Assembly: GCA_050184075.1 (NCBI GenBank)
Contig: JBFXAS010000004.1
Location: 250 to 64,249, forward strand
Direction of reading: 5' to 3'
Length of the DNA: 64,000 nt
Source of the DNA: Gemmatimonadales bacterium
GTDB lineage: Bacteria > Gemmatimonadota > Gemmatimonadetes > Gemmatimonadales > GWC2-71-9
The notes beneath the pieces are model-generated. The model ran no database searches. It saw only the letters and a program-made list of their open reading frames with translations, and was not told where the DNA came from. Positions 1 through 64,000 of the stretch are shown in pieces. Positions within the stretch are counted from its first letter, which is position 1. Every line of letters begins with the position of its first letter. The translations under genes and the position numbers were made by a program.

Positions 1-2
1 CC

Positions 3-869
3 GTCAACCCGCTGCTCACCAGCCGGAGCGGGGTCTACTTCCAGCCTTACCTCGATCCCAAGCCGGGCTGGCGGGTGCGGATGCTGCTCGACTATGCGAG
101 CGCGGTCGAGTTCTCCTCCAGCCCGAACGCGAGCCTGGTGCTCGACGGCGAGCTGCTCCGACTCGACGCGACCGTCTCGCGGGACGTCGGGACCGGGTTC
201 GTGGGCGCGGCGCTCGGACTGAATGGCGTCTACAACGGTTTCCTGGACGGCTTTCTCGATTGGTACCACGATCTGACCGGTCTCCGGGTGACCGCCCGCG
301 AGGTCCGGCCGCGAAATCGGTTCGATTACGCCATCGCGCTGCCCAACGGCGACAGCCTGACCCGGGAGGCGTCCTCCGCCTTCCTGGGCGATCTCCGCCT
401 CTTCGGCGGCCTCCGCCATTCCCGTGCCTGGCAGACGGTGCTGGCCGTGACCCTGCCGACCACCACCGGACCGACCGGGTTCGGCAAGGGCGCCACCTCA
501 CTGAGCGCGGTGACCACGCTCCGTTCCCGGCCCGACCGGCGGGTGGTGGTGGAGGGCAGCATGGGCCTCGGCTACACCCCGTCGCACGGCGACTTGGCCG
601 AGCTGCAGCGCGAGTGGTTCCACTCGGCGAGTCTCGGCGCGCGACTCCGCTTCTGGGGCAAGCAGGCGGCGTTCGTGAACGTCTTCTATCAGTCGTCGAA
701 CTACCAGGGCACCACGCTCATGCCGCTCGACCAGCGGGAGCTGACGATCGACTACGGCTTCCTGTTGAAGGCCCGTGGCGGACCCGAGTGGTTCCTGGGC
801 ATGACGGAGGACCTGGAGCCCAACGGCCCCGCGATCGACCTCTCCTTCAGGATTGGCGCGCGGTGGTGA
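3..869 (+). CDS. Putative outer-membrane beta-barrel protein (DUF3187-like), 5' truncated by window edge
   Basis: Frame is open from position 3 (VNPLLTSRSGVYFQP...). Alternating hydrophobic beta-strands and an aromatic C-terminus (LSFRIGARW). Confidence 0.6.
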   Translation, partial: VNPLLTSRSGVYFQPYLDPKPGWRVRMLLDYASAVEFSSSPNASLVLDGELLRLDATVSRDVGTGFVGAALGLNGVYNGFLDGFLDWYHDLTGLRVTAREVRPRNRFDYAIALPNGDSLTREASSAFLGDLRLFGGLRHSRAWQTVLAVTLPTTTGPTGFGKGATSLSAVTTLRSRPDRRVVVEGSMGLGYTPSHGDLAELQREWFHSASLGARLRFWGKQAAFVNVFYQSSNYQGTTLMPLDQRELTIDYGFLLKARGGPEWFLGMTEDLEPNGPAIDLSFRIGARW

Positions 870-1089
870 AGAGGAACTGCTCGAGCTGGCCGGTCAGGAA
901 CTCCTTGGCCTTCGGCTCCCTGACGTTCAGCCCGTAGTGGTTGATCAGCTGCTGCTGGAGCTTGAGCCAGTCTTCCCAGCAGACGTTGCAGATCTCGGCA
1001 ACGATTCGTGCCCCGAGCTCGTTCGGAAAGGGACGATAGGGAACGGGGGCCCGGGTCTCCGCGCAGCGACGACAGGTGACGGTGCTCAT
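847..1089 (-). CDS. yggX: Oxidative damage protection / Fe(II)-trafficking protein (YggX family)
   Basis: P-F-P-x-E-L-G-x-R-I...W-x-x-W...LIN-x-Y-x-L...FL...FLF pattern; 80 aa. Confidence 0.85.
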   Translation of the reverse strand: MSTVTCRRCAETRAPVPYRPFPNELGARIVAEICNVCWEDWLKLQQQLINHYGLNVREPKAKEFLTGQLEQFLFTTARQS

Positions 1090-1095
1090 CCCGGG

Positions 1096-1101
1096 AAGAT
1101 A
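1096..1101 (-). promoter_or_regulatory. -10 element TATCTT 6 nt before yggX ATG (probable leaderless mRNA)
   Basis: Minus strand reads TATCTT-cccggg-ATG with no Shine-Dalgarno. Confidence 0.55.
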
Positions 1102-1105
1102 GTCC

Positions 1106-1375
1106 TCAGTCGCCGCGCTTGAGGGCCTTCACGCCACTCGCGGTGCCGAGTCCGATCCCCGCACCGAAGACGGCCGCGGTGAATCCGGTCACCAGGGGCA
1201 GGATCGCCGCCACCGGACTGGCCACGAGGGCCGCGCCCAACCCGGCCAAGATCGGCGCCAGGGGCGACTTGACGGCATCGACAAAACGGAGCCTCCGGCG
1301 CACGAAACCGCGAGCGAAGCCGAAGGCGAAGACGCCGGCCGCGACGGCGAGCGCCAGGCTGATGAGCTGCAACAT
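1106..1375 (-). CDS. Small hypothetical membrane protein (2-3 TM, Gly/Ala-rich)
   Basis: GAGGAGG RBS before ATG 1375; hydrophobic 89-aa product. Confidence 0.75.
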   Translation of the reverse strand: MLQLISLALAVAAGVFAFGFARGFVRRRLRFVDAVKSPLAPILAGLGAALVASPVAAILPLVTGFTAAVFGAGIGLGTASGVKALKRGD

Positions 1376-1430
1376 GCTGTCCCTCCTCACGATGGGGGCC
1401 TCTGCCCCAAGATCTTCCGTGCCGTTCCAG

Positions 1431-1456
1431 TACGGAACAGTCGCAGGGCCAGTTTC
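1431..1456 (-). promoter_or_regulatory. Putative ECF-sigma promoter GAAAC-N17-CGTA
   Basis: Minus strand GAAAC tggccctgcgactgttc CGTA, about 55 nt upstream of the 1375 ATG. Confidence 0.6.
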
Positions 1457-1559
1457 GCCCTAAGACTACCCCCACCCCGGCCGATACTCCCAGGCAGAGT
1501 CGATAGCCCGTCGTCGTCGAGATCGAGGATCCCAGCGCCCAACCTCGGAGGCCAGAGGC

Positions 1560-1994
1560 ATGTCCCCCAAGCACCCGACGCTCGACATCCCGAACATCGG
1601 TCCGATGGACCACGCTTGGGATGCCCTGGGTGAATGGCAGATCGAGCTCGACGCCCCCTTCCACGAGGACCCCATCGCCGGCCGGCTCGAGGTCTCGAGC
1701 TGGATGGAGGCCACGCTGGAGCTCGAGCCCTGGGGAGCCGCGGCCGCCGGGCTGCCCGAAGAGGTCACCCTGGAGCGGGCCAGCCGGGTGCACATGACCG
1801 ACGCCGGCGGCGGCGCGCTCCAGTGGGTGTTCGTGGCGCCGGAGGATGGCTGGACGGTACAGGCCACCTTGTGGCCCGGGTCGCTCCACCTGTTCGTCCA
1901 GGACATCGACGAGCCCGACGAGCAGCTCTTCCACGCCGTCGCGACCCGCGATCGAGAATACTACCTCAGGAAATACCCGCTGGTTGCCAGCTGA
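1560..1994 (+). CDS. Hypothetical acidic protein
   Basis: AGAGG RBS, protein-like composition, fills the gap between neighbours. Confidence 0.7.
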   Translation: MSPKHPTLDIPNIGPMDHAWDALGEWQIELDAPFHEDPIAGRLEVSSWMEATLELEPWGAAAAGLPEEVTLERASRVHMTDAGGGALQWVFVAPEDGWTVQATLWPGSLHLFVQDIDEPDEQLFHAVATRDREYYLRKYPLVAS

Positions 1995-2006
1995 CCCCGA
2001 TCGGGG

Positions 2007-3002
2007 TCACCAGCGGATCGCCGTGGAGCCCCAGACGAAGCCCGATCCGAACGCCGTCAGCACCAGCAGATCGCCGTCCTGGAGACGGCCGGCGCGCACG
2101 CACTCGTCGAGCGCGATCGGAATCGTCGCCGCGGTCGTATTGCCATACCGCTCTATGTTGTTCATCACCTGATCGTCGCGCAATCCCAGCTGCTTCTGGA
2201 CTGCCTCCGAGATCCGGAGGTTGGCCTGGTGTGGAATCAGCAGATCGACCTCGGCGGGCTCGCGCCCGATCGCCGAGAGGCAGGCGCGCACCGACTCGGG
2301 CATCCTGGTCACCGCGTGGCGAAAGACCTCCCGCCCGTCCATCTGCACGAAGTAGCGCCCCTCGGCATAGCGCGCCTCGCTCACCACCGGATTGTGGAGT
2401 GCGCCCGGCTCGTCGACCCAGAGCTTCTCCATGTGGGCGCCGTCCGCGTGGAGGTCAACGCTCAGTACGCCGCGATCGGCCACCTCGCTCGCGACCATCA
2501 CCACGGCCCCGGCGCCATCGGCGAAGAGCACCGCGGTGTTGCGTCCCCGGTCCGACAGGTCCATCCGGGTCGACTGGAGCTCCTGCCCAACGACCAGGAG
2601 CTTGCGGTAGAGCCCGCTCCGGATCAATGCGTCGGCCATCGCCACCGCGTAGACGAAGCCGGCGCACTGCTGTCTCACGTCGAACGCCGGGCGGGTGCCC
2701 ATGCCGAGGGCGTGCTGCAGGAGGACGCCGTTGCCGGGTAGGAAGTGGTCGGAGCTGATCGACGCGTAGACGATGGCGTCGAGGTCGCTCGCGGCGAGCC
2801 CGGCCATCTCGATCGCCCGGGTAGAGGCGCGGCGGGCGAGCTCGAGCCCCGTCTCACCGGGGCGGATCCACCGCCGCTCCCGAATGCCGGTGCGGGTGCG
2901 AATCCATTCGTCGGACGTGTCCATCACCCCGGCCAGCTCGTCGTTGGTGACGATCCGGTCGGGCACCGCGTGGCCGGTGCCGACGATCCTCGCCGTGGTC
3001 AC
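2007..3002 (-). CDS. fabH: 3-oxoacyl-ACP synthase III family protein
   Basis: DTSDEWIRTRTGI, catalytic QQCAGF, PHQANLRI, YGNT, FGSGFVWG. Confidence 0.93.
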   Translation of the reverse strand: MTTARIVGTGHAVPDRIVTNDELAGVMDTSDEWIRTRTGIRERRWIRPGETGLELARRASTRAIEMAGLAASDLDAIVYASISSDHFLPGNGVLLQHALGMGTRPAFDVRQQCAGFVYAVAMADALIRSGLYRKLLVVGQELQSTRMDLSDRGRNTAVLFADGAGAVVMVASEVADRGVLSVDLHADGAHMEKLWVDEPGALHNPVVSEARYAEGRYFVQMDGREVFRHAVTRMPESVRACLSAIGREPAEVDLLIPHQANLRISEAVQKQLGLRDDQVMNNIERYGNTTAATIPIALDECVRAGRLQDGDLLVLTAFGSGFVWGSTAIRW

Positions 3003-3029
3003 GGGGCCGGGGTCGCTCCGCGCGCGGCC

Positions 3030-4244
3030 CTACTCGTAGCGGAGGGCCTCGATCGTGTCGAGGTTGGCCGCGCGCCGCGCCGGCCAGAGCCCGAAGAAGA
3101 GCCCGACCAGCGCGCTGAACACGAAGGCCACCCCAACCGCCGTCGGCGAAATGAACGTGTTCCAGCCGAGGAAGTTGGACATCGCGTTGGCGCTCCCCGC
3201 GCCGAGCATCACGCCGAAGAGGCCGCCGACCAGACAGAGCACCACCGCCTCGACCAGGAACTGCCCCATGATCGTGCTCCGGGTGGCGCCCAGGGCCCGC
3301 CGGATCCCGATCTCGCGGGTGCGCTCGGTGACCGAGACCAGCATGATGTTCATGATCCCGATGCCGCCGACGACCAGCGAGACCGCCGCGATGCTGCCGA
3401 GCAGGTACTTGAAGATCTCGGTGGCCTGCTGCTGCGTGGCGAGGATCTCCTGCTGGTTGCGGATCTGGAAGTCGTTGTCCGCCCCGGGCAGGATCTTGTG
3501 CTCACGCCTCAGGATCCGCTCGATGTCGACCATGCCCTGCTCCAGGGTGACCCCCTCCTTCACCGCCACCGCGATCTGGCGGAGCCGGTCGGACCCCATC
3601 AGCCGGTATTGCGCCGTCTCCAGCGGCACCAGGATCTGCTCGTCGGGATTCTCCCACGACATCTGGCCGCCCTTGGCCTCGAGGATGCCGATGATCTCGA
3701 AGGGCTGGCCGCCGATCTGGACGGTCTGCTGGAGCAGCGCCGCCGGATTGACCTGGAGCAGGTCCGGCACCGCCGCGCCGAGCACCGCGAAGCGCTGCCG
3801 GCCGGCGCCGTCGCCGGCGGTGAACATCCGTCCATAGGCGAGGGTGTAATTCCGAACCCGGAGGTAGTTCGGCGTCGTGCCCAGGACCCGGATGTTGAGA
3901 TTCTGATTGACGTACTCGAACGTCATGTTGCGGCTGACCTCGGGCACCACGTCGGCGATCAGCCTGGCGTCTCGCCGGAGCGCGTCGGAATCGTCCACCG
4001 TGAGGCTCACCCGCACGTCGGAGGAGCGACCGCCGAAGAAGGACTGGCCCGGGTAGACGCTCAACACGTTGGCGCCCATCGCGGCGATCCGCTCTTCGAT
4101 CGCCCGCTGCGCGCCGGACCCCAGCGCGACCACCGCGATCACGGCGCCGACGCCGATGATGATGCCGAGCATGGTGAGCCCGGCCCGGAGCTTGTGGTCG
4201 CGGATGCTGGTCAGCGCGACCTTGAGCGTCTCGGTGGTGATCAT
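3030..4244 (-). CDS. ABC transporter permease, MacB/FtsX family
   Basis: LTMLGIIIGVGAVI, VGGIGIMNIMLVSVTERTREIGIRRALGA, C-terminal EALRYE. Confidence 0.93.
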   Translation of the reverse strand: MITTETLKVALTSIRDHKLRAGLTMLGIIIGVGAVIAVVALGSGAQRAIEERIAAMGANVLSVYPGQSFFGGRSSDVRVSLTVDDSDALRRDARLIADVVPEVSRNMTFEYVNQNLNIRVLGTTPNYLRVRNYTLAYGRMFTAGDGAGRQRFAVLGAAVPDLLQVNPAALLQQTVQIGGQPFEIIGILEAKGGQMSWENPDEQILVPLETAQYRLMGSDRLRQIAVAVKEGVTLEQGMVDIERILRREHKILPGADNDFQIRNQQEILATQQQATEIFKYLLGSIAAVSLVVGGIGIMNIMLVSVTERTREIGIRRALGATRSTIMGQFLVEAVVLCLVGGLFGVMLGAGSANAMSNFLGWNTFISPTAVGVAFVFSALVGLFFGLWPARRAANLDTIEALRYE

Positions 4245-5776
4245 CGCGATTGCCCGGCCCGCTGCGAGCCGGCCGCGCGGGTGTTCGAGCCGCTCTGGCT
4301 CTGCATGCCCGGCACCGCCCCACCGCCGGTCATCCGGCCGATCCGATCCCGGAACTCCTGCTGCGACTGCACCAGACTCGCGCTCGGAAGGATCAGCACC
4401 GAGTCCGACGCGGTGAGCCCGGAGATGACCTCGCTGTAGTCGAGGTCGGTGAGCCCGGTCCGGACGGGGACCGGAGTCGGCCGGCCGTCACGCAGCACGA
4501 AGACGATGTAGTTGCCGCCGAACTCGAAGCTGTTGCCGCCGCTGCGGGGCCGGCCGCCAGCGCGGCGCCCGCCCATGGACCGCTGCAGCTGCTGCATCAC
4601 CGCCTGCTCCTCGGCGCTGAGCTGGCCGCCGCTGAAGCGCTTGCGGAAGATCTCCCGCACCTGCGTCTCGGTGACGCCCTCGGGCAGCTGGATCGTCCGG
4701 CCGTCGGGGGTGGTCATCGTGTTGGCCGCCGGCTTCGTGGCCTCCCCGCCGGCCTTGGCCGAATCGCCGCCGGTCGACGCCGGGCGCCCGCCGCCGTTCT
4801 CCTGCTGGGCCGCGAGCATGTTCTGCAGATCCTCGTTGCTGATCCCGAGCACCTGCGCCGCGGAGCCCACGTCGCGCTGGGTCCGGAGCGCCGCGTTGGG
4901 GACGGCGAGCACGTTGTCGCGCTGGCCGATGTGGATCTCGACGTCGGCGTTCATGCCCGGCTTGAGGAGGCCGCGCCGGTTGTCGATCCGGATCAGGACC
5001 GGAAACTTGGTGACGTTCTGCTCGGTTTCCGCCTGCGGCTCGACCTTGAGCACGCTGCCCTCGAACGGCTGGTTCGGATAGGCATCCACCGTGACCGTGG
5101 CGTCGAGGTCCTCGCTGATCTTGCCGATGTCGGTCTCGTCCACCAGGGTCCGCACCTGGACCAGATTCAGGTCGGCCATGGTGAGCAGCACCGTGCCGCC
5201 GCCCACGTCGCGGGTGGGCGAGGAGATCACCTGCCCGCGCTCGGCGTTCTTGGCGATGATCGTGCCGGTGATCGGGGCGCGGACGTCGGTGTCCTCCATC
5301 TGGATCCGCGCGTTCTCGACCTCGACCTCCGCCCGCACCACCTCGGCCTTCGCGTTGGCGAGGGCGAGGATGGCGTTCTCGTGCTCTTCCTGGGTGATCG
5401 ACTGCGACTTGAAGAGCTCGTCGGCCCGGTTCTTCTGCGACTCGGCGTTGCCGAGTCGCGCCTTGGCTACCTCGAGATTGGCTTCAGCCTGATTCACGGT
5501 GTTGCGCGGGCTCCGCTGATCGACCCGCACGATCAGGGTGCCGCGTTGCACCAGCTGGCCGGTCTCCGCGCGCATCTCGAGGATCTCGCCGGAGGCCTTC
5601 GACTTGACCTCGACCACCGTGTCGGGCTGCACCGTTCCGGCCGCCCGCGCCGAGACCACGATGTTCCGGGTCTCGACCGCGACGGCCTGGTAGGGCACCG
5701 AGGGGGCCTCCTCCTTGGCGCACGCCGCCGCCAGCAGCAACAGCGCCGGGGCGCCGAGGGAAACCATCCGTGCCAT
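4241..5776 (-). CDS. Periplasmic adaptor (MacA/HlyD-type membrane fusion lipoprotein)
   Basis: Lipobox LAAAC; VEVKSKASGEI; VRAPITGTII; VDETDIGKI; LKPGMNADV; VRTGLTD. Confidence 0.9.
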   Translation of the reverse strand: MARMVSLGAPALLLLAAACAKEEAPSVPYQAVAVETRNIVVSARAAGTVQPDTVVEVKSKASGEILEMRAETGQLVQRGTLIVRVDQRSPRNTVNQAEANLEVAKARLGNAESQKNRADELFKSQSITQEEHENAILALANAKAEVVRAEVEVENARIQMEDTDVRAPITGTIIAKNAERGQVISSPTRDVGGGTVLLTMADLNLVQVRTLVDETDIGKISEDLDATVTVDAYPNQPFEGSVLKVEPQAETEQNVTKFPVLIRIDNRRGLLKPGMNADVEIHIGQRDNVLAVPNAALRTQRDVGSAAQVLGISNEDLQNMLAAQQENGGGRPASTGGDSAKAGGEATKPAANTMTTPDGRTIQLPEGVTETQVREIFRKRFSGGQLSAEEQAVMQQLQRSMGGRRAGGRPRSGGNSFEFGGNYIVFVLRDGRPTPVPVRTGLTDLDYSEVISGLTASDSVLILPSASLVQSQQEFRDRIGRMTGGGAVPGMQSQSGSNTRAAGSQRAGQSR

Positions 5777-5778
5777 CG

Positions 5779-6528
5779 TCACTTCTCCGTCATGAAGTCG
5801 CGCGCCACCTGACCATCGTGAAGATGGACCTGGCGATGCGCGTGTTCGGCAATGTCGTGTTCGTGGGTGATCAGCAGGATCGTGTGCCCTTCGGCGTGGA
5901 GCTGGTCGAAGAGCTTGAGGATCTCGATGCTGGTCTTGGAGTCCAGGTTGCCCGTGGGCTCGTCGGCGAGCAGGATGCTCGGGCTGTTGACCAGCGCGCG
6001 CGCGATGGCCACGCGCTGCCGTTGGCCGCCGGAGAGCTCGTTCGGCCGGTGATGCATCCGCTCGCCCAGCCCGACTCGACCGAGGGCCTCGATCGCGGCC
6101 GCGCGCCGCTCCTTGGAGCCAACGCCGGCATAGACCATCGGCAGCTCGACGTTCTGCAGGGCGGTCGCCCGGGGCAGCAGGTTGAAGGTCTGGAAGACGA
6201 ACCCGATCTCCTTGTTCCGGATCCGGGCCAGCTCGTCGTCCTCCAGATCGCTGACGCGGTAACCGTTCAGCCAGTATTCGCCTTCGCTGGGCGTGTCGAG
6301 ACAGCCGATCATGTTCATCAGGGTCGACTTGCCCGAGCCCGAGGGCCCCATGATCGCGACGTACTCGTTCTTCCGGATCGTCAGGTCGACCCCCTGAAGC
6401 GCGCGCACGGTCTCCGAGCCCATCTCATAGTCGCGCCGGAGGTTCCGCACCACGATGACCGCGTCACGGGGCACGTCCGGCGGCAGGAGCGCCATCCGCT
6501 CCGCGGTGGTTTCGATGCTCGCGCTCAT
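5779..6528 (-). CDS. ABC transporter ATP-binding protein (MacB/LolD-like)
   Basis: Walker A GPSGSGKS, signature LSGGQRQR, Walker [13 protein letters not shown]. Confidence 0.95.
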
Positions 6529-7832
6529 AGATCCCGTCCGATCAGTGCCTCGATTTGCGCCTTGGCCCGGAGATAGTCGAAGCGGGCCGTGACCAGGTCG
6601 ACCTCGGCCTGGGTCAGCGACTCCTGGGAAGTCAGCACGTCCACGATGGTCGCCACGCCGAGCCGGTAGCGCTCCTGCTGCACCCGGAGGTCCTCGGTGG
6701 CGGCGGCCAGGCTGGTCTGCGCGATCCCGATCCTGGTCTCGGCGGCGGCCAGCTCCGCGAGCCGGGTAGTCAGGTTGGCCTGCACCTCACGCTGGGTCTC
6801 GGACGCGGTTGCCTCGGCGCTTTGCGCGTTGGCGACTTGGTTGGCGATCGTCTGCTCCCGCTGGAAGCGGTTGAAGATGTCCCAGGAGAGCCGGAGCGCC
6901 ACGTTCCGCTGCTGGAGGAAATTGTAGTCGGTCTGCTGGCTGCCGTTGAGCGAGGCCGAGCCCGAGAGCGATACGGTCGGCCAATAGCCGGACCGCCCGA
7001 CCCCGACACTGGCCTGCGCCGCGCGGGCGGCCGCCTCGGCGGCCCGCACCTGCGGCGACCGGTTGAGCGCCTCGACCCGGAGCGCATCGCCCTCGACGTC
7101 CGTCACCACCCGGTAGAACGTGGAGTCGTCCTGCGCCGAGACCCGTCCATCGTAGCCGACCAGGCGGCCAAGGTTGGCCTCGGCCGTGGCGAGCTGGGTT
7201 TGGGCCTGGATCAGCTGCACCCTCGCGCTGCCCAGGGTGACCAGGGAGCGGAGCGAGTCGGAGCGGATCGCCGCGCCGGCTCGAAGCCGGGCGATCGAGA
7301 CGTTGAGCTGCTCCTCCGCGCGCCGGACGCTCGCCTCTCGCACCCGAACCAGCTGAGCGGCAGCGAGCACGTCGAAGAACTGGTTGGTGGTCTGGAGCTG
7401 CTGCTGGAAGCGCGCGTCGTCGAGGCCCTCCAGCGCCGACTCGTGCGACGCCCGCGCCGCGCGGGAGTCGGCGCTCCGGCGGAAGCCGTCGAAGAGCTCG
7501 ATGTTGGTGCTGACCGTGCCGTTGATCGAGGTGTTGGACGAATTCGAGCTCACCAGCTGCCCGGTGACCGGATCGACCCGCTGGCCCTCGGAGTAGAAGT
7601 TGCTGGCCGAGCTCGAGAACGAGAGGTTCGGGAGCCAGGCGCCCTTGGTGGAGCGGATCCGGGCGTCGGAGGTGCTCACCTGCCCGAGCGCCTGGACCAC
7701 GCGCGGCTGGACCCGTTGCGATCGCTCGATCGCCTCCTCGAGGGAGATGACCGGTCGGTCCTGAGCCGCCGCGGGACCGGCCAGCAGGACCAATCCGAGG
7801 ACGAGGGGCAACCGGGGGCTAACGTCGGCCAT
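6525..7832 (-). CDS. TolC family outer-membrane efflux protein
   Basis: Signal peptide, duplicated OEP halves (WLPNLS / YWPTVS), [13 protein letters not shown], operon context. Confidence 0.9.
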
Positions 7833-8211
7833 GTCGCTTTCCACGTGCCTGTCGCAGGCTGTCGTACTTCGCAACCAGCGCGTTGTAGGTCTCGATCTGT
7901 GCCGGCGTGAGGATCTCCCGGATGTCCCGTCGGGTGGCTTGCCGCTCGGCAGCGAACTGCTCGCGCACGGTGGCCCAGATCGAATCCATCACCGGCTGAT
8001 GCCGTTGGAGAATCGCCACCACCGCCTCCCGCTGGCTCGCGTCGAGCTTGAGGTCGACGGCCAGTCGCTCGGCGTAGGACTGGGGCGAATAGGGATCCCG
8101 GTGCCGACCCGTGGACCGGTCGGCCAGCATCGTCGCGGCTCCACCCGCCAGCCCGCCCAGGGCGAACGCCAGCGCGAGGAGCCCGGTGGCCATCATGCGG
8201 GAGCGGCTCAT
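7819..8211 (-). CDS. Spy/CpxP-like periplasmic helical protein
   Basis: N-terminal TM, then LKLDASQ and ILTPAQ (LTxxQ-type motifs). ATG overlaps the stop of the preceding gene. Confidence 0.65.
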   Translation of the reverse strand: MSRSRMMATGLLALAFALGGLAGGAATMLADRSTGRHRDPYSPQSYAERLAVDLKLDASQREAVVAILQRHQPVMDSIWATVREQFAAERQATRRDIREILTPAQIETYNALVAKYDSLRQARGKRHGRR

Positions 8212-8552
8212 CGTCCCTCCATCACGGCGAAGGTGATCGGGCCGATGTCGGAGCCCGTCGGGGCCATCAGGGCCGCCGCGGGGACCGTCGCGGCCGAGAC
8301 CGCCGGGCGCCGCCCCCAGTTGACGTAGAGGGCCGCGCCCAACAGGAAGGCCGCCGCCATCGCCGCGGCCAGCACGCTCGGTCGGGCCCAGGTCGCGAGC
8401 ACGTCCCACTGCGAGGCGGACTCGGGCAGCTCGCGCAGCAGACGACCCATCCGATCGAGAAAACCATCGTCGTCCGGTCCGGCCAGACGCTCTCGGAGCA
8501 GCGCGCCGAGCTCCTCGTCCGGACGCCCTGACGACCACGAATCGCGCTTCAT
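8208..8552 (-). CDS. Putative single-pass anti-sigma factor
   Basis: ATGA overlap with the ECF sigma stop; cytoplasmic N-terminus followed by one TM helix. Confidence 0.65.
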   Translation of the reverse strand: MKRDSWSSGRPDEELGALLRERLAGPDDDGFLDRMGRLLRELPESASQWDVLATWARPSVLAAAMAAAFLLGAALYVNWGRRPAVSAATVPAAALMAPTGSDIGPITFAVMEGR

Positions 8553-9091
8553 GACGTACCCTCCATCACTGACGACAGGACTCGACGCAACGCCCGCCGA
8601 GCGTGAAACACATAGGACCGCACCGTTCCCTCCGGCACCCCGAGCGACTGCGCGATCTCCGCATGCGACAGCCCTTCCACGTCGAACATCGTGACCGCGA
8701 TTCGCTGTCGCTCGGGCAAGGTCGCCAGCGCCCGGTCCAGATGATCCCGCAGCACCGCGCGCTCGGCCTCGTGGTCCGGCATTGGACCGCGGTGCGGCTC
8801 CGCCTCGGTGAGCGGCTCCGCCTTGCGAACCCGCCGCCGCCGCAGCTGGTCGAGCGACGCGTTGGCCACGATCCGCAGGAACCAGGGCCGAAACGACCGG
8901 GTCGGATCGTAGCGGTCGACGGCCTGCCAGGCAGCCAGGGCCGCATCCTGCACGACGTCTTCCGCCTCGTCCCAGTTGCCCAGGACCGAATACGCCACCC
9001 GACGCGCGGTCAGGGCATGCTCGAGCACCAGGCGGCCGAACGCCTCCCGGTCTCCTCGGCTCGCTGCTTCGGCCAGTCGCGACTGGGTCAC
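8549..9091 (-). CDS. ECF (sigma-70 group 4) RNA polymerase sigma factor, 'ECF1'
   Basis: GDREAFGRLV, AEDVVQDA, FRPWFLRIVAN (region 2); LPERQR...GLSHAEIAQSLGVPEGTVRS (region 4). Start GTG 9091 inferred from promoter position. Confidence 0.93.
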   Translation of the reverse strand: MTQSRLAEAASRGDREAFGRLVLEHALTARRVAYSVLGNWDEAEDVVQDAALAAWQAVDRYDPTRSFRPWFLRIVANASLDQLRRRRVRKAEPLTEAEPHRGPMPDHEAERAVLRDHLDRALATLPERQRIAVTMFDVEGLSHAEIAQSLGVPEGTVRSYVFHARRALRRVLSSVMEGTS

Positions 9092-9100
9092 GCCCGCTAC

Positions 9101-9126
9101 TACGCCGGGAAGCCCGGGTTCGTTGA
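9101..9126 (-). promoter_or_regulatory. Putative autoregulated ECF1 promoter TCAAC-N17-CGTA
   Basis: Minus strand TCAAC gaacccgggcttcccgg CGTA, 9 nt before GTG 9091. Confidence 0.7.
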
Positions 9127-9142
9127 GCATCTGAGGACTTCC

Positions 9143-10558
9143 TCAGGACCGGCCGTCGGGCGGGTCGGCGCGGCGCCGGACGACCTCCCCGCCCGCCACC
9201 AGCGCCAGCCAGAGGCTGAGCGTGCCGAACCCGATCGCCATGATGCCGGGGATCACGAAGAAGAGCAGGCCGAGCAACGCCAGCACGATCGCGAGCGGGC
9301 CAAAGATCGCCAGCCGGGCGCTCGCCGCCAGGGTCCTGAGCGCGAGGACCGAGCCGCCCCGGCGCTCCCTGAGCCCCCGGCGGTGCGGTGGCGAGGCCGG
9401 CGCCCGCGGAATCTCGAGCGCCGGCGGCACGACCCGGCGGAGCGGCGGCGGGACCCGGCGGGGCCGGCGCATCACCTCGGCGCTCCGGTCCATGTCCCGG
9501 CGGAACTGCGCCTCCATTCGATCGGCGAGCTCGACCGAGTCGGCCAGGACGTCGAGCTCGTAGTTCCCGACCAGGCTCGAGTGATTGAGATTGCTCGAGC
9601 CCACCCGGACCCAGCGATTGTCGGCGACCACGGTCTTGGCGTGGAGCATCGGGCCCTGCCACTCGAAGATCCGGACGCCCGCCGCGAGCAGGTCGCGATA
9701 GCCGAACCGGGTGAGATTGCGGACCACCGGCAGGTCGCTCGAGCCGGGCACCAGGAGCCGTACGTCGACGCCTTCGCGCGCGGCGTCGATCAGATAGCGG
9801 TACAGGCGACGGGGAGCCACCAGATAGGCGTCGGTGATCCAGACCCGCTCAGCCGCCGTGGCGAGGAGCAGCTCGCTCACCCGGTAGGCCCGTTCCCGCG
9901 CCGGCTCGCCCACCAGCACCCGCACCGCCGCGTTGCCCCGGGACTCCACCGCGCCGACGCTCTCGCCGTCCTCGAGCTCGCCGCCCGATCGCCTCCAGGT
10001 GACACCGAAGGCCTGGTCGATCGCGGTGGCCGCGGGACCGTCGATGCGAACGGCGGTGTCGCGCCAGGGCAATCGCCCTCGCTCGGGGTCACCGGCCCAC
10101 TCGTCGCCGAGACAGAGACCGCCGATCACCGCCCTCGTGCCGTCGGCCACCAGGATCTTCCGATGGTTTCGACTCAACAGCGAGGGAACGTCGAACAGCC
10201 TCGGCCCATTGAAGATCCGCACCGCCACCCCGGCCTCGCGCAGCGCCGACCAGTAGGAGCGTCTCGTCGAGAAGGAGCCGAGCCAGTCGGTCGAGACCCG
10301 GACCGAGACGCCCGCTCGCGCCTTCTCGGCCAGGAGCGCGGAGAATTCGCGGCCGGTGCGATCGTCGCGAATGATGTAATTGTCGAGGTGGACCCAGCTG
10401 GTGGCCGCCGCGATCAGCTCGCGCATGGCGGCGAACACGTCCGGACCGTCGAACAGCAGCTCGACCCGATTGCCCGGGATCGACCGGGCGCCCGCCGCCC
10501 GGTCGAGCGCGCGGACCAGGGCGTCCTGCTCGAGCCGACCGGGGCGGAGAGCGGTCAC
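9143..10558 (-). CDS. Cardiolipin synthase-like phospholipase D
   Basis: Two HKD motifs (NHRKILVAD, LHAKTVVAD), WRDT, GSSNL. GTG start overlaps the HD gene stop. Confidence 0.9.
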   Translation of the reverse strand: MTALRPGRLEQDALVRALDRAAGARSIPGNRVELLFDGPDVFAAMRELIAAATSWVHLDNYIIRDDRTGREFSALLAEKARAGVSVRVSTDWLGSFSTRRSYWSALREAGVAVRIFNGPRLFDVPSLLSRNHRKILVADGTRAVIGGLCLGDEWAGDPERGRLPWRDTAVRIDGPAATAIDQAFGVTWRRSGGELEDGESVGAVESRGNAAVRVLVGEPARERAYRVSELLLATAAERVWITDAYLVAPRRLYRYLIDAAREGVDVRLLVPGSSDLPVVRNLTRFGYRDLLAAGVRIFEWQGPMLHAKTVVADNRWVRVGSSNLNHSSLVGNYELDVLADSVELADRMEAQFRRDMDRSAEVMRRPRRVPPPLRRVVPPALEIPRAPASPPHRRGLRERRGGSVLALRTLAASARLAIFGPLAIVLALLGLLFFVIPGIMAIGFGTLSLWLALVAGGEVVRRRADPPDGRS

Positions 10559-11133
10559 GCCCCCCCGAGCCCGAGCCGCACCTCGTGCGGCCTGAGCGCC
10601 TCGATCACGAAGCCGATGTGCTGGTCGAGATCCACGCCCAGCTCTGCCACGCCGAGGTAGACGTCCTCGCGGCTGACGCCGCGCGCGAACGCCTTGTCCT
10701 TGAGCTTCTTCTTGACGCTCTTGACCTCGAGGTCCGTGAGCGACCGGGACGGCCGCACCAGCGCACACGCCACCAGGAAGCCACAGAGCTCGTCGACCGC
10801 GAAGAGCGCCCGGGCCATCGGGGTCTCGCGCGGCACCCCGGTGTAGGCCGCATGTCCCAGGATGGCGCGCTGGGATTCCTCGTCGAGCCCCCGCTCGGCG
10901 AGGATCCGGACCCCCTCGCTCGGGTGCTCCGCCGTCGGCGATCGGGCTTCGTTCGGGAAACGCTCGTAGTCGAAGTCGTGGAGCAGGCCGACCACGCCCC
11001 AGTGATCCGGGTCGGCGCCCGCCTTCTCGGCCATCGCCCGCATCGCCAGCTCGACCGCGTACATGTGCCGGCGGAGCGCCTCCGACTCGGTGTACTCGTG
11101 CATCAGGGCGATCGCTTGGTCTCTGTTCAGCAT
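10555..11133 (-). CDS. HD-domain metal-dependent phosphohydrolase
   Basis: LRRH...GLLHDFDYE...HP...ILGH...AVDELCG...KKKLKDKAFA. Confidence 0.88.
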   Translation of the reverse strand: MLNRDQAIALMHEYTESEALRRHMYAVELAMRAMAEKAGADPDHWGVVGLLHDFDYERFPNEARSPTAEHPSEGVRILAERGLDEESQRAILGHAAYTGVPRETPMARALFAVDELCGFLVACALVRPSRSLTDLEVKSVKKKLKDKAFARGVSREDVYLGVAELGVDLDQHIGFVIEALRPHEVRLGLGGA

Positions 11134-11175
11134 GCGATGGTCCGTCCAGGGTGTGGCGGAAGGGCGCGCGCGGGC

Positions 11176-11589
11176 TCAGCCGTCGGCGTCGGGCTCGGAC
11201 TGCGGCACGAGCGACGCCGAGAGCGGCACGCGGAGCGTCTGCTCGCCCAGCGAGATCTCGAAGGCGTAGGGGCCGGCCCGTGGCAGCGGCACATCGAACA
11301 CCAGCACGGCGCCCGCCTCCACCTCGGTGACGCCGGCGGGTGGCTCCCCGAACTGCACCGTGCCGTCGCCGCCGATCAGCTCCTGGTCGCGATCGTCGAC
11401 GAAGCGGATCCGGATCCGATGCTCGCCGATCTCCGTGCGCCGGCCGCGCACCCGGAGCACCAGGTGGGTGCGGGGATGCACCGCCGGGAAGCTGGCGACC
11501 CAGACGTGCTGGAAGATGCCGAGCACGGACAGCTTGCCCTGTTGGTCGATCAGGGCGTAATCGGCGAGCACCGCGAAGTCGACTTGCAC
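11176..11589 (-). CDS. Hypothetical beta-sandwich protein (DUF6941-like)
   Basis: GTG overlaps the cyclophilin stop; LADYA..D..GKLSVLGIF...FP motif. Confidence 0.65.
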   Translation of the reverse strand: MQVDFAVLADYALIDQQGKLSVLGIFQHVWVASFPAVHPRTHLVLRVRGRRTEIGEHRIRIRFVDDRDQELIGGDGTVQFGEPPAGVTEVEAGAVLVFDVPLPRAGPYAFEISLGEQTLRVPLSASLVPQSEPDADG

Positions 11590-12035
11590 TAGGCCACGCG
11601 AATCGACTCGACCACGTCGTGCTGGCGAATCGCGTGGACGACGTCGAGCCCATCGGTCACCTGACCGAAGACGGTGTGCTTCCCGTCCAGGTGGCGTTGT
11701 GGGGAATGGCAGACGAAGAACTGGCTCCCGCCGGTGTCCTTGCCCGCGTGCGCCATCGACAGGCTGCCCTCGACGTGCTTGTGGGTGTTGAGATGGGTCT
11801 CGCATTTGATGGTGTAGCCGGGGCCGCCGGTCCCCACCCGCGGGCTGTTCGGGTCGCGGGAGAGCGGGTCGCCGCCCTGGATCATGAAGTTCGCGATCAC
11901 CCGGTGAAAGCGGGTGCCGTCGTAAAAACCCTCATTGGCGAGCTTCTCGAAGTTGGCGACCGTCTTGGGCACCTCCTCGTCGAACAGCTCCGCCACCATG
12001 GTGCCCTTCTCGGTCTTGATCGTCGCAGTCTTCAC
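11589..12035 (-). CDS. Peptidyl-prolyl cis-trans isomerase, cyclophilin type
   Basis: [47 protein letters not shown]. Confidence 0.95.
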
Positions 12036-12157
12036 AGGTCTGATCCTGGTTGAATCGTCGAAAGGTACTGCTCCGAGCGAGTTGCCGGAACGATCGGCGG
12101 GCTCGGGTCACTCGGTCGGCTGGCCTGCGGGCTGGGCGGTCCTCATATTGGACCGCT

Positions 12158-12826
12158 ATGGACGACTTCGAGCGGAGCCGCCAGGACGCCATCCGCCTCC
12201 TCTGCGACGCGCACGCCCGGGAGGAGCTGAGCCTCGATCAGTTCGAATCGCGGCTCGAGCGGCTCAAGCAGGCGCCCAATCGGGCCACGGTCGACGCCAT
12301 CCTCGCTGATCTCGAGCCCTGGAACGACCCTCTCGCCCCACCGGCCGACCTGGTGCCCCACCGGACCGGGCAGATCCGGGCAGAGCACGCCGACCACGGT
12401 TCGCCCCCCGTCGCGCCGGCGGAATTCGTCCGGCTCACCAGCGTGTTCGCCAGCACCAAGCGCGCCGGCTCCTGGACCGTTCCGCTCGAGATCCAGGGAC
12501 TGGTGATCCTCGGCGAGCTGACGCTCGACCTCCGCGACGCCGTCTTCGGCTCCGACCTGGTCGACATCGACGTCAGCTGCACCCTGGGATCGTTTACCCT
12601 GATCGTCCCGGCCGGCACCCAGATCGAGAACGAGATCGAGGAGACCCTGTCCAGCTCGACCCACTCCACCCGCGCGAGCCGCGGCGTGGAGCCCAACGGC
12701 CTGCTCGTCCGATTGCGCGGACGGGCCTTGCTCGCGTCGGTGGAGATCAAGGAGAAGCTCCCGGCCGGCGCCAAGGGCGGAGCGTCGGGCTTCCTCCAGC
12801 GCCTCTTGGGCAAGCCCCCCGGCTAA
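12158..12826 (+). CDS. DUF1707 (SHOCT-like) plus LiaF-like C-terminal domain protein
   Basis: R..AI..L..A.....[10 protein letters not shown]...ILADL N-terminus; [10 protein letters not shown]...LIVP C-terminal domain. Confidence 0.75.
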
Positions 12827-13554
12827 CGGCGCCGGGCGCCCTTCTTGACGGGCTTCCCGCCCGCCGGGCGGGTCGTCGCCTGCCGAGCGGCCCCTCCCGG
12901 CAGCTCCGCCGACGGGCAGGCATCGTTGAGGACGCACTCGGCGCACCGCGGGCGCCGGGCGATGCAGACCTGCCGCCCATGGTAGATCAGCAGGTGCGAG
13001 ACGATCGTCCAGTCGCTCCGAGGCACGACCGCGGTCAGGTCCTGCTCGATCTTGACCGCGTCGGTTTCCCGGGTCAGGCCCAGGAGCCGGCTCAGCCGGG
13101 TGACATGGGTGTCCACCACGATCCCCTCGTCGATCCCGAAGGCGTTGCCGAGCACGACGTTGGCCGTCTTCCGCCCGACGCCCGGCAGGACCTTGAGCTC
13201 GTCCATGGTGCGGGGCACCACGCCCCCGTGCCGCTCCACCAGGGCCTGGGCCATGCCGAGCAGACTCCTGGTCTTGTTCCGGAAGAAGCCGGTCGAGCGG
13301 ATCATCTCCTCCAGCTCCGCCGGATCCGCATTGGCCAGGTCAGCCGGGGTCGGGAACCGGGCGAAGAGCGCCGGCGTCACCAGGTTGACCCGGACGTCGG
13401 TGCACTGGGCCGAGAGGATGGTTGCCACCAGCAGCTCGTAGGGGGTCCGGTGGTCGAGGGCGCACGTGGCGTCCGGGTACGCCCGCTTGAGCCGGGCGAG
13501 CACCAGGGCCGCGCGCTCGGCGCGACCGCGGAGCGCCGCGTTAGGCTTCGGCAC
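12823..13554 (-). CDS. nth: Endonuclease III
   Basis: [17 protein letters not shown], Hh[18 protein letters not shown], 4Fe-4S motif C-x6-C-x2-C-x5-C. Confidence 0.95.
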
Positions 13555-15271
13555 CGCGCCGCCTCCGCGCAAACGCCAGGAAGTCCTCCATCGACCGGGT
13601 GTTGAGCACGTCGCCCGGGCCGAGCCAGCCCTTCCGGGCGCTCCGCACGCCCTGCTCCATGTTGTCGAGCCCCGCTTCCGTGTGGGCGTCCGCCCCGATC
13701 GAGATCGCCACGCCCGCGTCCCGAGCCTGCCGAACGTGGCGCCAGTCGAGGTCGAGACGCTGCGGGTCGGCGTTGATCTCGATGGCCACGCCGAGCCGCG
13801 CGGCCCCCGCGAACACCCGGACGAGATCGAGGGGGAAGCCGTCCCGGGTGAGCAGCATCCGCCCGGTCAGATGGCCGAGGATGGTGACGTAGGGATTCTC
13901 CATGGCGCGGAGGATCCGCTCGGTCATCTCCTCCTCGCTCATCTGGAAGCGATTGTGGACCGACGCGATCACGAAATCGAACTCGGCCAGCAGCTCGTCC
14001 GGATAGCCGATCCGGCCGTCGGGCAGGATGTCGGCTTCGATGCCCTTGAGGACCTGGATGCCCTCGAGCAGGGTGTTGGTCGAATCGATCTCGGCCCACT
14101 GTCGCCGGATCTCCGCGCCGCTCACCCCGCCGACGAAGTCGATCGACCCGCTGTGGTCGGTCACGCCGACGTACTCGTACCCGGCCTTCCGGCAGGCCAG
14201 CGCCAGATCGCGGACCGAGAGGTTGCCGTCGGAGTACTCGGTGTGGCAGTGGAGCAGACCGCGCAGATCGCCTCGCTCGACGAGCGGGGGCAGCCCCTCC
14301 GCCGCCAGCTCGATCTCGCCGGTGCCCTCGCGCAGCTCCGGCGGAATCCACTCGAGTCCGAGCGCCTGGTAGACGGCCTCCTCCGTCGGCGCGGCGACGA
14401 AGCCGGATTCGGTCCAGAGCGCCGCGCCGCGAAACGCCATCCCCCGTTTGGCCGCCCAGGCGTCCAACCCGGCCAGGTGCGCGTCGCTCCCGGTCGCGTG
14501 AATCAGCACCGGTCCCAGGTTGGGCGGCGGCGTGATCACCACGCTGGCGCGCTCGCCGCTCGCGAAGCGCAGGGTCGCCCGCCGCTCGTCGAGCCCGCCG
14601 AACTCGTCCAGACCGGGCACCTGGGCCAGCGAGCGCAGCACCTCGCTCGGCGCGTCGGCCACCAGCACGATCACGATCTCCTGAACCAGCTCCATCGCCC
14701 GGCGCACCTCGCCCGCGACGATGGCCTCCCGCACCCCGGGCACCGCGGCCAGGGCGCCGCGGATCAGCTCGGCTTCCTCACGGGCGTGGTGCGAGAGCCG
14801 GTAGGTCGTGGCCCGCCGGAGCCGGGCCACGCCGCGGAGCACGTTCTCGGCGGTCCGCTGGCCGAAGCCCGGAAGGGCCGCCAGCCGGCCGTCGCGAGCG
14901 GCGGCCTCGAGGCCCGGCAGCGAATCGACCCCCAGCCGCTCATGGATCAGCTTGACCTTCGCCACGCCGAGCCCCGAGATGTCGAGCATCTCGACCAGGC
15001 CCGGGGGCGTCAGCTCACGGAGCTCGTCGAGGAGCTGCGAGCGGCCAGTCTCCACCAGATCGCGGATCACGTTCTGGATGGCCGGGCCGACCCCACGGGC
15101 CTGGTCCAGCGTCCCGTCCAGGAGCCAGGAAGCCGGATCCCCAGCCAACGCGGAGACCGTCCGGGCCCCGCTCCGGAACGCGCGGATCCGGAACGGGCTC
15201 TCCCCCTTGAGCTCGAGGTGCGAGGCGATCTGATCGAGCACCCGTGCCACGGTGCTCCGGTCGGCGGCCAT
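13541..15271 (-). CDS. polX: DNA polymerase X / PHP-domain 3'-5' exonuclease (polymerase site appears degenerate)
   Basis: [14 protein letters not shown], HhH repeats, [13 protein letters not shown]; PHP motifs [26 protein letters not shown]. Confidence 0.92.
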
Positions 15272-15368
15272 AGGGATCCGGACGGTGGTGATGGGATGTC
15301 GGTGAATAATACTCGCGCCCGAGAGCGGGGAGCGACCGGCGGGGTCCTCGACCGTCGAGATGAGTCCC

Positions 15369-15458
15369 CCGTCGGCTGCGCTGGGACCAGAACGTCTTCC
15401 GTGCCGATTCCGACCGGATCGGGCGCGTCGATCGGCGAAGGGTCCAGGCGGCCGACGG
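15369..15458 (+). ncRNA. Candidate structured RNA: long imperfect hairpin in a 200-nt intergenic gap
   Basis: Hand-paired stems: ccgtcggctgc/gcggccgacgg, ctgg/ccag, acc/ggt, cttc/gaag, gccgat/atcggc, tccga/tcggg. G-U pairs favour the plus strand. Confidence 0.3.
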
Positions 15459-15473
15459 CCGGGGCGCCCGGCG

Positions 15474-16154
15474 TTAGGCAACCACCAGCCGGCCGTCGGG
15501 GCCCGGGCCGGCGTCGCCCAGCCACGCCTCCACCCGAAAGGCCAGCTCGAGCAACTCCTCGGCGCCCTGGAGCGACCAGAGCCCCGCTTCCCGACCGCCC
15601 GCGACCGTGGGCGAGAACACGGCGGAGCCGTCGGCTCGGCCGAGCCGGCCCGGCCGCGGCCCGCTCACCTGAGCCGCAGTGAGGCCCGGCCGGTTAGGAT
15701 GGAGGCCGAACACCGCCAGGAGCTCGATGCCCGCCCCGGCGCGGCGCGCGTACCAGCCGTCGAGCGGCTCGGGCGGCGCGCCGACCACCGGCTCGGCCCA
15801 GACCCGTCGCGCCGGCAAGGCGACGTAGCGCGTCCTGCCGGGGCCGACAGGGAGAACGGGCGCCTCCGAAGTCACCACTCGATCGAGCGAATCCCGGTCG
15901 AGGGCGACCGCCGCGCCGCCGTCCCGCCAATGCAGGAACGCGGCGTGGACGAACGACACCAGCTCATCGACCCCCTCGCCCACCCCCTCGTCGGGCCTCA
16001 AGTCGCGGAGCAGCTCCACCACCGCGCGGTCGAGCACGAACGCGTCGCGCGCGAACGCGTCGATCCCCGCCCCGGCCAGGCTTGCACGGAGCGCGGGGAA
16101 GCGCTCCTCGGCCAGGGCGCCGAGCACCAGCTCGGTCGGCGTCCGGACGGTCAC
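15474..16154 (-). CDS. Hypothetical protein
   Basis: GTG overlaps the hydrolase stop; globular-looking 226 aa. Confidence 0.7.
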   Translation of the reverse strand: MTVRTPTELVLGALAEERFPALRASLAGAGIDAFARDAFVLDRAVVELLRDLRPDEGVGEGVDELVSFVHAAFLHWRDGGAAVALDRDSLDRVVTSEAPVLPVGPGRTRYVALPARRVWAEPVVGAPPEPLDGWYARRAGAGIELLAVFGLHPNRPGLTAAQVSGPRPGRLGRADGSAVFSPTVAGGREAGLWSLQGAEELLELAFRVEAWLGDAGPGPDGRLVVA

Positions 16155-16993
16155 GGCTCCTGCCGCGGCAGAAAGGGATCGAGCGCCGCGACGAAGGCCG
16201 CCGGCTGCTCGACGAAGGGCACGTGCCCGCACTCGGCCACCCGCACCAGCGGCGCCCCGAGCAGGCCGGCCGTGACCTCGGCCGTCTCGATCGGGATCGG
16301 ATCGTCTTCCCCGTGGACCACGAGCGCGGGCAGCTCCAGGCGCCGCAATCGCGGCCGCAGGTCGTAGTCGCCCAGGCTCTCCCAGACCGCGGATTGAGTC
16401 CGGCCGGTGATCCGAAACGGGGTCAGGTCACAGACCCGGGACCAGTCGTGGAAATACCCCGCGACCGCCAGCTCGAAGGTGCGCCGCTGATACCCGGCAG
16501 GGTCCCGCTCTTTGAGCCCGCTCTCCTGCAGCTCGCGCCGCGCCGCGGCGATGTCGCCCCGCCGGCTCCGCTCGGCGAATCGGGCCTCGAACTCCTCCCG
16601 TCCCGCCCGCCAGGCGGGCGCGGGCGACACCAGCGCCAGCCGCGCCACTCGCCCCGGATGCTCGGTCGCATAGAGCATCGCGAGCAACCCGCCCCACGAA
16701 TACCCCGCGAGATCGAGTCGCTCCAGGCCCCAGAGCGCACGGAGCGCCTCGAGGTCCTCCACCTGCTCCCGCCAGCCGACGTCCACTTCCCGCATAACGG
16801 GCGAGCGGCCCCCGCCGCGCTGGTCGTAGTAGATCAACTCCCGACCGGTCGCCAGGAGATCGAAGCCGGGCAGGAGGTAATCGTGGTGAGCACCCGGCCC
16901 GCCGTGCAACACGACGGTCGGCGGCCCCGCTCCCACCCGGCGCTCGAACAGCTCGACGCCCCGAACCCTCCTCGTCGCGGTGCGCTCAGCCAT
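16151..16993 (-). CDS. Alpha/beta hydrolase (proline iminopeptidase-like)
   Basis: LHGGPG, YDQRGGGRS, nucleophile GYSWG, GEDD, GHVP. Confidence 0.9.
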   Translation of the reverse strand: MAERTATRRVRGVELFERRVGAGPPTVVLHGGPGAHHDYLLPGFDLLATGRELIYYDQRGGGRSPVMREVDVGWREQVEDLEALRALWGLERLDLAGYSWGGLLAMLYATEHPGRVARLALVSPAPAWRAGREEFEARFAERSRRGDIAAARRELQESGLKERDPAGYQRRTFELAVAGYFHDWSRVCDLTPFRITGRTQSAVWESLGDYDLRPRLRRLELPALVVHGEDDPIPIETAEVTAGLLGAPLVRVAECGHVPFVEQPAAFVAALDPFLPRQEP

Positions 16994-17885
16994 GTCGGGC
17001 CACCAGCTCGCGCACCGTGTTGCCGTGGATCGTCACCAGATCGGAGAGGTCGTCGGCATAGCCTCCACCCAACACCACCGCCAGCGGCAGCCCCTTCGCC
17101 GCGCAGGCGGTGATCACCTTGCGATCGCGGGCGCGGAGACCCTCCACGCTGAGACCGAGCCGGCCGAGCCGGTCGCCGCGAAAGGGGTCGGCCCCGGCGA
17201 TGTAGAAGACCAGATCGGGACGAGCCTCCGCCAGCACGTCGTCCAGATGCGCGTCGACCAGCGTGAGATAGGTGGCGTCGTCCGTCCCGTCCTCGAGCGC
17301 GACGTCGAGCTGGCTCCGCTCCTTTCGAAAGGGATAGTTGCGGAGCCCGTGCATCGAGAAGGTGAAGACGTCAGGGTCGCCGGCGAAGATCCGCGCCGTG
17401 CCGTTGCCCTGATGGACGTCGAGGTCGACGACGGCGACGCGCTCGATCCGGCCGGCCCGCTGCAGCCCGCGGATCGCGACCGCGATGTCGTTGAAGACGC
17501 AGTAGCCCTCGCCGTGGTCGCGAAAGGCGTGGTGGGTGCCGCCCGCCAGGTTGAGGCCGGCGCCGCGCTGGAGGGCGTCGTTGGCCGCCTCGACCGTGCC
17601 CTGGACGGTCCGGAGCGAGCGCTCCGGCACCTCGGGACGCCAGGGAAAGCCGAGCCGCCGCTCGGCCGCAGGCTCGAGGGCGCCGTCGAGCACGGCTCCG
17701 ACGTAGGCCGACGAGTGGACCAGCGTCAGCCAGTCGATCGGCACCCGGTCGGGCTCGTCGATCGCGCCGTCGGCCAGGAGGCCAGCGGCCAGCACGCCGT
17801 CGCGCACCAGCCGGTACTTCCCCATCGGAAAGCGATGCCCTTCGGGAAGAGGGATCGACCACCGCGCCGACGACCAGGCCCGCAC
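16986..17885 (-). CDS. Histone deacetylase family protein
   Basis: HRFPMGKY, GGTHHA, GYCVFND, DLDVHQGNGT, GADP, GGGY. Confidence 0.93.
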   Translation of the reverse strand: MRAWSSARWSIPLPEGHRFPMGKYRLVRDGVLAAGLLADGAIDEPDRVPIDWLTLVHSSAYVGAVLDGALEPAAERRLGFPWRPEVPERSLRTVQGTVEAANDALQRGAGLNLAGGTHHAFRDHGEGYCVFNDIAVAIRGLQRAGRIERVAVVDLDVHQGNGTARIFAGDPDVFTFSMHGLRNYPFRKERSQLDVALEDGTDDATYLTLVDAHLDDVLAEARPDLVFYIAGADPFRGDRLGRLGLSVEGLRARDRKVITACAAKGLPLAVVLGGGYADDLSDLVTIHGNTVRELVARHG

Positions 17886-17901
17886 CGAGACGCCCTGCTC
17901 C

Positions 17902-18357
17902 CTACAACAGCACGGCGAGCGCGTCCGCCACCTTGCGCGTCTCGGCCTCTTCCTCGGGCGTGAACGGATCCGACAGGTCGCTGTCGACGTCGATCTGTCC
18001 GAGGATCAGCTCGCCGCGTCGGATCAGCACCACCAGCTCGGAGCGGGTGTCGAGGTTGCAGGCGATGTAGTTGTCGATCGCGCGCACGTCGGGCACGTTT
18101 TGGTCGGCGCCCATCGCCACCGCGCTGCCGCAGACGCCCTTCCCGACCGGGATCCGGGTATGCTCGGTCTCCCGGCCAGCGAACGCCTCCAGCACCAGCT
18201 CGGCGCCGTGCAGCATGTAGAGGTAGACCGAGGTATAGGGCGGACCCACCGCCTGGATCCGCTCTGCCGCGAGCGAGAGCAGGCCCGCTCGATCCAGATC
18301 GCGGGCGAACCCGCCGCGCAGCGCGGCGACGATCCGGTCTCCGTCGAGCACCGGCAT
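17902..18357 (-). CDS. GAF-domain protein, free Met-R-sulfoxide reductase (MsrC)-like
   Basis: IPVGKGVCG, YIAC...RSELVV, GQIDVDS. Confidence 0.8.
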   Translation of the reverse strand: MPVLDGDRIVAALRGGFARDLDRAGLLSLAAERIQAVGPPYTSVYLYMLHGAELVLEAFAGRETEHTRIPVGKGVCGSAVAMGADQNVPDVRAIDNYIACNLDTRSELVVLIRRGELILGQIDVDSDLSDPFTPEEEAETRKVADALAVLL

Positions 18358-19661
18358 CAGGAGCCCCGGCTGCCGAGCACGACGACCGCCGAGTCTGTGG
18401 CGGCGCCACGGCGGAACACCACGGTCACCGTGTCGCCTGGACGATGGGCCCTCAGCGCGTTGGTCATGCCCTGCAGATCCGGCACCTCGTGCTCGCCGAT
18501 CCTGAGCAGGACGTCGCCCTCCTTGAGACCCGCCTGGTCTGCGGGGCTCGAGGGCCGCACCCCGCTCAGCCGAACGCCGGGCCCGCCGCCGCTCATGTCG
18601 GGAATCGAGCCGAGGTAGGCCCCATAGCCCCCGGTCCGGGCCGGCGCCGCGGCTTGCGCGGGCGGCGGATGGTCGACGAAAGTGAGCGGCGCCCGCCGGT
18701 CGGCCAACGCGCGCGTCAGCGACGACGCGAAGCTCGCGACCCGGGCCAGCCCCTCCACGTTGATCCGCTCCGCATCATCGCTCGGCCGGTGATAGTCCTC
18801 GTGCAGGTCGGTGAAGAGATGGATCACCGGCTTCTTGGCAAGATAGAACGATTGCTGGTCGCTCCGGCCGTAACCGTCGCCCGATGCCTGGAGGTCGAAG
18901 CCGGCGACCTGGTTGAGCGAGTCGAGCAGCGCGGGCAGCTCGGTGGCCGTCTCGCTCCCGAAGGCGAGCAGGCGCTCGTTTCGGAGCCGTCCCACCATGT
19001 CGAGATTGACCATCGCGACGGTGCGATCGAGCGGCACGGCCGGCGCCTTCACGTAGGCATCCGAGCCGATCAAGCCGAATTCCTCCCCGGCGAACGAGAC
19101 CAGCAACACCGACCGCCGGGGCGGCTTCGCCGCGAGCTCCCGTGCGATCGCGATCAGCGCGACGGCACCCGACGCGTTGTCGTCGGCGCCGTTGTGCACC
19201 TGACCGAGCTGTTCGGGGCCGCGAATCCCGGTGTATCCGAAGCCGAGGTGGTCGTAGTGGGCGCCCACGATCACGTATTCGTCCCGGAGCGCCGGATCGG
19301 AGCCCCGCACCAGCGCGACGACGTTGGCGCCGGAGCTCGGGCGATGCGCCTCGGCGATGCCGGCGACCGCCGGAGCCCGCGGGTCGATGCTGAACGGCTG
19401 GAGCCAGCCCGGCACACCCGGAGTGGCGCCGACCTCGGCGAAGCGGCGCGCCAGATAGTTGGCCACCGCGGTCGCTTCGGGCGTCCCGGTGAAGCGGCCC
19501 TTCATCGAGTCGGCGGCCAGCACCGCGAGATCGCGCTCGAGCTCGGCGACCGCGCCGCGGACCGGCGTCCCACCGCGCTGACACGCGGCGACGCTCGCGA
19601 CGGAGACCGCGAGGGTGAAGAACGACAGGAGCGATCGATGCGTCACGTCTAGCCTTGCCAT
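18357..19661 (-). CDS. M28 family peptidase lipoprotein with C-terminal PDZ domain
   Basis: VAAC lipobox; GAHYDH, GADDNASG, GEE, NLDM, YH; YLGSIPD...SPADQAGLKEGD. Confidence 0.9.
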   Translation of the reverse strand: MARLDVTHRSLLSFFTLAVSVASVAACQRGGTPVRGAVAELERDLAVLAADSMKGRFTGTPEATAVANYLARRFAEVGATPGVPGWLQPFSIDPRAPAVAGIAEAHRPSSGANVVALVRGSDPALRDEYVIVGAHYDHLGFGYTGIRGPEQLGQVHNGADDNASGAVALIAIARELAAKPPRRSVLLVSFAGEEFGLIGSDAYVKAPAVPLDRTVAMVNLDMVGRLRNERLLAFGSETATELPALLDSLNQVAGFDLQASGDGYGRSDQQSFYLAKKPVIHLFTDLHEDYHRPSDDAERINVEGLARVASFASSLTRALADRRAPLTFVDHPPPAQAAAPARTGGYGAYLGSIPDMSGGGPGVRLSGVRPSSPADQAGLKEGDVLLRIGEHEVPDLQGMTNALRAHRPGDTVTVVFRRGAATDSAVVVLGSRGS

Positions 19662-20728
19662 CAGGGGCGGAAATCGGTGTCGGCCGCGATCCGCCGCGCG
19701 AACCCGGCCAGCAGCTGGGCGGCGCGGTCGAGATCGTCGAGCGCCACCATTTCGTTGGGACTGTGCATGTAGCGATTGGGAACCGAGACCAGGCCGGTCG
19801 CGATCCCACGGGTGGCGGTGAAGATCGCGTCGGCGTCGGTGGCCGTGAACCTCGGCGCCGCGTGCAGGCGATAGGGAAGCCCCTCGGCCTCCGCCGTCTC
19901 GACCAGGAGGTCGAAGACCTTCGGGTTCACCGACGAGCCTCGGCTCAGCACCGGCCCGCCTCCGAGCTGCACGTCGCCGAAGCGCTTCTTCTCGACGCCG
20001 GGCGTATCGGTCGCGTGGGTGACGTCCACCACGATCGCGACCCCGGGCTCGAGCCCGGCGGCCGAGGTGCGGGCGCCACCGCCCGAGAAGGCGATCTCCT
20101 CCTGGGTCGTCGCGACGGCGCTCACCGTCACCGCCGGTCGGTCCGCGGCGAGCCGGCGCAGCGCCTCGAGGACAACGAACGCGCCGATCCGATTGTCGAG
20201 GCTCCGACTCACGATCCGCTCGTGCGGCAGCTCGACGATCCCGCAGTCGAGCACCCCGGCGTCGCCGACCCGCACCCGCTCCTGCGCCTCCGCCTTGCTC
20301 GTCGCCCCGATGTCGATCCAGAGGTCCTTGGCTTTGCTCGGCTTGTCCCGGTCTTCCTTCTCGAGCAGGTGGATGGCCCGCTTCCCGACCACGCCGCGGA
20401 CCGGCCCGCCCCGGGTCAGCAACACCACCCGCTGTCCCACGAAGACCTGCTCGTCCCACCCGCCGATCGGGTCGAACCAGAGGAAGCCCTCGTCATCGAT
20501 GTGGACCACCATCAGTCCGATCTCGTCGATGTGGCCCGCGAACATCACGGTCGGCCCGGAGCCCTTGGCGTCCAAATGGGCATACGAGTTGCCGCTCACG
20601 TCTCCCACGACGCGATCAGCGAAACGCCTGGCCTCCGTCCGCCAGACCCCGGCCGGTCCAGTTTCGAAGCCGGATGGTCCGGGGGACTCGAGCAAGGTGG
20701 TGAGGAATCGGACCGATTCTGGCCGCAT
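19661..20728 (-). CDS. M42 family aminopeptidase (TET-like)
   Basis: GPSGFE, GHIDEIG, LDNRIG, QEEI, DVTHA, RYMHSPNE. Confidence 0.93.
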   Translation of the reverse strand: MRPESVRFLTTLLESPGPSGFETGPAGVWRTEARRFADRVVGDVSGNSYAHLDAKGSGPTVMFAGHIDEIGLMVVHIDDEGFLWFDPIGGWDEQVFVGQRVVLLTRGGPVRGVVGKRAIHLLEKEDRDKPSKAKDLWIDIGATSKAEAQERVRVGDAGVLDCGIVELPHERIVSRSLDNRIGAFVVLEALRRLAADRPAVTVSAVATTQEEIAFSGGGARTSAAGLEPGVAIVVDVTHATDTPGVEKKRFGDVQLGGGPVLSRGSSVNPKVFDLLVETAEAEGLPYRLHAAPRFTATDADAIFTATRGIATGLVSVPNRYMHSPNEMVALDDLDRAAQLLAGFARRIAADTDFRP

Positions 20729-20917
20729 GCGTTGTCGGGGTGTCGGAGGTGATCGTCTGTCCTTCGGCCCAAGGCAGCGTCGCCGCGGCGACATCGCGCC
20801 CGGTCCGCCGCCGGCAACTCTGTTCGCAACGCCTTGTCAATCAACGACGTTTGCGCCCGAGCCGCGGACGGTGGCGGCGCGCTGGCGAATCATATCGCAC
20901 CCTCTGCCGGAGGCCAA

Positions 20918-21631
20918 ATGAGCGCGAACCTCCTGTCGCGCATCGCAACGGCGGTTGCGGACGCACCCGGTTTGCTGGCTTCGATCGCCTTGCTCGCCGC
21001 CTGCGGCGGCGGCGATTCGGGCCCGAATCCGCCCCCACCGCCGCCACCGCCGCCCGCCGCGAGCGACCGGATCGAAAAGGCCAACCCCAGCGGCGACGCC
21101 CAGGCGGGTCGCCCGAACACCGCGCTCTCGGATCCCATCCGCGTGGTGGTGCGAAACGGCTCGACGCCGGTCTCCGGCAAGACGATCACCTGGTCGCCGA
21201 CGGCTGGCTCGGTCAATCCGACCACGTCGACCACCGGCGCCGACGGCATCGCCTCCACCACCGTCACCCTGCCGGGTGGCGGGAGCATGACCATCACGGC
21301 CGCCGCCAGCAACGCCACCGGGAGTCCCTTGAGCTTCTCGGCGACGGTGGCCGAACAGAACGCGATCGTGGAGGTGCTGAACAACCGCTTCGACCCGGAC
21401 AACCTGGCCATCGTTGCCGGCGGCACCGTGACGTTCAACTGGCCCGCCGGCTCCCTGCAGCACAACCTGGTTCCCGACGACGGAAAGACGGTCCCCAACG
21501 AGGCCGCGATCCACAACGGCGTTTTCTCACTCGCCTTTCAGTTCCCGACCGCGGGCGAGTACTTCTACCACTGCAGCGTGCACGGCGCGACCCGCAGCGG
21601 GATGTACGGCCGCATCCTCGTGATCCCGTGA
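20918..21631 (+). CDS. Lipoprotein with Ig-like domain and C-terminal cupredoxin (type-1 copper) domain
   Basis: LAAC lipobox, poly-Pro linker, TTGADGIAS Ig motif, copper ligands HN...YHCSVH...GM. Confidence 0.85.
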   Translation: MSANLLSRIATAVADAPGLLASIALLAACGGGDSGPNPPPPPPPPPAASDRIEKANPSGDAQAGRPNTALSDPIRVVVRNGSTPVSGKTITWSPTAGSVNPTTSTTGADGIASTTVTLPGGGSMTITAAASNATGSPLSFSATVAEQNAIVEVLNNRFDPDNLAIVAGGTVTFNWPAGSLQHNLVPDDGKTVPNEAAIHNGVFSLAFQFPTAGEYFYHCSVHGATRSGMYGRILVIP

Positions 21632-22473
21632 GGGCCGCCGCCATCGCGGGTGCGCTCACGATCGCGCTCGGCAGCCGGGCCGCCGCTCAGGGCGACTGTT
21701 TCCCGGGCGCCGAGTCGAACGAGGCCAAGACGCTGGCGATCTTCTCGGTCCCGCTCGCCTTCGGGCCGGCGGGGGCGCCCCTCACCCGTGGTCGGATCTC
21801 GGTCGGGATCGAAGCGGTCTACCTCCCCAACGTCGATCCCGCCACCGCCACGCCCACCGTCTGCCGTCCGGGCAAGGGCCCCGAGAACACCGATCTGCTC
21901 TTCGCGGCGCCCCGACCGAGAGTGTCGGTGGCGTTGGGCGGTGGCCTCACGCTCGAGGGCAGCTGGATTCCCCCAATTCGCCTGAACCAGGTCTCGGCCA
22001 ATCTGTTCGGCATCGCGCTCGGCTGGACCACCGCCCTCGGCGGCACCCACCGGCTCACGCTCCGCGGCCACGGCACCTTCGGGCGGGTGCGGGCGCCGAT
22101 CACCTGCGACGATGCGGCGCTGGCCGATCCGCTGAGCGAGTGCTACCAGGGCACCCGTTCCGACGACCGCTACCGCCCCAACATCGTCGGGGCCGACGCC
22201 ACCGTGAGCTGGTCGCTGGGGGGCGGACGGGTTCAGCCCTACCTCGGCGCCGGCTACAACCGGCTGATGCCCCGCTTTCAGGTCGACTTCACCAACGTGG
22301 CCGGTCAGCGGGACGAGCGACGGGTCGAGGTCGACCTCGACCGCGCGGTGCTCTTCGGCGGCGCGACCTGGTGGCCCGCCGGCGGCCGCCTCGGGCTGAG
22401 CGGCGAGCTCTACGCCGCGCCCAGCGACGCGATCACCGGGCGGGTCGCCGTGCGCCTCGCCGTCGGGTCCTGA
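21628..22473 (+). CDS. Hypothetical secreted / outer-membrane beta-barrel protein
   Basis: GTGA overlap with the cupredoxin gene; signal peptide (AAA-Q); amphipathic strands such as VQPYLGAGY; four Cys. Confidence 0.65.
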   Translation: MRAAAIAGALTIALGSRAAAQGDCFPGAESNEAKTLAIFSVPLAFGPAGAPLTRGRISVGIEAVYLPNVDPATATPTVCRPGKGPENTDLLFAAPRPRVSVALGGGLTLEGSWIPPIRLNQVSANLFGIALGWTTALGGTHRLTLRGHGTFGRVRAPITCDDAALADPLSECYQGTRSDDRYRPNIVGADATVSWSLGGGRVQPYLGAGYNRLMPRFQVDFTNVAGQRDERRVEVDLDRAVLFGGATWWPAGGRLGLSGELYAAPSDAITGRVAVRLAVGS

Positions 22474-22519
22474 CCCGCCGACCCTTCCCTCGAACGGGAT
22501 CCGGCGAAATCTTGGAGGC

Positions 22520-23221
22520 GTGTATCAGCGCCTCGATCCGGATCGCATCGTCGCCACGTCCCGGCAGCTGGCTCGCCGCGTGGAGGAGCGCTTTCCCGGC
22601 TCGGGCCTCGGACGGGTGTCCGCCGAGCTGGTCCAGGTCACCGAGCGCGCCGCGGCCGACACCGTCTGGCTCGGGCGCCCCCATCGCGGGCTCCGAATCG
22701 GCATCTGGGCCCTGATCGGATTTCTGCTGATCGCGGTGATCGGTGCGGCGGTGACCCTGCTGCCGGAGCCGGGTCGGTCGACCCTCTCCGAGGTGCTGCA
22801 GGCCGTCGAATCGGCCGTCAACGACCTGGTCTTCCTCGGCATTGCGGTCTGGTTTCTGCTCTCGCTCGAGACCCGCTGGAAGCGTCGCCGGGCGCTCGAC
22901 TCGCTCCACCGGCTCCGGGCGATGGCGCACATCATCGACATGCACCAGCTCACCAAGGACCCGGAGCGGGTCATCGGCCCCGATGCCGGGCCCGACACCC
23001 CGTCGTCTCCGGCGCGGTCGATGACGGCCTTCGAGCTGTCTCGCTATCTGGATTACGCGAGCGAGATGCTCTCACTCCTCGGCAAGGCCGCCGCGCTCTA
23101 TCTCCAGGACTTCGACGACCCGGTCGCGATCGCCACGGTGAACGAGATCGAGTCGCTCACCACGGGACTCTCCCGCAAGATCTGGCAGAAGATCATGATC
23201 ATCGACCGGGTCGTCGGCTGA
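22520..23221 (+). CDS. Hypothetical 2-TM membrane protein
   Basis: GGAGG upstream, two hydrophobic helices, ordered C-terminal domain (HIIDMHQLTKDP, RYLDYASEML, KIWQKI). Confidence 0.8.
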   Translation: MYQRLDPDRIVATSRQLARRVEERFPGSGLGRVSAELVQVTERAAADTVWLGRPHRGLRIGIWALIGFLLIAVIGAAVTLLPEPGRSTLSEVLQAVESAVNDLVFLGIAVWFLLSLETRWKRRRALDSLHRLRAMAHIIDMHQLTKDPERVIGPDAGPDTPSSPARSMTAFELSRYLDYASEMLSLLGKAAALYLQDFDDPVAIATVNEIESLTTGLSRKIWQKIMIIDRVVG

Positions 23222-23224
23222 GCC

Positions 23225-23683
23225 TCAGCCGCGCGGGGTGCAGTCCGTGCGACGGGTGTCGGCCACCTGCGCCACCTTCCATCCGTCGGCCAGCTTGGCC
23301 ATGAAGAACGCGTCGTAGCCGCAGTGACTGAGTCGGGTCCCGACCCAGAGCTCGTAGTAGACCCACACCTGCGCGATGTTCCCATCGACGTGCACGATCG
23401 GGTCGAAGATCTTCTCGTCCGGTCCCGGCCCGCTCCCCCGTCCGACGGAGCCGATCCACAGGCTCGGGTCGATTACCTGAAGCTTGGGCTCGCCGCTCTG
23501 CGTGTTGATCCCGAGCAGCCGGGCCTCCGGCGCCATCAGCGAGCGCATCAGCGCGGTGTCCCGGGTCCGCATCCCGTCGAACAGCCTGGTGATGGCCTGG
23601 ACGACGGCCTTCTCCTCGCTTTGCGCCCGGGCCGGCCCGGCCAGTGCCGCCGCCAGCGCCACCGTCGCGAACGCCATCCTCAT
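23225..23683 (-). CDS. Secreted NTF2/SnoaL-fold protein
   Basis: Signal peptide; LFDGMR..D...VHVDGNIAQVW..Y...HCG.D.F...GWK. Confidence 0.75.
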   Translation of the reverse strand: MRMAFATVALAAALAGPARAQSEEKAVVQAITRLFDGMRTRDTALMRSLMAPEARLLGINTQSGEPKLQVIDPSLWIGSVGRGSGPGPDEKIFDPIVHVDGNIAQVWVYYELWVGTRLSHCGYDAFFMAKLADGWKVAQVADTRRTDCTPRG

Positions 23684-23778
23684 CGTTGCACCTCATCGTG
23701 CGGGGTTGGAGCCAGATACCTTACCTGTGCCACACTCAACCGACGTCGGACCAACGAACCCGGTTTCGCGAGACATCC

Positions 23779-24567
23779 GTGATCACCGTGAGCACGCTGA
23801 CATTCTACCCGCTCAAAGGGGCGCGCGGCATCGCGACGCCCGCCCTCGAGCTCGACCGCTACGGCCCCCGCTTCGATCGTCGCTGGATGGCGATCACCGA
23901 GGCCGGGCGCTTCCTGACCCAGCGCGAGGCACCGGAGCTCTGCCTGGCCGAGGCGATCCCGACGCCGGAGGCGCTCACCCTGCGCGGACCCGGCCTGCCC
24001 GAGCTCGTCGTCCCGGTCACGGGGGATGGAACGCCGCGCCGGGTCCGAGTCTGGGGAAGCGAGTGCGACGCCCGGGACCAGGGCGACGCCGCGGCCCGGT
24101 GGCTCGGCGATCTCCTCGGCCGATCGGCGCGTCTGCTCCACCTTCCGGAGGGCGAGGAGCGTCAGACCGACCCGACCTTCGATCCGTCGGGAAGCCCCGT
24201 GAGCTTCGCCGACGGCTACCCGATCCTCCTGATCGGCGAGGCCTCGCTGGCCGCGCTCAATGGTGCCCTGGTCGAGCCGGTCCCGATGAACCGCTTCCGA
24301 CCCAACGTGGTCGTCTCGGGATCCGCCCCCTACGAGGAGGACGACTGGCGGCGCTTCACCATCGGCGGGCTGCCTTTCGACGGGGTCAAGCGCTGCGCTC
24401 GCTGTGTCGTGACCACCGTCGATCAGCAGTCGGCCACGCGCCACGAGGAGCCCCTTCGGACCCTCTCGACGCTGCGCCGTGGCGAGCATGGGGCTCTCTT
24501 CGGAATGAACGTCGTGCACCGAGCCAGGGGAACGATCGCGGTGGGCGATGCCGTCGTCGTCGGCTGA
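23779..24567 (+). CDS. MOSC domain protein (YcbX/mARC-like)
   Basis: YPLKG, DRRWM, FADGYP, RFRPNVVV, EDDW, CARC..TT. Confidence 0.92.
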   Translation: MITVSTLTFYPLKGARGIATPALELDRYGPRFDRRWMAITEAGRFLTQREAPELCLAEAIPTPEALTLRGPGLPELVVPVTGDGTPRRVRVWGSECDARDQGDAAARWLGDLLGRSARLLHLPEGEERQTDPTFDPSGSPVSFADGYPILLIGEASLAALNGALVEPVPMNRFRPNVVVSGSAPYEEDDWRRFTIGGLPFDGVKRCARCVVTTVDQQSATRHEEPLRTLSTLRRGEHGALFGMNVVHRARGTIAVGDAVVVG

Positions 24568-24574
24568 CGGCAGC

Positions 24575-24970
24575 TCAGGTAGGGGTTCGCAGCGTGGACC
24601 TCGACACCCCCGGGTCGCCCGACTCGCTCTTGCTCGCCAGCAGCCGCTCGGCAAAATCGACCCGCTCCTGCAGCTCCGACACGTCGTGCCGGAGGGAGTA
24701 GATCTCGTCCATGATCTCCTGAGGGACGCCCAGCTGATCCTGCTCGTGCGCGTCCCAGCGCGACACCAGGCGCCCTTCCGCGTCGCGGAAGCCCCCGGCC
24801 GCGACCATGATCACGTCGACCAGGTACCAGATCCCGAGCCCACCCCCGGTGAGGATCATCAGAATCCCGGTGCCGGCCTTCCCGACGTAGAAGCGGTGGG
24901 CGCCGAACACGCCGAGCACGCCGGCCAGCACCAGGGCAACCGCGCGCGACTTGTCTGACGGTGGGGCCAT
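24575..24970 (-). CDS. TM2 domain protein with C-terminal coiled coil
   Basis: KSR...LGVFGAHRFYVGK.GTGIL...GIW...D. Confidence 0.88.
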   Translation of the reverse strand: MAPPSDKSRAVALVLAGVLGVFGAHRFYVGKAGTGILMILTGGGLGIWYLVDVIMVAAGGFRDAEGRLVSRWDAHEQDQLGVPQEIMDEIYSLRHDVSELQERVDFAERLLASKSESGDPGVSRSTLRTPT

Positions 24971-25044
24971 CGCACACCCTCGGGCAGGGGTCGACACCTA
25001 ACCTAGCGTCGCTACCTTCCGAGTCCACCCTTCAGGCGACGCAC

Positions 25045-25761
25045 ATGCTCGGCATCCTTGCGCTGGTGACCACCCTGGTCGGCCCCCAACCCGCCGACAC
25101 GGTGCGTGACGGCCACGACCTCCTCGCCGCGATGCACGCCCGCTATCAGGACTCCTGGTATCGGAGCCTCACCTTCGTGCAGCGAGTCGTCTGGGCCGAC
25201 GGCCGCCCCGAGGGCGAGTGGTGGGAAGCAATGGCCATCCCCGGACAGCTCCGCATCGACATCGCACCGGTCGACAGCGGCAACGGCATCGTCTATCGCG
25301 GCGACTCGCTCTACCGCTTCAACCGGAAAGCCGTCCAGGCCTCCAAGGGCGCCAACCCGCTCCTGATCCTCGGCTTCGACGTCTACGGACAGCCCCCCGC
25401 GACCACCGCCAAGGTGCTCGGGGAGCAGGGCTTCGATCTGGGCCAGCTCCGGACCGACACCTGGCAGGGGCGGGTGGCCTACGTCGTCGGTGGTCCCGAG
25501 CACCAGTTCTGGGTCGATCGCGAGCGGTTGCTCTTCGTCCGCCTCATCAACCAGACTCCGAGCGGCGCGACCAGCGAGATCCAGTTCAATCGCTACCAAC
25601 GATTGGGGGGCGGCTGGATTGCCCCGGAAGTCATCTTCATGACCGACGGCAAGGAGACGATGCGCGAGATCTACCGCGACATGAAGGCCGACCCAACGCT
25701 CGACCCGTCGATCTTCGAGCCGCGGCCCTGGCGGCGTCCGGCGTGGATTCCCAAGGCCTGA
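25045..25761 (+). CDS. Hypothetical periplasmic protein (possible LolA-like fold)
   Basis: Signal peptide, beta-rich, FWVDRERLL and LDPSIFEP motifs typical of LolA-like folds. Confidence 0.65.
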   Translation: MLGILALVTTLVGPQPADTVRDGHDLLAAMHARYQDSWYRSLTFVQRVVWADGRPEGEWWEAMAIPGQLRIDIAPVDSGNGIVYRGDSLYRFNRKAVQASKGANPLLILGFDVYGQPPATTAKVLGEQGFDLGQLRTDTWQGRVAYVVGGPEHQFWVDRERLLFVRLINQTPSGATSEIQFNRYQRLGGGWIAPEVIFMTDGKETMREIYRDMKADPTLDPSIFEPRPWRRPAWIPKA

Positions 25762-26588
25762 CCGAGCGCCCCGGACTCCCCACGCTGCTCGGAGTCCGAT
25801 ACGACGGGTCGTCGTCCTTCGTCCGAGGCGCCGCCGAGGGTCCGCTCGCGATCCGCGAGGCGATCTCGGCGCCCTCGAGCAACCCCTGGACCGTAGCCGG
25901 CGCCGATCTCGGGTCGAGGGCCGTGCTCGACGATGCGGGCGACCTGACCCCCGCCTCGGGCGAGGCCGGCCGCGCGTCGATCACGGCCAGGGTGTCCGAG
26001 CTGCTCGCCGGGAGCCGTCTGCCCGTCGTCCTCGGCGGCGATCACTCGATCACCTATCCCGTGCTCCGGGCGTTTCGGGCGCACCACCCTCGCCTCACCC
26101 TGCTCCACTTCGACGCCCACGCCGACTTGTACGACCGATTCGACGGCGACCCCTACTCGCACGCCTGCCCGATGGCCCGAATCATGGAGGAGGGCCTCGC
26201 GGACCGTCTGATCCAGGTCGGCATCCGCACCCTGAGCCCGGATCAACGCGAGCAGGCCGAGCGCTTCGACGTCGACCTGCGCGAAATGCACCACTGGCGC
26301 GGTCCGGAGCCGATCCGGCTCGATGATCCGGTGTACCTCTCACTCGATCTCGACGTGCTCGACCCGGCGTTCGTCACCGGGATCGCGCACCCCGAGCCGG
26401 GTGGCCTCTCGGTGGCCGAGCTGGTGGGTCAGCTCCGCGAGGTCGAGGCTCGGGTCGTCGGCGTCGACCTGGTCGAGCTCAATCCCCGCCTCGACCCCTC
26501 CGGGCGGAGCGGGCTCGTGGCGGTGAAGCTCCTGAAATCACTGGTAGACCTGCTTCGGCGCTCCAACCACTCCAGGGAGACGTCATGA
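25743..26588 (+). CDS. Agmatinase/arginase (ureohydrolase) family protein
   Basis: GGDHSIT, HFDAHAD, SHAC, SLDLDVLDP, DLVELNP. Start is approximate. Confidence 0.9.
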   Translation: MDSQGLTERPGLPTLLGVRYDGSSSFVRGAAEGPLAIREAISAPSSNPWTVAGADLGSRAVLDDAGDLTPASGEAGRASITARVSELLAGSRLPVVLGGDHSITYPVLRAFRAHHPRLTLLHFDAHADLYDRFDGDPYSHACPMARIMEEGLADRLIQVGIRTLSPDQREQAERFDVDLREMHHWRGPEPIRLDDPVYLSLDLDVLDPAFVTGIAHPEPGGLSVAELVGQLREVEARVVGVDLVELNPRLDPSGRSGLVAVKLLKSLVDLLRRSNHSRETS

Positions 26589-28144
26589 AGAACCCGATGC
26601 GGCGGATCGCCATGCTGCTGCCGTTCCTCGCCGTTCCCTGGTGGAGCACGGTCTGGGCGCAGCCGGGCCGCGAGCAGATCAGAGCGTTCCGAGAGGCCAA
26701 CGAGACCAGGATCGTGGCCGAGCTGGCGTCGCTGCTCGAGCTGCCCAACCTGGCCACCAACGTGGACGACATCCACCGCAATGCCGAGCTCCTGATCACG
26801 ATGCTCGGGCGTCGGGGAATCGCCGCCCGCAAGCTCGAGCTACCGGACGCGCCCCCCGCCGTCTACGGCGAGCTGCTCGTGCCCGGCGCCACGCGAACGG
26901 TCGTGTTCTACGCCCACTTCGATGGCCAGCCCGTCGATTCGTCACGCTGGGCGTCGCCAGCCTGGACGCCACTCCTCCGCGACGCGCCCATCGAGCGCGG
27001 CGGGAAGCAGATCCCGCTGGCGAGCCCGACCGGACGCTACGACCCCGAGGCACGCCTCTACGCGCGCTCGGCGAGCGACGACAAGTCACCGATCGTCGCT
27101 ATGCTCTGGGCCCTCGACGCGCTCCGGGCCGCGAACAGCGCCCCCAGCGTCAACCTCAAGTTCTTCCTCGAGGGCGAGGAAGAGGCCGGATCCCCCCACC
27201 TTCGGGAGATGTTCCGCCGCTACCGCCCGCTCCTCGCGGCGGACCTCTGGATCATGGGCGACGGTCCGATCCATCAGAGCCGGGCCCAGCAGATCGTGTT
27301 CGGCGCCCGAGGCGACGTCGGTCTCGATCTGACCGTCTACGGACCGAGTCGACCACTCCACAGCGGCCACTACGGCAACTGGGCTCCCAACCCGAACGTC
27401 GAGCTGATCCACCTGCTCGCCTCGATGCGCGCCGAGGACGGCCGGATCACGATCGACGGGTACTACGACGACGTCACTCCGATCTCGGCCGCCGAGCGAG
27501 AGGCGATCTCGGCGGTGCCGTCTGTGGAGGCCCAGCTGATCGGGGAGCTGCGGCTGGGACGAACCGAGGGGAGACCGAACGCGACGCTGCTCGAGCAGCT
27601 CGCGCGGCCGGCCCTCAACGTGAGCGGGCTCTCCGGCGGCCTGACGGGCTCGGGGTCCGCCAACCTGATCGTCTCCCGGGCGACGGCGTTTCTCGACCTC
27701 CGGCTGGTGCCCGACCAGACCCTGCCGGGCGTACGACGCCTGATCGAGCGCCATATCGCGCGGCAGGGCTTCCACATCGTGACCGAGGAGCCGGACTCGG
27801 CGACCCTCCGCTCCCATGCGAAGGTGATCCGACTGTCCTGGGGAAGCGGCTACCCCGCCGCCAAGACGGCCATGGACGCGCCGGCGGCCCGCGCGTTGAT
27901 CCGGGCGGCCGACCTGTCCATGGGCCAGCCGCTGCTGCGGGTGCCGATGCTCGGCGGGAGCCTGCCGCTCTACCTGCTGGACGAGACGCTGGGCAGCCCC
28001 TTCGTGCTGCTGCCGATCGTCAACCACGACAACAACCAGCACGGCGAGAACGAAAACCTCCGGCTCGCCAACCTCTGGGACGGGATCGAACTCTACGCCG
28101 GGGTGCTCGCCCGGCTTGGCTCCGCCTGGGCCCCACAGCCGTAG
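26585..28144 (+). CDS. Secreted M20/M25/M40 family metallopeptidase
   Basis: YAHFDGQP, YARSASDDK, EGEEEAGS, LHSGHYG, NQHGENE. Confidence 0.92.
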   Translation: MKNPMRRIAMLLPFLAVPWWSTVWAQPGREQIRAFREANETRIVAELASLLELPNLATNVDDIHRNAELLITMLGRRGIAARKLELPDAPPAVYGELLVPGATRTVVFYAHFDGQPVDSSRWASPAWTPLLRDAPIERGGKQIPLASPTGRYDPEARLYARSASDDKSPIVAMLWALDALRAANSAPSVNLKFFLEGEEEAGSPHLREMFRRYRPLLAADLWIMGDGPIHQSRAQQIVFGARGDVGLDLTVYGPSRPLHSGHYGNWAPNPNVELIHLLASMRAEDGRITIDGYYDDVTPISAAEREAISAVPSVEAQLIGELRLGRTEGRPNATLLEQLARPALNVSGLSGGLTGSGSANLIVSRATAFLDLRLVPDQTLPGVRRLIERHIARQGFHIVTEEPDSATLRSHAKVIRLSWGSGYPAAKTAMDAPAARALIRAADLSMGQPLLRVPMLGGSLPLYLLDETLGSPFVLLPIVNHDNNQHGENENLRLANLWDGIELYAGVLARLGSAWAPQP

Positions 28145-28170
28145 CCTTGCCGCCTCCGAGAGGACCCTGG

Positions 28171-28851
28171 TTAGCGAGCCGGCACGGGCACCAGCAGACG
28201 CGCCGCCGCGGCGGCAGTGACGCCCGGGTCGGGTGGAGTCGGCCAGATCGGCGACCCGAGGAGATTGCCAGCCAGGGCAGCCAGAGTGACCCGAGCGACC
28301 AGGTTCTTGTCTCCGACGTCGCGCAGGTGTCCGGTTTTCATTCTGGTGCCGAGATAGGCGGCGAGATGCCCCACCAGGTCGGCCCAGACCAGCTCGTCGA
28401 ACGCCCTGCCCAGGTCGGGCCATTCGACACGGTTGCGGTCGGCGATCAGGATGGCCTGGCGATACCTGGCGAGCCAGGTGGCTATCTCTAGTAGTATTGA
28501 CTCATACTCCCCGATGGATTCTTCGACCACCCTCCGTTGGAGCCCGACCCAGAGCTGGGGGAAATGGGCGATGTTCTCGACCGCGTTCCGGAACAGGACC
28601 CGCTGCTCTCGAGCCGGGGTGCGGGGGTACGGCGGCTTGGCGGAGGCGACCAACGGGCTCTCGCAAGCGCGGAGCACGGCGAGCTCGAACAGGGCCTCCT
28701 TGTCGGCGGCGTACAGGTACACGGTCCCCGGTCCGACTCGGGCCTTCCGGGCGACCTCGCTGACTTTTGTCGCCGCAAAGCCTTTTACGGAAAACACTTC
28801 TGCGGCTGACGCGGAGAGGCGGTCGAGCTTGGCGTGGTCACGCTTTCTCAC
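28171..28851 (-). CDS. TetR/AcrR family transcriptional regulator
   Basis: AAEVFSVKGFAATKVSEVARKARVGPGTVYLYAADKEALF HTH. Confidence 0.9.
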   Translation of the reverse strand: MRKRDHAKLDRLSASAAEVFSVKGFAATKVSEVARKARVGPGTVYLYAADKEALFELAVLRACESPLVASAKPPYPRTPAREQRVLFRNAVENIAHFPQLWVGLQRRVVEESIGEYESILLEIATWLARYRQAILIADRNRVEWPDLGRAFDELVWADLVGHLAAYLGTRMKTGHLRDVGDKNLVARVTLAALAGNLLGSPIWPTPPDPGVTAAAAARLLVPVPAR

Positions 28852-28885
28852 GGGCTGTTCCGTCTTGGGAGGGCGACGTCAGAAT

Positions 28886-28908
28886 AGAATAACTGAATCA
28901 GTCATTCT
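28886..28908. promoter_or_regulatory. 23-bp near-perfect palindrome, probable TetR operator
   Basis: AGAATAACTGA-A-TCAGTCATTCT, 10 of 11 arm pairs match. AT-rich island between divergent tetR and ECF2, overlapping TAGAAT (+) and TATTCT (-) -10-like hexamers. Confidence 0.75.
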
Positions 28909-28942
28909 TTGTCGAATGGAGAGTCGACCGAAGCCGGCCGGA

Positions 28943-28968
28943 GCAACCCTTTTCGACCACCGCCTGTC
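28943..28968 (+). promoter_or_regulatory. Putative autoregulated ECF2 promoter GCAAC-N17-TGTC
   Basis: GCAAC ccttttcgaccaccgcc TGTC, about 40 nt upstream of the GTG 29008 start. Confidence 0.5.
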
Positions 28969-29007
28969 GAATCGCATGAGTTGGATGACCTGCGCCAACG
29001 GAGCCCG

Positions 29008-29547
29008 GTGAAGCCTGACCCACTCGTGGCTCGCATCCGCGCCGGAGACAGAAGCGCTGAACGCGAGCTGTACGACCAGAACGTGGATCGAGTCTTTCGC
29101 CTGGCCTTCCGACTGGCCGGCGATTCCGATCTCGCGGCGGACTACACCCAGGACACCTTCATCCGGGTGTACGACAAGCTCCACACGTTCCGGGGTGAGG
29201 CCGCCCTCTCCACCTGGATCACGAGCATCGCCTACTCGGTGGTGTTCAACGGCCTGCGAAAGCGGCGCCGGACCGATTCGAGAGAGGTCGAGTTGACCGA
29301 GATGACCGAGCAACCAACCCTGCACACCGCCGAGCCGGACCTGAAGGCGAGGCTCGACCAGGCCGTGGCCGCCCTTCCGGACGGATATCGATCGGTCTTC
29401 ATCCTCCACGATGTGGAGGGATACAAGCACGAGGAGATCGGCCGCATCCTCGGCATCCAGGAAGGGACCTCCAAAGCCCAGCTCTCGCGGGCTCGGGCCA
29501 AGCTGCGAATCGCCCTGGCGCCGTTCGCCAAGGAGTGGATGCCATGA
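29008..29547 (+). CDS. ECF RNA polymerase sigma factor, 'ECF2'
   Basis: GDRSAERELY, DYTQDTFI, FRGEAALSTWITSIA, LPDGYRSVFILHDVEGYKHEEIG..LGI.EGTSKAQLSRAR. GGAG RBS before GTG. Confidence 0.93.
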   Translation: MKPDPLVARIRAGDRSAERELYDQNVDRVFRLAFRLAGDSDLAADYTQDTFIRVYDKLHTFRGEAALSTWITSIAYSVVFNGLRKRRRTDSREVELTEMTEQPTLHTAEPDLKARLDQAVAALPDGYRSVFILHDVEGYKHEEIGRILGIQEGTSKAQLSRARAKLRIALAPFAKEWMP

Positions 29548-30170
29548 ACGACGATCGGTTCGACGAGGTCCTCCAAGAGGCCGCGCGAGAGTACCGCCGG
29601 CCACCGGCGACCCCACGGGAAGAGATCTGGGCCCGGATCGAAGCCAGTCGAGCCCAGCGCACCGCGCGGCCGGCGCAGGTCCTCGAGTTGCCCCGCCGGC
29701 CCGCCTGGGAACGAATCCGTGGGCCCATCCTGATTGCCGCCGTGCTCGTCTTGGGGATTGCGCTCGGCCGACTCGCGCCTCGCGCGGCGGAGGCGCCCGG
29801 TCAACCGGTCACGGCCGCGGCCGAGCCGCCTGCGGAGGCGGGCACGCCGCTCGCGACCCGGGTCGCGGCCGTCCAGCACCTGAGCCGGGTCGAAGCCTGG
29901 CTGGTCGACTTCGACTCCCGTCCGGCCGACGCCGAGTTGATCGCGGCGGCCCGGGTGCTTCTGATCGACACCCGGCTCTGGGTCGACGCCAACCGGCTGC
30001 AGGATCCGAGACTCAAGTCGCTGCTCGAAGACCTCGAGCTGATCCTCACGCAGATCGTCGAGCTCCGGCCCAACGACCTCGAGGATCGCTCCCTGATTCG
30101 AGACGGATTGGCCGAGCGGCAGATCCGCCCCCGGCTCCAGAACGCCGTGCCCGTCGGGCCGACGGCGTGA
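29544..30170 (+). CDS. Putative single-pass anti-sigma factor
   Basis: ATGA overlap with ECF2; P..EIWARI N-terminal motif, one TM, helical periplasmic part (LLEDLELILTQI). Confidence 0.7.
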   Translation: MNDDRFDEVLQEAAREYRRPPATPREEIWARIEASRAQRTARPAQVLELPRRPAWERIRGPILIAAVLVLGIALGRLAPRAAEAPGQPVTAAAEPPAEAGTPLATRVAAVQHLSRVEAWLVDFDSRPADAELIAAARVLLIDTRLWVDANRLQDPRLKSLLEDLELILTQIVELRPNDLEDRSLIRDGLAERQIRPRLQNAVPVGPTA

Positions 30171-30196
30171 ATCGCATAGCAAGGAGGAATGACTCC

Positions 30197-31792
30197 ATGA
30201 CCATAAATCGTCGCTCACTCGTCCTGGTGGCCCTGTTGGTTGCGCCACCGTCCATCGCCGCGGCGCAGCGGAGCGCCGACCTGGCCAGCGCCGAGGCGGA
30301 AGCGGGACTCGCGATCGCCCGGCTCTCGCAAACGGCGGCGGCGCTCTCGAGCTCCGTGGCCGCCCTGGGCGCGCGCAGCGGGACCCTGGGCGCGCGGCTC
30401 CGGGACTTGGAGCTGCTCGCCGCGACCAGGGCCTGGTCTTTCGACCGGCTGGAGACCGTTCCGCCTCCCGCGAGTGGCCTCCAGGATCCGGCGGACTCGA
30501 CCTACCGCGAAGCCCGCACGATGCTCAATCGGGGGAACTACACCCGCGCGGCCTACCTCTTCGAGCAGATCGGCGAGCGCTATCCCCGGTCTTCCTACGC
30601 GGCCGACTCGTACTATTGGGGCGCCTACGCGCTCTCGCGGGCAGGCTCGGAGTCGAGCCTGAACCGGGCGCTCCGGCTGCTCGAAGCCCAGCAGGACCGT
30701 TTCCCCAACGCCTCCACCCGGCGGAGCGCCGACGAGCTCTCTCAGCGGATCCGGGGCGAGCTGGCCCGCCAGGGAGACGCGGAGGCAGCTCGATCGATTC
30801 GCGAGCGGGCCGAAGAGCTGGCCGAGAGCCGACGCGACCGTGAGGAGGTCGAGCGGGACCGGACGCGGGAAGCACGCGAGAGCGCGCGCTCCAGCCGCCA
30901 GAGCCGGCGATCGGGTTGCGACGAGGACGACGAGCGGATGGCGGCCCTCAATGCGCTGTTGCAGATGGACAGCGATCGCGCCCTGCCGATCCTCGAGCGG
31001 GTAATGGAGAAGCGGGACGCCGAATCTGCCTGTCTCCGTCGCCGGGCCGTCTTCATGGTGTCGCAGCAAAGCGGGCCGCGCGCCGAGCGGATTCTCCTGG
31101 CGGCGGTGCGAAGCGATCCGGATCAGGAGGTGCGGGAGCAGGCCGTCTTCTGGCTCTCGCAGGTGTCCGGCGACGGCGCGGTGACCGCGCTCGACTCGAT
31201 CCTCCGCGCATCCGGCGACCGGACGATCCAGGAGAAGGCGATCTTCGCCCTCTCGCAGCACCAGTCCGAGCGGGCCGCCCGCGCCCTGCGGGACTTTGCC
31301 AGTCGCCGCGACGCGCCCGCGTCACTCCGCGAGAACGCGATCTTCTGGCTCGGCCAGTCGGGAGGCGACAATGCGGAGTTCCTCCGCTCGCTCTATCGCA
31401 CGGTCGACGAGCGGTCGCTCAAGGAGAAGATCATCTTCGCCGTCGCCCAGAACGGACAGAACGACGGCTTCCGCTGGCTGCTCGAGGTGGCCGGCAACAC
31501 CCGCGAGGACACCGAGCTCCGCAAGAAGGCCGTGTTCTGGGCGGCCCAGAGCGGCGCCGACCTGCCCGAGCTGTTCGCGCTCTACGACCGGGCCGGCGAC
31601 CGCGAGCTCAAGGAGCAGCTGATCTTCGCCTACTCGCAGAGCAACAAGCCGGCGGCGGTCGACAAGCTGATCGAGATCGCCCGGCGCGATTCGGACCGGG
31701 AGCTCCGCAAGAAGGCGCTCTTCTGGCTCTCGCAATCGAACGATCCCCGCGTCGTCGAGCTGCTCACCGAGATCCTGGAGAAGCCCCAATGA
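30197..31792 (+). CDS. Secreted TPR + HEAT-repeat protein
   Basis: AGGAGG RBS, signal peptide, BamD/YbgF-like TPR (YPRSSYAADSYYW), eight ~32-aa repeats of R/K-x-x-A-[VI]-F-[WA]-x-x-Q. Confidence 0.8.
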   Translation: MTINRRSLVLVALLVAPPSIAAAQRSADLASAEAEAGLAIARLSQTAAALSSSVAALGARSGTLGARLRDLELLAATRAWSFDRLETVPPPASGLQDPADSTYREARTMLNRGNYTRAAYLFEQIGERYPRSSYAADSYYWGAYALSRAGSESSLNRALRLLEAQQDRFPNASTRRSADELSQRIRGELARQGDAEAARSIRERAEELAESRRDREEVERDRTREARESARSSRQSRRSGCDEDDERMAALNALLQMDSDRALPILERVMEKRDAESACLRRRAVFMVSQQSGPRAERILLAAVRSDPDQEVREQAVFWLSQVSGDGAVTALDSILRASGDRTIQEKAIFALSQHQSERAARALRDFASRRDAPASLRENAIFWLGQSGGDNAEFLRSLYRTVDERSLKEKIIFAVAQNGQNDGFRWLLEVAGNTREDTELRKKAVFWAAQSGADLPELFALYDRAGDRELKEQLIFAYSQSNKPAAVDKLIEIARRDSDRELRKKALFWLSQSNDPRVVELLTEILEKPQ

Positions 31793-32598
31793 TCCGCTCT
31801 CTGCTGTTGACCGGCGGCCTGCTGGCGATCGGCCAGGTCCTCTCGCCCCTCGCCGCTCAGGACCGGGGCCTGTACGATCGGATCCGCTCGGCCCGGGACG
31901 GCGAGCTCCGGCTGGCCTACGCTCCGCGCCCCGACGTCTGTGGCGACGGGGAGACCATGATCCGCTATCGGGATCGCGACTCCTACGTCCGCTACTCGGG
32001 CGACTCCCGCGACGGCTCCGGCCGTCGCTGGGTCCGCCAATGCATCGACGGCCCGGTCCGGGTCTCGCTCACGATCCGCGACGGCGAGGTGCGCCGCGCC
32101 CGGGTGTACGTGGGCGGGGATTGGCGCGATCGCGACGGCGCCACCGACCTCGGGATCGTGAGCGCCCCCGCAGCGAGCAGCGCGCTGCTCCGGCTGGCCC
32201 GAATTCGGGACTTCGGGGGCGCGGACGACGTGATCTTCCCTGCCATGTTGGCCGACAGCGTCACCGTATGGCCGGAGTTGCTCCGGCTCGCCCGAGACCG
32301 CGACGCCGGGCGGAAGGCCCGGAAATCGGCAATCTTCTGGCTCTCGCAGGAGGCCGGGGAGGCCGTGGCCGAGGAGCTCGGCGACTTCGTGAGCGACCGG
32401 GACGAAGATCGGGAGATCCGGGAGCAGGCCGTCTTCGCGCTCTCGCAACTGCCAAAGGATCAAGGGGTTCCAGCCCTGATCCGGGCGGCCAAGACCAATC
32501 CGGATCCGGCCATTCGCAAGAAGGCTCTGTTCTGGCTCGGGCAGTCCGACGACCCCCGGGCCCTGCAGCTCTTCGAAGAAATCCTCACCAAGGGCTGA
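31789..32598 (+). CDS. Secreted HEAT-repeat protein
   Basis: ATGA overlap, signal peptide, N-terminal beta domain with two Cys, three C-terminal repeats matching the upstream protein. Confidence 0.8.
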   Translation: MIRSLLLTGGLLAIGQVLSPLAAQDRGLYDRIRSARDGELRLAYAPRPDVCGDGETMIRYRDRDSYVRYSGDSRDGSGRRWVRQCIDGPVRVSLTIRDGEVRRARVYVGGDWRDRDGATDLGIVSAPAASSALLRLARIRDFGGADDVIFPAMLADSVTVWPELLRLARDRDAGRKARKSAIFWLSQEAGEAVAEELGDFVSDRDEDREIREQAVFALSQLPKDQGVPALIRAAKTNPDPAIRKKALFWLGQSDDPRALQLFEEILTKG

Positions 32599-32604
32599 CC
32601 CTCC

Positions 32605-32630
32605 AAAACCGGGCGGGCCGGGGCTCCGTA
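32605..32630 (+). promoter_or_regulatory. Putative ECF promoter AAAAC-N17-CGTA upstream of S41 protease
   Basis: AAAAC cgggcgggccggggctc CGTA; overlaps a hairpin at 32620-32649. Confidence 0.45.
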
Positions 32631-32800
32631 AGATCCTTACAGGGGCCTCGCCACCCCAGGTCGAAACCCGGTAGCGTTTTAGGGGACCAAGCGTTTAGTT
32701 ATCAAACGGCTCCGCGGGGAAAACGGATGGCGCAATCCCTGCGGGGCCTCTGTCGGGGGCGTCGAGGCGCCCCCGTTTGCACCCTCTTGGAGTGAACGGA

Positions 32801-34381
32801 ATGCGACGACGCCTCGCCTTTGGTCTTCTCACCGCGATCGCGCTGCCACTGGCCGCCGGGGCCTTTCTCCAGCAGTCGCAGGAGCCGCAGAGCGCGGCCA
32901 GGCTCTTTGCCCAGGTCTTGAGGCGGGTCGAGGAGAGTGCGGTCGACTCGCTCGACCGGAGCACCATCTACGAGCGCGCCGCGCGCGGGCTGATCAAGAA
33001 CCTCAACGATCCCTACGCGGATCTGTACTCGCCCGAAGAGCTGGCGAGCTTCCAGCGCAACACCCTCCGCAACAACTATGGTGGCCTCGGGATGCAGATC
33101 GAGAGCCAGGAGGGGACGATCATCGTGGCGCGGGTGTTCCCCAACACGCCGAGCGAGCACGGTGGCGTCATTCCCGGCGACCGGATCATGCAGGTCGACT
33201 CGACGCCCGTGACCGGTCTCAAGCTGGAGGACGTCTCCTCCCGGATGCTGGGCACGCCCGGCACCGAGGTCGACGTCATCTTCCGTCGGGTCGGGGTGCC
33301 CGAGCCGATCAAGGGCCGCTTCAAGCGCGCGGTGATCCGGGTCCCGGCGGTGCCGTACTCGGTCGTGGTGGACGGCGTGGGCTACATCCCGCTCCAGAGC
33401 TTCAACGAGTCGGCCGCAAGCGACGTGGAGAAAGCGCTGGAGTCGCTCCGGGAGCAGGGCGCGAGGGCGTTCATGATCGACGTCCGCGGCAACGGCGGCG
33501 GCAGTCTCGACCAGGCGCTCGAGATCGGCAACCTGTTCCTCCGGCCCGGCGCCGAGATCGCCAGTGTCCGCCATCGGGGCAAGCCGGCCGAGGTATATCG
33601 CGCCAACCGTCCCTCGGTGATCGACTCGATGCCGGTGGTGGTGATGGTCGACGGCTACAGCGCGTCGGCCTCGGAGATCGTCTCCGGGACGCTGCAGGAC
33701 CACGACCGCGCCCTGATCATCGGCACGACTTCCTTCGGCAAGGGCCTGGTGCAGACACTCTTTCCGCTCGACGGCGGATGGGCGATCAAGCTCACCACCG
33801 GGAAGTGGTACACGCCAAGCGGCCGTTCGATCCAGGCCGACCACGAGCGGCTCGGTGACGAGCGGTTCGTCGAGTACGAGAACGAGCCGGGCGACTCCGC
33901 CCGCCGGCGGCCGATTTTCAAGTCGGACGGCGGGCGCCCGATCCTGGGCGGCGGCGGCGTCACCCCGGACGTGCTGGTGAAGCCCGACACGCTCTCCGAC
34001 GGCGAGCGCGATCTCTATCGCGCGGTCGCGCCGCAGCAGTCGGCCTGGTATGTGGCGGTCTACAACACCGCGCTCGAGCTCAAGGGCAAGGTGAAGCCCG
34101 ACTTCACCGTTCAGCCCGCCTGGCGGGAGCTGGTCTGGCAGAAGCTCCAGGAGGCCAAAGTGACCGTCCCCCGGGAGAAGTTCGACGCCGGGGTAAGCCT
34201 GGTCGACCGGGACCTGGAGCGGCGCGTGGCCACGCTGGCCTTCGGCGACTCGGCCTGGTTCAAGCGATCGGTCCGCTACGACAATCAGGTCCAGACCGCG
34301 CTCGAGTACCTCTCGCGCGGGCCGACCCAGCGCAAGCTCCTGGCGCTCGCGCCGCCCCAGTCCGCCAGCGAAGGCGACTGA
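32801..34381 (+). CDS. S41 carboxy-terminal processing protease (CtpA/Prc-like) with PDZ
   Basis: LNDPY, GLGMQI PDZ, IDVRGNGGG, SASASEI (catalytic Ser), FGKGLVQ (Lys), YTPSGRSI. Confidence 0.93.
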   Translation: MRRRLAFGLLTAIALPLAAGAFLQQSQEPQSAARLFAQVLRRVEESAVDSLDRSTIYERAARGLIKNLNDPYADLYSPEELASFQRNTLRNNYGGLGMQIESQEGTIIVARVFPNTPSEHGGVIPGDRIMQVDSTPVTGLKLEDVSSRMLGTPGTEVDVIFRRVGVPEPIKGRFKRAVIRVPAVPYSVVVDGVGYIPLQSFNESAASDVEKALESLREQGARAFMIDVRGNGGGSLDQALEIGNLFLRPGAEIASVRHRGKPAEVYRANRPSVIDSMPVVVMVDGYSASASEIVSGTLQDHDRALIIGTTSFGKGLVQTLFPLDGGWAIKLTTGKWYTPSGRSIQADHERLGDERFVEYENEPGDSARRRPIFKSDGGRPILGGGGVTPDVLVKPDTLSDGERDLYRAVAPQQSAWYVAVYNTALELKGKVKPDFTVQPAWRELVWQKLQEAKVTVPREKFDAGVSLVDRDLERRVATLAFGDSAWFKRSVRYDNQVQTALEYLSRGPTQRKLLALAPPQSASEGD

Positions 34382-34421
34382 GGCCGAACCGCGGGGCGCG
34401 GCACCGAACGCTCGAAGGTCA

Positions 34422-34450
34422 AAGCCCCGCCCGGAAGCCGGACGGGGCTT
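34422..34450 (+). terminator. GC-rich hairpin after S41 protease, possible intrinsic terminator
   Basis: AAGCCCCG-c-CCGG aag CCGG-a-CGGGGCTT; weak U-tract. Confidence 0.55.
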
Positions 34451-34496
34451 CGTCGTCTTCGGGGCCTTCGATAACTCTTGGAACGAGGCAACCCTG

Positions 34497-34961
34497 ATGC
34501 TCGACGGGATCAAGAGCTTCTTCGACCGCCGAATCGCCAGCGCCGAGCCGGCGGCCGAGGACCCCGCCGCCGCGGTCCAGCTGGCAGCGTGCGCGCTGCT
34601 GCTCGAGCTGGCGCACGCCGACGGCGAATTCGGCCCCGAGGAGCGCCAGGCGATCGACGCGGCGGTGCGCCGGCACTTCGGGCTCGACGATTCCACCGCG
34701 GCCGAGTTGGTGCAGCTGGCCGAGTCCGAGCGGCGCCAGGCGGTCGACCAGTTCCAGTTTGCCCGGCTGATCACCGAGCACTACGACCTCGGTCAGCGGA
34801 TGGTGCTGGCGGAAGTGATGTGGGGGGTGATCCTCGCCGACGGCAAGATCGCCGACCACGAGGCGTCGCTGATGCGGAAGCTCGGCCACCTGCTCCAGCT
34901 GCAGCCCGCATACCTGGCCCAGGCCCGCAGCGCGGCGAGCGACGGCAAGCGGGGCGGCTGA
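34497..34961 (+). CDS. TerB family (tellurite-resistance-like) protein
   Basis: AACALLLELAHADG....E and W.VILADG....E duplicated motifs. Confidence 0.88.
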   Translation: MLDGIKSFFDRRIASAEPAAEDPAAAVQLAACALLLELAHADGEFGPEERQAIDAAVRRHFGLDDSTAAELVQLAESERRQAVDQFQFARLITEHYDLGQRMVLAEVMWGVILADGKIADHEASLMRKLGHLLQLQPAYLAQARSAASDGKRGG

Positions 34962-34971
34962 CCGCCCCGAC

Positions 34972-36020
<1,049 letters not shown>

Positions 36021-36024
<4 letters not shown>

Positions 36025-37850
36025 GGCTCTGTGCCTCCTGTGAGGAGTCCATGCCGGACTCGGAGGGCCTTGAGCGACGCCCGCCGATCGAACTCGAGGC
36101 GCTCCTCCGACCTGGTGACGGCCTCGATGACGAGCGAGAGGGTGAGCTCCCGACCCTCCCGGCGCACGACGACGGGCACGGTCTCTCCGATCCGGGAACC
36201 GTAGGTCTGCCGGAACGCGAAGCCGAAGCTCGGGTCGACCTTCACGGTCCCGATCGAGATCAGCTCGTCGCCCGGCAGGATGCCGGCCCGCGCGGCCGCA
36301 GAGCCGGCCGCCACCGTGGCAACCCGCTCGGGGCCGCTGCCTTCGCCCGCCGTCGAGACGCCGATCCGCGGCTCGCGAACCGAGTCGACCTGGTACCGGA
36401 GTCCCGCGAGCGGGGCCACCGTGGACCACGGAAATGGATCGCGGCCGTCGATGTAGCGGCGATAGAACTCCTCGAACGACTGTCCGCCCGCCGCCTCGGA
36501 GACCGCCGCCCACCACTGCTCGTTGGTGAAGCCCCGCCCCTGCTTGTAGGTCTCCCGATAGAGCTTGCGAAGGACGTCGTCGAGCGACTGCCGGTTACCG
36601 CTCGCGTCGCGGATCAGCACGTCGAGCAGCAGCCCGGCGAGGGAGCCCTTCGGATAGTAGATCGTGTGGGTCCCGTCGGTGGGGTGAATCCAGGTCGAGA
36701 GCGAGGCGTCTTCGAGCGCCACCGGCGGCGCCTCGGCGACCTCGGCCATCTTGCCCAGCGTCAGGTTCAGGAAGACGGTCGAGTCGATGATCCCGCCGCG
36801 GAGGAGGGCCAGGTCGGCGTAATAGTCGGTGATGCCCTCGCTCACCCAGAGCAGCGTGGTCGGGAGCTCGCGGTCGTACCGGTAGGGCACCATCTCCGCG
36901 GGGCGGAGCCGCTTGACGTTCCAGGCGTGGAAGATCTCGTGGGCGGTGATCGACGCCAGCAGGGGGTTGCCGACGATCGCCGGGGTGTAGATCCCCACGT
37001 GCGAGTTCTCGTGCTCGAGCGCGCTCCCGCCCGGGAACGACGGATCGAAGATCAACAGCGTGGTGTAGTCGGTCCACGGCGTCTCGGCGAAGACCCGGGA
37101 CATGGGCGGCATCATCTCACCGAGCCATTGCCAGAAGAGCTCACGTGCCGGCCCCACCAGCGCTCCGGCGGGATAGCTCGCGACCCGGTGCCAGGTGCCG
37201 TCCACCTCCGCGCTGTCGAGGTCGAGCTTGCCGATGAAGAAGGGCCGGTCGACCAGCTCGTGATAGCTCGCCGCGCCGTAGCGGCGTGGCCCGGTCGACC
37301 GCATGCCGGTCGCCACCGTCCAGTCGGACTCGGTGCGCACCGTCACGGTGGCCGGCAGGTCGAGCGAGGCGCCTTCCGGGTAGAGAAAGACGTTGGTGCC
37401 GTTGACCAACAGAAAGTCCGGCTTCGACCAGGCCATCGCGTTGTCGAGGCTGTCGGCGAGGAAATGGAAGCGGACCTCGACCGCGCCGGCGGCGGGGAGG
37501 ATCAGCCGCCAGGTATCGGGGTCGGTCTTGTCCCATTGCACCGCCGCGCCGTTCTGGGTGACGGCGAATTCGCTGACGTTGCGGGCGAAGTTGCTGATCT
37601 CGTAGGCGCCCGGCGTCCAGGCCGGGAGCGAGAGGAGCAATCGGCCCGGCGCCGCGGCCTCGAACCGGGTGACGACTTCGAGCGAGCGCCCGGCGCCTTC
37701 GGCGGCGCCGAAGCCGAGCTCGTAGCTCAGGTTGGCGATCGGCGCCTGGCGCCCGGCAGATCCTCGATCGGACGAGGCCGCCCCGAGAAACAGGAAGCCG
37801 GCCAGCGGAACGACGCCGGCCAGCGGCCGAAGAGCGGTGGGTATGGTCAT
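36021..37850 (-). CDS. M61 family glycyl aminopeptidase with PDZ domain
   Basis: LPAWTPGAY, ALEH, HEIFHAWNVKRLRP, LWVSEGITDYY, YYPKG, C-terminal PDZ. Confidence 0.93.
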
Positions 37851-37891
37851 GGAAGGAAAGCTAGCCGACCCGCGCCGGGCCGGTCCAATGC

Positions 37892-39202
37892 TCAGGGCTG
37901 GAGCTCGAGCTCCAGGATGTGAGTCGGCCCGAGGGTCGCTCCGGAGCGGAGCTTGCCCTCGTCGTCGTAGAGCGGCCAGTGGCTGTCGGCCACGTAGTAG
38001 AGGCGGTCGCCGACCAGGGTCCCGATGGTGGGCTCCGAAGCCACCGGCAGATGGCGATCGATCGTCTCCACGGATTCGACCGAGCCCTGGTCGGCGGCGA
38101 GTCGGATCCGGATCACCCGGGGCGGCCCGCCGCCGTTCTGGATTCCGATCAGGGATCCCCGCCACCAGGCCAGGCCGTCGATGCCGAGCGCGCTCGCCCC
38201 CGGTCCGGTCGGCAGGTGCCGCACCGCGCGGGTGCCGGCCTGGACAGCGAAGAGCCCGTGGCTGTAGTCCGCCACGAACAACGTCCTCCCGGTCTCGTCG
38301 AGGGCGGCTCCCTGGAGGGACCGGAACATCCGGTGCTCCAGCCAGGGCTCGATCTCGAGCCTGCCCCCCGAGAGCCTGGCCCGGTAAATGACCGGACTCT
38401 CGCTATCGGTGAGCAGCGCGTCGCCCTCGGCCGTGAGCACCAGGTCGCCCAGCCAGTGCGGGCGCCCGTCGTCGGGCACCGCGGCCCGACCGAGCCAGGC
38501 CCGCTTCGAGAGATCGTAGACCGCCACCCCGCTCCCGCCGGGGGCGCCGGACCGGTAGCGGCCGAACATCGGGAACATCTTGGTGCTGACCCAGAGCAAG
38601 CGCCGCGACCGGTCGACCCGGACGCCGAGCAGCGCGCCGAGCGGGGCGTCCGCCGGCGGGGTGATTTCCACGATGGCCCCCGTTCGATCGATCTTCGCGA
38701 TCGAGCCGTGCCGGACGCTGGTGACGAACCACTCGTCGGCCGACGGATCGACGTCGATCCCCTCGGCGAAGAAGTCCGGCGCCGGGATGGTGAAGGCGAT
38801 TCGGCTCCTGGCCAGCGGCTCGCCGTTAGGCGCCAGTCGGGCGATCGCCCGGGTGATCGCGGGGGCGCCGAGCACGGGCCCGAAGTCCCCGGCCGCCCGG
38901 ACGTCGCGCCAGAAGCCCAACGCGGCCAGTCGCTCCAGCCACTCGGCGGCGGCGGCGGTGTCCGCCACCCGGGCCGAAAGCCCTGCGGCCGCGTAGAGAT
39001 AGGCCGGCTGGGCGGGCCAGACGCTGGCCGCGCGGACCATGCCCTGGCGGGCCCGGGCGAAGTCGCCCGCCCGATAGGCCTCGGCTGCGTCCCGGTAGGC
39101 CTCGCGGGCCAGCGCCGCGAGCGAGTCGGGGGCCTGCGGCGCGGCGGGGACCGCCGCGCCGCAGGCCAGCAACAGCGCGGCGAGGATCCGCCTAGCGCTC
39201 AC
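37892..39202 (-). CDS. Secreted TPR + SMP-30/gluconolactonase-like beta-propeller protein
   Basis: Signal peptide, helical N-terminus, propeller blades (AEGIDVD, GDLVLT..G...LTDS, LQG, IDGL). Confidence 0.7.
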   Translation of the reverse strand: MSARRILAALLLACGAAVPAAPQAPDSLAALAREAYRDAAEAYRAGDFARARQGMVRAASVWPAQPAYLYAAAGLSARVADTAAAAEWLERLAALGFWRDVRAAGDFGPVLGAPAITRAIARLAPNGEPLARSRIAFTIPAPDFFAEGIDVDPSADEWFVTSVRHGSIAKIDRTGAIVEITPPADAPLGALLGVRVDRSRRLLWVSTKMFPMFGRYRSGAPGGSGVAVYDLSKRAWLGRAAVPDDGRPHWLGDLVLTAEGDALLTDSESPVIYRARLSGGRLEIEPWLEHRMFRSLQGAALDETGRTLFVADYSHGLFAVQAGTRAVRHLPTGPGASALGIDGLAWWRGSLIGIQNGGGPPRVIRIRLAADQGSVESVETIDRHLPVASEPTIGTLVGDRLYYVADSHWPLYDDEGKLRSGATLGPTHILELELQP

Positions 39203-40760
39203 GCCGGATTCTCGCGATCCGCGCGGGGACCCGGGACGGCGAGGCGCCGTACGCCAGCCAGACGTCGCCCCGGACGGGGTCGATCGCCATGTGGCGGATC
39301 AGCGCGCCCTGGCTGGGAAGCGGGTAGGTCTCGAAGCGACCGGTGGCCGGATCGTAGCGGAAGACCGCATCGGCGGCGCTGGTGCCGATCCAGACCGCCC
39401 CGGTGCCGGGCTCGACCCTCGCGATGTACGGCGTCGCGCCGGCGAGCGGAAGCGGGATCTCCTCGAATCGACCCGACGCGGGATCGAGCCGGACGAGCAG
39501 GTTCGCGGCGTAGGCCGGGATCCAGAGCCGGCCCTCGCGATCGACGTCGAATCGGCGCGGGCCGCTCCACGAGGTCGGCAGCGGGTAGGCGCGGCTCTCG
39601 CCGCTCGCGGGATCGTAGGCCACGAGGCGGTTACCCTGGAGCTCCGAGACCCAGACCCGACCGTCGGGCCCGATCCGCTGCTCGTAGGGAATCGGGCCTC
39701 CGGGCACCGTGCGCATCGTCGGGTGCGGCGCGAGCGGGAACACGTCGACCGCGCCGGTGGCCGGAGTGATCCGTCCGATCTGCTCGGGATCGCGGGTAAA
39801 GTGGCCGTTGTACCAGACGTGGCCGTCATCCGCCACGGCGATGCTGTGCGGGTAGAGGCCGATGTCGAAGAACGACCAGCTGTCATCGGCCGACCGATAA
39901 CGGCCGACCTTGCCCGGACGGCCGAGCAGCACCCACCAGTCGCCGGCCTGGTCGATCTCCACGGCGCGGGGATTGGCCTGGGGCACCGGAATCTCGATCC
40001 GCTCGAAGACGCCCGTGCGGGGATCGAGCCGCTCCATCACGTTGCTGAACATCCCGGTGACGACGACCCGCCCCTCCCGGTCGACCGCGAGATCGTGTGG
40101 GAGATCGCCGGCGGTCGGGAAGTCGAACTCGGTGATTACCGCGTTGCTCGCAAGCTCGGTCGGGTATCCGGCCTCAGGCCGATCAACCTTGGCCAGCGCC
40201 GTGCCCAGCCATTCGGCGGCCGGACCCTCGGGCCAGGTGGAGATCACCGGAAAAGAGGAGCGGGGTCCGGCGTAGCCGAGCATCCGCTGGATGTCGACGG
40301 CCCATTGAGTGGCAGCTCGCGGCGCGCCGTCCTTGAGCGCGCGCGAGTCGTCGAACTGGTGACATCCGGTGCAATCGAGAATGAAGCGACGGCGCACCTC
40401 GCCGTCCGGTAGCCTGGCGAGCCAGGCGGCGCTGCTGGCCCGTCGGCCGGGGGCGGTGGCGGGCGCCAGCGCCACGGCGAGCGCGCCCGCTGCCCGGTCG
40501 ATCTTCCGGACGTGGGCCGTGGCTCGTCCGTCGGCGGTCGTGGCGGTGAGAGTCAGGTGACCCGCGGCGAGGTCGGGAAAGCGGAAGCCACCGTCACCGC
40601 CCGTCACGGCGAGGTGAGTTTGGCCGCCCGAGGAGTCCCGGAGAACCACCAGCACCCCGCCAGCCGGGCGACCCGCCGGATCGCGGACCCGTCCGACGAT
40701 GGGAGAGAACGGAGACGAAGCGACCGCGAGCGCGACGAGCGCGGAAAGCGTCAGCAGCAT
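39192..40760 (-). CDS. Secreted protein: carboxypeptidase-regulatory-like domain + c-type heme domain + Vgb-lyase-like beta-propeller
   Basis: GRVRDPAGRP...DGGFRFPDL; CTGCH heme motif with downstream W....RM; repeated P(H/R/Y)-x-[LIV]-x-V-D..G.VW blades. Confidence 0.8.
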   Translation of the reverse strand: MLLTLSALVALAVASSPFSPIVGRVRDPAGRPAGGVLVVLRDSSGGQTHLAVTGGDGGFRFPDLAAGHLTLTATTADGRATAHVRKIDRAAGALAVALAPATAPGRRASSAAWLARLPDGEVRRRFILDCTGCHQFDDSRALKDGAPRAATQWAVDIQRMLGYAGPRSSFPVISTWPEGPAAEWLGTALAKVDRPEAGYPTELASNAVITEFDFPTAGDLPHDLAVDREGRVVVTGMFSNVMERLDPRTGVFERIEIPVPQANPRAVEIDQAGDWWVLLGRPGKVGRYRSADDSWSFFDIGLYPHSIAVADDGHVWYNGHFTRDPEQIGRITPATGAVDVFPLAPHPTMRTVPGGPIPYEQRIGPDGRVWVSELQGNRLVAYDPASGESRAYPLPTSWSGPRRFDVDREGRLWIPAYAANLLVRLDPASGRFEEIPLPLAGATPYIARVEPGTGAVWIGTSAADAVFRYDPATGRFETYPLPSQGALIRHMAIDPVRGDVWLAYGASPSRVPARIARIRRER

Positions 40761-40790
40761 GCACCTGGACTCGGTAGGACCTAGAGGACC

Positions 40791-40816
40791 TACGCGCCCG
40801 CGCAAATCGCTGTTTC
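40791..40816 (-). promoter_or_regulatory. Putative ECF promoter GAAAC-N17-CGTA upstream of heme-c propeller gene
   Basis: Minus strand GAAAC agcgatttgcgcgggcg CGTA, 30 nt before ATG 40760. Confidence 0.65.
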
Positions 40817-40821
40817 GGAGC

Positions 40822-40840
40822 GGGGCCCGAAAGCGGCCCC
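40822..40840 (-). terminator. Short hairpin after the MoxR operon
   Basis: GGGGCC-7 nt-GGCCCC about 10 nt past the stop at 40851; no U-tract. Confidence 0.35.
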
Positions 40841-40850
40841 CCGAGCTCGG

Positions 40851-43800
40851 TCAGGGCTTGTCCTGGTTCTTCCGAGCAAGCGCCCGATAGTACTCCTCGA
40901 CCAGCTCCCGGTACTCGGGCGGCACCCGCGCGGAGGCCCCCAGGGCCGGCTGCTGTCCGCCGCTTCCACCGTACTTCCGCCAGAGCGCGAACTCGAGGTT
41001 CTTGAGCCCTTCGATCAGCTCCTCCTCCAGTCGCTCGAGGCCGCGCACGTCCCCGAAGGTTGCCGGGTCGTCGAGCGCCCGGAACTGGCGGAGCAACTCG
41101 TCGAGATCACCGGTGTTCTCACCGAGGGCTCGGAGATCGGCTCGCAGCGACTCGGCGATCTGGCGGCGGGCCCGGAACTCGCGCCCGAATTGACGGAGGT
41201 CGCCCGGCGAGACGCTCCCGCCCGGCTGACCGTTCGGACTGAGCTCGGACTGGATCCTGCCCCGGGACCGATCCTGGCTCGCGCCGGCCCCAGCGCCCTG
41301 CCCTTGCTGCTCGCCCTGAGCCTGACCGCCCTGTGACCGTTGCCCCTGGCCGGCCTCACCCTGACGCCCCTCCTGCCCTTGCTGTCCGGTCTGGCCTTGC
41401 TGCCCGCTCTGGCCCTGCCGCCCTTGCTGACCCGCCTGGCCCTGCTCGCGACCCTGCTGATTGGCCTGACCGGACTGGCCCTCGGCCTCCGAGCCCCGCT
41501 GCCCCTCGCGTCCCTGCTGTCCGAGCCGGCCTTGCCCGGCCGAGCTGTCGGCCTCCTCGCCACCCGCCTGGCGATTCTGCGCGGCGCGGGCACGATCGCG
41601 CAGCGACTCGAGACCGCGGACCAGGTCGCGGGTACGCTCGAGCGCGCGGCCCTCGCGATCCTCTCCCGACTCTTCCATCGCGCGGGCGGCGCGTCCGAGC
41701 TGCTCGGCCGCCTGATCGAGGTTGTCGCCGATCTGCTCCTCGAAGGCCTTGAGGTACTCCGGCGAGCCTCCGCGGAGCAGGTTCTTGGAAAAGGCGATCT
41801 TGTCCTGGACCCGGTTCTCCCGGAGGCCGGACGCGGCTTCGCCGACCTGGCGAGCCGCCTTTGGCTGATCCCGCGCTGCGTCTCGGGCCAGCGCCTCGGC
41901 ATCGGCCTCGAGCTGGGCGACGTCGCGGGCGAGCGCGTCCTTGCGCTCGCCGAGGGCACCGGCCCGCTCGGCGCGCGCCGTGGGATCGCTGGGCAGCGAC
42001 TGCGACTGCTCCGCGATCTCGGCCTGCTTCCGACTGAGCTCGTTGGCCCGGGACTCGAGCCGGCGCATCTCCTCGCGACGTCCATCGGCCCGGGATCGTT
42101 CCAGCGAGCGGGTGGCGTTCCGGAGCCGCTCGAGGGCTTCGGAGCCCTGACTGGCGCCCTGGTCCGCGTTGCCGCTCGCGGCCCGGCGCATCGCCTCGGC
42201 CGCTTCCCGGAGCCGTCTGGCGGTTTCGCCCAGCGAGGGATCGTTGCGCTCCCGGGCCAGCCGCTCGAGGCGGCGGGCCGCCTCTTCGGTCTCCCGGGCC
42301 AGGTCGCGTTGGGGGGCGCCGCCTCCGCCACCCGCCTGGCCGCTCTGACTGCGCATGGCGTCGGCCATGCGGGCCATCCGCTCGTTCTCCTGCTGTTGCC
42401 GGCTGGCCAATCGGCGGAGCTTCTCGAGCGTCTCGTCGACTTGATGCTGCGTGTCGTTGCTCGACTCGCGCTGGACCGACTCGTATTGGTTCCTGAGTCG
42501 GTCATTCTCGAGCTCGAACAGATCGGCCAGGTCCTCGGCGTTGCTCGGCTGCCCGCCCCCGCCACCGCCGCCCTGATTGCCGCGGGCAACCTGGACCTCG
42601 CGGTACGCCGCCTCGGCACGCTGCAGATGCTGCAGGGCCTTCTGCTCGTGCGGGAGCGCCTGGCCCGGCTGTCTCGTGCCGAGCCCCTCTTCGGCGCGAC
42701 TCATCTCGGTCGCGGCGCTGTCGAGCTCGACGGCGATGACCATGAAGGTCGAATCGGCCTGCCCGAGTCGCGCGCGCATCCGGCCCACCAGCCCGGTCAC
42801 GTCCTGCTTGAGCCGGCCCTGGCCGATGGCCAGCGTGGTGACGTTCTCCCGCCACTCGCGGTCGTCGGTCTCCGCGCTGTCGCGGACGACGTTGAAGGTG
42901 CCGACCACCAGCTGGCGTTGACGCTCGCTCAGTCCCTCGGCCGACTCCTCACCACCACCCCCGCCGCCGCCCTGCTGCTCCGCCTCGCGGTACGCGCGGT
43001 CGAAAGGTCGGACCTCGAGGAAGTAGATGTCGCTCGAGGCGCGCTGACCGGCACCGTCGCTGGCGCGGGCGTAGTAGGAGACCACGTCGCCCGGCGTGAG
43101 CTCCCACTCCTCGAGAAAGAAGGTGTGGCTCGCGTTCACCTCCTGGCGGCTGGCCACGGTCGAATCCATGACCGCGATCTCCCGCTCCGCCCCGCCGTTC
43201 ACGCTCACCATCAGCGACAGGCGGCGGACGCCGAAGTCGTCGGCCGCCTCGATCAGGGCGGTCAGCTCCTCGACGCTGGTGACCTTGGTGTCGCGGCCCG
43301 GCTCGGTGAAGCGCACCGAGGGCGCGCCGTCTTCGAGCGCGTCGATGGCATAGTCGAGTGTGCCCGGGATTCGCCGCCCGTCCTCGGTCTCGAGCTCAAT
43401 CCGGTAGAAGCCGTCGCGGCTCACCCGGAAGCGACCGCTGTAGCGACCGTCGGCGCCGAGCTCCATCGGGACCGGGTCGCCCTCCTGGAAGACCAGAAAG
43501 GCCGCCTTCGCCGGGCGAGTCGTCCCCGCGTACACGGTGACCTGGCTGCCGCGAAGAACGGCCAGATCGGTGGCGTTTTCGATGGTCTCGATCGGAAGGC
43601 CGGTGTAGCCCGGGAAGCGGATCTGGGCGGCCAGCTGGCTCACCGTCGGCAGATCCACCACGTCGAGTCGATAGACGGGCGAGGAGACGCCCTGCGATTC
43701 GACGAAGTACTCCGTGGGTTGCACCACGTCGAAGAGCCGGGTCAGGAACCGTCCGGCGAGCGAGTCGCGCTCCATCGGAATCCGATCCCACTCCGCGGTC

Positions 43801-44483
43801 GAGTCCACCCGGAAGACGAGCTCAGCGGCGTCGCTGGTGAAGCCGCCGAGCGTCGCCTCGATTGCCTGGGCGGAGCCCCGGGGCACGGTGGCGTTGCCGG
43901 GACGCACCGCGACGGAGAAGGGCTCGGGCGCGGCCGGCAGGACGTCGGGGTCGATCAGGGCTCGCGCCGAGGAGCGCAGGCTGGCGGGGCCGAGGGTGAA
44001 GAGCAGGATCCCGCCCAGCGTGGCAAGGCTCAGCACGCCGGAGGCCCGCTTGAGCCTGGGACTCTCGATCCGCCGACCGAACTCGACGGCGGCCAGCCGC
44101 CGATGGGCTTGATCGAGGAGTCGGCTCACCAGACCGGGCGACGAGCCGGCGGCGCCGCCGAGCGAGTGCACCGCGCTCATCACCGACTGGCCCAGCGACG
44201 GCTCGTGCTCCTCCAGGTAGAGGGCGACGGCTTCCTCGTCGGCCCGCTGCCGGAAGGCGCGGCGGAATACGATCACCAGCCCGGCCACGAGAGCCGCCCA
44301 GAAGGCCCAACGGGCGGAGCCCACGGTCTCCCGCTCGAGTCCGCCGGCCAGGAGCGCGGTCCAGACCGCCAGCCCGCCGATCACCCCCAGGGCGAGCCAA
44401 CCGAAGCCTTCCAACAGCAGACGAGACCGCCAGCGCCGCCGGGTGTGGCGGAGGCTCTCGAGAATGGCTTCCTGATCGCTCAC
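40851..44483 (-). CDS. Large membrane-anchored Ig-like / coiled-coil protein (DUF4175-like), ~1210 aa
   Basis: 3 N-terminal TM; beta domains (AADDFGV, LTPGDVVSYYARA.D); long heptad region; Q/G-rich tract; C-terminal VPPEYRELVEEYYRAL. Confidence 0.8.
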   Translation of the reverse strand: MSDQEAILESLRHTRRRWRSRLLLEGFGWLALGVIGGLAVWTALLAGGLERETVGSARWAFWAALVAGLVIVFRRAFRQRADEEAVALYLEEHEPSLGQSVMSAVHSLGGAAGSSPGLVSRLLDQAHRRLAAVEFGRRIESPRLKRASGVLSLATLGGILLFTLGPASLRSSARALIDPDVLPAAPEPFSVAVRPGNATVPRGSAQAIEATLGGFTSDAAELVFRVDSTAEWDRIPMERDSLAGRFLTRLFDVVQPTEYFVESQGVSSPVYRLDVVDLPTVSQLAAQIRFPGYTGLPIETIENATDLAVLRGSQVTVYAGTTRPAKAAFLVFQEGDPVPMELGADGRYSGRFRVSRDGFYRIELETEDGRRIPGTLDYAIDALEDGAPSVRFTEPGRDTKVTSVEELTALIEAADDFGVRRLSLMVSVNGGAEREIAVMDSTVASRQEVNASHTFFLEEWELTPGDVVSYYARASDGAGQRASSDIYFLEVRPFDRAYREAEQQGGGGGGGEESAEGLSERQRQLVVGTFNVVRDSAETDDREWRENVTTLAIGQGRLKQDVTGLVGRMRARLGQADSTFMVIAVELDSAATEMSRAEEGLGTRQPGQALPHEQKALQHLQRAEAAYREVQVARGNQGGGGGGGQPSNAEDLADLFELENDRLRNQYESVQRESSNDTQHQVDETLEKLRRLASRQQQENERMARMADAMRSQSGQAGGGGGAPQRDLARETEEAARRLERLARERNDPSLGETARRLREAAEAMRRAASGNADQGASQGSEALERLRNATRSLERSRADGRREEMRRLESRANELSRKQAEIAEQSQSLPSDPTARAERAGALGERKDALARDVAQLEADAEALARDAARDQPKAARQVGEAASGLRENRVQDKIAFSKNLLRGGSPEYLKAFEEQIGDNLDQAAEQLGRAARAMEESGEDREGRALERTRDLVRGLESLRDRARAAQNRQAGGEEADSSAGQGRLGQQGREGQRGSEAEGQSGQANQQGREQGQAGQQGRQGQSGQQGQTGQQGQEGRQGEAGQGQRSQGGQAQGEQQGQGAGAGASQDRSRGRIQSELSPNGQPGGSVSPGDLRQFGREFRARRQIAESLRADLRALGENTGDLDELLRQFRALDDPATFGDVRGLERLEEELIEGLKNLEFALWRKYGGSGGQQPALGASARVPPEYRELVEEYYRALARKNQDKP

Positions 44484-46522
44484 GGGGTTCCTCCCTTCGG
44501 TACCGATCGCGGCGACAGTCGTCCCGCGTACCAAGTCTCGGCCGCCAAGAGCGCCAGCACGAGGGCGAGGAGCCAACCCCACCATCGCTGCCGCGCTTCC
44601 TGCTCCACTGCCGTGAGCGGGGTCGGCGCCGCCGCGCTCGAGTCGCTCCCGGTGCGGATCAGGGCCGTCACCTCGCCCGGCGCGGCGGCCGTCAGGTCGG
44701 ACTCGACCGCCCGCGGATTGACCGCCAGCGTGAGAATCGGCTCCTCGACCCCGCCGGCCCGCACCTGATAGTAGCCCACTTCCGAGAGCGCCACCGAGCG
44801 GGCCACGGTGTCCGGGTCGAGCCGCTGGATCGCGCCCCCGGGGGTGGTCAGGGCCAGCTGCTCGCCGCTCGCCGGGAGGCTGGCGACCTCACCCAGCTCC
44901 CACGCCGCCTTGTCGTCGCCCGCCCGGCCGGCGTAACCCACCAGCCGATGCACGAGCGGAAGGAAGACGGGCTGGAGCGGCAGATCGCTCCAGACCGCGT
45001 CGGAGGCCGAGGTCCAGAGCAAGGCGCGACCGCTGCCGATCCGCCGCTCGACCAGCGCGGGTTTGCCGTCGTCGAATCGGGCCAGGGTGGTCGCGGTCGA
45101 GTCGACCTCGACCTCGCGATATCGGAAGAACCGGGCCGAGCCGAAGTCCGACGTGACCGCGTCCCGGAAGGGGTCGAAGATCGGATGATCGGCCTGCACC
45201 CAGCCCAGACGGCCGCCGCGGTCCGTGGTGCGATCCACCACTCGTCCGACGGCACCAGGCAGCCAGGGCTCGCGCACGGCGTTGCCACCGGTGCGCTGTC
45301 CGGTGAACGCGAGCAACCCCCCGCCACGCGCCACGAACGACTCGAGCGCGGCGCCGCGCCCGGCGAGCGGCGCGAGATCGGCGGCGACCACGACGGACGC
45401 GCGGGCCAGGTCCGCAGCGGTGGGCGCGCCACGCCGGACCTGCACCACGAAACTTGGCGAGCGACTGATGCCCAGGGCGCGCTCGAGGTAGAGCAGCTGG
45501 TCACCGCTGGCGCCCGGCGGCAGGACGAGGAGCACGGGGATCCCGGCCGGGCCCCCGAGTGTGAAGCGATGCTCGTCGTCGGCCGCGAGATCGTCGGACT
45601 CGAGCCGAACGACGGCGGAGGCGGCGGCATCGGGCACGCGAACCGGGGGAAACGCGATGCTGGTGATGCCGTTCGGCGGCAACACCGCGTCGGTGGTCGC
45701 GAGCTCGCGATCGTTGACGACCAGGGTGGCGCGCACTCGACGCGGCCCCGAGCCGCCCTCCGTCGCCACGCGGGCGCCGGCCTGGAGCGTGGCCTGGCGG
45801 CCCGAGACGGTGCGATCCACGGTCGCGGAGACCACCCGGGCGTTCGCCGGCTCGAGCGCGCCGACCGGGACGACGCGGAGGGTGGCGCCCGGCAGCGGGT
45901 CGACGCTCTCCAGTCCCTGCAACGACTGGCGCTGGAGGTCGGACACCAGGAGCACCAGGACGGCTTCGTCGCGGGCCGCCGCGACCAGGTCGCGGGCCAT
46001 TCGGAGACCCGAGGCCAGGCGGGTGCCGCCCAACCCGGGCTCGAGCCGGGCCAAGGCGGCGTCGAACGCCGCTCGATCCTCGGTGAGCGGCACCACCACT
46101 TCGGCAGACTCGTCGAAGCTTACGATGCCCGCGCGCTCTCCCGCGCCCAACGAGCCGACCGCGGCGCGAATCGAGTCCAGCGCCCGCTCCCACACGCCAG
46201 CGTAGCCCATGCTCATCGAGCGATCGAGCGCGATCACCAGCGCCCGACGGCGGGAGGCGAGCAGCAGGTCCGGCTCGCGCTCGAGGAAGGGTCGCGCAAA
46301 GGCCAGCACCAGCCCGGCCACCGCCAGGGCTCTGAGCAGGAGCAGCCATCGGTTGGTGATCCGGCGCCGCTCGGCCGTCCGCTGCGTGATCCTGGACAGG
46401 AACATCAGCGAGGGAAAACGGATCGGATCCCGCTGCTCGCGCTGCCGCAGGTGGATCAGGATCGGGACGCCGATCGCGACGAGCCCGAGCAGAAAGGCCG
46501 GAACCAGGAAGCCGAGACTCAT
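44480..46522 (-). CDS. BatA N-terminal + VWA domain membrane protein
   Basis: PILIHL...FPSLMFL...LLLLRALA..LVLAFARP; MIDAS DRSMSM, VSDLQ; SDLP..PVF; AVN....ESDL; C-terminal TM. Confidence 0.88.
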   Translation of the reverse strand: MSLGFLVPAFLLGLVAIGVPILIHLRQREQRDPIRFPSLMFLSRITQRTAERRRITNRWLLLLRALAVAGLVLAFARPFLEREPDLLLASRRRALVIALDRSMSMGYAGVWERALDSIRAAVGSLGAGERAGIVSFDESAEVVVPLTEDRAAFDAALARLEPGLGGTRLASGLRMARDLVAAARDEAVLVLLVSDLQRQSLQGLESVDPLPGATLRVVPVGALEPANARVVSATVDRTVSGRQATLQAGARVATEGGSGPRRVRATLVVNDRELATTDAVLPPNGITSIAFPPVRVPDAAASAVVRLESDDLAADDEHRFTLGGPAGIPVLLVLPPGASGDQLLYLERALGISRSPSFVVQVRRGAPTAADLARASVVVAADLAPLAGRGAALESFVARGGGLLAFTGQRTGGNAVREPWLPGAVGRVVDRTTDRGGRLGWVQADHPIFDPFRDAVTSDFGSARFFRYREVEVDSTATTLARFDDGKPALVERRIGSGRALLWTSASDAVWSDLPLQPVFLPLVHRLVGYAGRAGDDKAAWELGEVASLPASGEQLALTTPGGAIQRLDPDTVARSVALSEVGYYQVRAGGVEEPILTLAVNPRAVESDLTAAAPGEVTALIRTGSDSSAAAPTPLTAVEQEARQRWWGWLLALVLALLAAETWYAGRLSPRSVPKGGTP

Positions 46523-47425
46523 TCAGCGCACCCGGGCCAAGGCTTCGCGCTCGGTGAGGTAGGCATGAAGGACCCGCTCGAGCGGCGTCGAGATGTCGAC
46601 GAGGTGGTAGTCGACGCCCGCCCGGCCGAGCTCCTTGCGCAGCTCGGCCAGGTGCGCCTCGTAGAGCGTCTGATAGCGGGACCGAAGCGACTCCGGCACG
46701 ACGGGCAGGCGCTCCTCGGTCTCCAGGTCCTCGAAGCTCGCCGGGCGGTCGAAGGGAAACGAGCGCTCGGCCGGATCGAACGGGTGGAACGCGATCAGGT
46801 CGTGGCCGCGGGCCCGGATCCCGCCCAGGGCCGACCGCACCGTGGCGGGATCGGTGTACCAGTCGGAGAGGAAGACCGTGATCCCCGTGCGGGTGAGCAG
46901 CTCGCTGATGGCCGGCACCGCCTCGGTGCCGCCGGCGACGCCGGTCGGGACGGCGCGGTCGAGGGTGTGCAGCACCAGCGAGAGGTGCCGGGTCGAGGGC
47001 GGCACGTACTCGATGATGCGGTCGGCGTAGAGCACCAAGCCGACCCGATCCCCCTGACGCTGCGAGAACCAGGCGAGCGAAGCCGCGAGCATCTTCGCGT
47101 ACTCGAACTTGGTCACCCCGGCGCTGGCGAACCCCATCGACTTCGACACGTCCATCGCCAACATCACGGCGGCGTTGGTGTCGGCCTCGAACTCCTTGAC
47201 GTAGAAGCGGTCGGTCCGGCCGTAGACCCGCCAGTCGATCCGGCGGATGTCGTCGCCCGGTTGATAGGGGCGATGCTCCGCGAAGTCGGTCGAGTGACCC
47301 AGCTTTGGTGCTCGATGGAGGCCGTGCATGAAGCCCTCGACCACCGTGCGCGCGAGCAACTCGAGGTCGCCGATCCGCGCGAGCACGCGCGGATCCAGCA
47401 GCTCGTTCGACGGGCGGGAGGGCAC
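46523..47425 (-). CDS. DUF58 (VWA-like) domain protein
   Basis: FAEHRPYQPGDDIRRIDW, YVKEFEAD, DVSKSM, DRVGL, LSD. Confidence 0.92.
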   Translation of the reverse strand: MPSRPSNELLDPRVLARIGDLELLARTVVEGFMHGLHRAPKLGHSTDFAEHRPYQPGDDIRRIDWRVYGRTDRFYVKEFEADTNAAVMLAMDVSKSMGFASAGVTKFEYAKMLAASLAWFSQRQGDRVGLVLYADRIIEYVPPSTRHLSLVLHTLDRAVPTGVAGGTEAVPAISELLTRTGITVFLSDWYTDPATVRSALGGIRARGHDLIAFHPFDPAERSFPFDRPASFEDLETEERLPVVPESLRSRYQTLYEAHLAELRKELGRAGVDYHLVDISTPLERVLHAYLTEREALARVR

Positions 47426-47428
47426 CGG

Positions 47429-48469
47429 CTACATCCCCGACCGCGGCGTGGGCACCGCGTCCAGCAGCTGCGCGACGACCTGGTCGGTCGTGACCCGTTC
47501 GGACTGCGCCTGGAAGTTGAGCAAGAGCCGATGCCGGAAGACCGGCTTCGCGAGTGCGCGGATGTCCTCGTAGCTCACGTGGGTCTGGCCGTTGAGCAGC
47601 GCCCGAGCCTTGCCGCCCAGGAGCAGCGCCTGGGCCGCGCGCACGCTCGCCCCATAGGAGAGCCATTGCTTGACGAATCCCGGGGCGCCCTCGGTGGAGG
47701 GGCGGGTCATCCGGGCCAGCTCCACCGCGTACCGCACCACCGGATCCGCCACCGGCACCTGGCGGACCAGCCGCTGGAACGCGATCAGCTCCTCGCCGGA
47801 CACCACCCGCTCCAGCACGACGTTCTGGACCGAGGTGGTCTCCCGAGCCACCCGCACCTCGTCCTCGACGGGCAGGTAGTCGAGCACCACCTCGAAGAGG
47901 AAGCGGTCCAGCTGGGCCTCGGGCAACGGATAGGTGCCCTCGAGCTCGATCGGGTTCTGCGTCGCGAAGACGTGGAAAGGCGGGTCGAGCTGGTACGTCT
48001 TGCCCTGCACGGTCACGTGTCGCTCCTGCATCGCCTCGAGCAGGGCGGCCTGGGTCTTCGGCGGCGTGCGGTTGATCTCGTCGGCGAGCACGATGTTGGC
48101 GAAGATCGGCCCGGGCACGAACACCAGCCGACGCTTGCCGGTGGCCGGATCGTCCTGGATCACGTCGGTGCCGGTCACGTCCGAGGGCATCAGGTCCGGG
48201 GTGAACTGGATCCGCGAGAACCTGAGGTGCAGCACCTCGGCCAGCGACTGGATCAGCAGGGTCTTGGCGAGACCGGGCACGCCGACCAGCAGACAGTTGC
48301 CCCCGGCGAGCAAGGCCACGAGCGACTGCTCGACCACCGCTTCCTGGCCGATGATCCGCTTGCCGAGCTCCCGGCGAATCGCCTGGCCGGCTTCGTGGAG
48401 CCGCTCCGCCATGGCGCGATCGTCGGCAGGCAGGCTCGAGGGAGCGGGGGGCGGAGATGAGAGGGTCAC
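47429..48469 (-). CDS. moxR: MoxR family AAA+ ATPase
   Basis: GVPGLAKT, RIQFTPDLMPSD, LADEINRTPPKTQAALLEAMQE, ATQNPIELEGTYPLPEAQLDRF. Confidence 0.95.
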   Translation of the reverse strand: MTLSSPPPAPSSLPADDRAMAERLHEAGQAIRRELGKRIIGQEAVVEQSLVALLAGGNCLLVGVPGLAKTLLIQSLAEVLHLRFSRIQFTPDLMPSDVTGTDVIQDDPATGKRRLVFVPGPIFANIVLADEINRTPPKTQAALLEAMQERHVTVQGKTYQLDPPFHVFATQNPIELEGTYPLPEAQLDRFLFEVVLDYLPVEDEVRVARETTSVQNVVLERVVSGEELIAFQRLVRQVPVADPVVRYAVELARMTRPSTEGAPGFVKQWLSYGASVRAAQALLLGGKARALLNGQTHVSYEDIRALAKPVFRHRLLLNFQAQSERVTTDQVVAQLLDAVPTPRSGM

Positions 48470-48485
48470 TCGAGGCCTCGTGGGT

Positions 48486-49253
48486 TCAGCGGGTAAGGGC
48501 GTAGACCAGATAGTTGATGCCGAGCTTGTAGGCGGTGTTCGAGAGATCCACCGGGAAGACGCCCTGGTCGGAGAACTCCCAGTACTCGCCGACGTCGTTG
48601 TTGTAGTTGATGATCATCAACAGACGCTTGGAGGGATCGTTGTCCTCGAACACCCCCAGGAACTGCGAGGGCATCCCGTAGTAGGGATGGGTGTAGTCCA
48701 GCGACTCGATCCGATAGAACGCGTCGAAGATCGGGTGCGCCGCCGTGAGCGGCACGATTCGGGCCTCCGGCAACACCTTGCGGAGCTGGTTCTCGAACCC
48801 GAACCACTGGTTGCCGGCGAAGTCGTCGAAGATCACGAATCCGCCCTTCAGGAGGTACTGCCGGAATCCCTCCCGTTCCTGCTCGTTCGCCACCCAGAAG
48901 CCGGGCTCGCTCATGTAGGCGATCGGATACTTGAAGAGCTCCGGATCGTCCAAGGTGAGGATGTTGCTCCCCTCCATGTTGGGACGCACCGTGGTGAGCT
49001 CGTCGAGCAGCTTGGTGAAGTGGCGCTCGGCGCGGGGATAGTCGTGCGACCAGGGCGGCTCCCGCTGGAAGCCGAACCCGCTGTTCATGTCCATCTGGTA
49101 GCGGATCCGGACGAAGGTGAAGCGGCCGTCGTAGGGCACGTTCTCCCCGAACTCCATCGGCGCCCCCCGGCGCCGGCGCTGGGAATCCGCCGGGAGGGCG
49201 ACGATGGCGAGCAATCCGAGCCCCAGCAACGCGATCCGCAGGATCCTGGTCAT
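48486..49253 (-). CDS. Secreted DUF4159 domain protein
   Basis: Signal peptide; FTFVRIRY, W..DYP.AE, LF.YP..Y, YLLKGGF..FDDF, HPIF, LGINYLVYALT. Confidence 0.85.
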   Translation of the reverse strand: MTRILRIALLGLGLLAIVALPADSQRRRRGAPMEFGENVPYDGRFTFVRIRYQMDMNSGFGFQREPPWSHDYPRAERHFTKLLDELTTVRPNMEGSNILTLDDPELFKYPIAYMSEPGFWVANEQEREGFRQYLLKGGFVIFDDFAGNQWFGFENQLRKVLPEARIVPLTAAHPIFDAFYRIESLDYTHPYYGMPSQFLGVFEDNDPSKRLLMIINYNNDVGEYWEFSDQGVFPVDLSNTAYKLGINYLVYALTR

Positions 49254-51736
49254 GGGCGCTCCGTGAGCTCGAGCAGGAGGGCCTGCGCGCGCTCGAAGGA
49301 CGGCGCGGCCTCGAGCACCTTGAGGATCTCGCGCCGCGCCGCCGCCAGGTCCCCGGCCAGCCGATACGCCCGGGCGAGCTGATACCCGGCCTCCGCCCGG
49401 TCGGCCGAGCCCAGCGCCAGCACCGCCTGGCGCTCGCGCACGCTGACCGCGTGGCGACCCAGCCGCTCCGCCATCTCGGCCAGGTGCTCGTGGGGGGCCT
49501 GGTCGTAGGGATCGATGTAGATCGCGCGCTCGTAGGCGTCGAACGCCCCGGCGTGGTCGTCGCGTCGCATCCGGAGCTCGCCTTCCGCCAGATTGGCGGC
49601 CAGGTGGCTGTCGTTGTACCGGGTCACCTCGGCCAGCATCGTCAGCCACTTCGTGGTGTCGGCCCTCTCCTGGTAGATGCGCGAGAGGAGCCAGGCGGCG
49701 CTGGCATGATCGCCCTGGTCCGGGAACGCCTCACGCACCCGCTCCAGCATCGCGATCGCTTCGTCGACCCGGCCCGCCGCCCGGAGCCGCTCCGCGTTCG
49801 CCAGCAGGGCGCCGAGCTCGCCGGGGTTGAGCGTCGTGTCCTGCGCCACGCCGACCATCGAGAGCGGCTTCGCGAATCGCTCGCGAATCCAGTCCTCGAA
49901 CTCGCGATCGAGGGTGGCGGGCTCGGTCTTCAGGACCCGGCGAATCACCTCGGCGGTGCTCGCTCCGGCGCGATACTCGGTCAACATGCCCACCACGGCG
50001 TCGAAGCCGCGCGTAGCTTCGAGGTACTCACAGACCAACGAGGATAGGTAGTAGGAGAGTCCGATCTGCCCGGCGAACTTCGGGCGCACGAAGCCGTCGT
50101 TCAGCTGGCTCACCTTGGGCAGCAGACCGCCCTTGAAGGCCGACAGGAACGCGACCGAGGCCTCCGCGCCCCAGCCGGGCCGGGCCCGCCGCTCCTCGAG
50201 CACCGAGAGCCCCTCGGAAAGCCAGCGGGGAACCCGATGCCCGCTCGCCCCGAGCGTGAAGGTGTGGGCCAGCTCGTGCCAGGCCGTCGAGCCGAAGTTC
50301 ATCTCGCCCTTCTCGCGCGCGGACGGCGCGTCCATCGCGAGCACCCGGCCGAAGCTCACGCCGAGCGCACCCAGCCCCGCGAGCCCGACGGTGCGCACCG
50401 AGAAGTCGGCGTGCCGCTTGTAGAGCTCGAGCCGGATCGGCGTGGGCGGCCGATAGCGATACCGGGCGGCGAGGGAGTCGTAGCCTCGCTCGAGCAGTGG
50501 CACGAGGTAGAGCGCCAGCAACTCGGCCTCGTCGGGGGGCGCGACCAGCTCGATCCGGCCGGACCGGATGGTCGTGTACCGGCCCAGCTCGTCGAGCAGG
50601 TCCAGGGTGTTCTTGTTCCAGACGTGGTAGGGATCCCGCTCGAAGGCCCGCTCTAGGCGCGCCCGCCCACTGTCGATGGCGCCGGTCCGAAGCTCGTTCG
50701 TCCCGAGGACCGTGAGGGCCTCGGTGTCGTCGGGGGCGACGGCGCGGGCCCGGGCCCCGAAGGCAGCGGCCTCCCGATAGCGGCGCTGGCGGCCCAGCGC
50801 TTCCGCGATGGTGCTGTAGAAGAGCGCGGGCGATCGATTGCGGGCCTCGACCATGCGCTCGGTCGACCGGTAGCCCACCGTGTCGTCGGTCACCTCCTGC
50901 ACCGCGCCGCGGAGACCCCACGCCTCGAGCAGCGTCGAGTCGAGCGCGAGCGCGCGGTCGGCTCGGACCAGGGCCGAGTCGTAGCGCTCGACGTCGAGGT
51001 CGAGACGGCCCAACAGGGCGTGGGCCGCGGCCACGTCGGGGCCGGCTGCCAGCGCCTTCCACGCCAGCTCGATGGCGCGTGGATCGCCGTTGAACTCCGC
51101 CACCCGGGCCAGCCCGAGCAGCGCTCTCGGGTCGTCGGCGTCACGCGCCAGCACGCCGCGGTAGGATGCTTCCGCGTCGGGCGCGTTGTACTTGCTGAGG
51201 AAGAGATCCCCGACCCTGAGCTGGGGCTCGAGCCAGGTGGAGTCCCGCGCGATGGCCCGGTCGAAGGCGCCGAGCGCGTCTTTGAAGCGCGCCGGCTGGG
51301 TCGGGCCGATCAGCTCGCTCACGATCCCGAACGCCAGCCAGTCCGCCGGGCCGAGATCGCCGTCCAGGTCGATCGCGTCGTCGATCCGCCGCGCGAGCGT
51401 GAGGGCGTTCTCCCGGTCGCCGCGGGCCCTGGCGAGCTCGGCCAGACGCGCCTCGGCGTAGAGCCGGTAGGCGCCAGGCGCCGCCGCCACGGCCCGGAAC
51501 GCCGCCTCGGCTTCGGCGACCCGGCCGCGCGCCGCATGCGCGTCTCCGAGCCAGGCCCCGCGGCCCTCCACGGTGCTGCTGTTCAGGAGCTCGACCGCTT
51601 CGTCCGCCTTGCCTCGATGCAGCAGCCGCTCCACCCGGGCACGGAGGCCGTCGGGCGAGGTGGGCTCCTGCCCCGAGCACGCGGCGGCCGCCAGGTTGAG
51701 CGCCAGGAGTCCGACGAGACAGGCCACCGGCCTCAT
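49250..51736 (-). CDS. TPR-repeat lipoprotein with MA-clan (gluzincin-like) peptidase domain
   Basis: LAAAAC lipobox, many TPRs, HELAH followed by WLSEGLS. Confidence 0.85.
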   Translation of the reverse strand: MRPVACLVGLLALNLAAAACSGQEPTSPDGLRARVERLLHRGKADEAVELLNSSTVEGRGAWLGDAHAARGRVAEAEAAFRAVAAAPGAYRLYAEARLAELARARGDRENALTLARRIDDAIDLDGDLGPADWLAFGIVSELIGPTQPARFKDALGAFDRAIARDSTWLEPQLRVGDLFLSKYNAPDAEASYRGVLARDADDPRALLGLARVAEFNGDPRAIELAWKALAAGPDVAAAHALLGRLDLDVERYDSALVRADRALALDSTLLEAWGLRGAVQEVTDDTVGYRSTERMVEARNRSPALFYSTIAEALGRQRRYREAAAFGARARAVAPDDTEALTVLGTNELRTGAIDSGRARLERAFERDPYHVWNKNTLDLLDELGRYTTIRSGRIELVAPPDEAELLALYLVPLLERGYDSLAARYRYRPPTPIRLELYKRHADFSVRTVGLAGLGALGVSFGRVLAMDAPSAREKGEMNFGSTAWHELAHTFTLGASGHRVPRWLSEGLSVLEERRARPGWGAEASVAFLSAFKGGLLPKVSQLNDGFVRPKFAGQIGLSYYLSSLVCEYLEATRGFDAVVGMLTEYRAGASTAEVIRRVLKTEPATLDREFEDWIRERFAKPLSMVGVAQDTTLNPGELGALLANAERLRAAGRVDEAIAMLERVREAFPDQGDHASAAWLLSRIYQERADTTKWLTMLAEVTRYNDSHLAANLAEGELRMRRDDHAGAFDAYERAIYIDPYDQAPHEHLAEMAERLGRHAVSVRERQAVLALGSADRAEAGYQLARAYRLAGDLAAARREILKVLEAAPSFERAQALLLELTERP

Positions 51737-52707
51737 GGCTTGGCGTCCAGCGCCCGGAGCGCCTGATTGGTCCGGGCCAGCGAAAGCAGCAGCGTCTCCA
51801 GCTCACGCTCGTACGCCGTCGAGTCCATCGAGGCCTTGCGCTGCCGCAGCTCGGCGATCGCGGTCTCCAACCGCTTCCGCTCCGCCAACAGCGGAGCGGC
51901 TCTGGGATCGTCCGCCAGCGCGCTGGCGCCGCCGCCGAAGCTCACCGCGCGGGCCAGCGCGCCGTCGGTCCCCTTACCGAGGTCGGCGCTCCCCGCGCCG
52001 TCGCCATCGTCGTCGAGGATCGCGTGCTCGGTCAAGAGTCGCCGCTCGGCCTCGTACTGCCGGGCCACCTCGGCCTTGGCGAACACAAAGGCCTCCGCCA
52101 CCGAGGTCCGGCCGTCTTTGTCCGTGTCCGCGCCACCGGCGAGGCCCTTGACGAAGTGATCGGCGAACGACGTGGCGTTCCGCTCGAAGCCCGTCTTGGT
52201 GGCAGCGACGATCACCCGGCGCTTGCCCGAGAGCGGCTTCACGAACTCCCCGCTCGCGCTCGCCGAATTCACCACGACCACCGTCTGGGTGGTGAAAGCC
52301 GAGAGCGCGCCCGCGAGGTCGCCGGCGGTCAGATCCGGGCCGGGCAGGCTCAAGCGCGCTTCGTCACCCTGCTGGCTCCCGTGACCGAGCAGGAAGATCA
52401 GCACCACGTCCTCGGGGCGGGCGCTGGTAGCGAGCTTCCCGATCTGCGAAAGGACCTCGTCGCGGGTGGCGCGTCCGGTGATCCGTCCCGGGTCCGCGGC
52501 CGGACGCTCGGCCAGATAGACCAGATCCGACTCGGGCACCCGCCAGGCGTTGGTCGCCTGCTCGATCAGCGCCCCGGCGTTGGCCGCGAAGCTCTTCGCG
52601 TATTGGGGCTCGCCGCTCAGGCCGCTCACCACCAGGACCTTGAGGCCCTGCGCCGGGAGCGGCGCGACGGCAGCCAGGCCGAGCGTTGCCAGCAGCGCGG
52701 CCCTCAC
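51733..52707 (-). CDS. Secreted caspase/legumain (clan CD)-fold protein
   Basis: VLIFLLGHGS strand-His-Gly motif; VVVVNSASASG at the DACxSG position; DTDKDGRTSVAE Ca-loop; C-terminal helical hairpin. Confidence 0.65.
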   Translation of the reverse strand: MRAALLATLGLAAVAPLPAQGLKVLVVSGLSGEPQYAKSFAANAGALIEQATNAWRVPESDLVYLAERPAADPGRITGRATRDEVLSQIGKLATSARPEDVVLIFLLGHGSQQGDEARLSLPGPDLTAGDLAGALSAFTTQTVVVVNSASASGEFVKPLSGKRRVIVAATKTGFERNATSFADHFVKGLAGGADTDKDGRTSVAEAFVFAKAEVARQYEAERRLLTEHAILDDDGDGAGSADLGKGTDGALARAVSFGGGASALADDPRAAPLLAERKRLETAIAELRQRKASMDSTAYERELETLLLSLARTNQALRALDAKP

Positions 52708-54986
52708 GCTAGCCCCCGCACCCGACGCAGCGTCCACTCGCTCGCCAGCAGCAGCACCAAGAGGAAAAAGACGATCGGCATGTCCCAGAGGTCCTTCACC
52801 TCCGTCACGGTCACGCCGCTCTCGGTGTAGCGGGCATCGTCGGGCAGCCGGTCGACGTCCGCCGCGGTGTAGAAGCGCCCGCCGGTCTCGTCGGCCAGCC
52901 GGCGCAGCAGTGGCGAGCGCATCTCGGAGTTGAGGAAGTCGAGACCCCGATCGGCCACGCCCGTGTAGATCGGCTCGGCCCGGAGCGTGTCTCGCCCCAC
53001 CAGGGCGTCGACCTCGAGCCGGTAGATCCCGTCGGCGCGGGGCACGAAGCTGCCCTCGTAGGTGCCGTCCCGGCCCAGGGTCCAGTCGAGCGGGATGGTG
53101 TCGACCTGGCCGAGCGGCGAGGTGACCCGGACGATCGCCGAGCCGTCGTTCACCCGCAGGAAGTTGGAGTCGCCGATCTCGGCGCGGACCGTGACCCGCT
53201 GTCCCGGCGCCGGGTGGTCGGGGCTCACCGCCGTCTCGAGTCGATCCGGCACGTCCTCGAGCAACCAGCGCAGCATCTGCCGCCAGAAGGTCTCGTGAGA
53301 CTGGTCTTCCAGCGGAATGTCGGCGTGCATCTGCCAGAGCCAGGTGTCCTGCACCAGGAGCGCGAGCGCCTTGCCCCGGCCGTATCGCTGCACCGCGAGT
53401 CCCGGACCCGAGGCCCCTTCCGGCTCCCTGGCCGTGAGCAGCGCCGTGGCCCCGGCCTTGAGACCGGTCCAGTGATTGACCGAGGTGAGCTCGGGCAGGC
53501 TGTCCCAGCGAGCACCATTGTCGCGCTCTTCCTGGGTCAGGAGCAGCGCCGCATTCGCGGCCCCGGCCGGCGTGAGCGCCATCGCAACCGGCGTCGCGGG
53601 CTCCGCCGAGTCGGCCCGACGGTTGGCGAAGGTGACCGGCAGCACTTCGGCGACGGGCGAGGACTCGTACGCGCCCTCTCCGTAGGAGTCGCGCCCGCCG
53701 AGGGCGAGGAGTCCGCCGCCCCGCTCGCCCACGAAGTCGGCGATCATCCGGAGCTGGTCGGCGGTGAAAGCCGAGGCCTCGATGCTGCCCAGGACGAGGC
53801 CGCGGTAGCGGTAGAGCTCGCTGCGGGTGGTCGGAAAGCCGCCCAGCAGCTCCAGACTGTCGTCCACGCCCACCCGGAGGAACTTCGCCTGGGCGCTCCG
53901 CTGGAGCCCGACCAGCTGGAGATTGCTGTCGGTAGCCGCAGCTCGTCGCATGAAGGCGAATTCGGGCCGCAGCGTGCCCTCGACGTAGAGGATCTTCTCC
54001 CGCCGGTCGCGGACCCGCACCACGGCGTGGGCCACGTTGTCCTGACTCACCAGCTCGCCGGGAACCGGCTTCACGCTCACCTGGAGCTCGCGCGGGCCCG
54101 CTTCGAGTGGCGGAATCCGCACCGGAACGCTGACCAACTCCCCGGACTGCGGCAGGGTGACGTCCTGCTGTGCCACGATCCGACCACCGTCCTCGACTAC
54201 GAGCGTGACGGTCTCGCCGCCGAGGCCGCGGGCCCGGATCGACACACTGCCGAGCAGCACGGCGCCCCGGAGCGTGGAACGGGGCAGTTCGACCCGCTCG
54301 ATCGCCAGATCGCGCTCATAGCGCTCCGAGCCGATCCCCACGGTGTAGACCGGGATCTTGGCGGCCTCGAGCGAGAGGATCGGCTCCCCGAGCGAGTTGC
54401 CGACGTTGTCGGCCCCGTCGGTGAGCACCACGATCCCGGCGAGCGGAGCGCCACCCGCGTCGCGCCGCACCAGATCGAGCGCGGAGGCCAGATCGGTGCG
54501 GGAGCCGGTGCCGGCCAGCGAGGTCCCACGACCGAGGCGCTCCGCGCTCTCCGAAAAGCGGTAGGTCCGCACCACGAATCGCTCGGCCAGACGCTTGGTG
54601 ATCCGGGCCGTGGAATCGCCCGCCAGGGCCAGCATCGCTTCGAGGCGGGTGGCGCCCTCGCCAGCATCGGCGATGTGCATGCTGCGGGAGTCGTCGAGCA
54701 GCACGGCGATGGCGTTTTGCTGCGGCACCGAAGTCGAGAGCACCAGCGCGGGTCGCAGCAGCGCCAGCCCCACGAGGGTCAACGCCAACAGGCGAAGGCC
54801 GACCAGTACCACCCGGTCGACCGGCTTGGCCCGGGTCCGCCGATAAGCCAACAGGGTGAGCACCAACGCGACGCCGACGAGCGGTGCGACCCAGTATCCG
54901 ACACCCGTCCAAGTCAAAACGCCCCGCTCGAACACTCGGGCGGGGTACTTGAACAGGAACTCGAACAGGGCTTCGAAAACGCTCAC
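52704..54986 (-). CDS. Membrane-anchored VWA + class I glutamine-amidotransferase-like domain protein
   Basis: GAGGGA RBS before GTG; TMs; MIDAS DDSRSM, LTDG; KILYVEG; FVGERGGGLLALGG; YGRGK...W.W...FWRQMLRWL; C-terminal LWD...EW.LRR..GL. Confidence 0.85.
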   Translation of the reverse strand: MSVFEALFEFLFKYPARVFERGVLTWTGVGYWVAPLVGVALVLTLLAYRRTRAKPVDRVVLVGLRLLALTLVGLALLRPALVLSTSVPQQNAIAVLLDDSRSMHIADAGEGATRLEAMLALAGDSTARITKRLAERFVVRTYRFSESAERLGRGTSLAGTGSRTDLASALDLVRRDAGGAPLAGIVVLTDGADNVGNSLGEPILSLEAAKIPVYTVGIGSERYERDLAIERVELPRSTLRGAVLLGSVSIRARGLGGETVTLVVEDGGRIVAQQDVTLPQSGELVSVPVRIPPLEAGPRELQVSVKPVPGELVSQDNVAHAVVRVRDRREKILYVEGTLRPEFAFMRRAAATDSNLQLVGLQRSAQAKFLRVGVDDSLELLGGFPTTRSELYRYRGLVLGSIEASAFTADQLRMIADFVGERGGGLLALGGRDSYGEGAYESSPVAEVLPVTFANRRADSAEPATPVAMALTPAGAANAALLLTQEERDNGARWDSLPELTSVNHWTGLKAGATALLTAREPEGASGPGLAVQRYGRGKALALLVQDTWLWQMHADIPLEDQSHETFWRQMLRWLLEDVPDRLETAVSPDHPAPGQRVTVRAEIGDSNFLRVNDGSAIVRVTSPLGQVDTIPLDWTLGRDGTYEGSFVPRADGIYRLEVDALVGRDTLRAEPIYTGVADRGLDFLNSEMRSPLLRRLADETGGRFYTAADVDRLPDDARYTESGVTVTEVKDLWDMPIVFFLLVLLLASEWTLRRVRGLA

Positions 54987-55083
54987 GGCATCCCTCGCGG
55001 CGTCTCGCTCACTCACGCCCGAGGGAAGGCGCCGAACTGACGCCGGGGAACGGGAGGGCTTGCCGGCTATGACTATCTATATC

Positions 55084-55109
55084 TACGCCGGCCCCAATCG
55101 TAAAGTTGC
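55084..55109 (-). promoter_or_regulatory. Putative ECF promoter GCAAC-N17-CGTA upstream of the MoxR-VWA operon
   Basis: Minus strand GCAAC tttacgattggggccgg CGTAG; shares ccggCGTAG with the ECF1 promoter. Confidence 0.7.
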
Positions 55110-55143
55110 GCCATTGGCCGCATGCTTCCGGTCCTTCGACCCC

Positions 55144-55479
55144 TCAATTAGGGCCACTCACCGCTTCCCCGCCCGCAGGCCCATAGAAGATCACCCAGAC
55201 CACGAGATCGTCCGAGAAGTCCTCGAACCGGTGTGGCTCCCCCGCGCCCACGAAGAGGCAGTCGCCCGTCTCGAATTGCGCTCGCGCGCCGCTGCGAACG
55301 AAGGTGCCGTGCCCACGCACCACCACGTACACCTCGTCGCGCGGGTGCGGCATCTGATAGTCGACCCCTCGCGGCGCGTAGACCTCGAGCGAGAGCGTTC
55401 CCCGCTCGTACTCGACCGTGAACCGGCGGCCGTCGGGAGCCGGCAGCTTGTTTAGTGCCTCTTTGAGCGAGAACCGCAT
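55144..55479 (-). CDS. Cupin domain protein
   Basis: D.Q.PHPRDEVYVVVRG.G, FVGAGEPHRF, WVIFYGP.GGE. Confidence 0.9.
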   Translation of the reverse strand: MRFSLKEALNKLPAPDGRRFTVEYERGTLSLEVYAPRGVDYQMPHPRDEVYVVVRGHGTFVRSGARAQFETGDCLFVGAGEPHRFEDFSDDLVVWVIFYGPAGGEAVSGPN

Positions 55480-55588
55480 CGACGGCGCCTTGGAGGAGTC
55501 GCTACTAATGTGGCTGTTTCCGGGCGGCTGACAACGCCTCGAACACCGGGACAACCCCGACTGGCCGACCCCGCGCTCACCATCCACA

Positions 55589-55598
55589 TTGTATACAA
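55589..55598. promoter_or_regulatory. Perfect palindrome TTGTATACAA (GntR-family-like operator)
   Basis: AT-rich 10-bp palindrome in a divergent intergenic region. Confidence 0.4.
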
Positions 55599-55645
55599 AC
55601 AACCTGAACTGATCGGAGGACGGGCTGCCGAACCTGTGGGGTGCG

Positions 55646-56350
55646 ATGGATCGCTCCAACCGGGAGCGGGAAAGGAGCGGCGTGGTGGCGGCGGCCGTCG
55701 TGGGGACGGTGGCGACCCTGGCGAGCTGGCTGCTCTCCCGGGTGGATCGGGCGGCGTTCGTACCCTATTTCGGCGGCATCGAGCCCGTGGTCGCGACGGC
55801 GATCGTGGCCACGATCGGCGTGGCGGCGGTCCGGACACTCCGCCGGGGCGGCTGGTTCGTCCTCGCCGGCCCACCGAACCGGGCCGGGCTTCGGGCCGCG
55901 TTCCTCCTGGCCACCCTCTTCGCCGCCGGCGCCATCGGCTTCGATCTGCTGGCCCGGTTCCCGCGCAGCATCAACGAGCCGCTCCCCATGGCGGCCGCCT
56001 TCTATCCGCTGATGGGGCTGGTGGCGGAGACGGTGTTCCACCTCGCGCCGCTCGCGCTGATCCTCGGCATCGGCTGGCGCATCTGGCCAGATCGGCGCGA
56101 GGGCCTCGTGCTGGTCGCCGTCGTTGTCGCCGCCGCGATCGAGCCGGCCTTCCAGGTGCGCGCTGGGCTCGCGGCCGGACGGCTCTCGGGCACCGACCTC
56201 TTCGTGGTGCCCCACGTGCTCGGCTTCAACCTCGCTCAACTCTGGCTTTTTCGCAGGTACGACCTGCTCTCGATGCTCGCGATGCGAATGAGCTATTACC
56301 TCTACTGGCACCTCGCCTGGGGGACGCTTCGCCTGGAACTGCTCTTTTGA
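55646..56350 (+). CDS. Polytopic membrane protein, distantly CPBP/Abi-like
   Basis: 6-7 hydrophobic helices; AETVFH, HV, R..YY..WH motifs. Confidence 0.6.
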   Translation: MDRSNRERERSGVVAAAVVGTVATLASWLLSRVDRAAFVPYFGGIEPVVATAIVATIGVAAVRTLRRGGWFVLAGPPNRAGLRAAFLLATLFAAGAIGFDLLARFPRSINEPLPMAAAFYPLMGLVAETVFHLAPLALILGIGWRIWPDRREGLVLVAVVVAAAIEPAFQVRAGLAAGRLSGTDLFVVPHVLGFNLAQLWLFRRYDLLSMLAMRMSYYLYWHLAWGTLRLELLF

Positions 56351-56402
56351 GCGTCCGGCAGTAAGCTTCGACGACGGGTGGTCCAATGATCGGGAGGTGA
56401 GG

Positions 56403-57272
56403 GTGACGTCCCTGGAACGCTTGGGACACGGGGGACCGCTGCTCGCGGTCGACACGGTCCGGTGGACCGGCGCCGAGCGCGCGGAGGGCACCGAGCGGGT
56501 GGTCGAGGAGACCCCGGTGGCCATCGTCTACAACCGGGTGCCCCACGTGGTGATGATGGCCACGCCCGAGCACCTGGAGGACTTCGTGCTCGGCTTCAGC
56601 ATCACCGAGGAGCTGATTCGCGCGCCGAGGGACCTGCTCGACGTCCGGATCGAACGCTTCAGTCAGGGGATCGAGATCCAGGCGGCCGTCGATCCCGCGT
56701 GCGACGCGGTGATCTCCTCACGCGCTCGCCGGCTCTCGGGGCGGACCGGATGCGGGATCTGCGGAGCCGACAGCATCGCGGCCGTGCTCAAGACGGTCCA
56801 TCCCGTGGCCGGAGGCAGCGCCATCCCGACGAGCGTCGTGGCTCGCGCCCTCGAGGCCCTGACCGAACACCAGGCCCTCAATCGGGAGGCGGGCGCGGTG
56901 CACGCGGCCGGCTGGGCTTCGCTCGATGGGGTCATCCAGCTGGCTCGCGAGGACGTCGGGCGCCACAACGCGCTCGACAAGCTGGTGGGCGCTGCCCTGC
57001 GGGCCGGCGTCGATCCCGCGACGGGATTCGCCGTGGTCACCAGCCGCGCCAGCTTCGAGATGGTCCAGAAGGCGACCGTCCTCGGCGCGCCGATCCTGGC
57101 CGCCATCTCCGGCCCGACCGGGCTCGCCGTGCGGCTCGCTCGAGAAGCGGGACTCACGCTGGTCGGCTTCGCCCGCAAGGGACGCCTGACCGTCTACTCG
57201 AGGCCCGAGCGCCTGCTCGCCCCCGTCGAGCGGTCGCCCGACTCACCCAACGCCAACCCTGGGAAGAGCTGA
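56403..57272 (+). CDS. fdhD: Formate dehydrogenase accessory sulfurtransferase
   Basis: VMMATP..LEDFVLGF, GCGICG, EDVGRHNALDKLVG, TSRASFEMVQK, TLVGFAR. Confidence 0.95.
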   Translation: MTSLERLGHGGPLLAVDTVRWTGAERAEGTERVVEETPVAIVYNRVPHVVMMATPEHLEDFVLGFSITEELIRAPRDLLDVRIERFSQGIEIQAAVDPACDAVISSRARRLSGRTGCGICGADSIAAVLKTVHPVAGGSAIPTSVVARALEALTEHQALNREAGAVHAAGWASLDGVIQLAREDVGRHNALDKLVGAALRAGVDPATGFAVVTSRASFEMVQKATVLGAPILAAISGPTGLAVRLAREAGLTLVGFARKGRLTVYSRPERLLAPVERSPDSPNANPGKS

Positions 57273-57514
57273 TGTATCCGCCGCGCGAATGTCTCCGCTG
57301 CCGGGGCTCGATGGAACCCGGCTTCGTCGTCGATCGTGGCCACAATCACCGCGCCGGCGTCCCGCGCTGGATCGAGGGCGAGCCGGAGCGAAGCTTCTGG
57401 ACGGGACTGAAGACGCGCGGCCGGGAAGCCTACGAGGTCGCGACGTATCGCTGCGACCGGTGCGGTTGGCTGGAGTCCTACGCGGTGGCCCGGGTGGCGA
57501 GTCGGAGCTCCTGA
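57272..57514 (+). CDS. Small zinc-ribbon protein (DUF6487-like)
   Basis: ATG overlaps fdhD stop; CLRC..SME.G...W..G...YRCDRCG.LESYA. Confidence 0.8.
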   Translation: MYPPRECLRCRGSMEPGFVVDRGHNHRAGVPRWIEGEPERSFWTGLKTRGREAYEVATYRCDRCGWLESYAVARVASRSS

Positions 57515-57544
57515 CGGAGCCCCGACTCGACCCGCCGGCCGGTG

Positions 57545-58963
57545 CTACTTGCGGGTCAGCACGTTGTTGCCGTACCCCGCGTCGACCCGAAGCTTCTTCC
57601 CGCCGTCGAGAAAGGTGTACTTGACGTATTCGCGGGTGAAGGTGCCATTGCCGCGATAGGTGAGGGCGACGGCGGAGTCCCGTGTCATGGGGCCCTTGAT
57701 CGCGACCGACGACCCGTCGACCAGCACGTCGAGCTCCATCCCCCGGCCGCGACCGTTGCCGACATAGGTGCCCGCCAGAGCGGCGGCATCCCCGTCATAC
57801 GCCACCGCCGGCTGCTCAGCCTTGCCGATCACGGCCTCCGCAATCGCCTCGGCGGCCTCGTCGGGGCTCGCCGGGCCGGCCGTGTTGTAGAGCACCACCA
57901 CGCTCAGCGACTCCTCCGGGAAGTAGATGTTCTCGGAGAGGAAGCCGTTGATCCCGCCGCCGTGGTGCAGCGCCTTCTTCCCGAGCCGGTCGTACACCGC
58001 GATCCCCTTCGAGTAGCCCAGGGTCGTGCCATCGGCCAGAGTCGACGGCCGGATGAACTCGGCGTAGGCCTCAGGACCCAGGAGCTTGCCGTCGCGATGG
58101 AGGGCGTTGTTCCAGGCCACCAGGTCGGTGGTCGACGAGCAGATCGACCCCGCCGCATAGGGCCAGGCGTGCGAGATCGGGGCGCGCAGGATCGGGCCCG
58201 CCGAGTCGCTGTCGTAACCCTTGACCTTGCCCTTCATGATCTTCTTCTCGCTGCAGTAGTGCGAATCATGCATGCCGGCGGGCTTGAAGAGATGCTCCTC
58301 GAGGTAGTCCTCGTAGCTCATCCCGCTCGCCTTCTCGATCACCAGACCGGCCAGGAAGAAGGCGGAGTTGTTGTAGATCTCCTCCTCGCCCGGCTCGAAG
58401 TCCCACTGCTCGGCCATGAACATCTGCACGATCGAGTCCTTGGGCACCGCCCGGTGGAAGAGCGGCCGGGCGGCCGGCATCTCGGTGTACCCCTTGATGC
58501 CCGAGGTGTGGTCGAGGAGCTGGCGCACCGAGACCTTGCGACCCTTCATCTGCAGGTTGGGCAGATAGGTGGTGACGTCGGCGTCCAGGTCGACCTTGCC
58601 GCGTTCGACCAGCTGCATGATCGCCACGCCGGTGAACTGCTTGGTCACCGACCCGATCTCGTAGACGGCGTGGGGCGGCGTGGGCGTCCCGAGCTCGGCG
58701 TCGGCGTAGCCGAAACGGCGCAGCGCGAGCGTGTCGTCGCCGCGGACCACGGCCACGGAGCCGCCGATCAGCTTGCCTTCGCGGATCGGCGTCTGGACGA
58801 TCGAGTCGACCGCGGCGATCACCGCGCTCGACGAGCCGCTGCCGGTGACGCCGTCGCTCGTCGCCGCGGCACCGGATCCGGCGCCGGTGCCAGTGCCGGC
58901 GGCGCCGCCCGCGCAGGCACCGAGAACGAGGGAAGCCGCCAGCCAAGCAGGGATGCGATTCAT
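57545..58963 (-). CDS. Serine hydrolase, beta-lactamase/AmpC (S12) family lipoprotein
   Basis: LGAC lipobox; SVTK (SxxK), LLDHTSG, YNN, HGGGING. Confidence 0.92.
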   Translation of the reverse strand: MNRIPAWLAASLVLGACAGGAAGTGTGAGSGAAATSDGVTGSGSSSAVIAAVDSIVQTPIREGKLIGGSVAVVRGDDTLALRRFGYADAELGTPTPPHAVYEIGSVTKQFTGVAIMQLVERGKVDLDADVTTYLPNLQMKGRKVSVRQLLDHTSGIKGYTEMPAARPLFHRAVPKDSIVQMFMAEQWDFEPGEEEIYNNSAFFLAGLVIEKASGMSYEDYLEEHLFKPAGMHDSHYCSEKKIMKGKVKGYDSDSAGPILRAPISHAWPYAAGSICSSTTDLVAWNNALHRDGKLLGPEAYAEFIRPSTLADGTTLGYSKGIAVYDRLGKKALHHGGGINGFLSENIYFPEESLSVVVLYNTAGPASPDEAAEAIAEAVIGKAEQPAVAYDGDAAALAGTYVGNGRGRGMELDVLVDGSSVAIKGPMTRDSAVALTYRGNGTFTREYVKYTFLDGGKKLRVDAGYGNNVLTRK

Positions 58964-58988
58964 GAAAACCTCGTTGGGGGAATGACGA

Positions 58989-59486
58989 TCAGCCGTCGAA
59001 GCGGTAGGCCATGGCGTCGAGCCCGTGGAACTTCCGGAGCAGCGACAGCTGGCCGATGTGATACGATTCGTGCTGCAGGAGAAAGGCGATCCCGCCGATC
59101 ACCGTCGGAGGGACGCCGGGAAACTTCTGGGTCGATGGCGCCGTGAGATCGGCCTCGCCGAGCCACACCAGCCGACCCTCGAGCCGCTCGCTCACACCAT
59201 CCCATTCGTCGCGGATCTCCGGGACCGTGGGCAGCTCGCCGACCGTCTCGATCGAGTTGCCGTACTCGAGCGCCCCGTCGAAGGGCTTCGGCTCGTCCGT
59301 GAGCCCCAGGTACCGGGCCATCCAGGCCCGAGTGCCCACCAGGTGCGCGGCGATGAAGGAGATGCTGTTGGTGCGATCGTTCGGCCGGGCCCGAGCGAGC
59401 TCCTCGCCGACCCCGTCGAGGCAGTTCTCGAAGAGGCGGGTGTTCATGGCATAAACCATCGCGAGCGGGGCCAGAGTCGGATGCAT
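58989..59486 (-). CDS. DinB family protein
   Basis: NSI..IAAHL and HESYHIGQ His triad. Confidence 0.9.
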   Translation of the reverse strand: MHPTLAPLAMVYAMNTRLFENCLDGVGEELARARPNDRTNSISFIAAHLVGTRAWMARYLGLTDEPKPFDGALEYGNSIETVGELPTVPEIRDEWDGVSERLEGRLVWLGEADLTAPSTQKFPGVPPTVIGGIAFLLQHESYHIGQLSLLRKFHGLDAMAYRFDG

Positions 59487-59547
59487 GGTATTCGATAATG
59501 TATGCAAATCCAGCGCGCTGGCCAGGACGACCCCCTGGCGGGCCGGC

Positions 59548-61362
59548 TCAAGGCGAGCGCAGCACCGGCAGGATGAGGGCGGACGCCTCGCTGCCGCCGA
59601 AATGGACGGCGTTCCGGGCCACGAAGAAGTCGCTCTCGTCGAAGATGTTGCCGCCGGTGTTGGTGTTCCGCTCGTACTGCGGGAAGTTGCTGCTCGTCAG
59701 GTAGAGGCGGATCCGGTGTCCGGGCCGGAAACGGTAGCCGGTCGACTTGAGGTTGACCACGACCCGGTAGGTCTGCCCCGGCTCCATCAGGGCCGGCTGG
59801 GTGAGCCCGTCGCGGTAACGGACCCGGGCCACGCCGTCGACCACGTTCCAGGCCCGACCGTCGGGATCGACGTCGATCAGCTTGGCGGTAAAGTCGGTGT
59901 CGACCGCGTCGGAGCTCACGAAGAGCTCGACCCGGACCGGGCCGGCGATGGTGAGCCCCGCCGGCAGGGCGGCGCCGGTGTACACCAGCAGGTCCGGCCG
60001 CCCCTCGTTGGCCGACTGGTCGAAGATGCCGGGTTGATCCTCCGGGTTCCCGGTGCAACAGATGGTCCCGCCGCGCGAGGGGAAGGGGTCGCCGGGATCG
60101 TAGCTCAGGGTGTCGCGGCCCGCGGCCTGGGGGCGAGTGGTCGCCAGGAGACCGTCCCCCGAGGCGGTGTTGGCGCCCCGGGTGCTGGAGAGATAGAACG
60201 GAACCGTCCGGATCTCGGGCACCGGCCAGCTCCGAGCGGTGTGCCAGCCGTCGTGCATCACGTAGTACTGCACCTTGGGACGGTCCAGCACCCGGTTGTC
60301 GATTCCCTTGAGCCAGTGGTCGAACCAGTCCCGGTAGATCCGCCAGTACTCCAGCCGCGCGTCCCCGACGTCGAGCTCGCCGACCACGGTGTGCTCGGTG
60401 GCGCCCTCGGAGCCGCAGTGGGTGGTGGGCGAGATGATGACGAACTGATTCTCCCGGGCGCTGCGACCGACCCCGTTCTTGGCGAACAGCTCGAACAGGT
60501 AGAGGGTCTGCTCGGCGCCGTAGTCGAGCCAGGAGTTCACGTGGAGCGCCGGCACGTCGAACCGGGTGGTGTCGGACGCGTATCCCTGCGTGCTCCAGTA
60601 ATCGCTGCCCGGCCGATTGCGCACGAAGTCTTCGAAGTCGGTCCGGGGCCCACCGACCCGCTCGATCATCTCGACAACCGGCAGGTGGCGAAGCGCGGCG
60701 GCGTAGTCAACGTCGGCCGGCGGACGGGCGCCCTTGTCCTTGGCGCCGGCGTTCAGGAACCAGCCGAAGGCGGAGCTCAGGGAGTAGACGCCGCTCTCGT
60801 ACGCGCCGAAGGCCGACCAGTAGCCGCCGCCCGAGCCCAGCCCGCCCGCGGCCGCCTGCGGCACGGCGGCGAGGTGGTTGGGGTGCCGGGCGCCGGCGAG
60901 GAGCACCTGCGTCTCGCCAAGATAGGAGCAACCGTAGGTGCCGACCTTGCCGGTCGACCATGGCTGGCGCGCGGCCCACTCGATGGTGTCGAAGCCGTCT
61001 TCGCGATCGTTGGACTGCACCGTGTACTGGCCGTCGGACTCGTAGCGGCCGCGGACGTCCTGGGCGACGACCGCGTAGCCCTGACCGGCGAAGTAGCGCG
61101 CCGCGCCGTTCTCGCCCGCGAGCCCGTTCTTGTCGTAGGGCGTGCGCATCACGATGACGGGAAAGCGCCCGCCGGCGGTCGGCAGATACACGTCGGCCGC
61201 CAGCTCGACGCCGTCGCGCATCGGGACCGAGATGTTCTTCTGCACCGTGAAGCGACTGGTCGCGGGCGGGCGGGCATAGCGATCCGTCTGCGCCCGGGCG
61301 ACCAGCGGCGTGAGCGAGGCCAGGGCCGCAAGGACGACGAGTCGAGCGCCTACGCGTCGCAT
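59548..61362 (-). CDS. CocE/NonD family hydrolase (S15)
   Basis: VPMRDGVELAADVYLP, RTPY, QDVRGRYESDG, GCSYLG, GHRIRL..TSSNFP.Y.RN. Confidence 0.93.
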   Translation of the reverse strand: MRRVGARLVVLAALASLTPLVARAQTDRYARPPATSRFTVQKNISVPMRDGVELAADVYLPTAGGRFPVIVMRTPYDKNGLAGENGAARYFAGQGYAVVAQDVRGRYESDGQYTVQSNDREDGFDTIEWAARQPWSTGKVGTYGCSYLGETQVLLAGARHPNHLAAVPQAAAGGLGSGGGYWSAFGAYESGVYSLSSAFGWFLNAGAKDKGARPPADVDYAAALRHLPVVEMIERVGGPRTDFEDFVRNRPGSDYWSTQGYASDTTRFDVPALHVNSWLDYGAEQTLYLFELFAKNGVGRSARENQFVIISPTTHCGSEGATEHTVVGELDVGDARLEYWRIYRDWFDHWLKGIDNRVLDRPKVQYYVMHDGWHTARSWPVPEIRTVPFYLSSTRGANTASGDGLLATTRPQAAGRDTLSYDPGDPFPSRGGTICCTGNPEDQPGIFDQSANEGRPDLLVYTGAALPAGLTIAGPVRVELFVSSDAVDTDFTAKLIDVDPDGRAWNVVDGVARVRYRDGLTQPALMEPGQTYRVVVNLKSTGYRFRPGHRIRLYLTSSNFPQYERNTNTGGNIFDESDFFVARNAVHFGGSEASALILPVLRSP

Positions 61363-61370
61363 CTGGCCCC

Positions 61371-61877
61371 CTAGCTCAAGGCCCTGGTTTCGACCATCTG
61401 CGCGATCCGCCTCTCGAGCGACGCCTTGGAGAAGCACCAGATCCGGCCGGCGGAGGAGCCCGACCCGTCGAGTCCCACGCCCAGCAGGAAGATGTGGATC
61501 CTGCTCCACTTGTCGTCCGGCTCCACGGTCACCAGCAGGGTCAGCGCGACCTCGTAACGATCGGCGTTCGGAAGCGACCGGGTCTCGCCGCAGTCGACGA
61601 AACGGGAGAGCATCACGTCGCCCAATCGCCCGCGGACCTTCTGGTAGCAGGTGCCGATCCGGCCCGGCTCCCGGAAGTTTATCTCGAGCCCGAAGCCTTC
61701 GAGCACACCCGGGAGGACCTCCTCCACCCGGGTCGACCCGGCCGGAATGTCGAACGCCACGCCCAGGGTGTCGATGGACTGCGAGAAAGCGCGGGTGCGG
61801 TTGACCGGAAGTTGGGTCTCCATCGGAGTACCGCCGCAGCCCAGCATCACGGCGGCAACCAGCAGCGAGTCGAGCAT
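61371..61877 (-). CDS. Hypothetical lipoprotein
   Basis: GGAGG RBS, MLGC lipobox, further Cys (FVDCG, IWC). Confidence 0.7.
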   Translation of the reverse strand: MLDSLLVAAVMLGCGGTPMETQLPVNRTRAFSQSIDTLGVAFDIPAGSTRVEEVLPGVLEGFGLEINFREPGRIGTCYQKVRGRLGDVMLSRFVDCGETRSLPNADRYEVALTLLVTVEPDDKWSRIHIFLLGVGLDGSGSSAGRIWCFSKASLERRIAQMVETRALS

Positions 61878-62026
61878 CGGGCCTCCAGCGCGAATCGGTT
61901 CCCTTGAGTCTGCAGGACAATCGCGGGAAACGGAAGTCGCCGGTTATCTTCCGCGGGCCCCGACCGAGGCCCCACCCGAGAGGGTGGCCCGCCGGCCCCA
62001 CGTCTCCCACTGCACTCGGGACACCC

Positions 62027-63391
62027 ATGCGACGCACGGCCCTCGTTTCCTTGATCGCCGGCCTCACCCTGGCCGGCCCGCTGCGCGCGCAGGCCGGACC
62101 GCTGGCCGCGAAACACCGAGCGACCGCGAACCGGCTGATCGATCGGGCGCTGGCCGACAGCGCCGCCTGGAACAAACTGGCCGAGCTGACCGATCGGTTC
62201 GGCAATCGGTTGAGCGGCTCGGCGAGCCTCGAGCTCGCGATCGACTGGGTGCTGGAACGGATGCGGGCCGAGGGCTTCGAGAACGTGCGCGGCGAGCCGG
62301 TGATGGTGCCGCGCTGGGTTCGGGGCCGGGAATCGGCCGAGCTGGTGGTGCCGCGGCGGGTGGCGCTGCCGATGCTCGGTCTGGGCGGGAGCGTCGGCAC
62401 ACCGGCCGGCGGGATCACGGCGGAGGTGCTGGTCGTGACCAGCTTCGACGACCTGACCGCGCGCGCCGACGACGCTCGGGGCAAGATCGTGCTCTTCGAC
62501 GTGCCCTTCACCAGCTACGGCGCGACGGTGCGCTATCGGGGCAACGGCGCGAGCGAGGCGGCCAAGGTCGGGGCCGTGGCCGCGATGATCCGCTCGGTCG
62601 GGCCGTTCGGGATGCGCACGCCCCATACGGGCGCAATGCGCTATCAGCCGGACGTGCCGCAGATCCCCGCGTTCGCCATCACGATGGAGGACGCAGCGAT
62701 GCTCCACCGGATGCAGAATCGCGGTGAGCGCGCCTGGGTCAAGGTCGAGATGGAGGCGCGGACGCTGCCTGACGCGCTCTCCCGGAACCTGATCGGCGAG
62801 CTCGTGGGCCGCGAGCGGCCGGACGAGGTGGTCGTGATCGGCGGCCACATCGACAGCTGGGACGTCGGCACCGGCGCGATGGACGATGCCGGCGGCGTGG
62901 TGATCGCCTGGGAGGCGGTGCGGCTGATCAAGGAGCTGGGCCTGCGCCCCAGGCGGACGATTCGGGTGGTGGGCTGGACCAACGAGGAGAACGGCGGCCG
63001 CGGCGGACAGGCGTATCGCGACGCCCATCGGGCCGAGCTGGCCAAGCACGTGCTCGCGATCGAGTCCGATGGCGGGGTATTCCGACCGATCGGCTTCGGC
63101 TTCACCGGGCCGGATCCGGCCCGCCCGGTGCTCGCGGACATCATCTCGCTGCTCGGTCGGATCGGCGCCGACAGCCTGCTGCCGAGCGGTGGCGGCGCCG
63201 ACATCGGCCCGATCATGCAGGAGGGGGTGCCGGGAATGAGCCACAACGTGGACGGGGCGAAGTACTTCTGGTACCACCACACCGAGGCGGACAACGTCGA
63301 CAAGCTCGATCCGCGGGAGGTCGCGATGAACGTTGCGGCGATGGCGGTGATGGCGTATGTCGTGGCCGAGGAGGGACTCCCGGGCCGGTAA
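62027..63391 (+). CDS. Secreted M28 family peptidase (carboxypeptidase Q-like)
   Basis: FGNRLSGS, LGLGGSVGT, PHTG, GGHIDSWDVGTGAMDD, NEE, ESD, YHHTEAD. Confidence 0.93.
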   Translation: MRRTALVSLIAGLTLAGPLRAQAGPLAAKHRATANRLIDRALADSAAWNKLAELTDRFGNRLSGSASLELAIDWVLERMRAEGFENVRGEPVMVPRWVRGRESAELVVPRRVALPMLGLGGSVGTPAGGITAEVLVVTSFDDLTARADDARGKIVLFDVPFTSYGATVRYRGNGASEAAKVGAVAAMIRSVGPFGMRTPHTGAMRYQPDVPQIPAFAITMEDAAMLHRMQNRGERAWVKVEMEARTLPDALSRNLIGELVGRERPDEVVVIGGHIDSWDVGTGAMDDAGGVVIAWEAVRLIKELGLRPRRTIRVVGWTNEENGGRGGQAYRDAHRAELAKHVLAIESDGGVFRPIGFGFTGPDPARPVLADIISLLGRIGADSLLPSGGGADIGPIMQEGVPGMSHNVDGAKYFWYHHTEADNVDKLDPREVAMNVAAMAVMAYVVAEEGLPGR

Positions 63392-63428
63392 CGCCGCTAG
63401 AGAGTGAGCGCCGCCGCCGGGTGCCTGG

Positions 63429-63998
63429 TCAGCTCGGAGGCGAAGGCCCCAAGACGCGGGCCGGGCCGCCTTTCCGGACTCGGCCCGCTCGGCCAAACAG
63501 CGGCCACGACACCGATCGCGACCGCTCGGCCGGCCCCCACGTCGCTTCGAGCTCGCCGGCGAGATCGGCCACCGGGTCGCGCCCGGTCTCGCGCAGGCAG
63601 GCGCGCACCGCGGACCAGGAACCCAGGTAGCCAAGCAGGTGCCCCAGGGTCCAGTCGGCCGTCATGGCGACGCTCGGGAATTCGAGCGGCTCGAAGGGCC
63701 AGGGCAACGAGCGGTACTGGTCGTCCACCAGTCGTCGTTCGGGGGCCCACCACGGTCGCATCGCTTCCCGGTAGAACCGCGCGATCACCCGATCGACGCC
63801 CGCCTCGATCGCCAGCAGGTCGTAGCCCCAGACGGCCACGACGGCCCCCGGCCTCGCGACCCGTTCCGCCTCACGGTAGAAGCCGTCCGGGTCGAGCCAG
63901 TGCATCGCCTGGGCGACGGTGATCGCGTCGGCCCAATCGTCGGGCAGGCCGGACCGCTCGGCACGCGCGACCCGGTACTCGATCCTCGGATCGGGCCG
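63429..63998 (-). CDS. Class I SAM-dependent methyltransferase, 5' truncated by window edge
   Basis: RIEY..ARAE...DAITVAQAMHW...FYREAERVARPG; frame open to the edge. Confidence 0.88.
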   Translation of the reverse strand, partial: RPDPRIEYRVARAERSGLPDDWADAITVAQAMHWLDPDGFYREAERVARPGAVVAVWGYDLLAIEAGVDRVIARFYREAMRPWWAPERRLVDDQYRSLPWPFEPLEFPSVAMTADWTLGHLLGYLGSWSAVRACLRETGRDPVADLAGELEATWGPAERSRSVSWPLFGRAGRVRKGGPARVLGPSPPS

Positions 63999-64000
63999 GG

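Follow-up and report, generated by a model that had tools for sequence, protein, structure and literature searches.

The candidate ECF promoters in the window, the 64 kb stretch of Gemmatimonadales DNA analysed here, likely fall into two classes with different owners. Class E, with the consensus yyCAAC-N17-(G)CGTA, is attributed to ECF1, a sigma factor encoded in the window at the head of an efflux operon. Class A, TGAAAC-N17-CGTA/C, is tentatively attributed to a SigW-like ECF sigma factor encoded on contig C39, outside the window. We give this overall reading, an ECF1 efflux class and a SigW-like regulon of the C39 ECF, a probability of about 0.68; every statement on transcription, start sites and sigma binding is inferred from sequence. 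If true, a small efflux regulon of the locally encoded ECF1 lies beside a genome-wide SigW-like envelope regulon whose sigma factor is probably encoded elsewhere. The first-pass annotation, which had proposed one ECF1 regulon, was only partly right, because two motif classes are present.

The genome is a Gemmatimonadales MAG of 5.36 Mb in 379 contigs, ~86% complete, ~89% coding and with ~53 sigma-70-family genes. Coding and non-coding regions were called by our own simple codon-usage gene caller, a non-standard tool. Relatives were taken from the genus, families f2 and f3 and the order (n=31 order-level genomes); as they are kin, the conservation counts below overstate independence. Scanning both strands of the window for AAC-N17-CGTA yielded exactly five matches, at the positions and with the flanks (TCAAC, GCAAC, GAAAC, GAAAC, AAAAC) listed by the first-pass annotation:

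1431-1456, minus strand: predicted class-A promoter of canonical form, (T/C)GAAAC-N17-CGTA (motif scan and orthologues); AAC-N17-CGTA at 1431-1454, CGTA 55 nt from ATG 1375
9101-9126, minus strand: predicted ECF1-class promoter, TCAAC-N17-(G)CGTA (motif scan and orthologue loci); AAC-N17-CGTA at 9101-9124, CGTA 9 nt from GTG 9091
32605-32630, plus strand: variant site, AAAAC-N17-CGTA, 5' of an S41/PDZ protease gene; AAC-N17-CGTA at 32607-32630, CGTA 170 nt from ATG 32801
40791-40816, minus strand: predicted class-A promoter of canonical form, GAAAC-N17-CGTA; AAC-N17-CGTA at 40791-40814, CGTA 30 nt from ATG 40760
55084-55109, minus strand: predicted promoter of the Bat/MoxR-VWA operon (54986 down to 40851), here GCAAC-N17-(G)CGTA; AAC-N17-CGTA at 55084-55107, CGTA 97 nt from GTG 54986

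All five are non-coding by our gene caller and oriented towards the next gene. In 100 dinucleotide-preserving shuffles of the window the mean was 0.97 matches, and five were reached once. In the whole genome, intergenic matches to AAC-Nx-CGTA with x from 13 to 21 number 19, 15, 17, 32, 69, 14, 15, 16 and 9, and non-coding matches facing a gene within 300 nt number 6, 8, 8, 21, 63, 9, 8, 5 and 3. Thus the 17-nt spacing is specific, with 63 gene-facing sites as against 3-21 at other spacings. The comparison of intergenic with coding DNA proposed earlier bears out the ECF-type promoter reading: this spacing is strongly favoured in non-coding DNA genome-wide, and the intergenic enrichment is real. 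It is very likely that the window sites are functional ECF promoters. They are not a single motif. In the logo of the 63 genome sites G occupies -2 in 52 and A occupies -1 in 46, and among the window sites only those at 1431 and 40791 have these canonical flanks.

The site at 9101 precedes the following genes:

8549-9091, minus strand: ECF1, ECF sigma factor, 180 aa from GTG 9091 (Pfam Sigma70_r2 and Sigma70_r4_2)
8208-8552, minus strand: single-pass membrane protein, 114 aa, putative ECF1 anti-sigma factor (position)
7819-8211, minus strand: LTXXQ/Metal_resist-like periplasmic protein (Pfam)
6525-7844, minus strand: OEP/TolC-like protein (Pfam)
5779-6528, minus strand: ABC ATPase (Pfam)
4241-5776, minus strand: HlyD membrane-fusion protein (Pfam)
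3030-4244, minus strand: MacB_PCD+FtsX permease (Pfam)

These genes, the last five spanning 3030-8211, overlap or abut; they make up an operon headed by ECF1 that also encodes a Spy/LTXXQ-like protein and a MacAB-TolC-type exporter, in support of the first-pass annotation. In the 57%-identical relative L131 the genes follow the same order (ECF, 112 aa, Metal_resist, OEP, ABC), and the 112-aa ORF matches the 114-aa protein in position. In the latter a soluble N-terminal part precedes a single hydrophobic helix, and it has no match in Pfam or NCBIfam; its putative anti-sigma role is assigned from position only. ECF1 has exactly one orthologue in each of the 31 genomes of the order. Its best NCBIfam match is SigM PRK09643 (125.6 bits, under the cut-off of 190) and its best PDB match is SigE 9m9d; SigW models rank lower for it than for the C39 ECF.

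The ECF1 promoter is kept in 55/55 Gemmatimonadales loci with C invariant at -1, and its -35 is never GAAAC in any of these lineages. Among 30 order-level orthologue loci, 29 have CAAC-N17-CGTA at this position and one has CGTT instead; the spacer sequence varies freely. No such motif was observed within 80 nt upstream of 22 matches from outside Gemmatimonadota. Thus, as the first-pass annotation had suggested, the 9101 site is very probably the autoregulatory promoter of ECF1. The second predicted class-E target is an HlyD efflux gene on contig C54: CAAC-N17-CGTA is present in 7/7 genus orthologues, whose alignment has no invariant blocks other than CAAC and CGTA. In both promoters position -1 is an invariant C, and CGTA usually follows a G. 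With its own operon and this HlyD gene as predicted targets, ECF1 appears to be a regulator of narrow scope, acting on efflux and the envelope and activating its own expression.

The motif ends ~8-9 nt upstream of the GTG start of ECF1, and since the GTG lies 9 nt past CGTA, a leaderless or near-leaderless transcript is predicted. RNA polymerase with ECF1 would start ~6-8 nt past CGTA, roughly at the GTG, and the mRNA would encode ECF1, the anti-sigma candidate, the LTXXQ/Spy-like protein and the exporter. At the aligned start, 47/55 loci have GTG and 8/55 another codon (GTA in six), so that a leaderless start cannot be assumed for every locus. A GAGGAAG Shine-Dalgarno box accompanies an in-frame ATG at 9130, but this ATG is confined to the genome analysed here and its 98% twin; in most orthologues the sequence upstream of the GTG contains a stop codon or lacks an ATG.

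Class A in the window would drive a small membrane protein/YggX unit, a heme-c propeller unit and a lumazine-binding-like gene, probably also giving the distal S41 promoter and, ancestrally, that of the Bat/MoxR-VWA operon. The genes behind the two canonical sites are:

1106-1375, minus strand: 89-aa membrane protein, behind the 1431 site
847-1089, minus strand: YggX-like Fe(2+)-trafficking protein, behind the 1431 site
39192-40760, minus strand: secreted CxxCH-containing beta-propeller protein, behind the 40791 site (Pfam Vgb_lyase/NHL/CarboxypepD_reg)

At the 1431 site GAAAC-N17-CGTA is exact in 19/19 genus loci and in two f2 loci, two further f2 loci have N16 variants, and all six f3 loci have GAATC-N16/17-CGTA at the matching position. 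At the 40791 site GAAAC-N16/17-CGTA was found in 4/4 syntenic orthologue loci (G010, two in G003, G014). The propeller gene probably forms a unit with 37892-39202 and 36021-37850, the latter encoding an M61 peptidase with a PDZ domain (Pfam M61+PDZ). The Bat operon encodes GATase1_like, C13-like, TPR+Peptidase_MA_2, DUF4159, MoxR AAA_3, DUF58, BatA+VWA and DUF4175 proteins. Its promoter reads GGAAACTTTAC...GGGCGTC in relatives: GAAAC-N17-CGTC is aligned in all 12 other genus loci with upstream DNA, followed in these loci by a conserved TATAGATAGGTA box; the promoter is absent from both f2 loci checked. In this genome it carries ECF1-like bases (C at -1, GCGTA), and thus its owning sigma factor is ambiguous; it is the only non-ECF1 site in the window compatible with ECF1 control.

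Genome-wide, class A comprises ~80 promoters, including CGTC and some N16 variants. Exact copies in non-coding and coding DNA number 44 and 2 for GAAAC-N17-CGTA, 27 and 20 for GAAAC-N17-CGTC, and 10 and 10 for GAAAC-N16-CGTA; GAAAC-N16-CGTC and GAAAC-N18-CGTC are not enriched. About 70 further TGAAAC-N17-CGT(A/C) sites lie elsewhere in the genome, and at ~1 site per 60 kb the window is no special cluster. A Pfam scan of 42 first genes found peptidoglycan peptidases, S41 and CAAX proteases, PadR/MacB-type permease pairs, beta-lactamase-fold, erythromycin-esterase, glyoxalase and DinB proteins, Ser/Thr kinases and drug-modifying enzymes. This content resembles the SigW regulon of B. subtilis, and sigW promoters are characterised by TGAAAC together with CGTA (PMC5758882, excerpt). 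Class A thus appears as a separate regulon conserved across the order.

As its owner we favour, with some reserve, the SigW-like ECF on contig C39. It is single-copy in 30/31 genomes and, with 80-98% identity among genus members and 64-72% between families, the best conserved of the ECFs tested. Its best NCBIfam matches are two SigW models, under their curated cut-offs (151.9 versus 209 and 139.8 versus 243), and in the PDB it matches B. subtilis SigW 5wuq best, the region-4 helices of the two being very similar. In all 30 loci GAAAC-N17-CGTA occurs once, between the sigma stop codon and the next gene; in an alignment of 20 such junctions from three families the letters of TGAAAC and CGTA are the sole invariant columns. 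The next gene carries HxxxCxxC and encodes a ZAS-type anti-sigma factor, although it has no Pfam zf-HC2 match. The promoter before it would provide negative feedback via the anti-sigma factor; the sigma-dependent P3 promoter of E. coli rseA is a precedent (PMC8595263, excerpt). No conserved class-A promoter was observed upstream of the C39 ECF gene itself, which is atypical for the owner of an ECF regulon.

It is hardly credible that the matches arise by chance or from the composition of a genome with 70% GC and have no promoter function. The core motif is short (seven specified bases), one shuffle in 100 did reach five matches, and the M42 copy described below and a coding-region match at 58712 look fortuitous. 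However, the spacing is specific, the non-coding bias is strong genome-wide, and in up to 55 loci the spacers vary while the -35 and -10 blocks stay fixed. It is improbable that ECF1 recognises all sites, TCAAC and GAAAC alike, which would place the Bat/MoxR operon and the genes for the propeller, small membrane protein and S41 protease under its control along with the exporter. The shared 17-nt spacing and CGTA, the core status of ECF1 (31/31 genomes), the GCAAC...GGCGTA of the Bat site and the yCAAC-N17-GCGTA found 140-224 nt upstream of the Bat operon in five relatives are consistent with such control. Besides, ECF sigma factors of B. subtilis whose motifs resemble each other share some promoters (PMC5758882, excerpt), and thus some class-A promoters could still be recognised by ECF1. 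Yet the C at -1 of the ECF1 promoter holds in 55/55 loci, whereas TGAAAC is kept before the C39 anti-sigma gene in 30/30 and at the other flagship class-A site in 19/19, so that one regulon owned by ECF1 is not supported. The flanks differ as well, class E having G before CGTA and G after AAC, class A mixed bases and C. In f3 a class-A promoter became GAATC while the ECF1 promoter stayed CAAC, and exact gene-facing TCAAC-N17-CGTA sites number only two genome-wide.

Class A may also be real and belong to another of the ~50 ECFs, or to several overlapping ones, a possibility we consider unlikely. The CGTC subclass in particular might have another sigma factor. On this reading, the promoter at the C39 junction would serve to cross-regulate the anti-sigma factor. 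The missing class-A motif upstream of the C39 sigma gene agrees with this, as do the CGTC promoters common to several B. subtilis ECFs (PMC5758882, excerpt) and the related yAAACCC-N16/17-CGTCCAA promoter used by another ECF on contig C2. As the genome is fragmented and ~86% complete, an autoregulated class-A sigma factor could lie in the missing DNA. On the other hand, no other sigma gene of the genome has, in the 500 nt upstream, a class-A match that scores in the training range. Only one sigma factor was found downstream of a class-A site (C7); 5/18 genus and 6/6 f3 genomes lack it and still keep class-A promoters. The C39 ECF, best conserved and most SigW-like, thus remains our preferred owner.

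Several further elements were observed in the window:

20828-20851, minus strand: one-mismatch copy, CAAAC-N17-CGTT, 5' of an M42 peptidase gene (ATG 20727)
23742-23767, minus strand: additional predicted class-A site, GAAAC-N17-CGTC, ~60 nt 5' of a Lumazine_bd_2 gene
23225-23683, minus strand: Lumazine_bd_2 gene
32672-32800, plus strand: conserved promoter-like element proximal to the S41 gene (TAGCGT ... TAGTTAT), and the structured 5' leader of that gene
32801-34381, plus strand: S41/PDZ protease gene

The M42 copy is present as the first-pass annotation had it, but no motif was found in five of five sampled genus orthologues, where the region is not alignable. GAAAC-N17-CGTT is barely enriched genome-wide (4 sense, 1 antisense), and the copy is probably a chance match; conservation upstream of orthologues holds for four of the five promoters and not for this copy. 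Its CGTC ending explains why the class-A site at 23742 had been overlooked. On contig C39 a Lumazine_bd_2 paralogue (L172) has GAAAC-N17-CGTA.

The 32605 site starts 9 nt past the stop codon of the upstream HEAT-repeat gene. AAC-N17/18-CGTA is found at the matching position in 6/18 genus loci, GGAAC-N16-CGTA 40-54 nt 5' of the start in 4/6 f2 loci, and A at -2 is rare genome-wide (2/63). This is a probable weak distal ECF-type promoter. No Rfam family reached its gathering score within the window. Alignment of 18 genus upstream regions revealed the proximal element; element and leader are separate from the ECF motif, and the leader contains a hairpin and then a GC hairpin followed by TTT.

The motif AAC-N17-CGTA occurs exactly five times in the window, both strands considered. 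These are precisely the five sites that the first-pass annotation had ascribed to a single regulon of ECF1, a sigma factor encoded in the window. Shuffled versions of the window contained 0.97 matches on average, and five matches were reached by one of 100 shuffles. All five sites are non-coding and oriented toward the next gene. They have the attributes of ECF-type promoters: AAC in the -35 and CGT in the -10 element, 16-17 nt apart, upstream of a gene and facing it. The two blocks are kept across loci while the spacers vary. The sites and genes considered are as follows.

1431: GAAAC site before genes of an 89-aa membrane protein and a YggX-like protein
8549-9091, minus strand: ECF1, preceded by a TCAAC site
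23742-23767: GAAAC-N17-CGTC before a Lumazine_bd_2 gene, a sixth site beyond the initial five
29008-29547: ECF2, with no AAC..CGT motif within 300 nt upstream
32607: AAAAC site before an S41 protease gene
40791: GAAAC site 30 nt before the gene of a propeller protein with a signal peptide and CTGCH
54986 down to 40851, minus strand: MoxR/VWA operon, here called the Bat operon
55084-55109, minus strand: GCAAC site, the candidate promoter of the Bat operon

The assembly (5.36 Mb, 379 contigs, completeness about 86%) has a GC content of 70.5%. At this composition a plain ORF listing is uninformative, and therefore a simple custom codon-usage gene caller was built. It predicted 4554 genes (89% coding), and all classifications into coding and non-coding depend on it. 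The closest match of ECF1 is 98% identical, and the nearest named records are Gemmatimonadales and Gemmatimonadota MAGs.

The whole genome was scanned for AAC and CGTA separated by 13 to 21 nt in non-coding DNA with a gene within 300 nt. The counts were 6, 8, 8, 21, 63, 9, 8, 5 and 3, so that the 17-nt spacer is clearly special, with 16 nt as a minor second. The intergenic enrichment expected by the first-pass annotation is thus present genome-wide (63 gene-facing sites at N17 against 3-21 at other spacings), and the candidate ECF-type promoter is more general than was proposed. In the motif counts across 31 relatives the reversed-pattern control was too GC-variable to use. The only relative tallied, by hand from listed coordinates, has 8, 13, 20, 9 and 6 of its 56 sites at N15-N19.

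In the logo of the 63 sites, position -2 is G in 52 and position -1 is A in 46, GAAAC-N17-CGTA being the dominant form. An unbiased k-mer tally agrees: GAAAC is by far the most frequent pentamer 17 nt upstream of CGTA, and the only tetramers enriched 17 nt downstream of GAAAC are CGTA (43) and CGTC (27). GAAAC-N17-CGTA has 44 gene-facing non-coding copies and 2 coding ones, and GAAAC-N17-CGTC has 27 and 20, respectively. At other spacings the counts are 10 non-coding vs 10 coding for GAAAC-N16-CGTA and 5 vs 8 for GAAAC-N18-CGTA; GAAAC-N16-CGTC and GAAAC-N18-CGTC show no enrichment genome-wide. The resulting class, TGAAAC-N17-CGTA/CGTC (class A), comprises roughly 80 promoters. Since this is about one per 60 kb genome-wide, the window is no unusual cluster of class-A sites. 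Only the sites at 1431 and 40791 are canonical among the initial five. The ECF1 site is of another type, yyCAAC-N17-(G)CGTA (class E).

Thus the sites are best read as ordinary ECF promoters split into two predicted regulons. The proposal of one ECF1-centred regulon is correct solely for the operon of ECF1 itself, perhaps also for the Bat operon of this genome; the remaining sites would belong to class A. AAC/CGT promoters of ECF regulons are textbook knowledge, and the findings are unsurprising in kind. All statements on transcription made here are inferred from sequence.

ECF1 consists of regions 2 and 4 only, like the group 4 sigma factors of about 180-200 aa (Pfam Sigma70_r2, 68.8 bits; Sigma70_r4_2, 72.3 bits; NCBIfam sigma70-ECF superfamily, 110.7 bits with a cut-off of 42.9). 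It is nearest to the SigM/SigE models in NCBIfam and PDB comparisons, and all 31 genomes of the order that were compared have exactly one orthologue each. CAAC-N17-CGTA was found upstream of the orthologues in 29 of 30 loci, the remaining locus having CGTT. In a second, partly overlapping sample, yyCAAC-N17-(G)CGTA precedes ECF1 in all 55 Gemmatimonadales loci, nearly always at 8 nt from the aligned start codon (GTG in 47 loci, GTA in 6, other in 2), and the spacers diverge freely between loci. The motif is absent within 80 nt upstream of 22 non-Gemmatimonadota homologues. The promoter immediately precedes the sigma gene and is conserved together with it, as expected for a positively autoregulated ECF. 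As its -10 element lies 8-9 nt from the start codon, the ECF1 mRNA is predicted to be leaderless or near-leaderless.

An in-frame ATG with a strong Shine-Dalgarno box GAGGAAG was observed at 9130-9143 (minus strand), overlapping the stop codon of the upstream PLD/cardiolipin-synthase-like gene. If it were used, the ECF1 promoter would fall inside an N-terminal extension. Most relatives have a closed frame, or one lacking an ATG, upstream of the GTG. The ATG is thus peculiar to the present genome and its 98% twin, and the promoter does lie upstream of ECF1.

The overlapping genes of the ECF1 operon encode a 114-aa single-pass membrane protein, a weak Metal_resist/LTXXQ protein, an OEP channel, an ABC ATPase, an HlyD adaptor and a MacB permease. 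The components of a MacAB-TolC-type exporter (MacB_PCD and FtsX, ABC ATPase, HlyD-family adaptor, OEP) are all above the Pfam cut-offs. The protein encoded at 7819-8211 scores 25 bits with Metal_resist (PF13801, cut-off 29.2), and its positional counterpart in a relative (locus L131) scores 30.9 bits vs 29.2. The order ECF, 112 aa, Metal_resist, OEP, ABC is kept in a 57%-identical relative. The genome has one further gene-facing TCAAC-N17-CGTA site and no others. It lies on contig C54 before an HlyD-family gene, and CAAC-N17-CGTA was found in all seven genus orthologues of this gene, CAAC and CGTA being the sole invariant columns. With other bases before CAAC, a further 7 gene-facing CAAC-N17-CGTA sites exist in the genome. 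Given its own exporter operon and the conserved HlyD site, ECF1 looks like a narrow efflux regulator recognizing a CAAC-type -35 element.

This is analogous to autoregulated operons of an ECF factor, an anti-sigma factor and efflux genes: ECF1 heads the operon and precedes the gene of a small membrane protein, the ECF1 promoter is of the AAC/CGT type, and the predicted regulon is narrow and centred on the adjacent genes. Unlike typical ECF neighbourhoods, the promoter is 8-9 nt from the GTG, predicting a leaderless mRNA, and the cargo is an LTXXQ protein with a MacAB-TolC-type exporter. No group-level ECF promoter prediction was found in the literature searched. Two additional elements were observed in many more distant ECF1 loci (L099, L103-L105, L109, L110, L114-L117, L120-L127, L130): an extra CAACGAC box, 9 nt ahead of the -35 element, and an CGTATCTTT element farther upstream. 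The arrangement points to tandem ECF-type promoters or to duplication of the -35 element.

The Bat operon, about 14 kb long, contains genes for GATase1_like, C13-like, TPR/Peptidase_MA_2, DUF4159, MoxR, DUF58, BatA-VWA and DUF4175 proteins. The MoxR AAA_3 ATPase, DUF58 and BatA/VWA genes form one co-directional unit which, with TPR, resembles the Bacteroides aerotolerance (Bat)/MoxR-DUF58-VWA operons. It differs from them by the added GATase1_like, C13-like, Peptidase_MA_2, DUF4159 and DUF4175 genes and by its position behind a conserved ECF-type promoter. In relatives this promoter reads GGAAACTTTAC-N-GGGCGTC followed by a conserved TATAGATAGGTA, in 12 of the 12 other genus loci that include upstream DNA, and is apparently a conserved class-A promoter of the CGTC form. 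In this genome it reads GCAAC...GGCGTA. The two changed bases are exactly those that mark the ECF1 class, so the owner of the promoter is ambiguous here, and the operon is possibly under ECF1.

The TATAGATAGGTA box lies directly 3' of the -10 element in all genus orthologues (55073-55081, minus strand, in the window; loci L062-L077). Its role may be that of an operator, a signal in the initial transcribed region, or an overlapping sigma-70 -10 element using the conserved TTTAC as -35. In five relatives, the ECF1-type element yCAAC-N17-GCGTA was observed farther upstream of the Bat operon in the same orientation, about 204-224 nt (L063, L064, L065, L068) or 140 nt (L069) from the first gene. 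In four of the five it seemingly overlaps an opposite-strand ORF of a small membrane protein. Through these sites, ECF1 may be connected with the Bat operon in the five relatives.

Pfam families were assigned to the first genes behind the 42 GAAAC-N17-CGTA sites outside the window; eight of these genes had no family match.

Candidate class-A regulon, first genes
Regulators and signalling: two Ser/Thr kinases, three PadR, and LytTR, AraC and Fis-type regulators
Transport: three fused MacB/FtsX permeases, ABC ATPase, OEP, TonB receptor
Proteases and cell wall: three CAAX proteases, M23, S13, a weak S41 peptidase, two beta-lactamase-fold proteins
Likely detoxifying enzymes: erythromycin esterase, glyoxalase/bleomycin-resistance protein, DinB protein
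Repeats and propellers: two FG-GAP/LVIVD proteins, propeller and PD40-amidohydrolase proteins, Sel1 protein
Others: DUF445, epimerase, alpha/beta hydrolase, Lumazine_bd_2

The 'envelope quality control' of the first-pass annotation is compatible with this content, which has an envelope and antibiotic-defence theme; however, the theme belongs to the genome-wide class and not to ECF1. Class-A promoters repeatedly precede genes of PadR regulators and of fused double MacB_PCD/FtsX permeases, three of each. As a group, the phylum's expanded PadR-MacB-like gene pairs may be under stress-sigma control.

The genome contains 53 genes of the sigma-70 family (jackhmmer). A class-A PWM scan of 500 nt upstream of all of them gave a best score of 11.8, below the training minimum of 14.3. 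The sole sigma gene behind a GAAAC-N17-CGTC site is that on contig C7 (G000:C7:1991-2503). Its orthologues (E<=1e-30) are present in only 13 of 18 genomes of the genus, one of six in family f2 and none of six in family f3; as class-A promoters persist in genomes without it, this candidate was rejected. An ECF gene on contig C2 was also considered as the owner of class A. It was rejected because its own conserved promoter has a different motif, yAAACCC-N16/17-(C/T)(G/A)TCCAA, about 10 nt before the GTG. As this promoter, too, nearly abuts the start codon, such ECF-gene promoters, predicting leaderless mRNAs, seem to be common in the order. The locus (G000:C2:61961-64022; L200-L202, L208-L237) consists of a core ECF gene followed by a zf-HC2 anti-sigma gene and a DUF4097 'toastrack' gene.

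The third candidate is the ECF factor encoded on contig C39, outside the window. It occurs as a single copy in 30 of 31 genomes, and of the ECFs examined it is the most highly conserved, with an identity of 80-98% within the genus and 64-72% across families. GAAAC-N17-CGTA begins 15 nt after its stop codon and is followed by a gene starting MKPVTPHL...HIETCDRC, which would encode a ZAS-like anti-sigma factor. In all 30 loci the motif occurs exactly once, always at the junction of the two genes, and in an alignment of 20 junctions from three families TGAAAC and CGTA are the sole invariant columns. The sigma factor scores 151.9 bits (cut-off 209) and 139.8 bits (cut-off 243.1) with the SigW models NF007223 and TIGR02948, still its top two NCBIfam matches. 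Its top PDB match is SigW of B. subtilis, with a closely similar region-4 helix. Thus it is a SigW-like candidate, not a SigW equivalog. The downstream gene has an N-terminal HxxxCxxC motif, read as HIETCDRC, and a weak NCBIfam antisigma match (E 0.0009, 19.3 bits, cut-off 100); it has no Pfam zf-HC2 match at E<=1e-4. An argument against ownership of the class by this factor is that its own gene has no conserved class-A promoter upstream. Overall, we estimate the probability that this factor controls class A at roughly 0.6. Three canonical GAAAC-N17-CGTA sites were observed within 14 kb around it (contig C39, 10.6-25.3 kb), upstream of the genes of a 385-aa protein without a family, the putative anti-sigma factor and a Lumazine_bd_2 protein.

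The sigW promoter of B. subtilis has a spacing of 16 nt, and the class-A spacing of 17 nt between AAC and CGTA is one nucleotide above this value. The class-A and SigW regulons both include membrane proteases, detoxifying enzymes, transporters and PBP-like proteins, and we take the class-A content to resemble the SigW 'antibiosis' regulon. The best family and structure matches of the C39 factor are likewise SigW. The differences are the diderm Gemmatimonadota host, scores below the SigW equivalog cut-offs, a conserved promoter preceding the putative anti-sigma gene and not the sigma gene, and an encoded protein that appears ZAS-like (HxxxCxxC) rather than RsiW-like. TGAAAC in the -35 and CGTA in the -10 element are the signature of sigW promoters, and CGTC promoters are common to several ECFs (PMC5758882). 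Class A has the same TGAAAC, the same CGTA and a CGTC subclass, and is of the SigW type in these elements (PMC5758882).

The envelope-stress theme, including proteases, is shared with the RpoE-RseA system of E. coli. There, a sigmaE-dependent promoter is also located ahead of rpoE, whereas the C39 sigma gene lacks a conserved promoter of this kind upstream; the class-A motif is also unlike the sigmaE motif GGAACTT/TCAAA. The predicted negative feedback through an ECF-type promoter directly before the anti-sigma gene is analogous to the sigma-dependent promoter P3 ahead of rseA (PMC8595263).

A more inclusive reading, which we consider doubtful as a whole, makes the C39 factor the master envelope/antibiosis ECF of the order. 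The promoter of the anti-sigma gene would be its only conserved self-targeted promoter, the sigma gene itself being transcribed from a housekeeping promoter, so that the circuit would be purely negative feedback. The factor would control about 80 TGAAAC-N17-CGTA promoters order-wide. In the lineage studied here, two substitutions in the Bat promoter (GAAAC to GCAAC and CGTC to CGTA) would have drawn it away from the class-A regulon and closer to the efflux regulon of ECF1. In that event, the promoter would be a natural case of hand-over between ECF sigmas.

Gemmatimonadota are abundant in soil and freshwater; to our knowledge, there is almost no experimental genetics in this phylum. No paper on Gemmatimonadota ECF promoters was found in the literature searched. 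The clean class-A consensus (about 44 exact non-coding vs 2 coding copies, three families) provides a testable stress-regulon map. It gives a regulatory context to the uncharacterized 89-aa membrane protein/YggX pair, the heme-c propeller, the PadR/MacB pairs and the Bat/MoxR-VWA machine. The split into two classes avoids giving about 80 promoters to the wrong sigma factor, and orthogonal ECF/promoter pairs could be tried as parts in synthetic biology.

The remaining window sites are conserved to different degrees. The one-mismatch site suggested upstream of the M42 operon could not be upheld, as it is absent from all five orthologues. Upstream of the S41 protease gene, AAC-N17/18-CGTA is common to six of 18 genus loci, and in family f2 GGAAC-N16-CGTA lies nearer to the gene in four of six loci. 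All 18 genus orthologues have a sigma-70-like element TTGGCG/TAGCG ... TAGTTAT (32672-32800, plus strand, in the window), and a leader with a conserved hairpin (CTGTCAGGGTGGCTTGAACCCTGCAGG-like), followed by a GC hairpin and a T-run just before the Shine-Dalgarno box. The arrangement resembles a cis-regulatory leader or an attenuator; an Rfam scan of the window, the leader included, gave no matches at the gathering threshold. As the sigma-70-like element and the structured leader are nearer to the gene in all genus loci, the ECF site could serve at most as a second, distal promoter.

The 40791 site is retained as GAAAC-N16/17-CGTA in four of four syntenic orthologue loci. The Lumazine_bd_2 gene behind the sixth site has a paralogue elsewhere in the genome with the CGTA form of the class-A site. 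The 1431 site is conserved as TGAAAC-N17-CGTA in 19 of 19 genus loci, as GAAAC-N16/17-CGTA in four f2 loci and as GAATC-N16/17-CGTA in six of six f3 loci. About 20 nt upstream of its -35 element, a conserved TAGTATCGGCAG box was observed in the genus (approximately 1470-1490 in the window; L251-L267). It may belong to the divergent gene at 1560-1994, which has no Pfam family.
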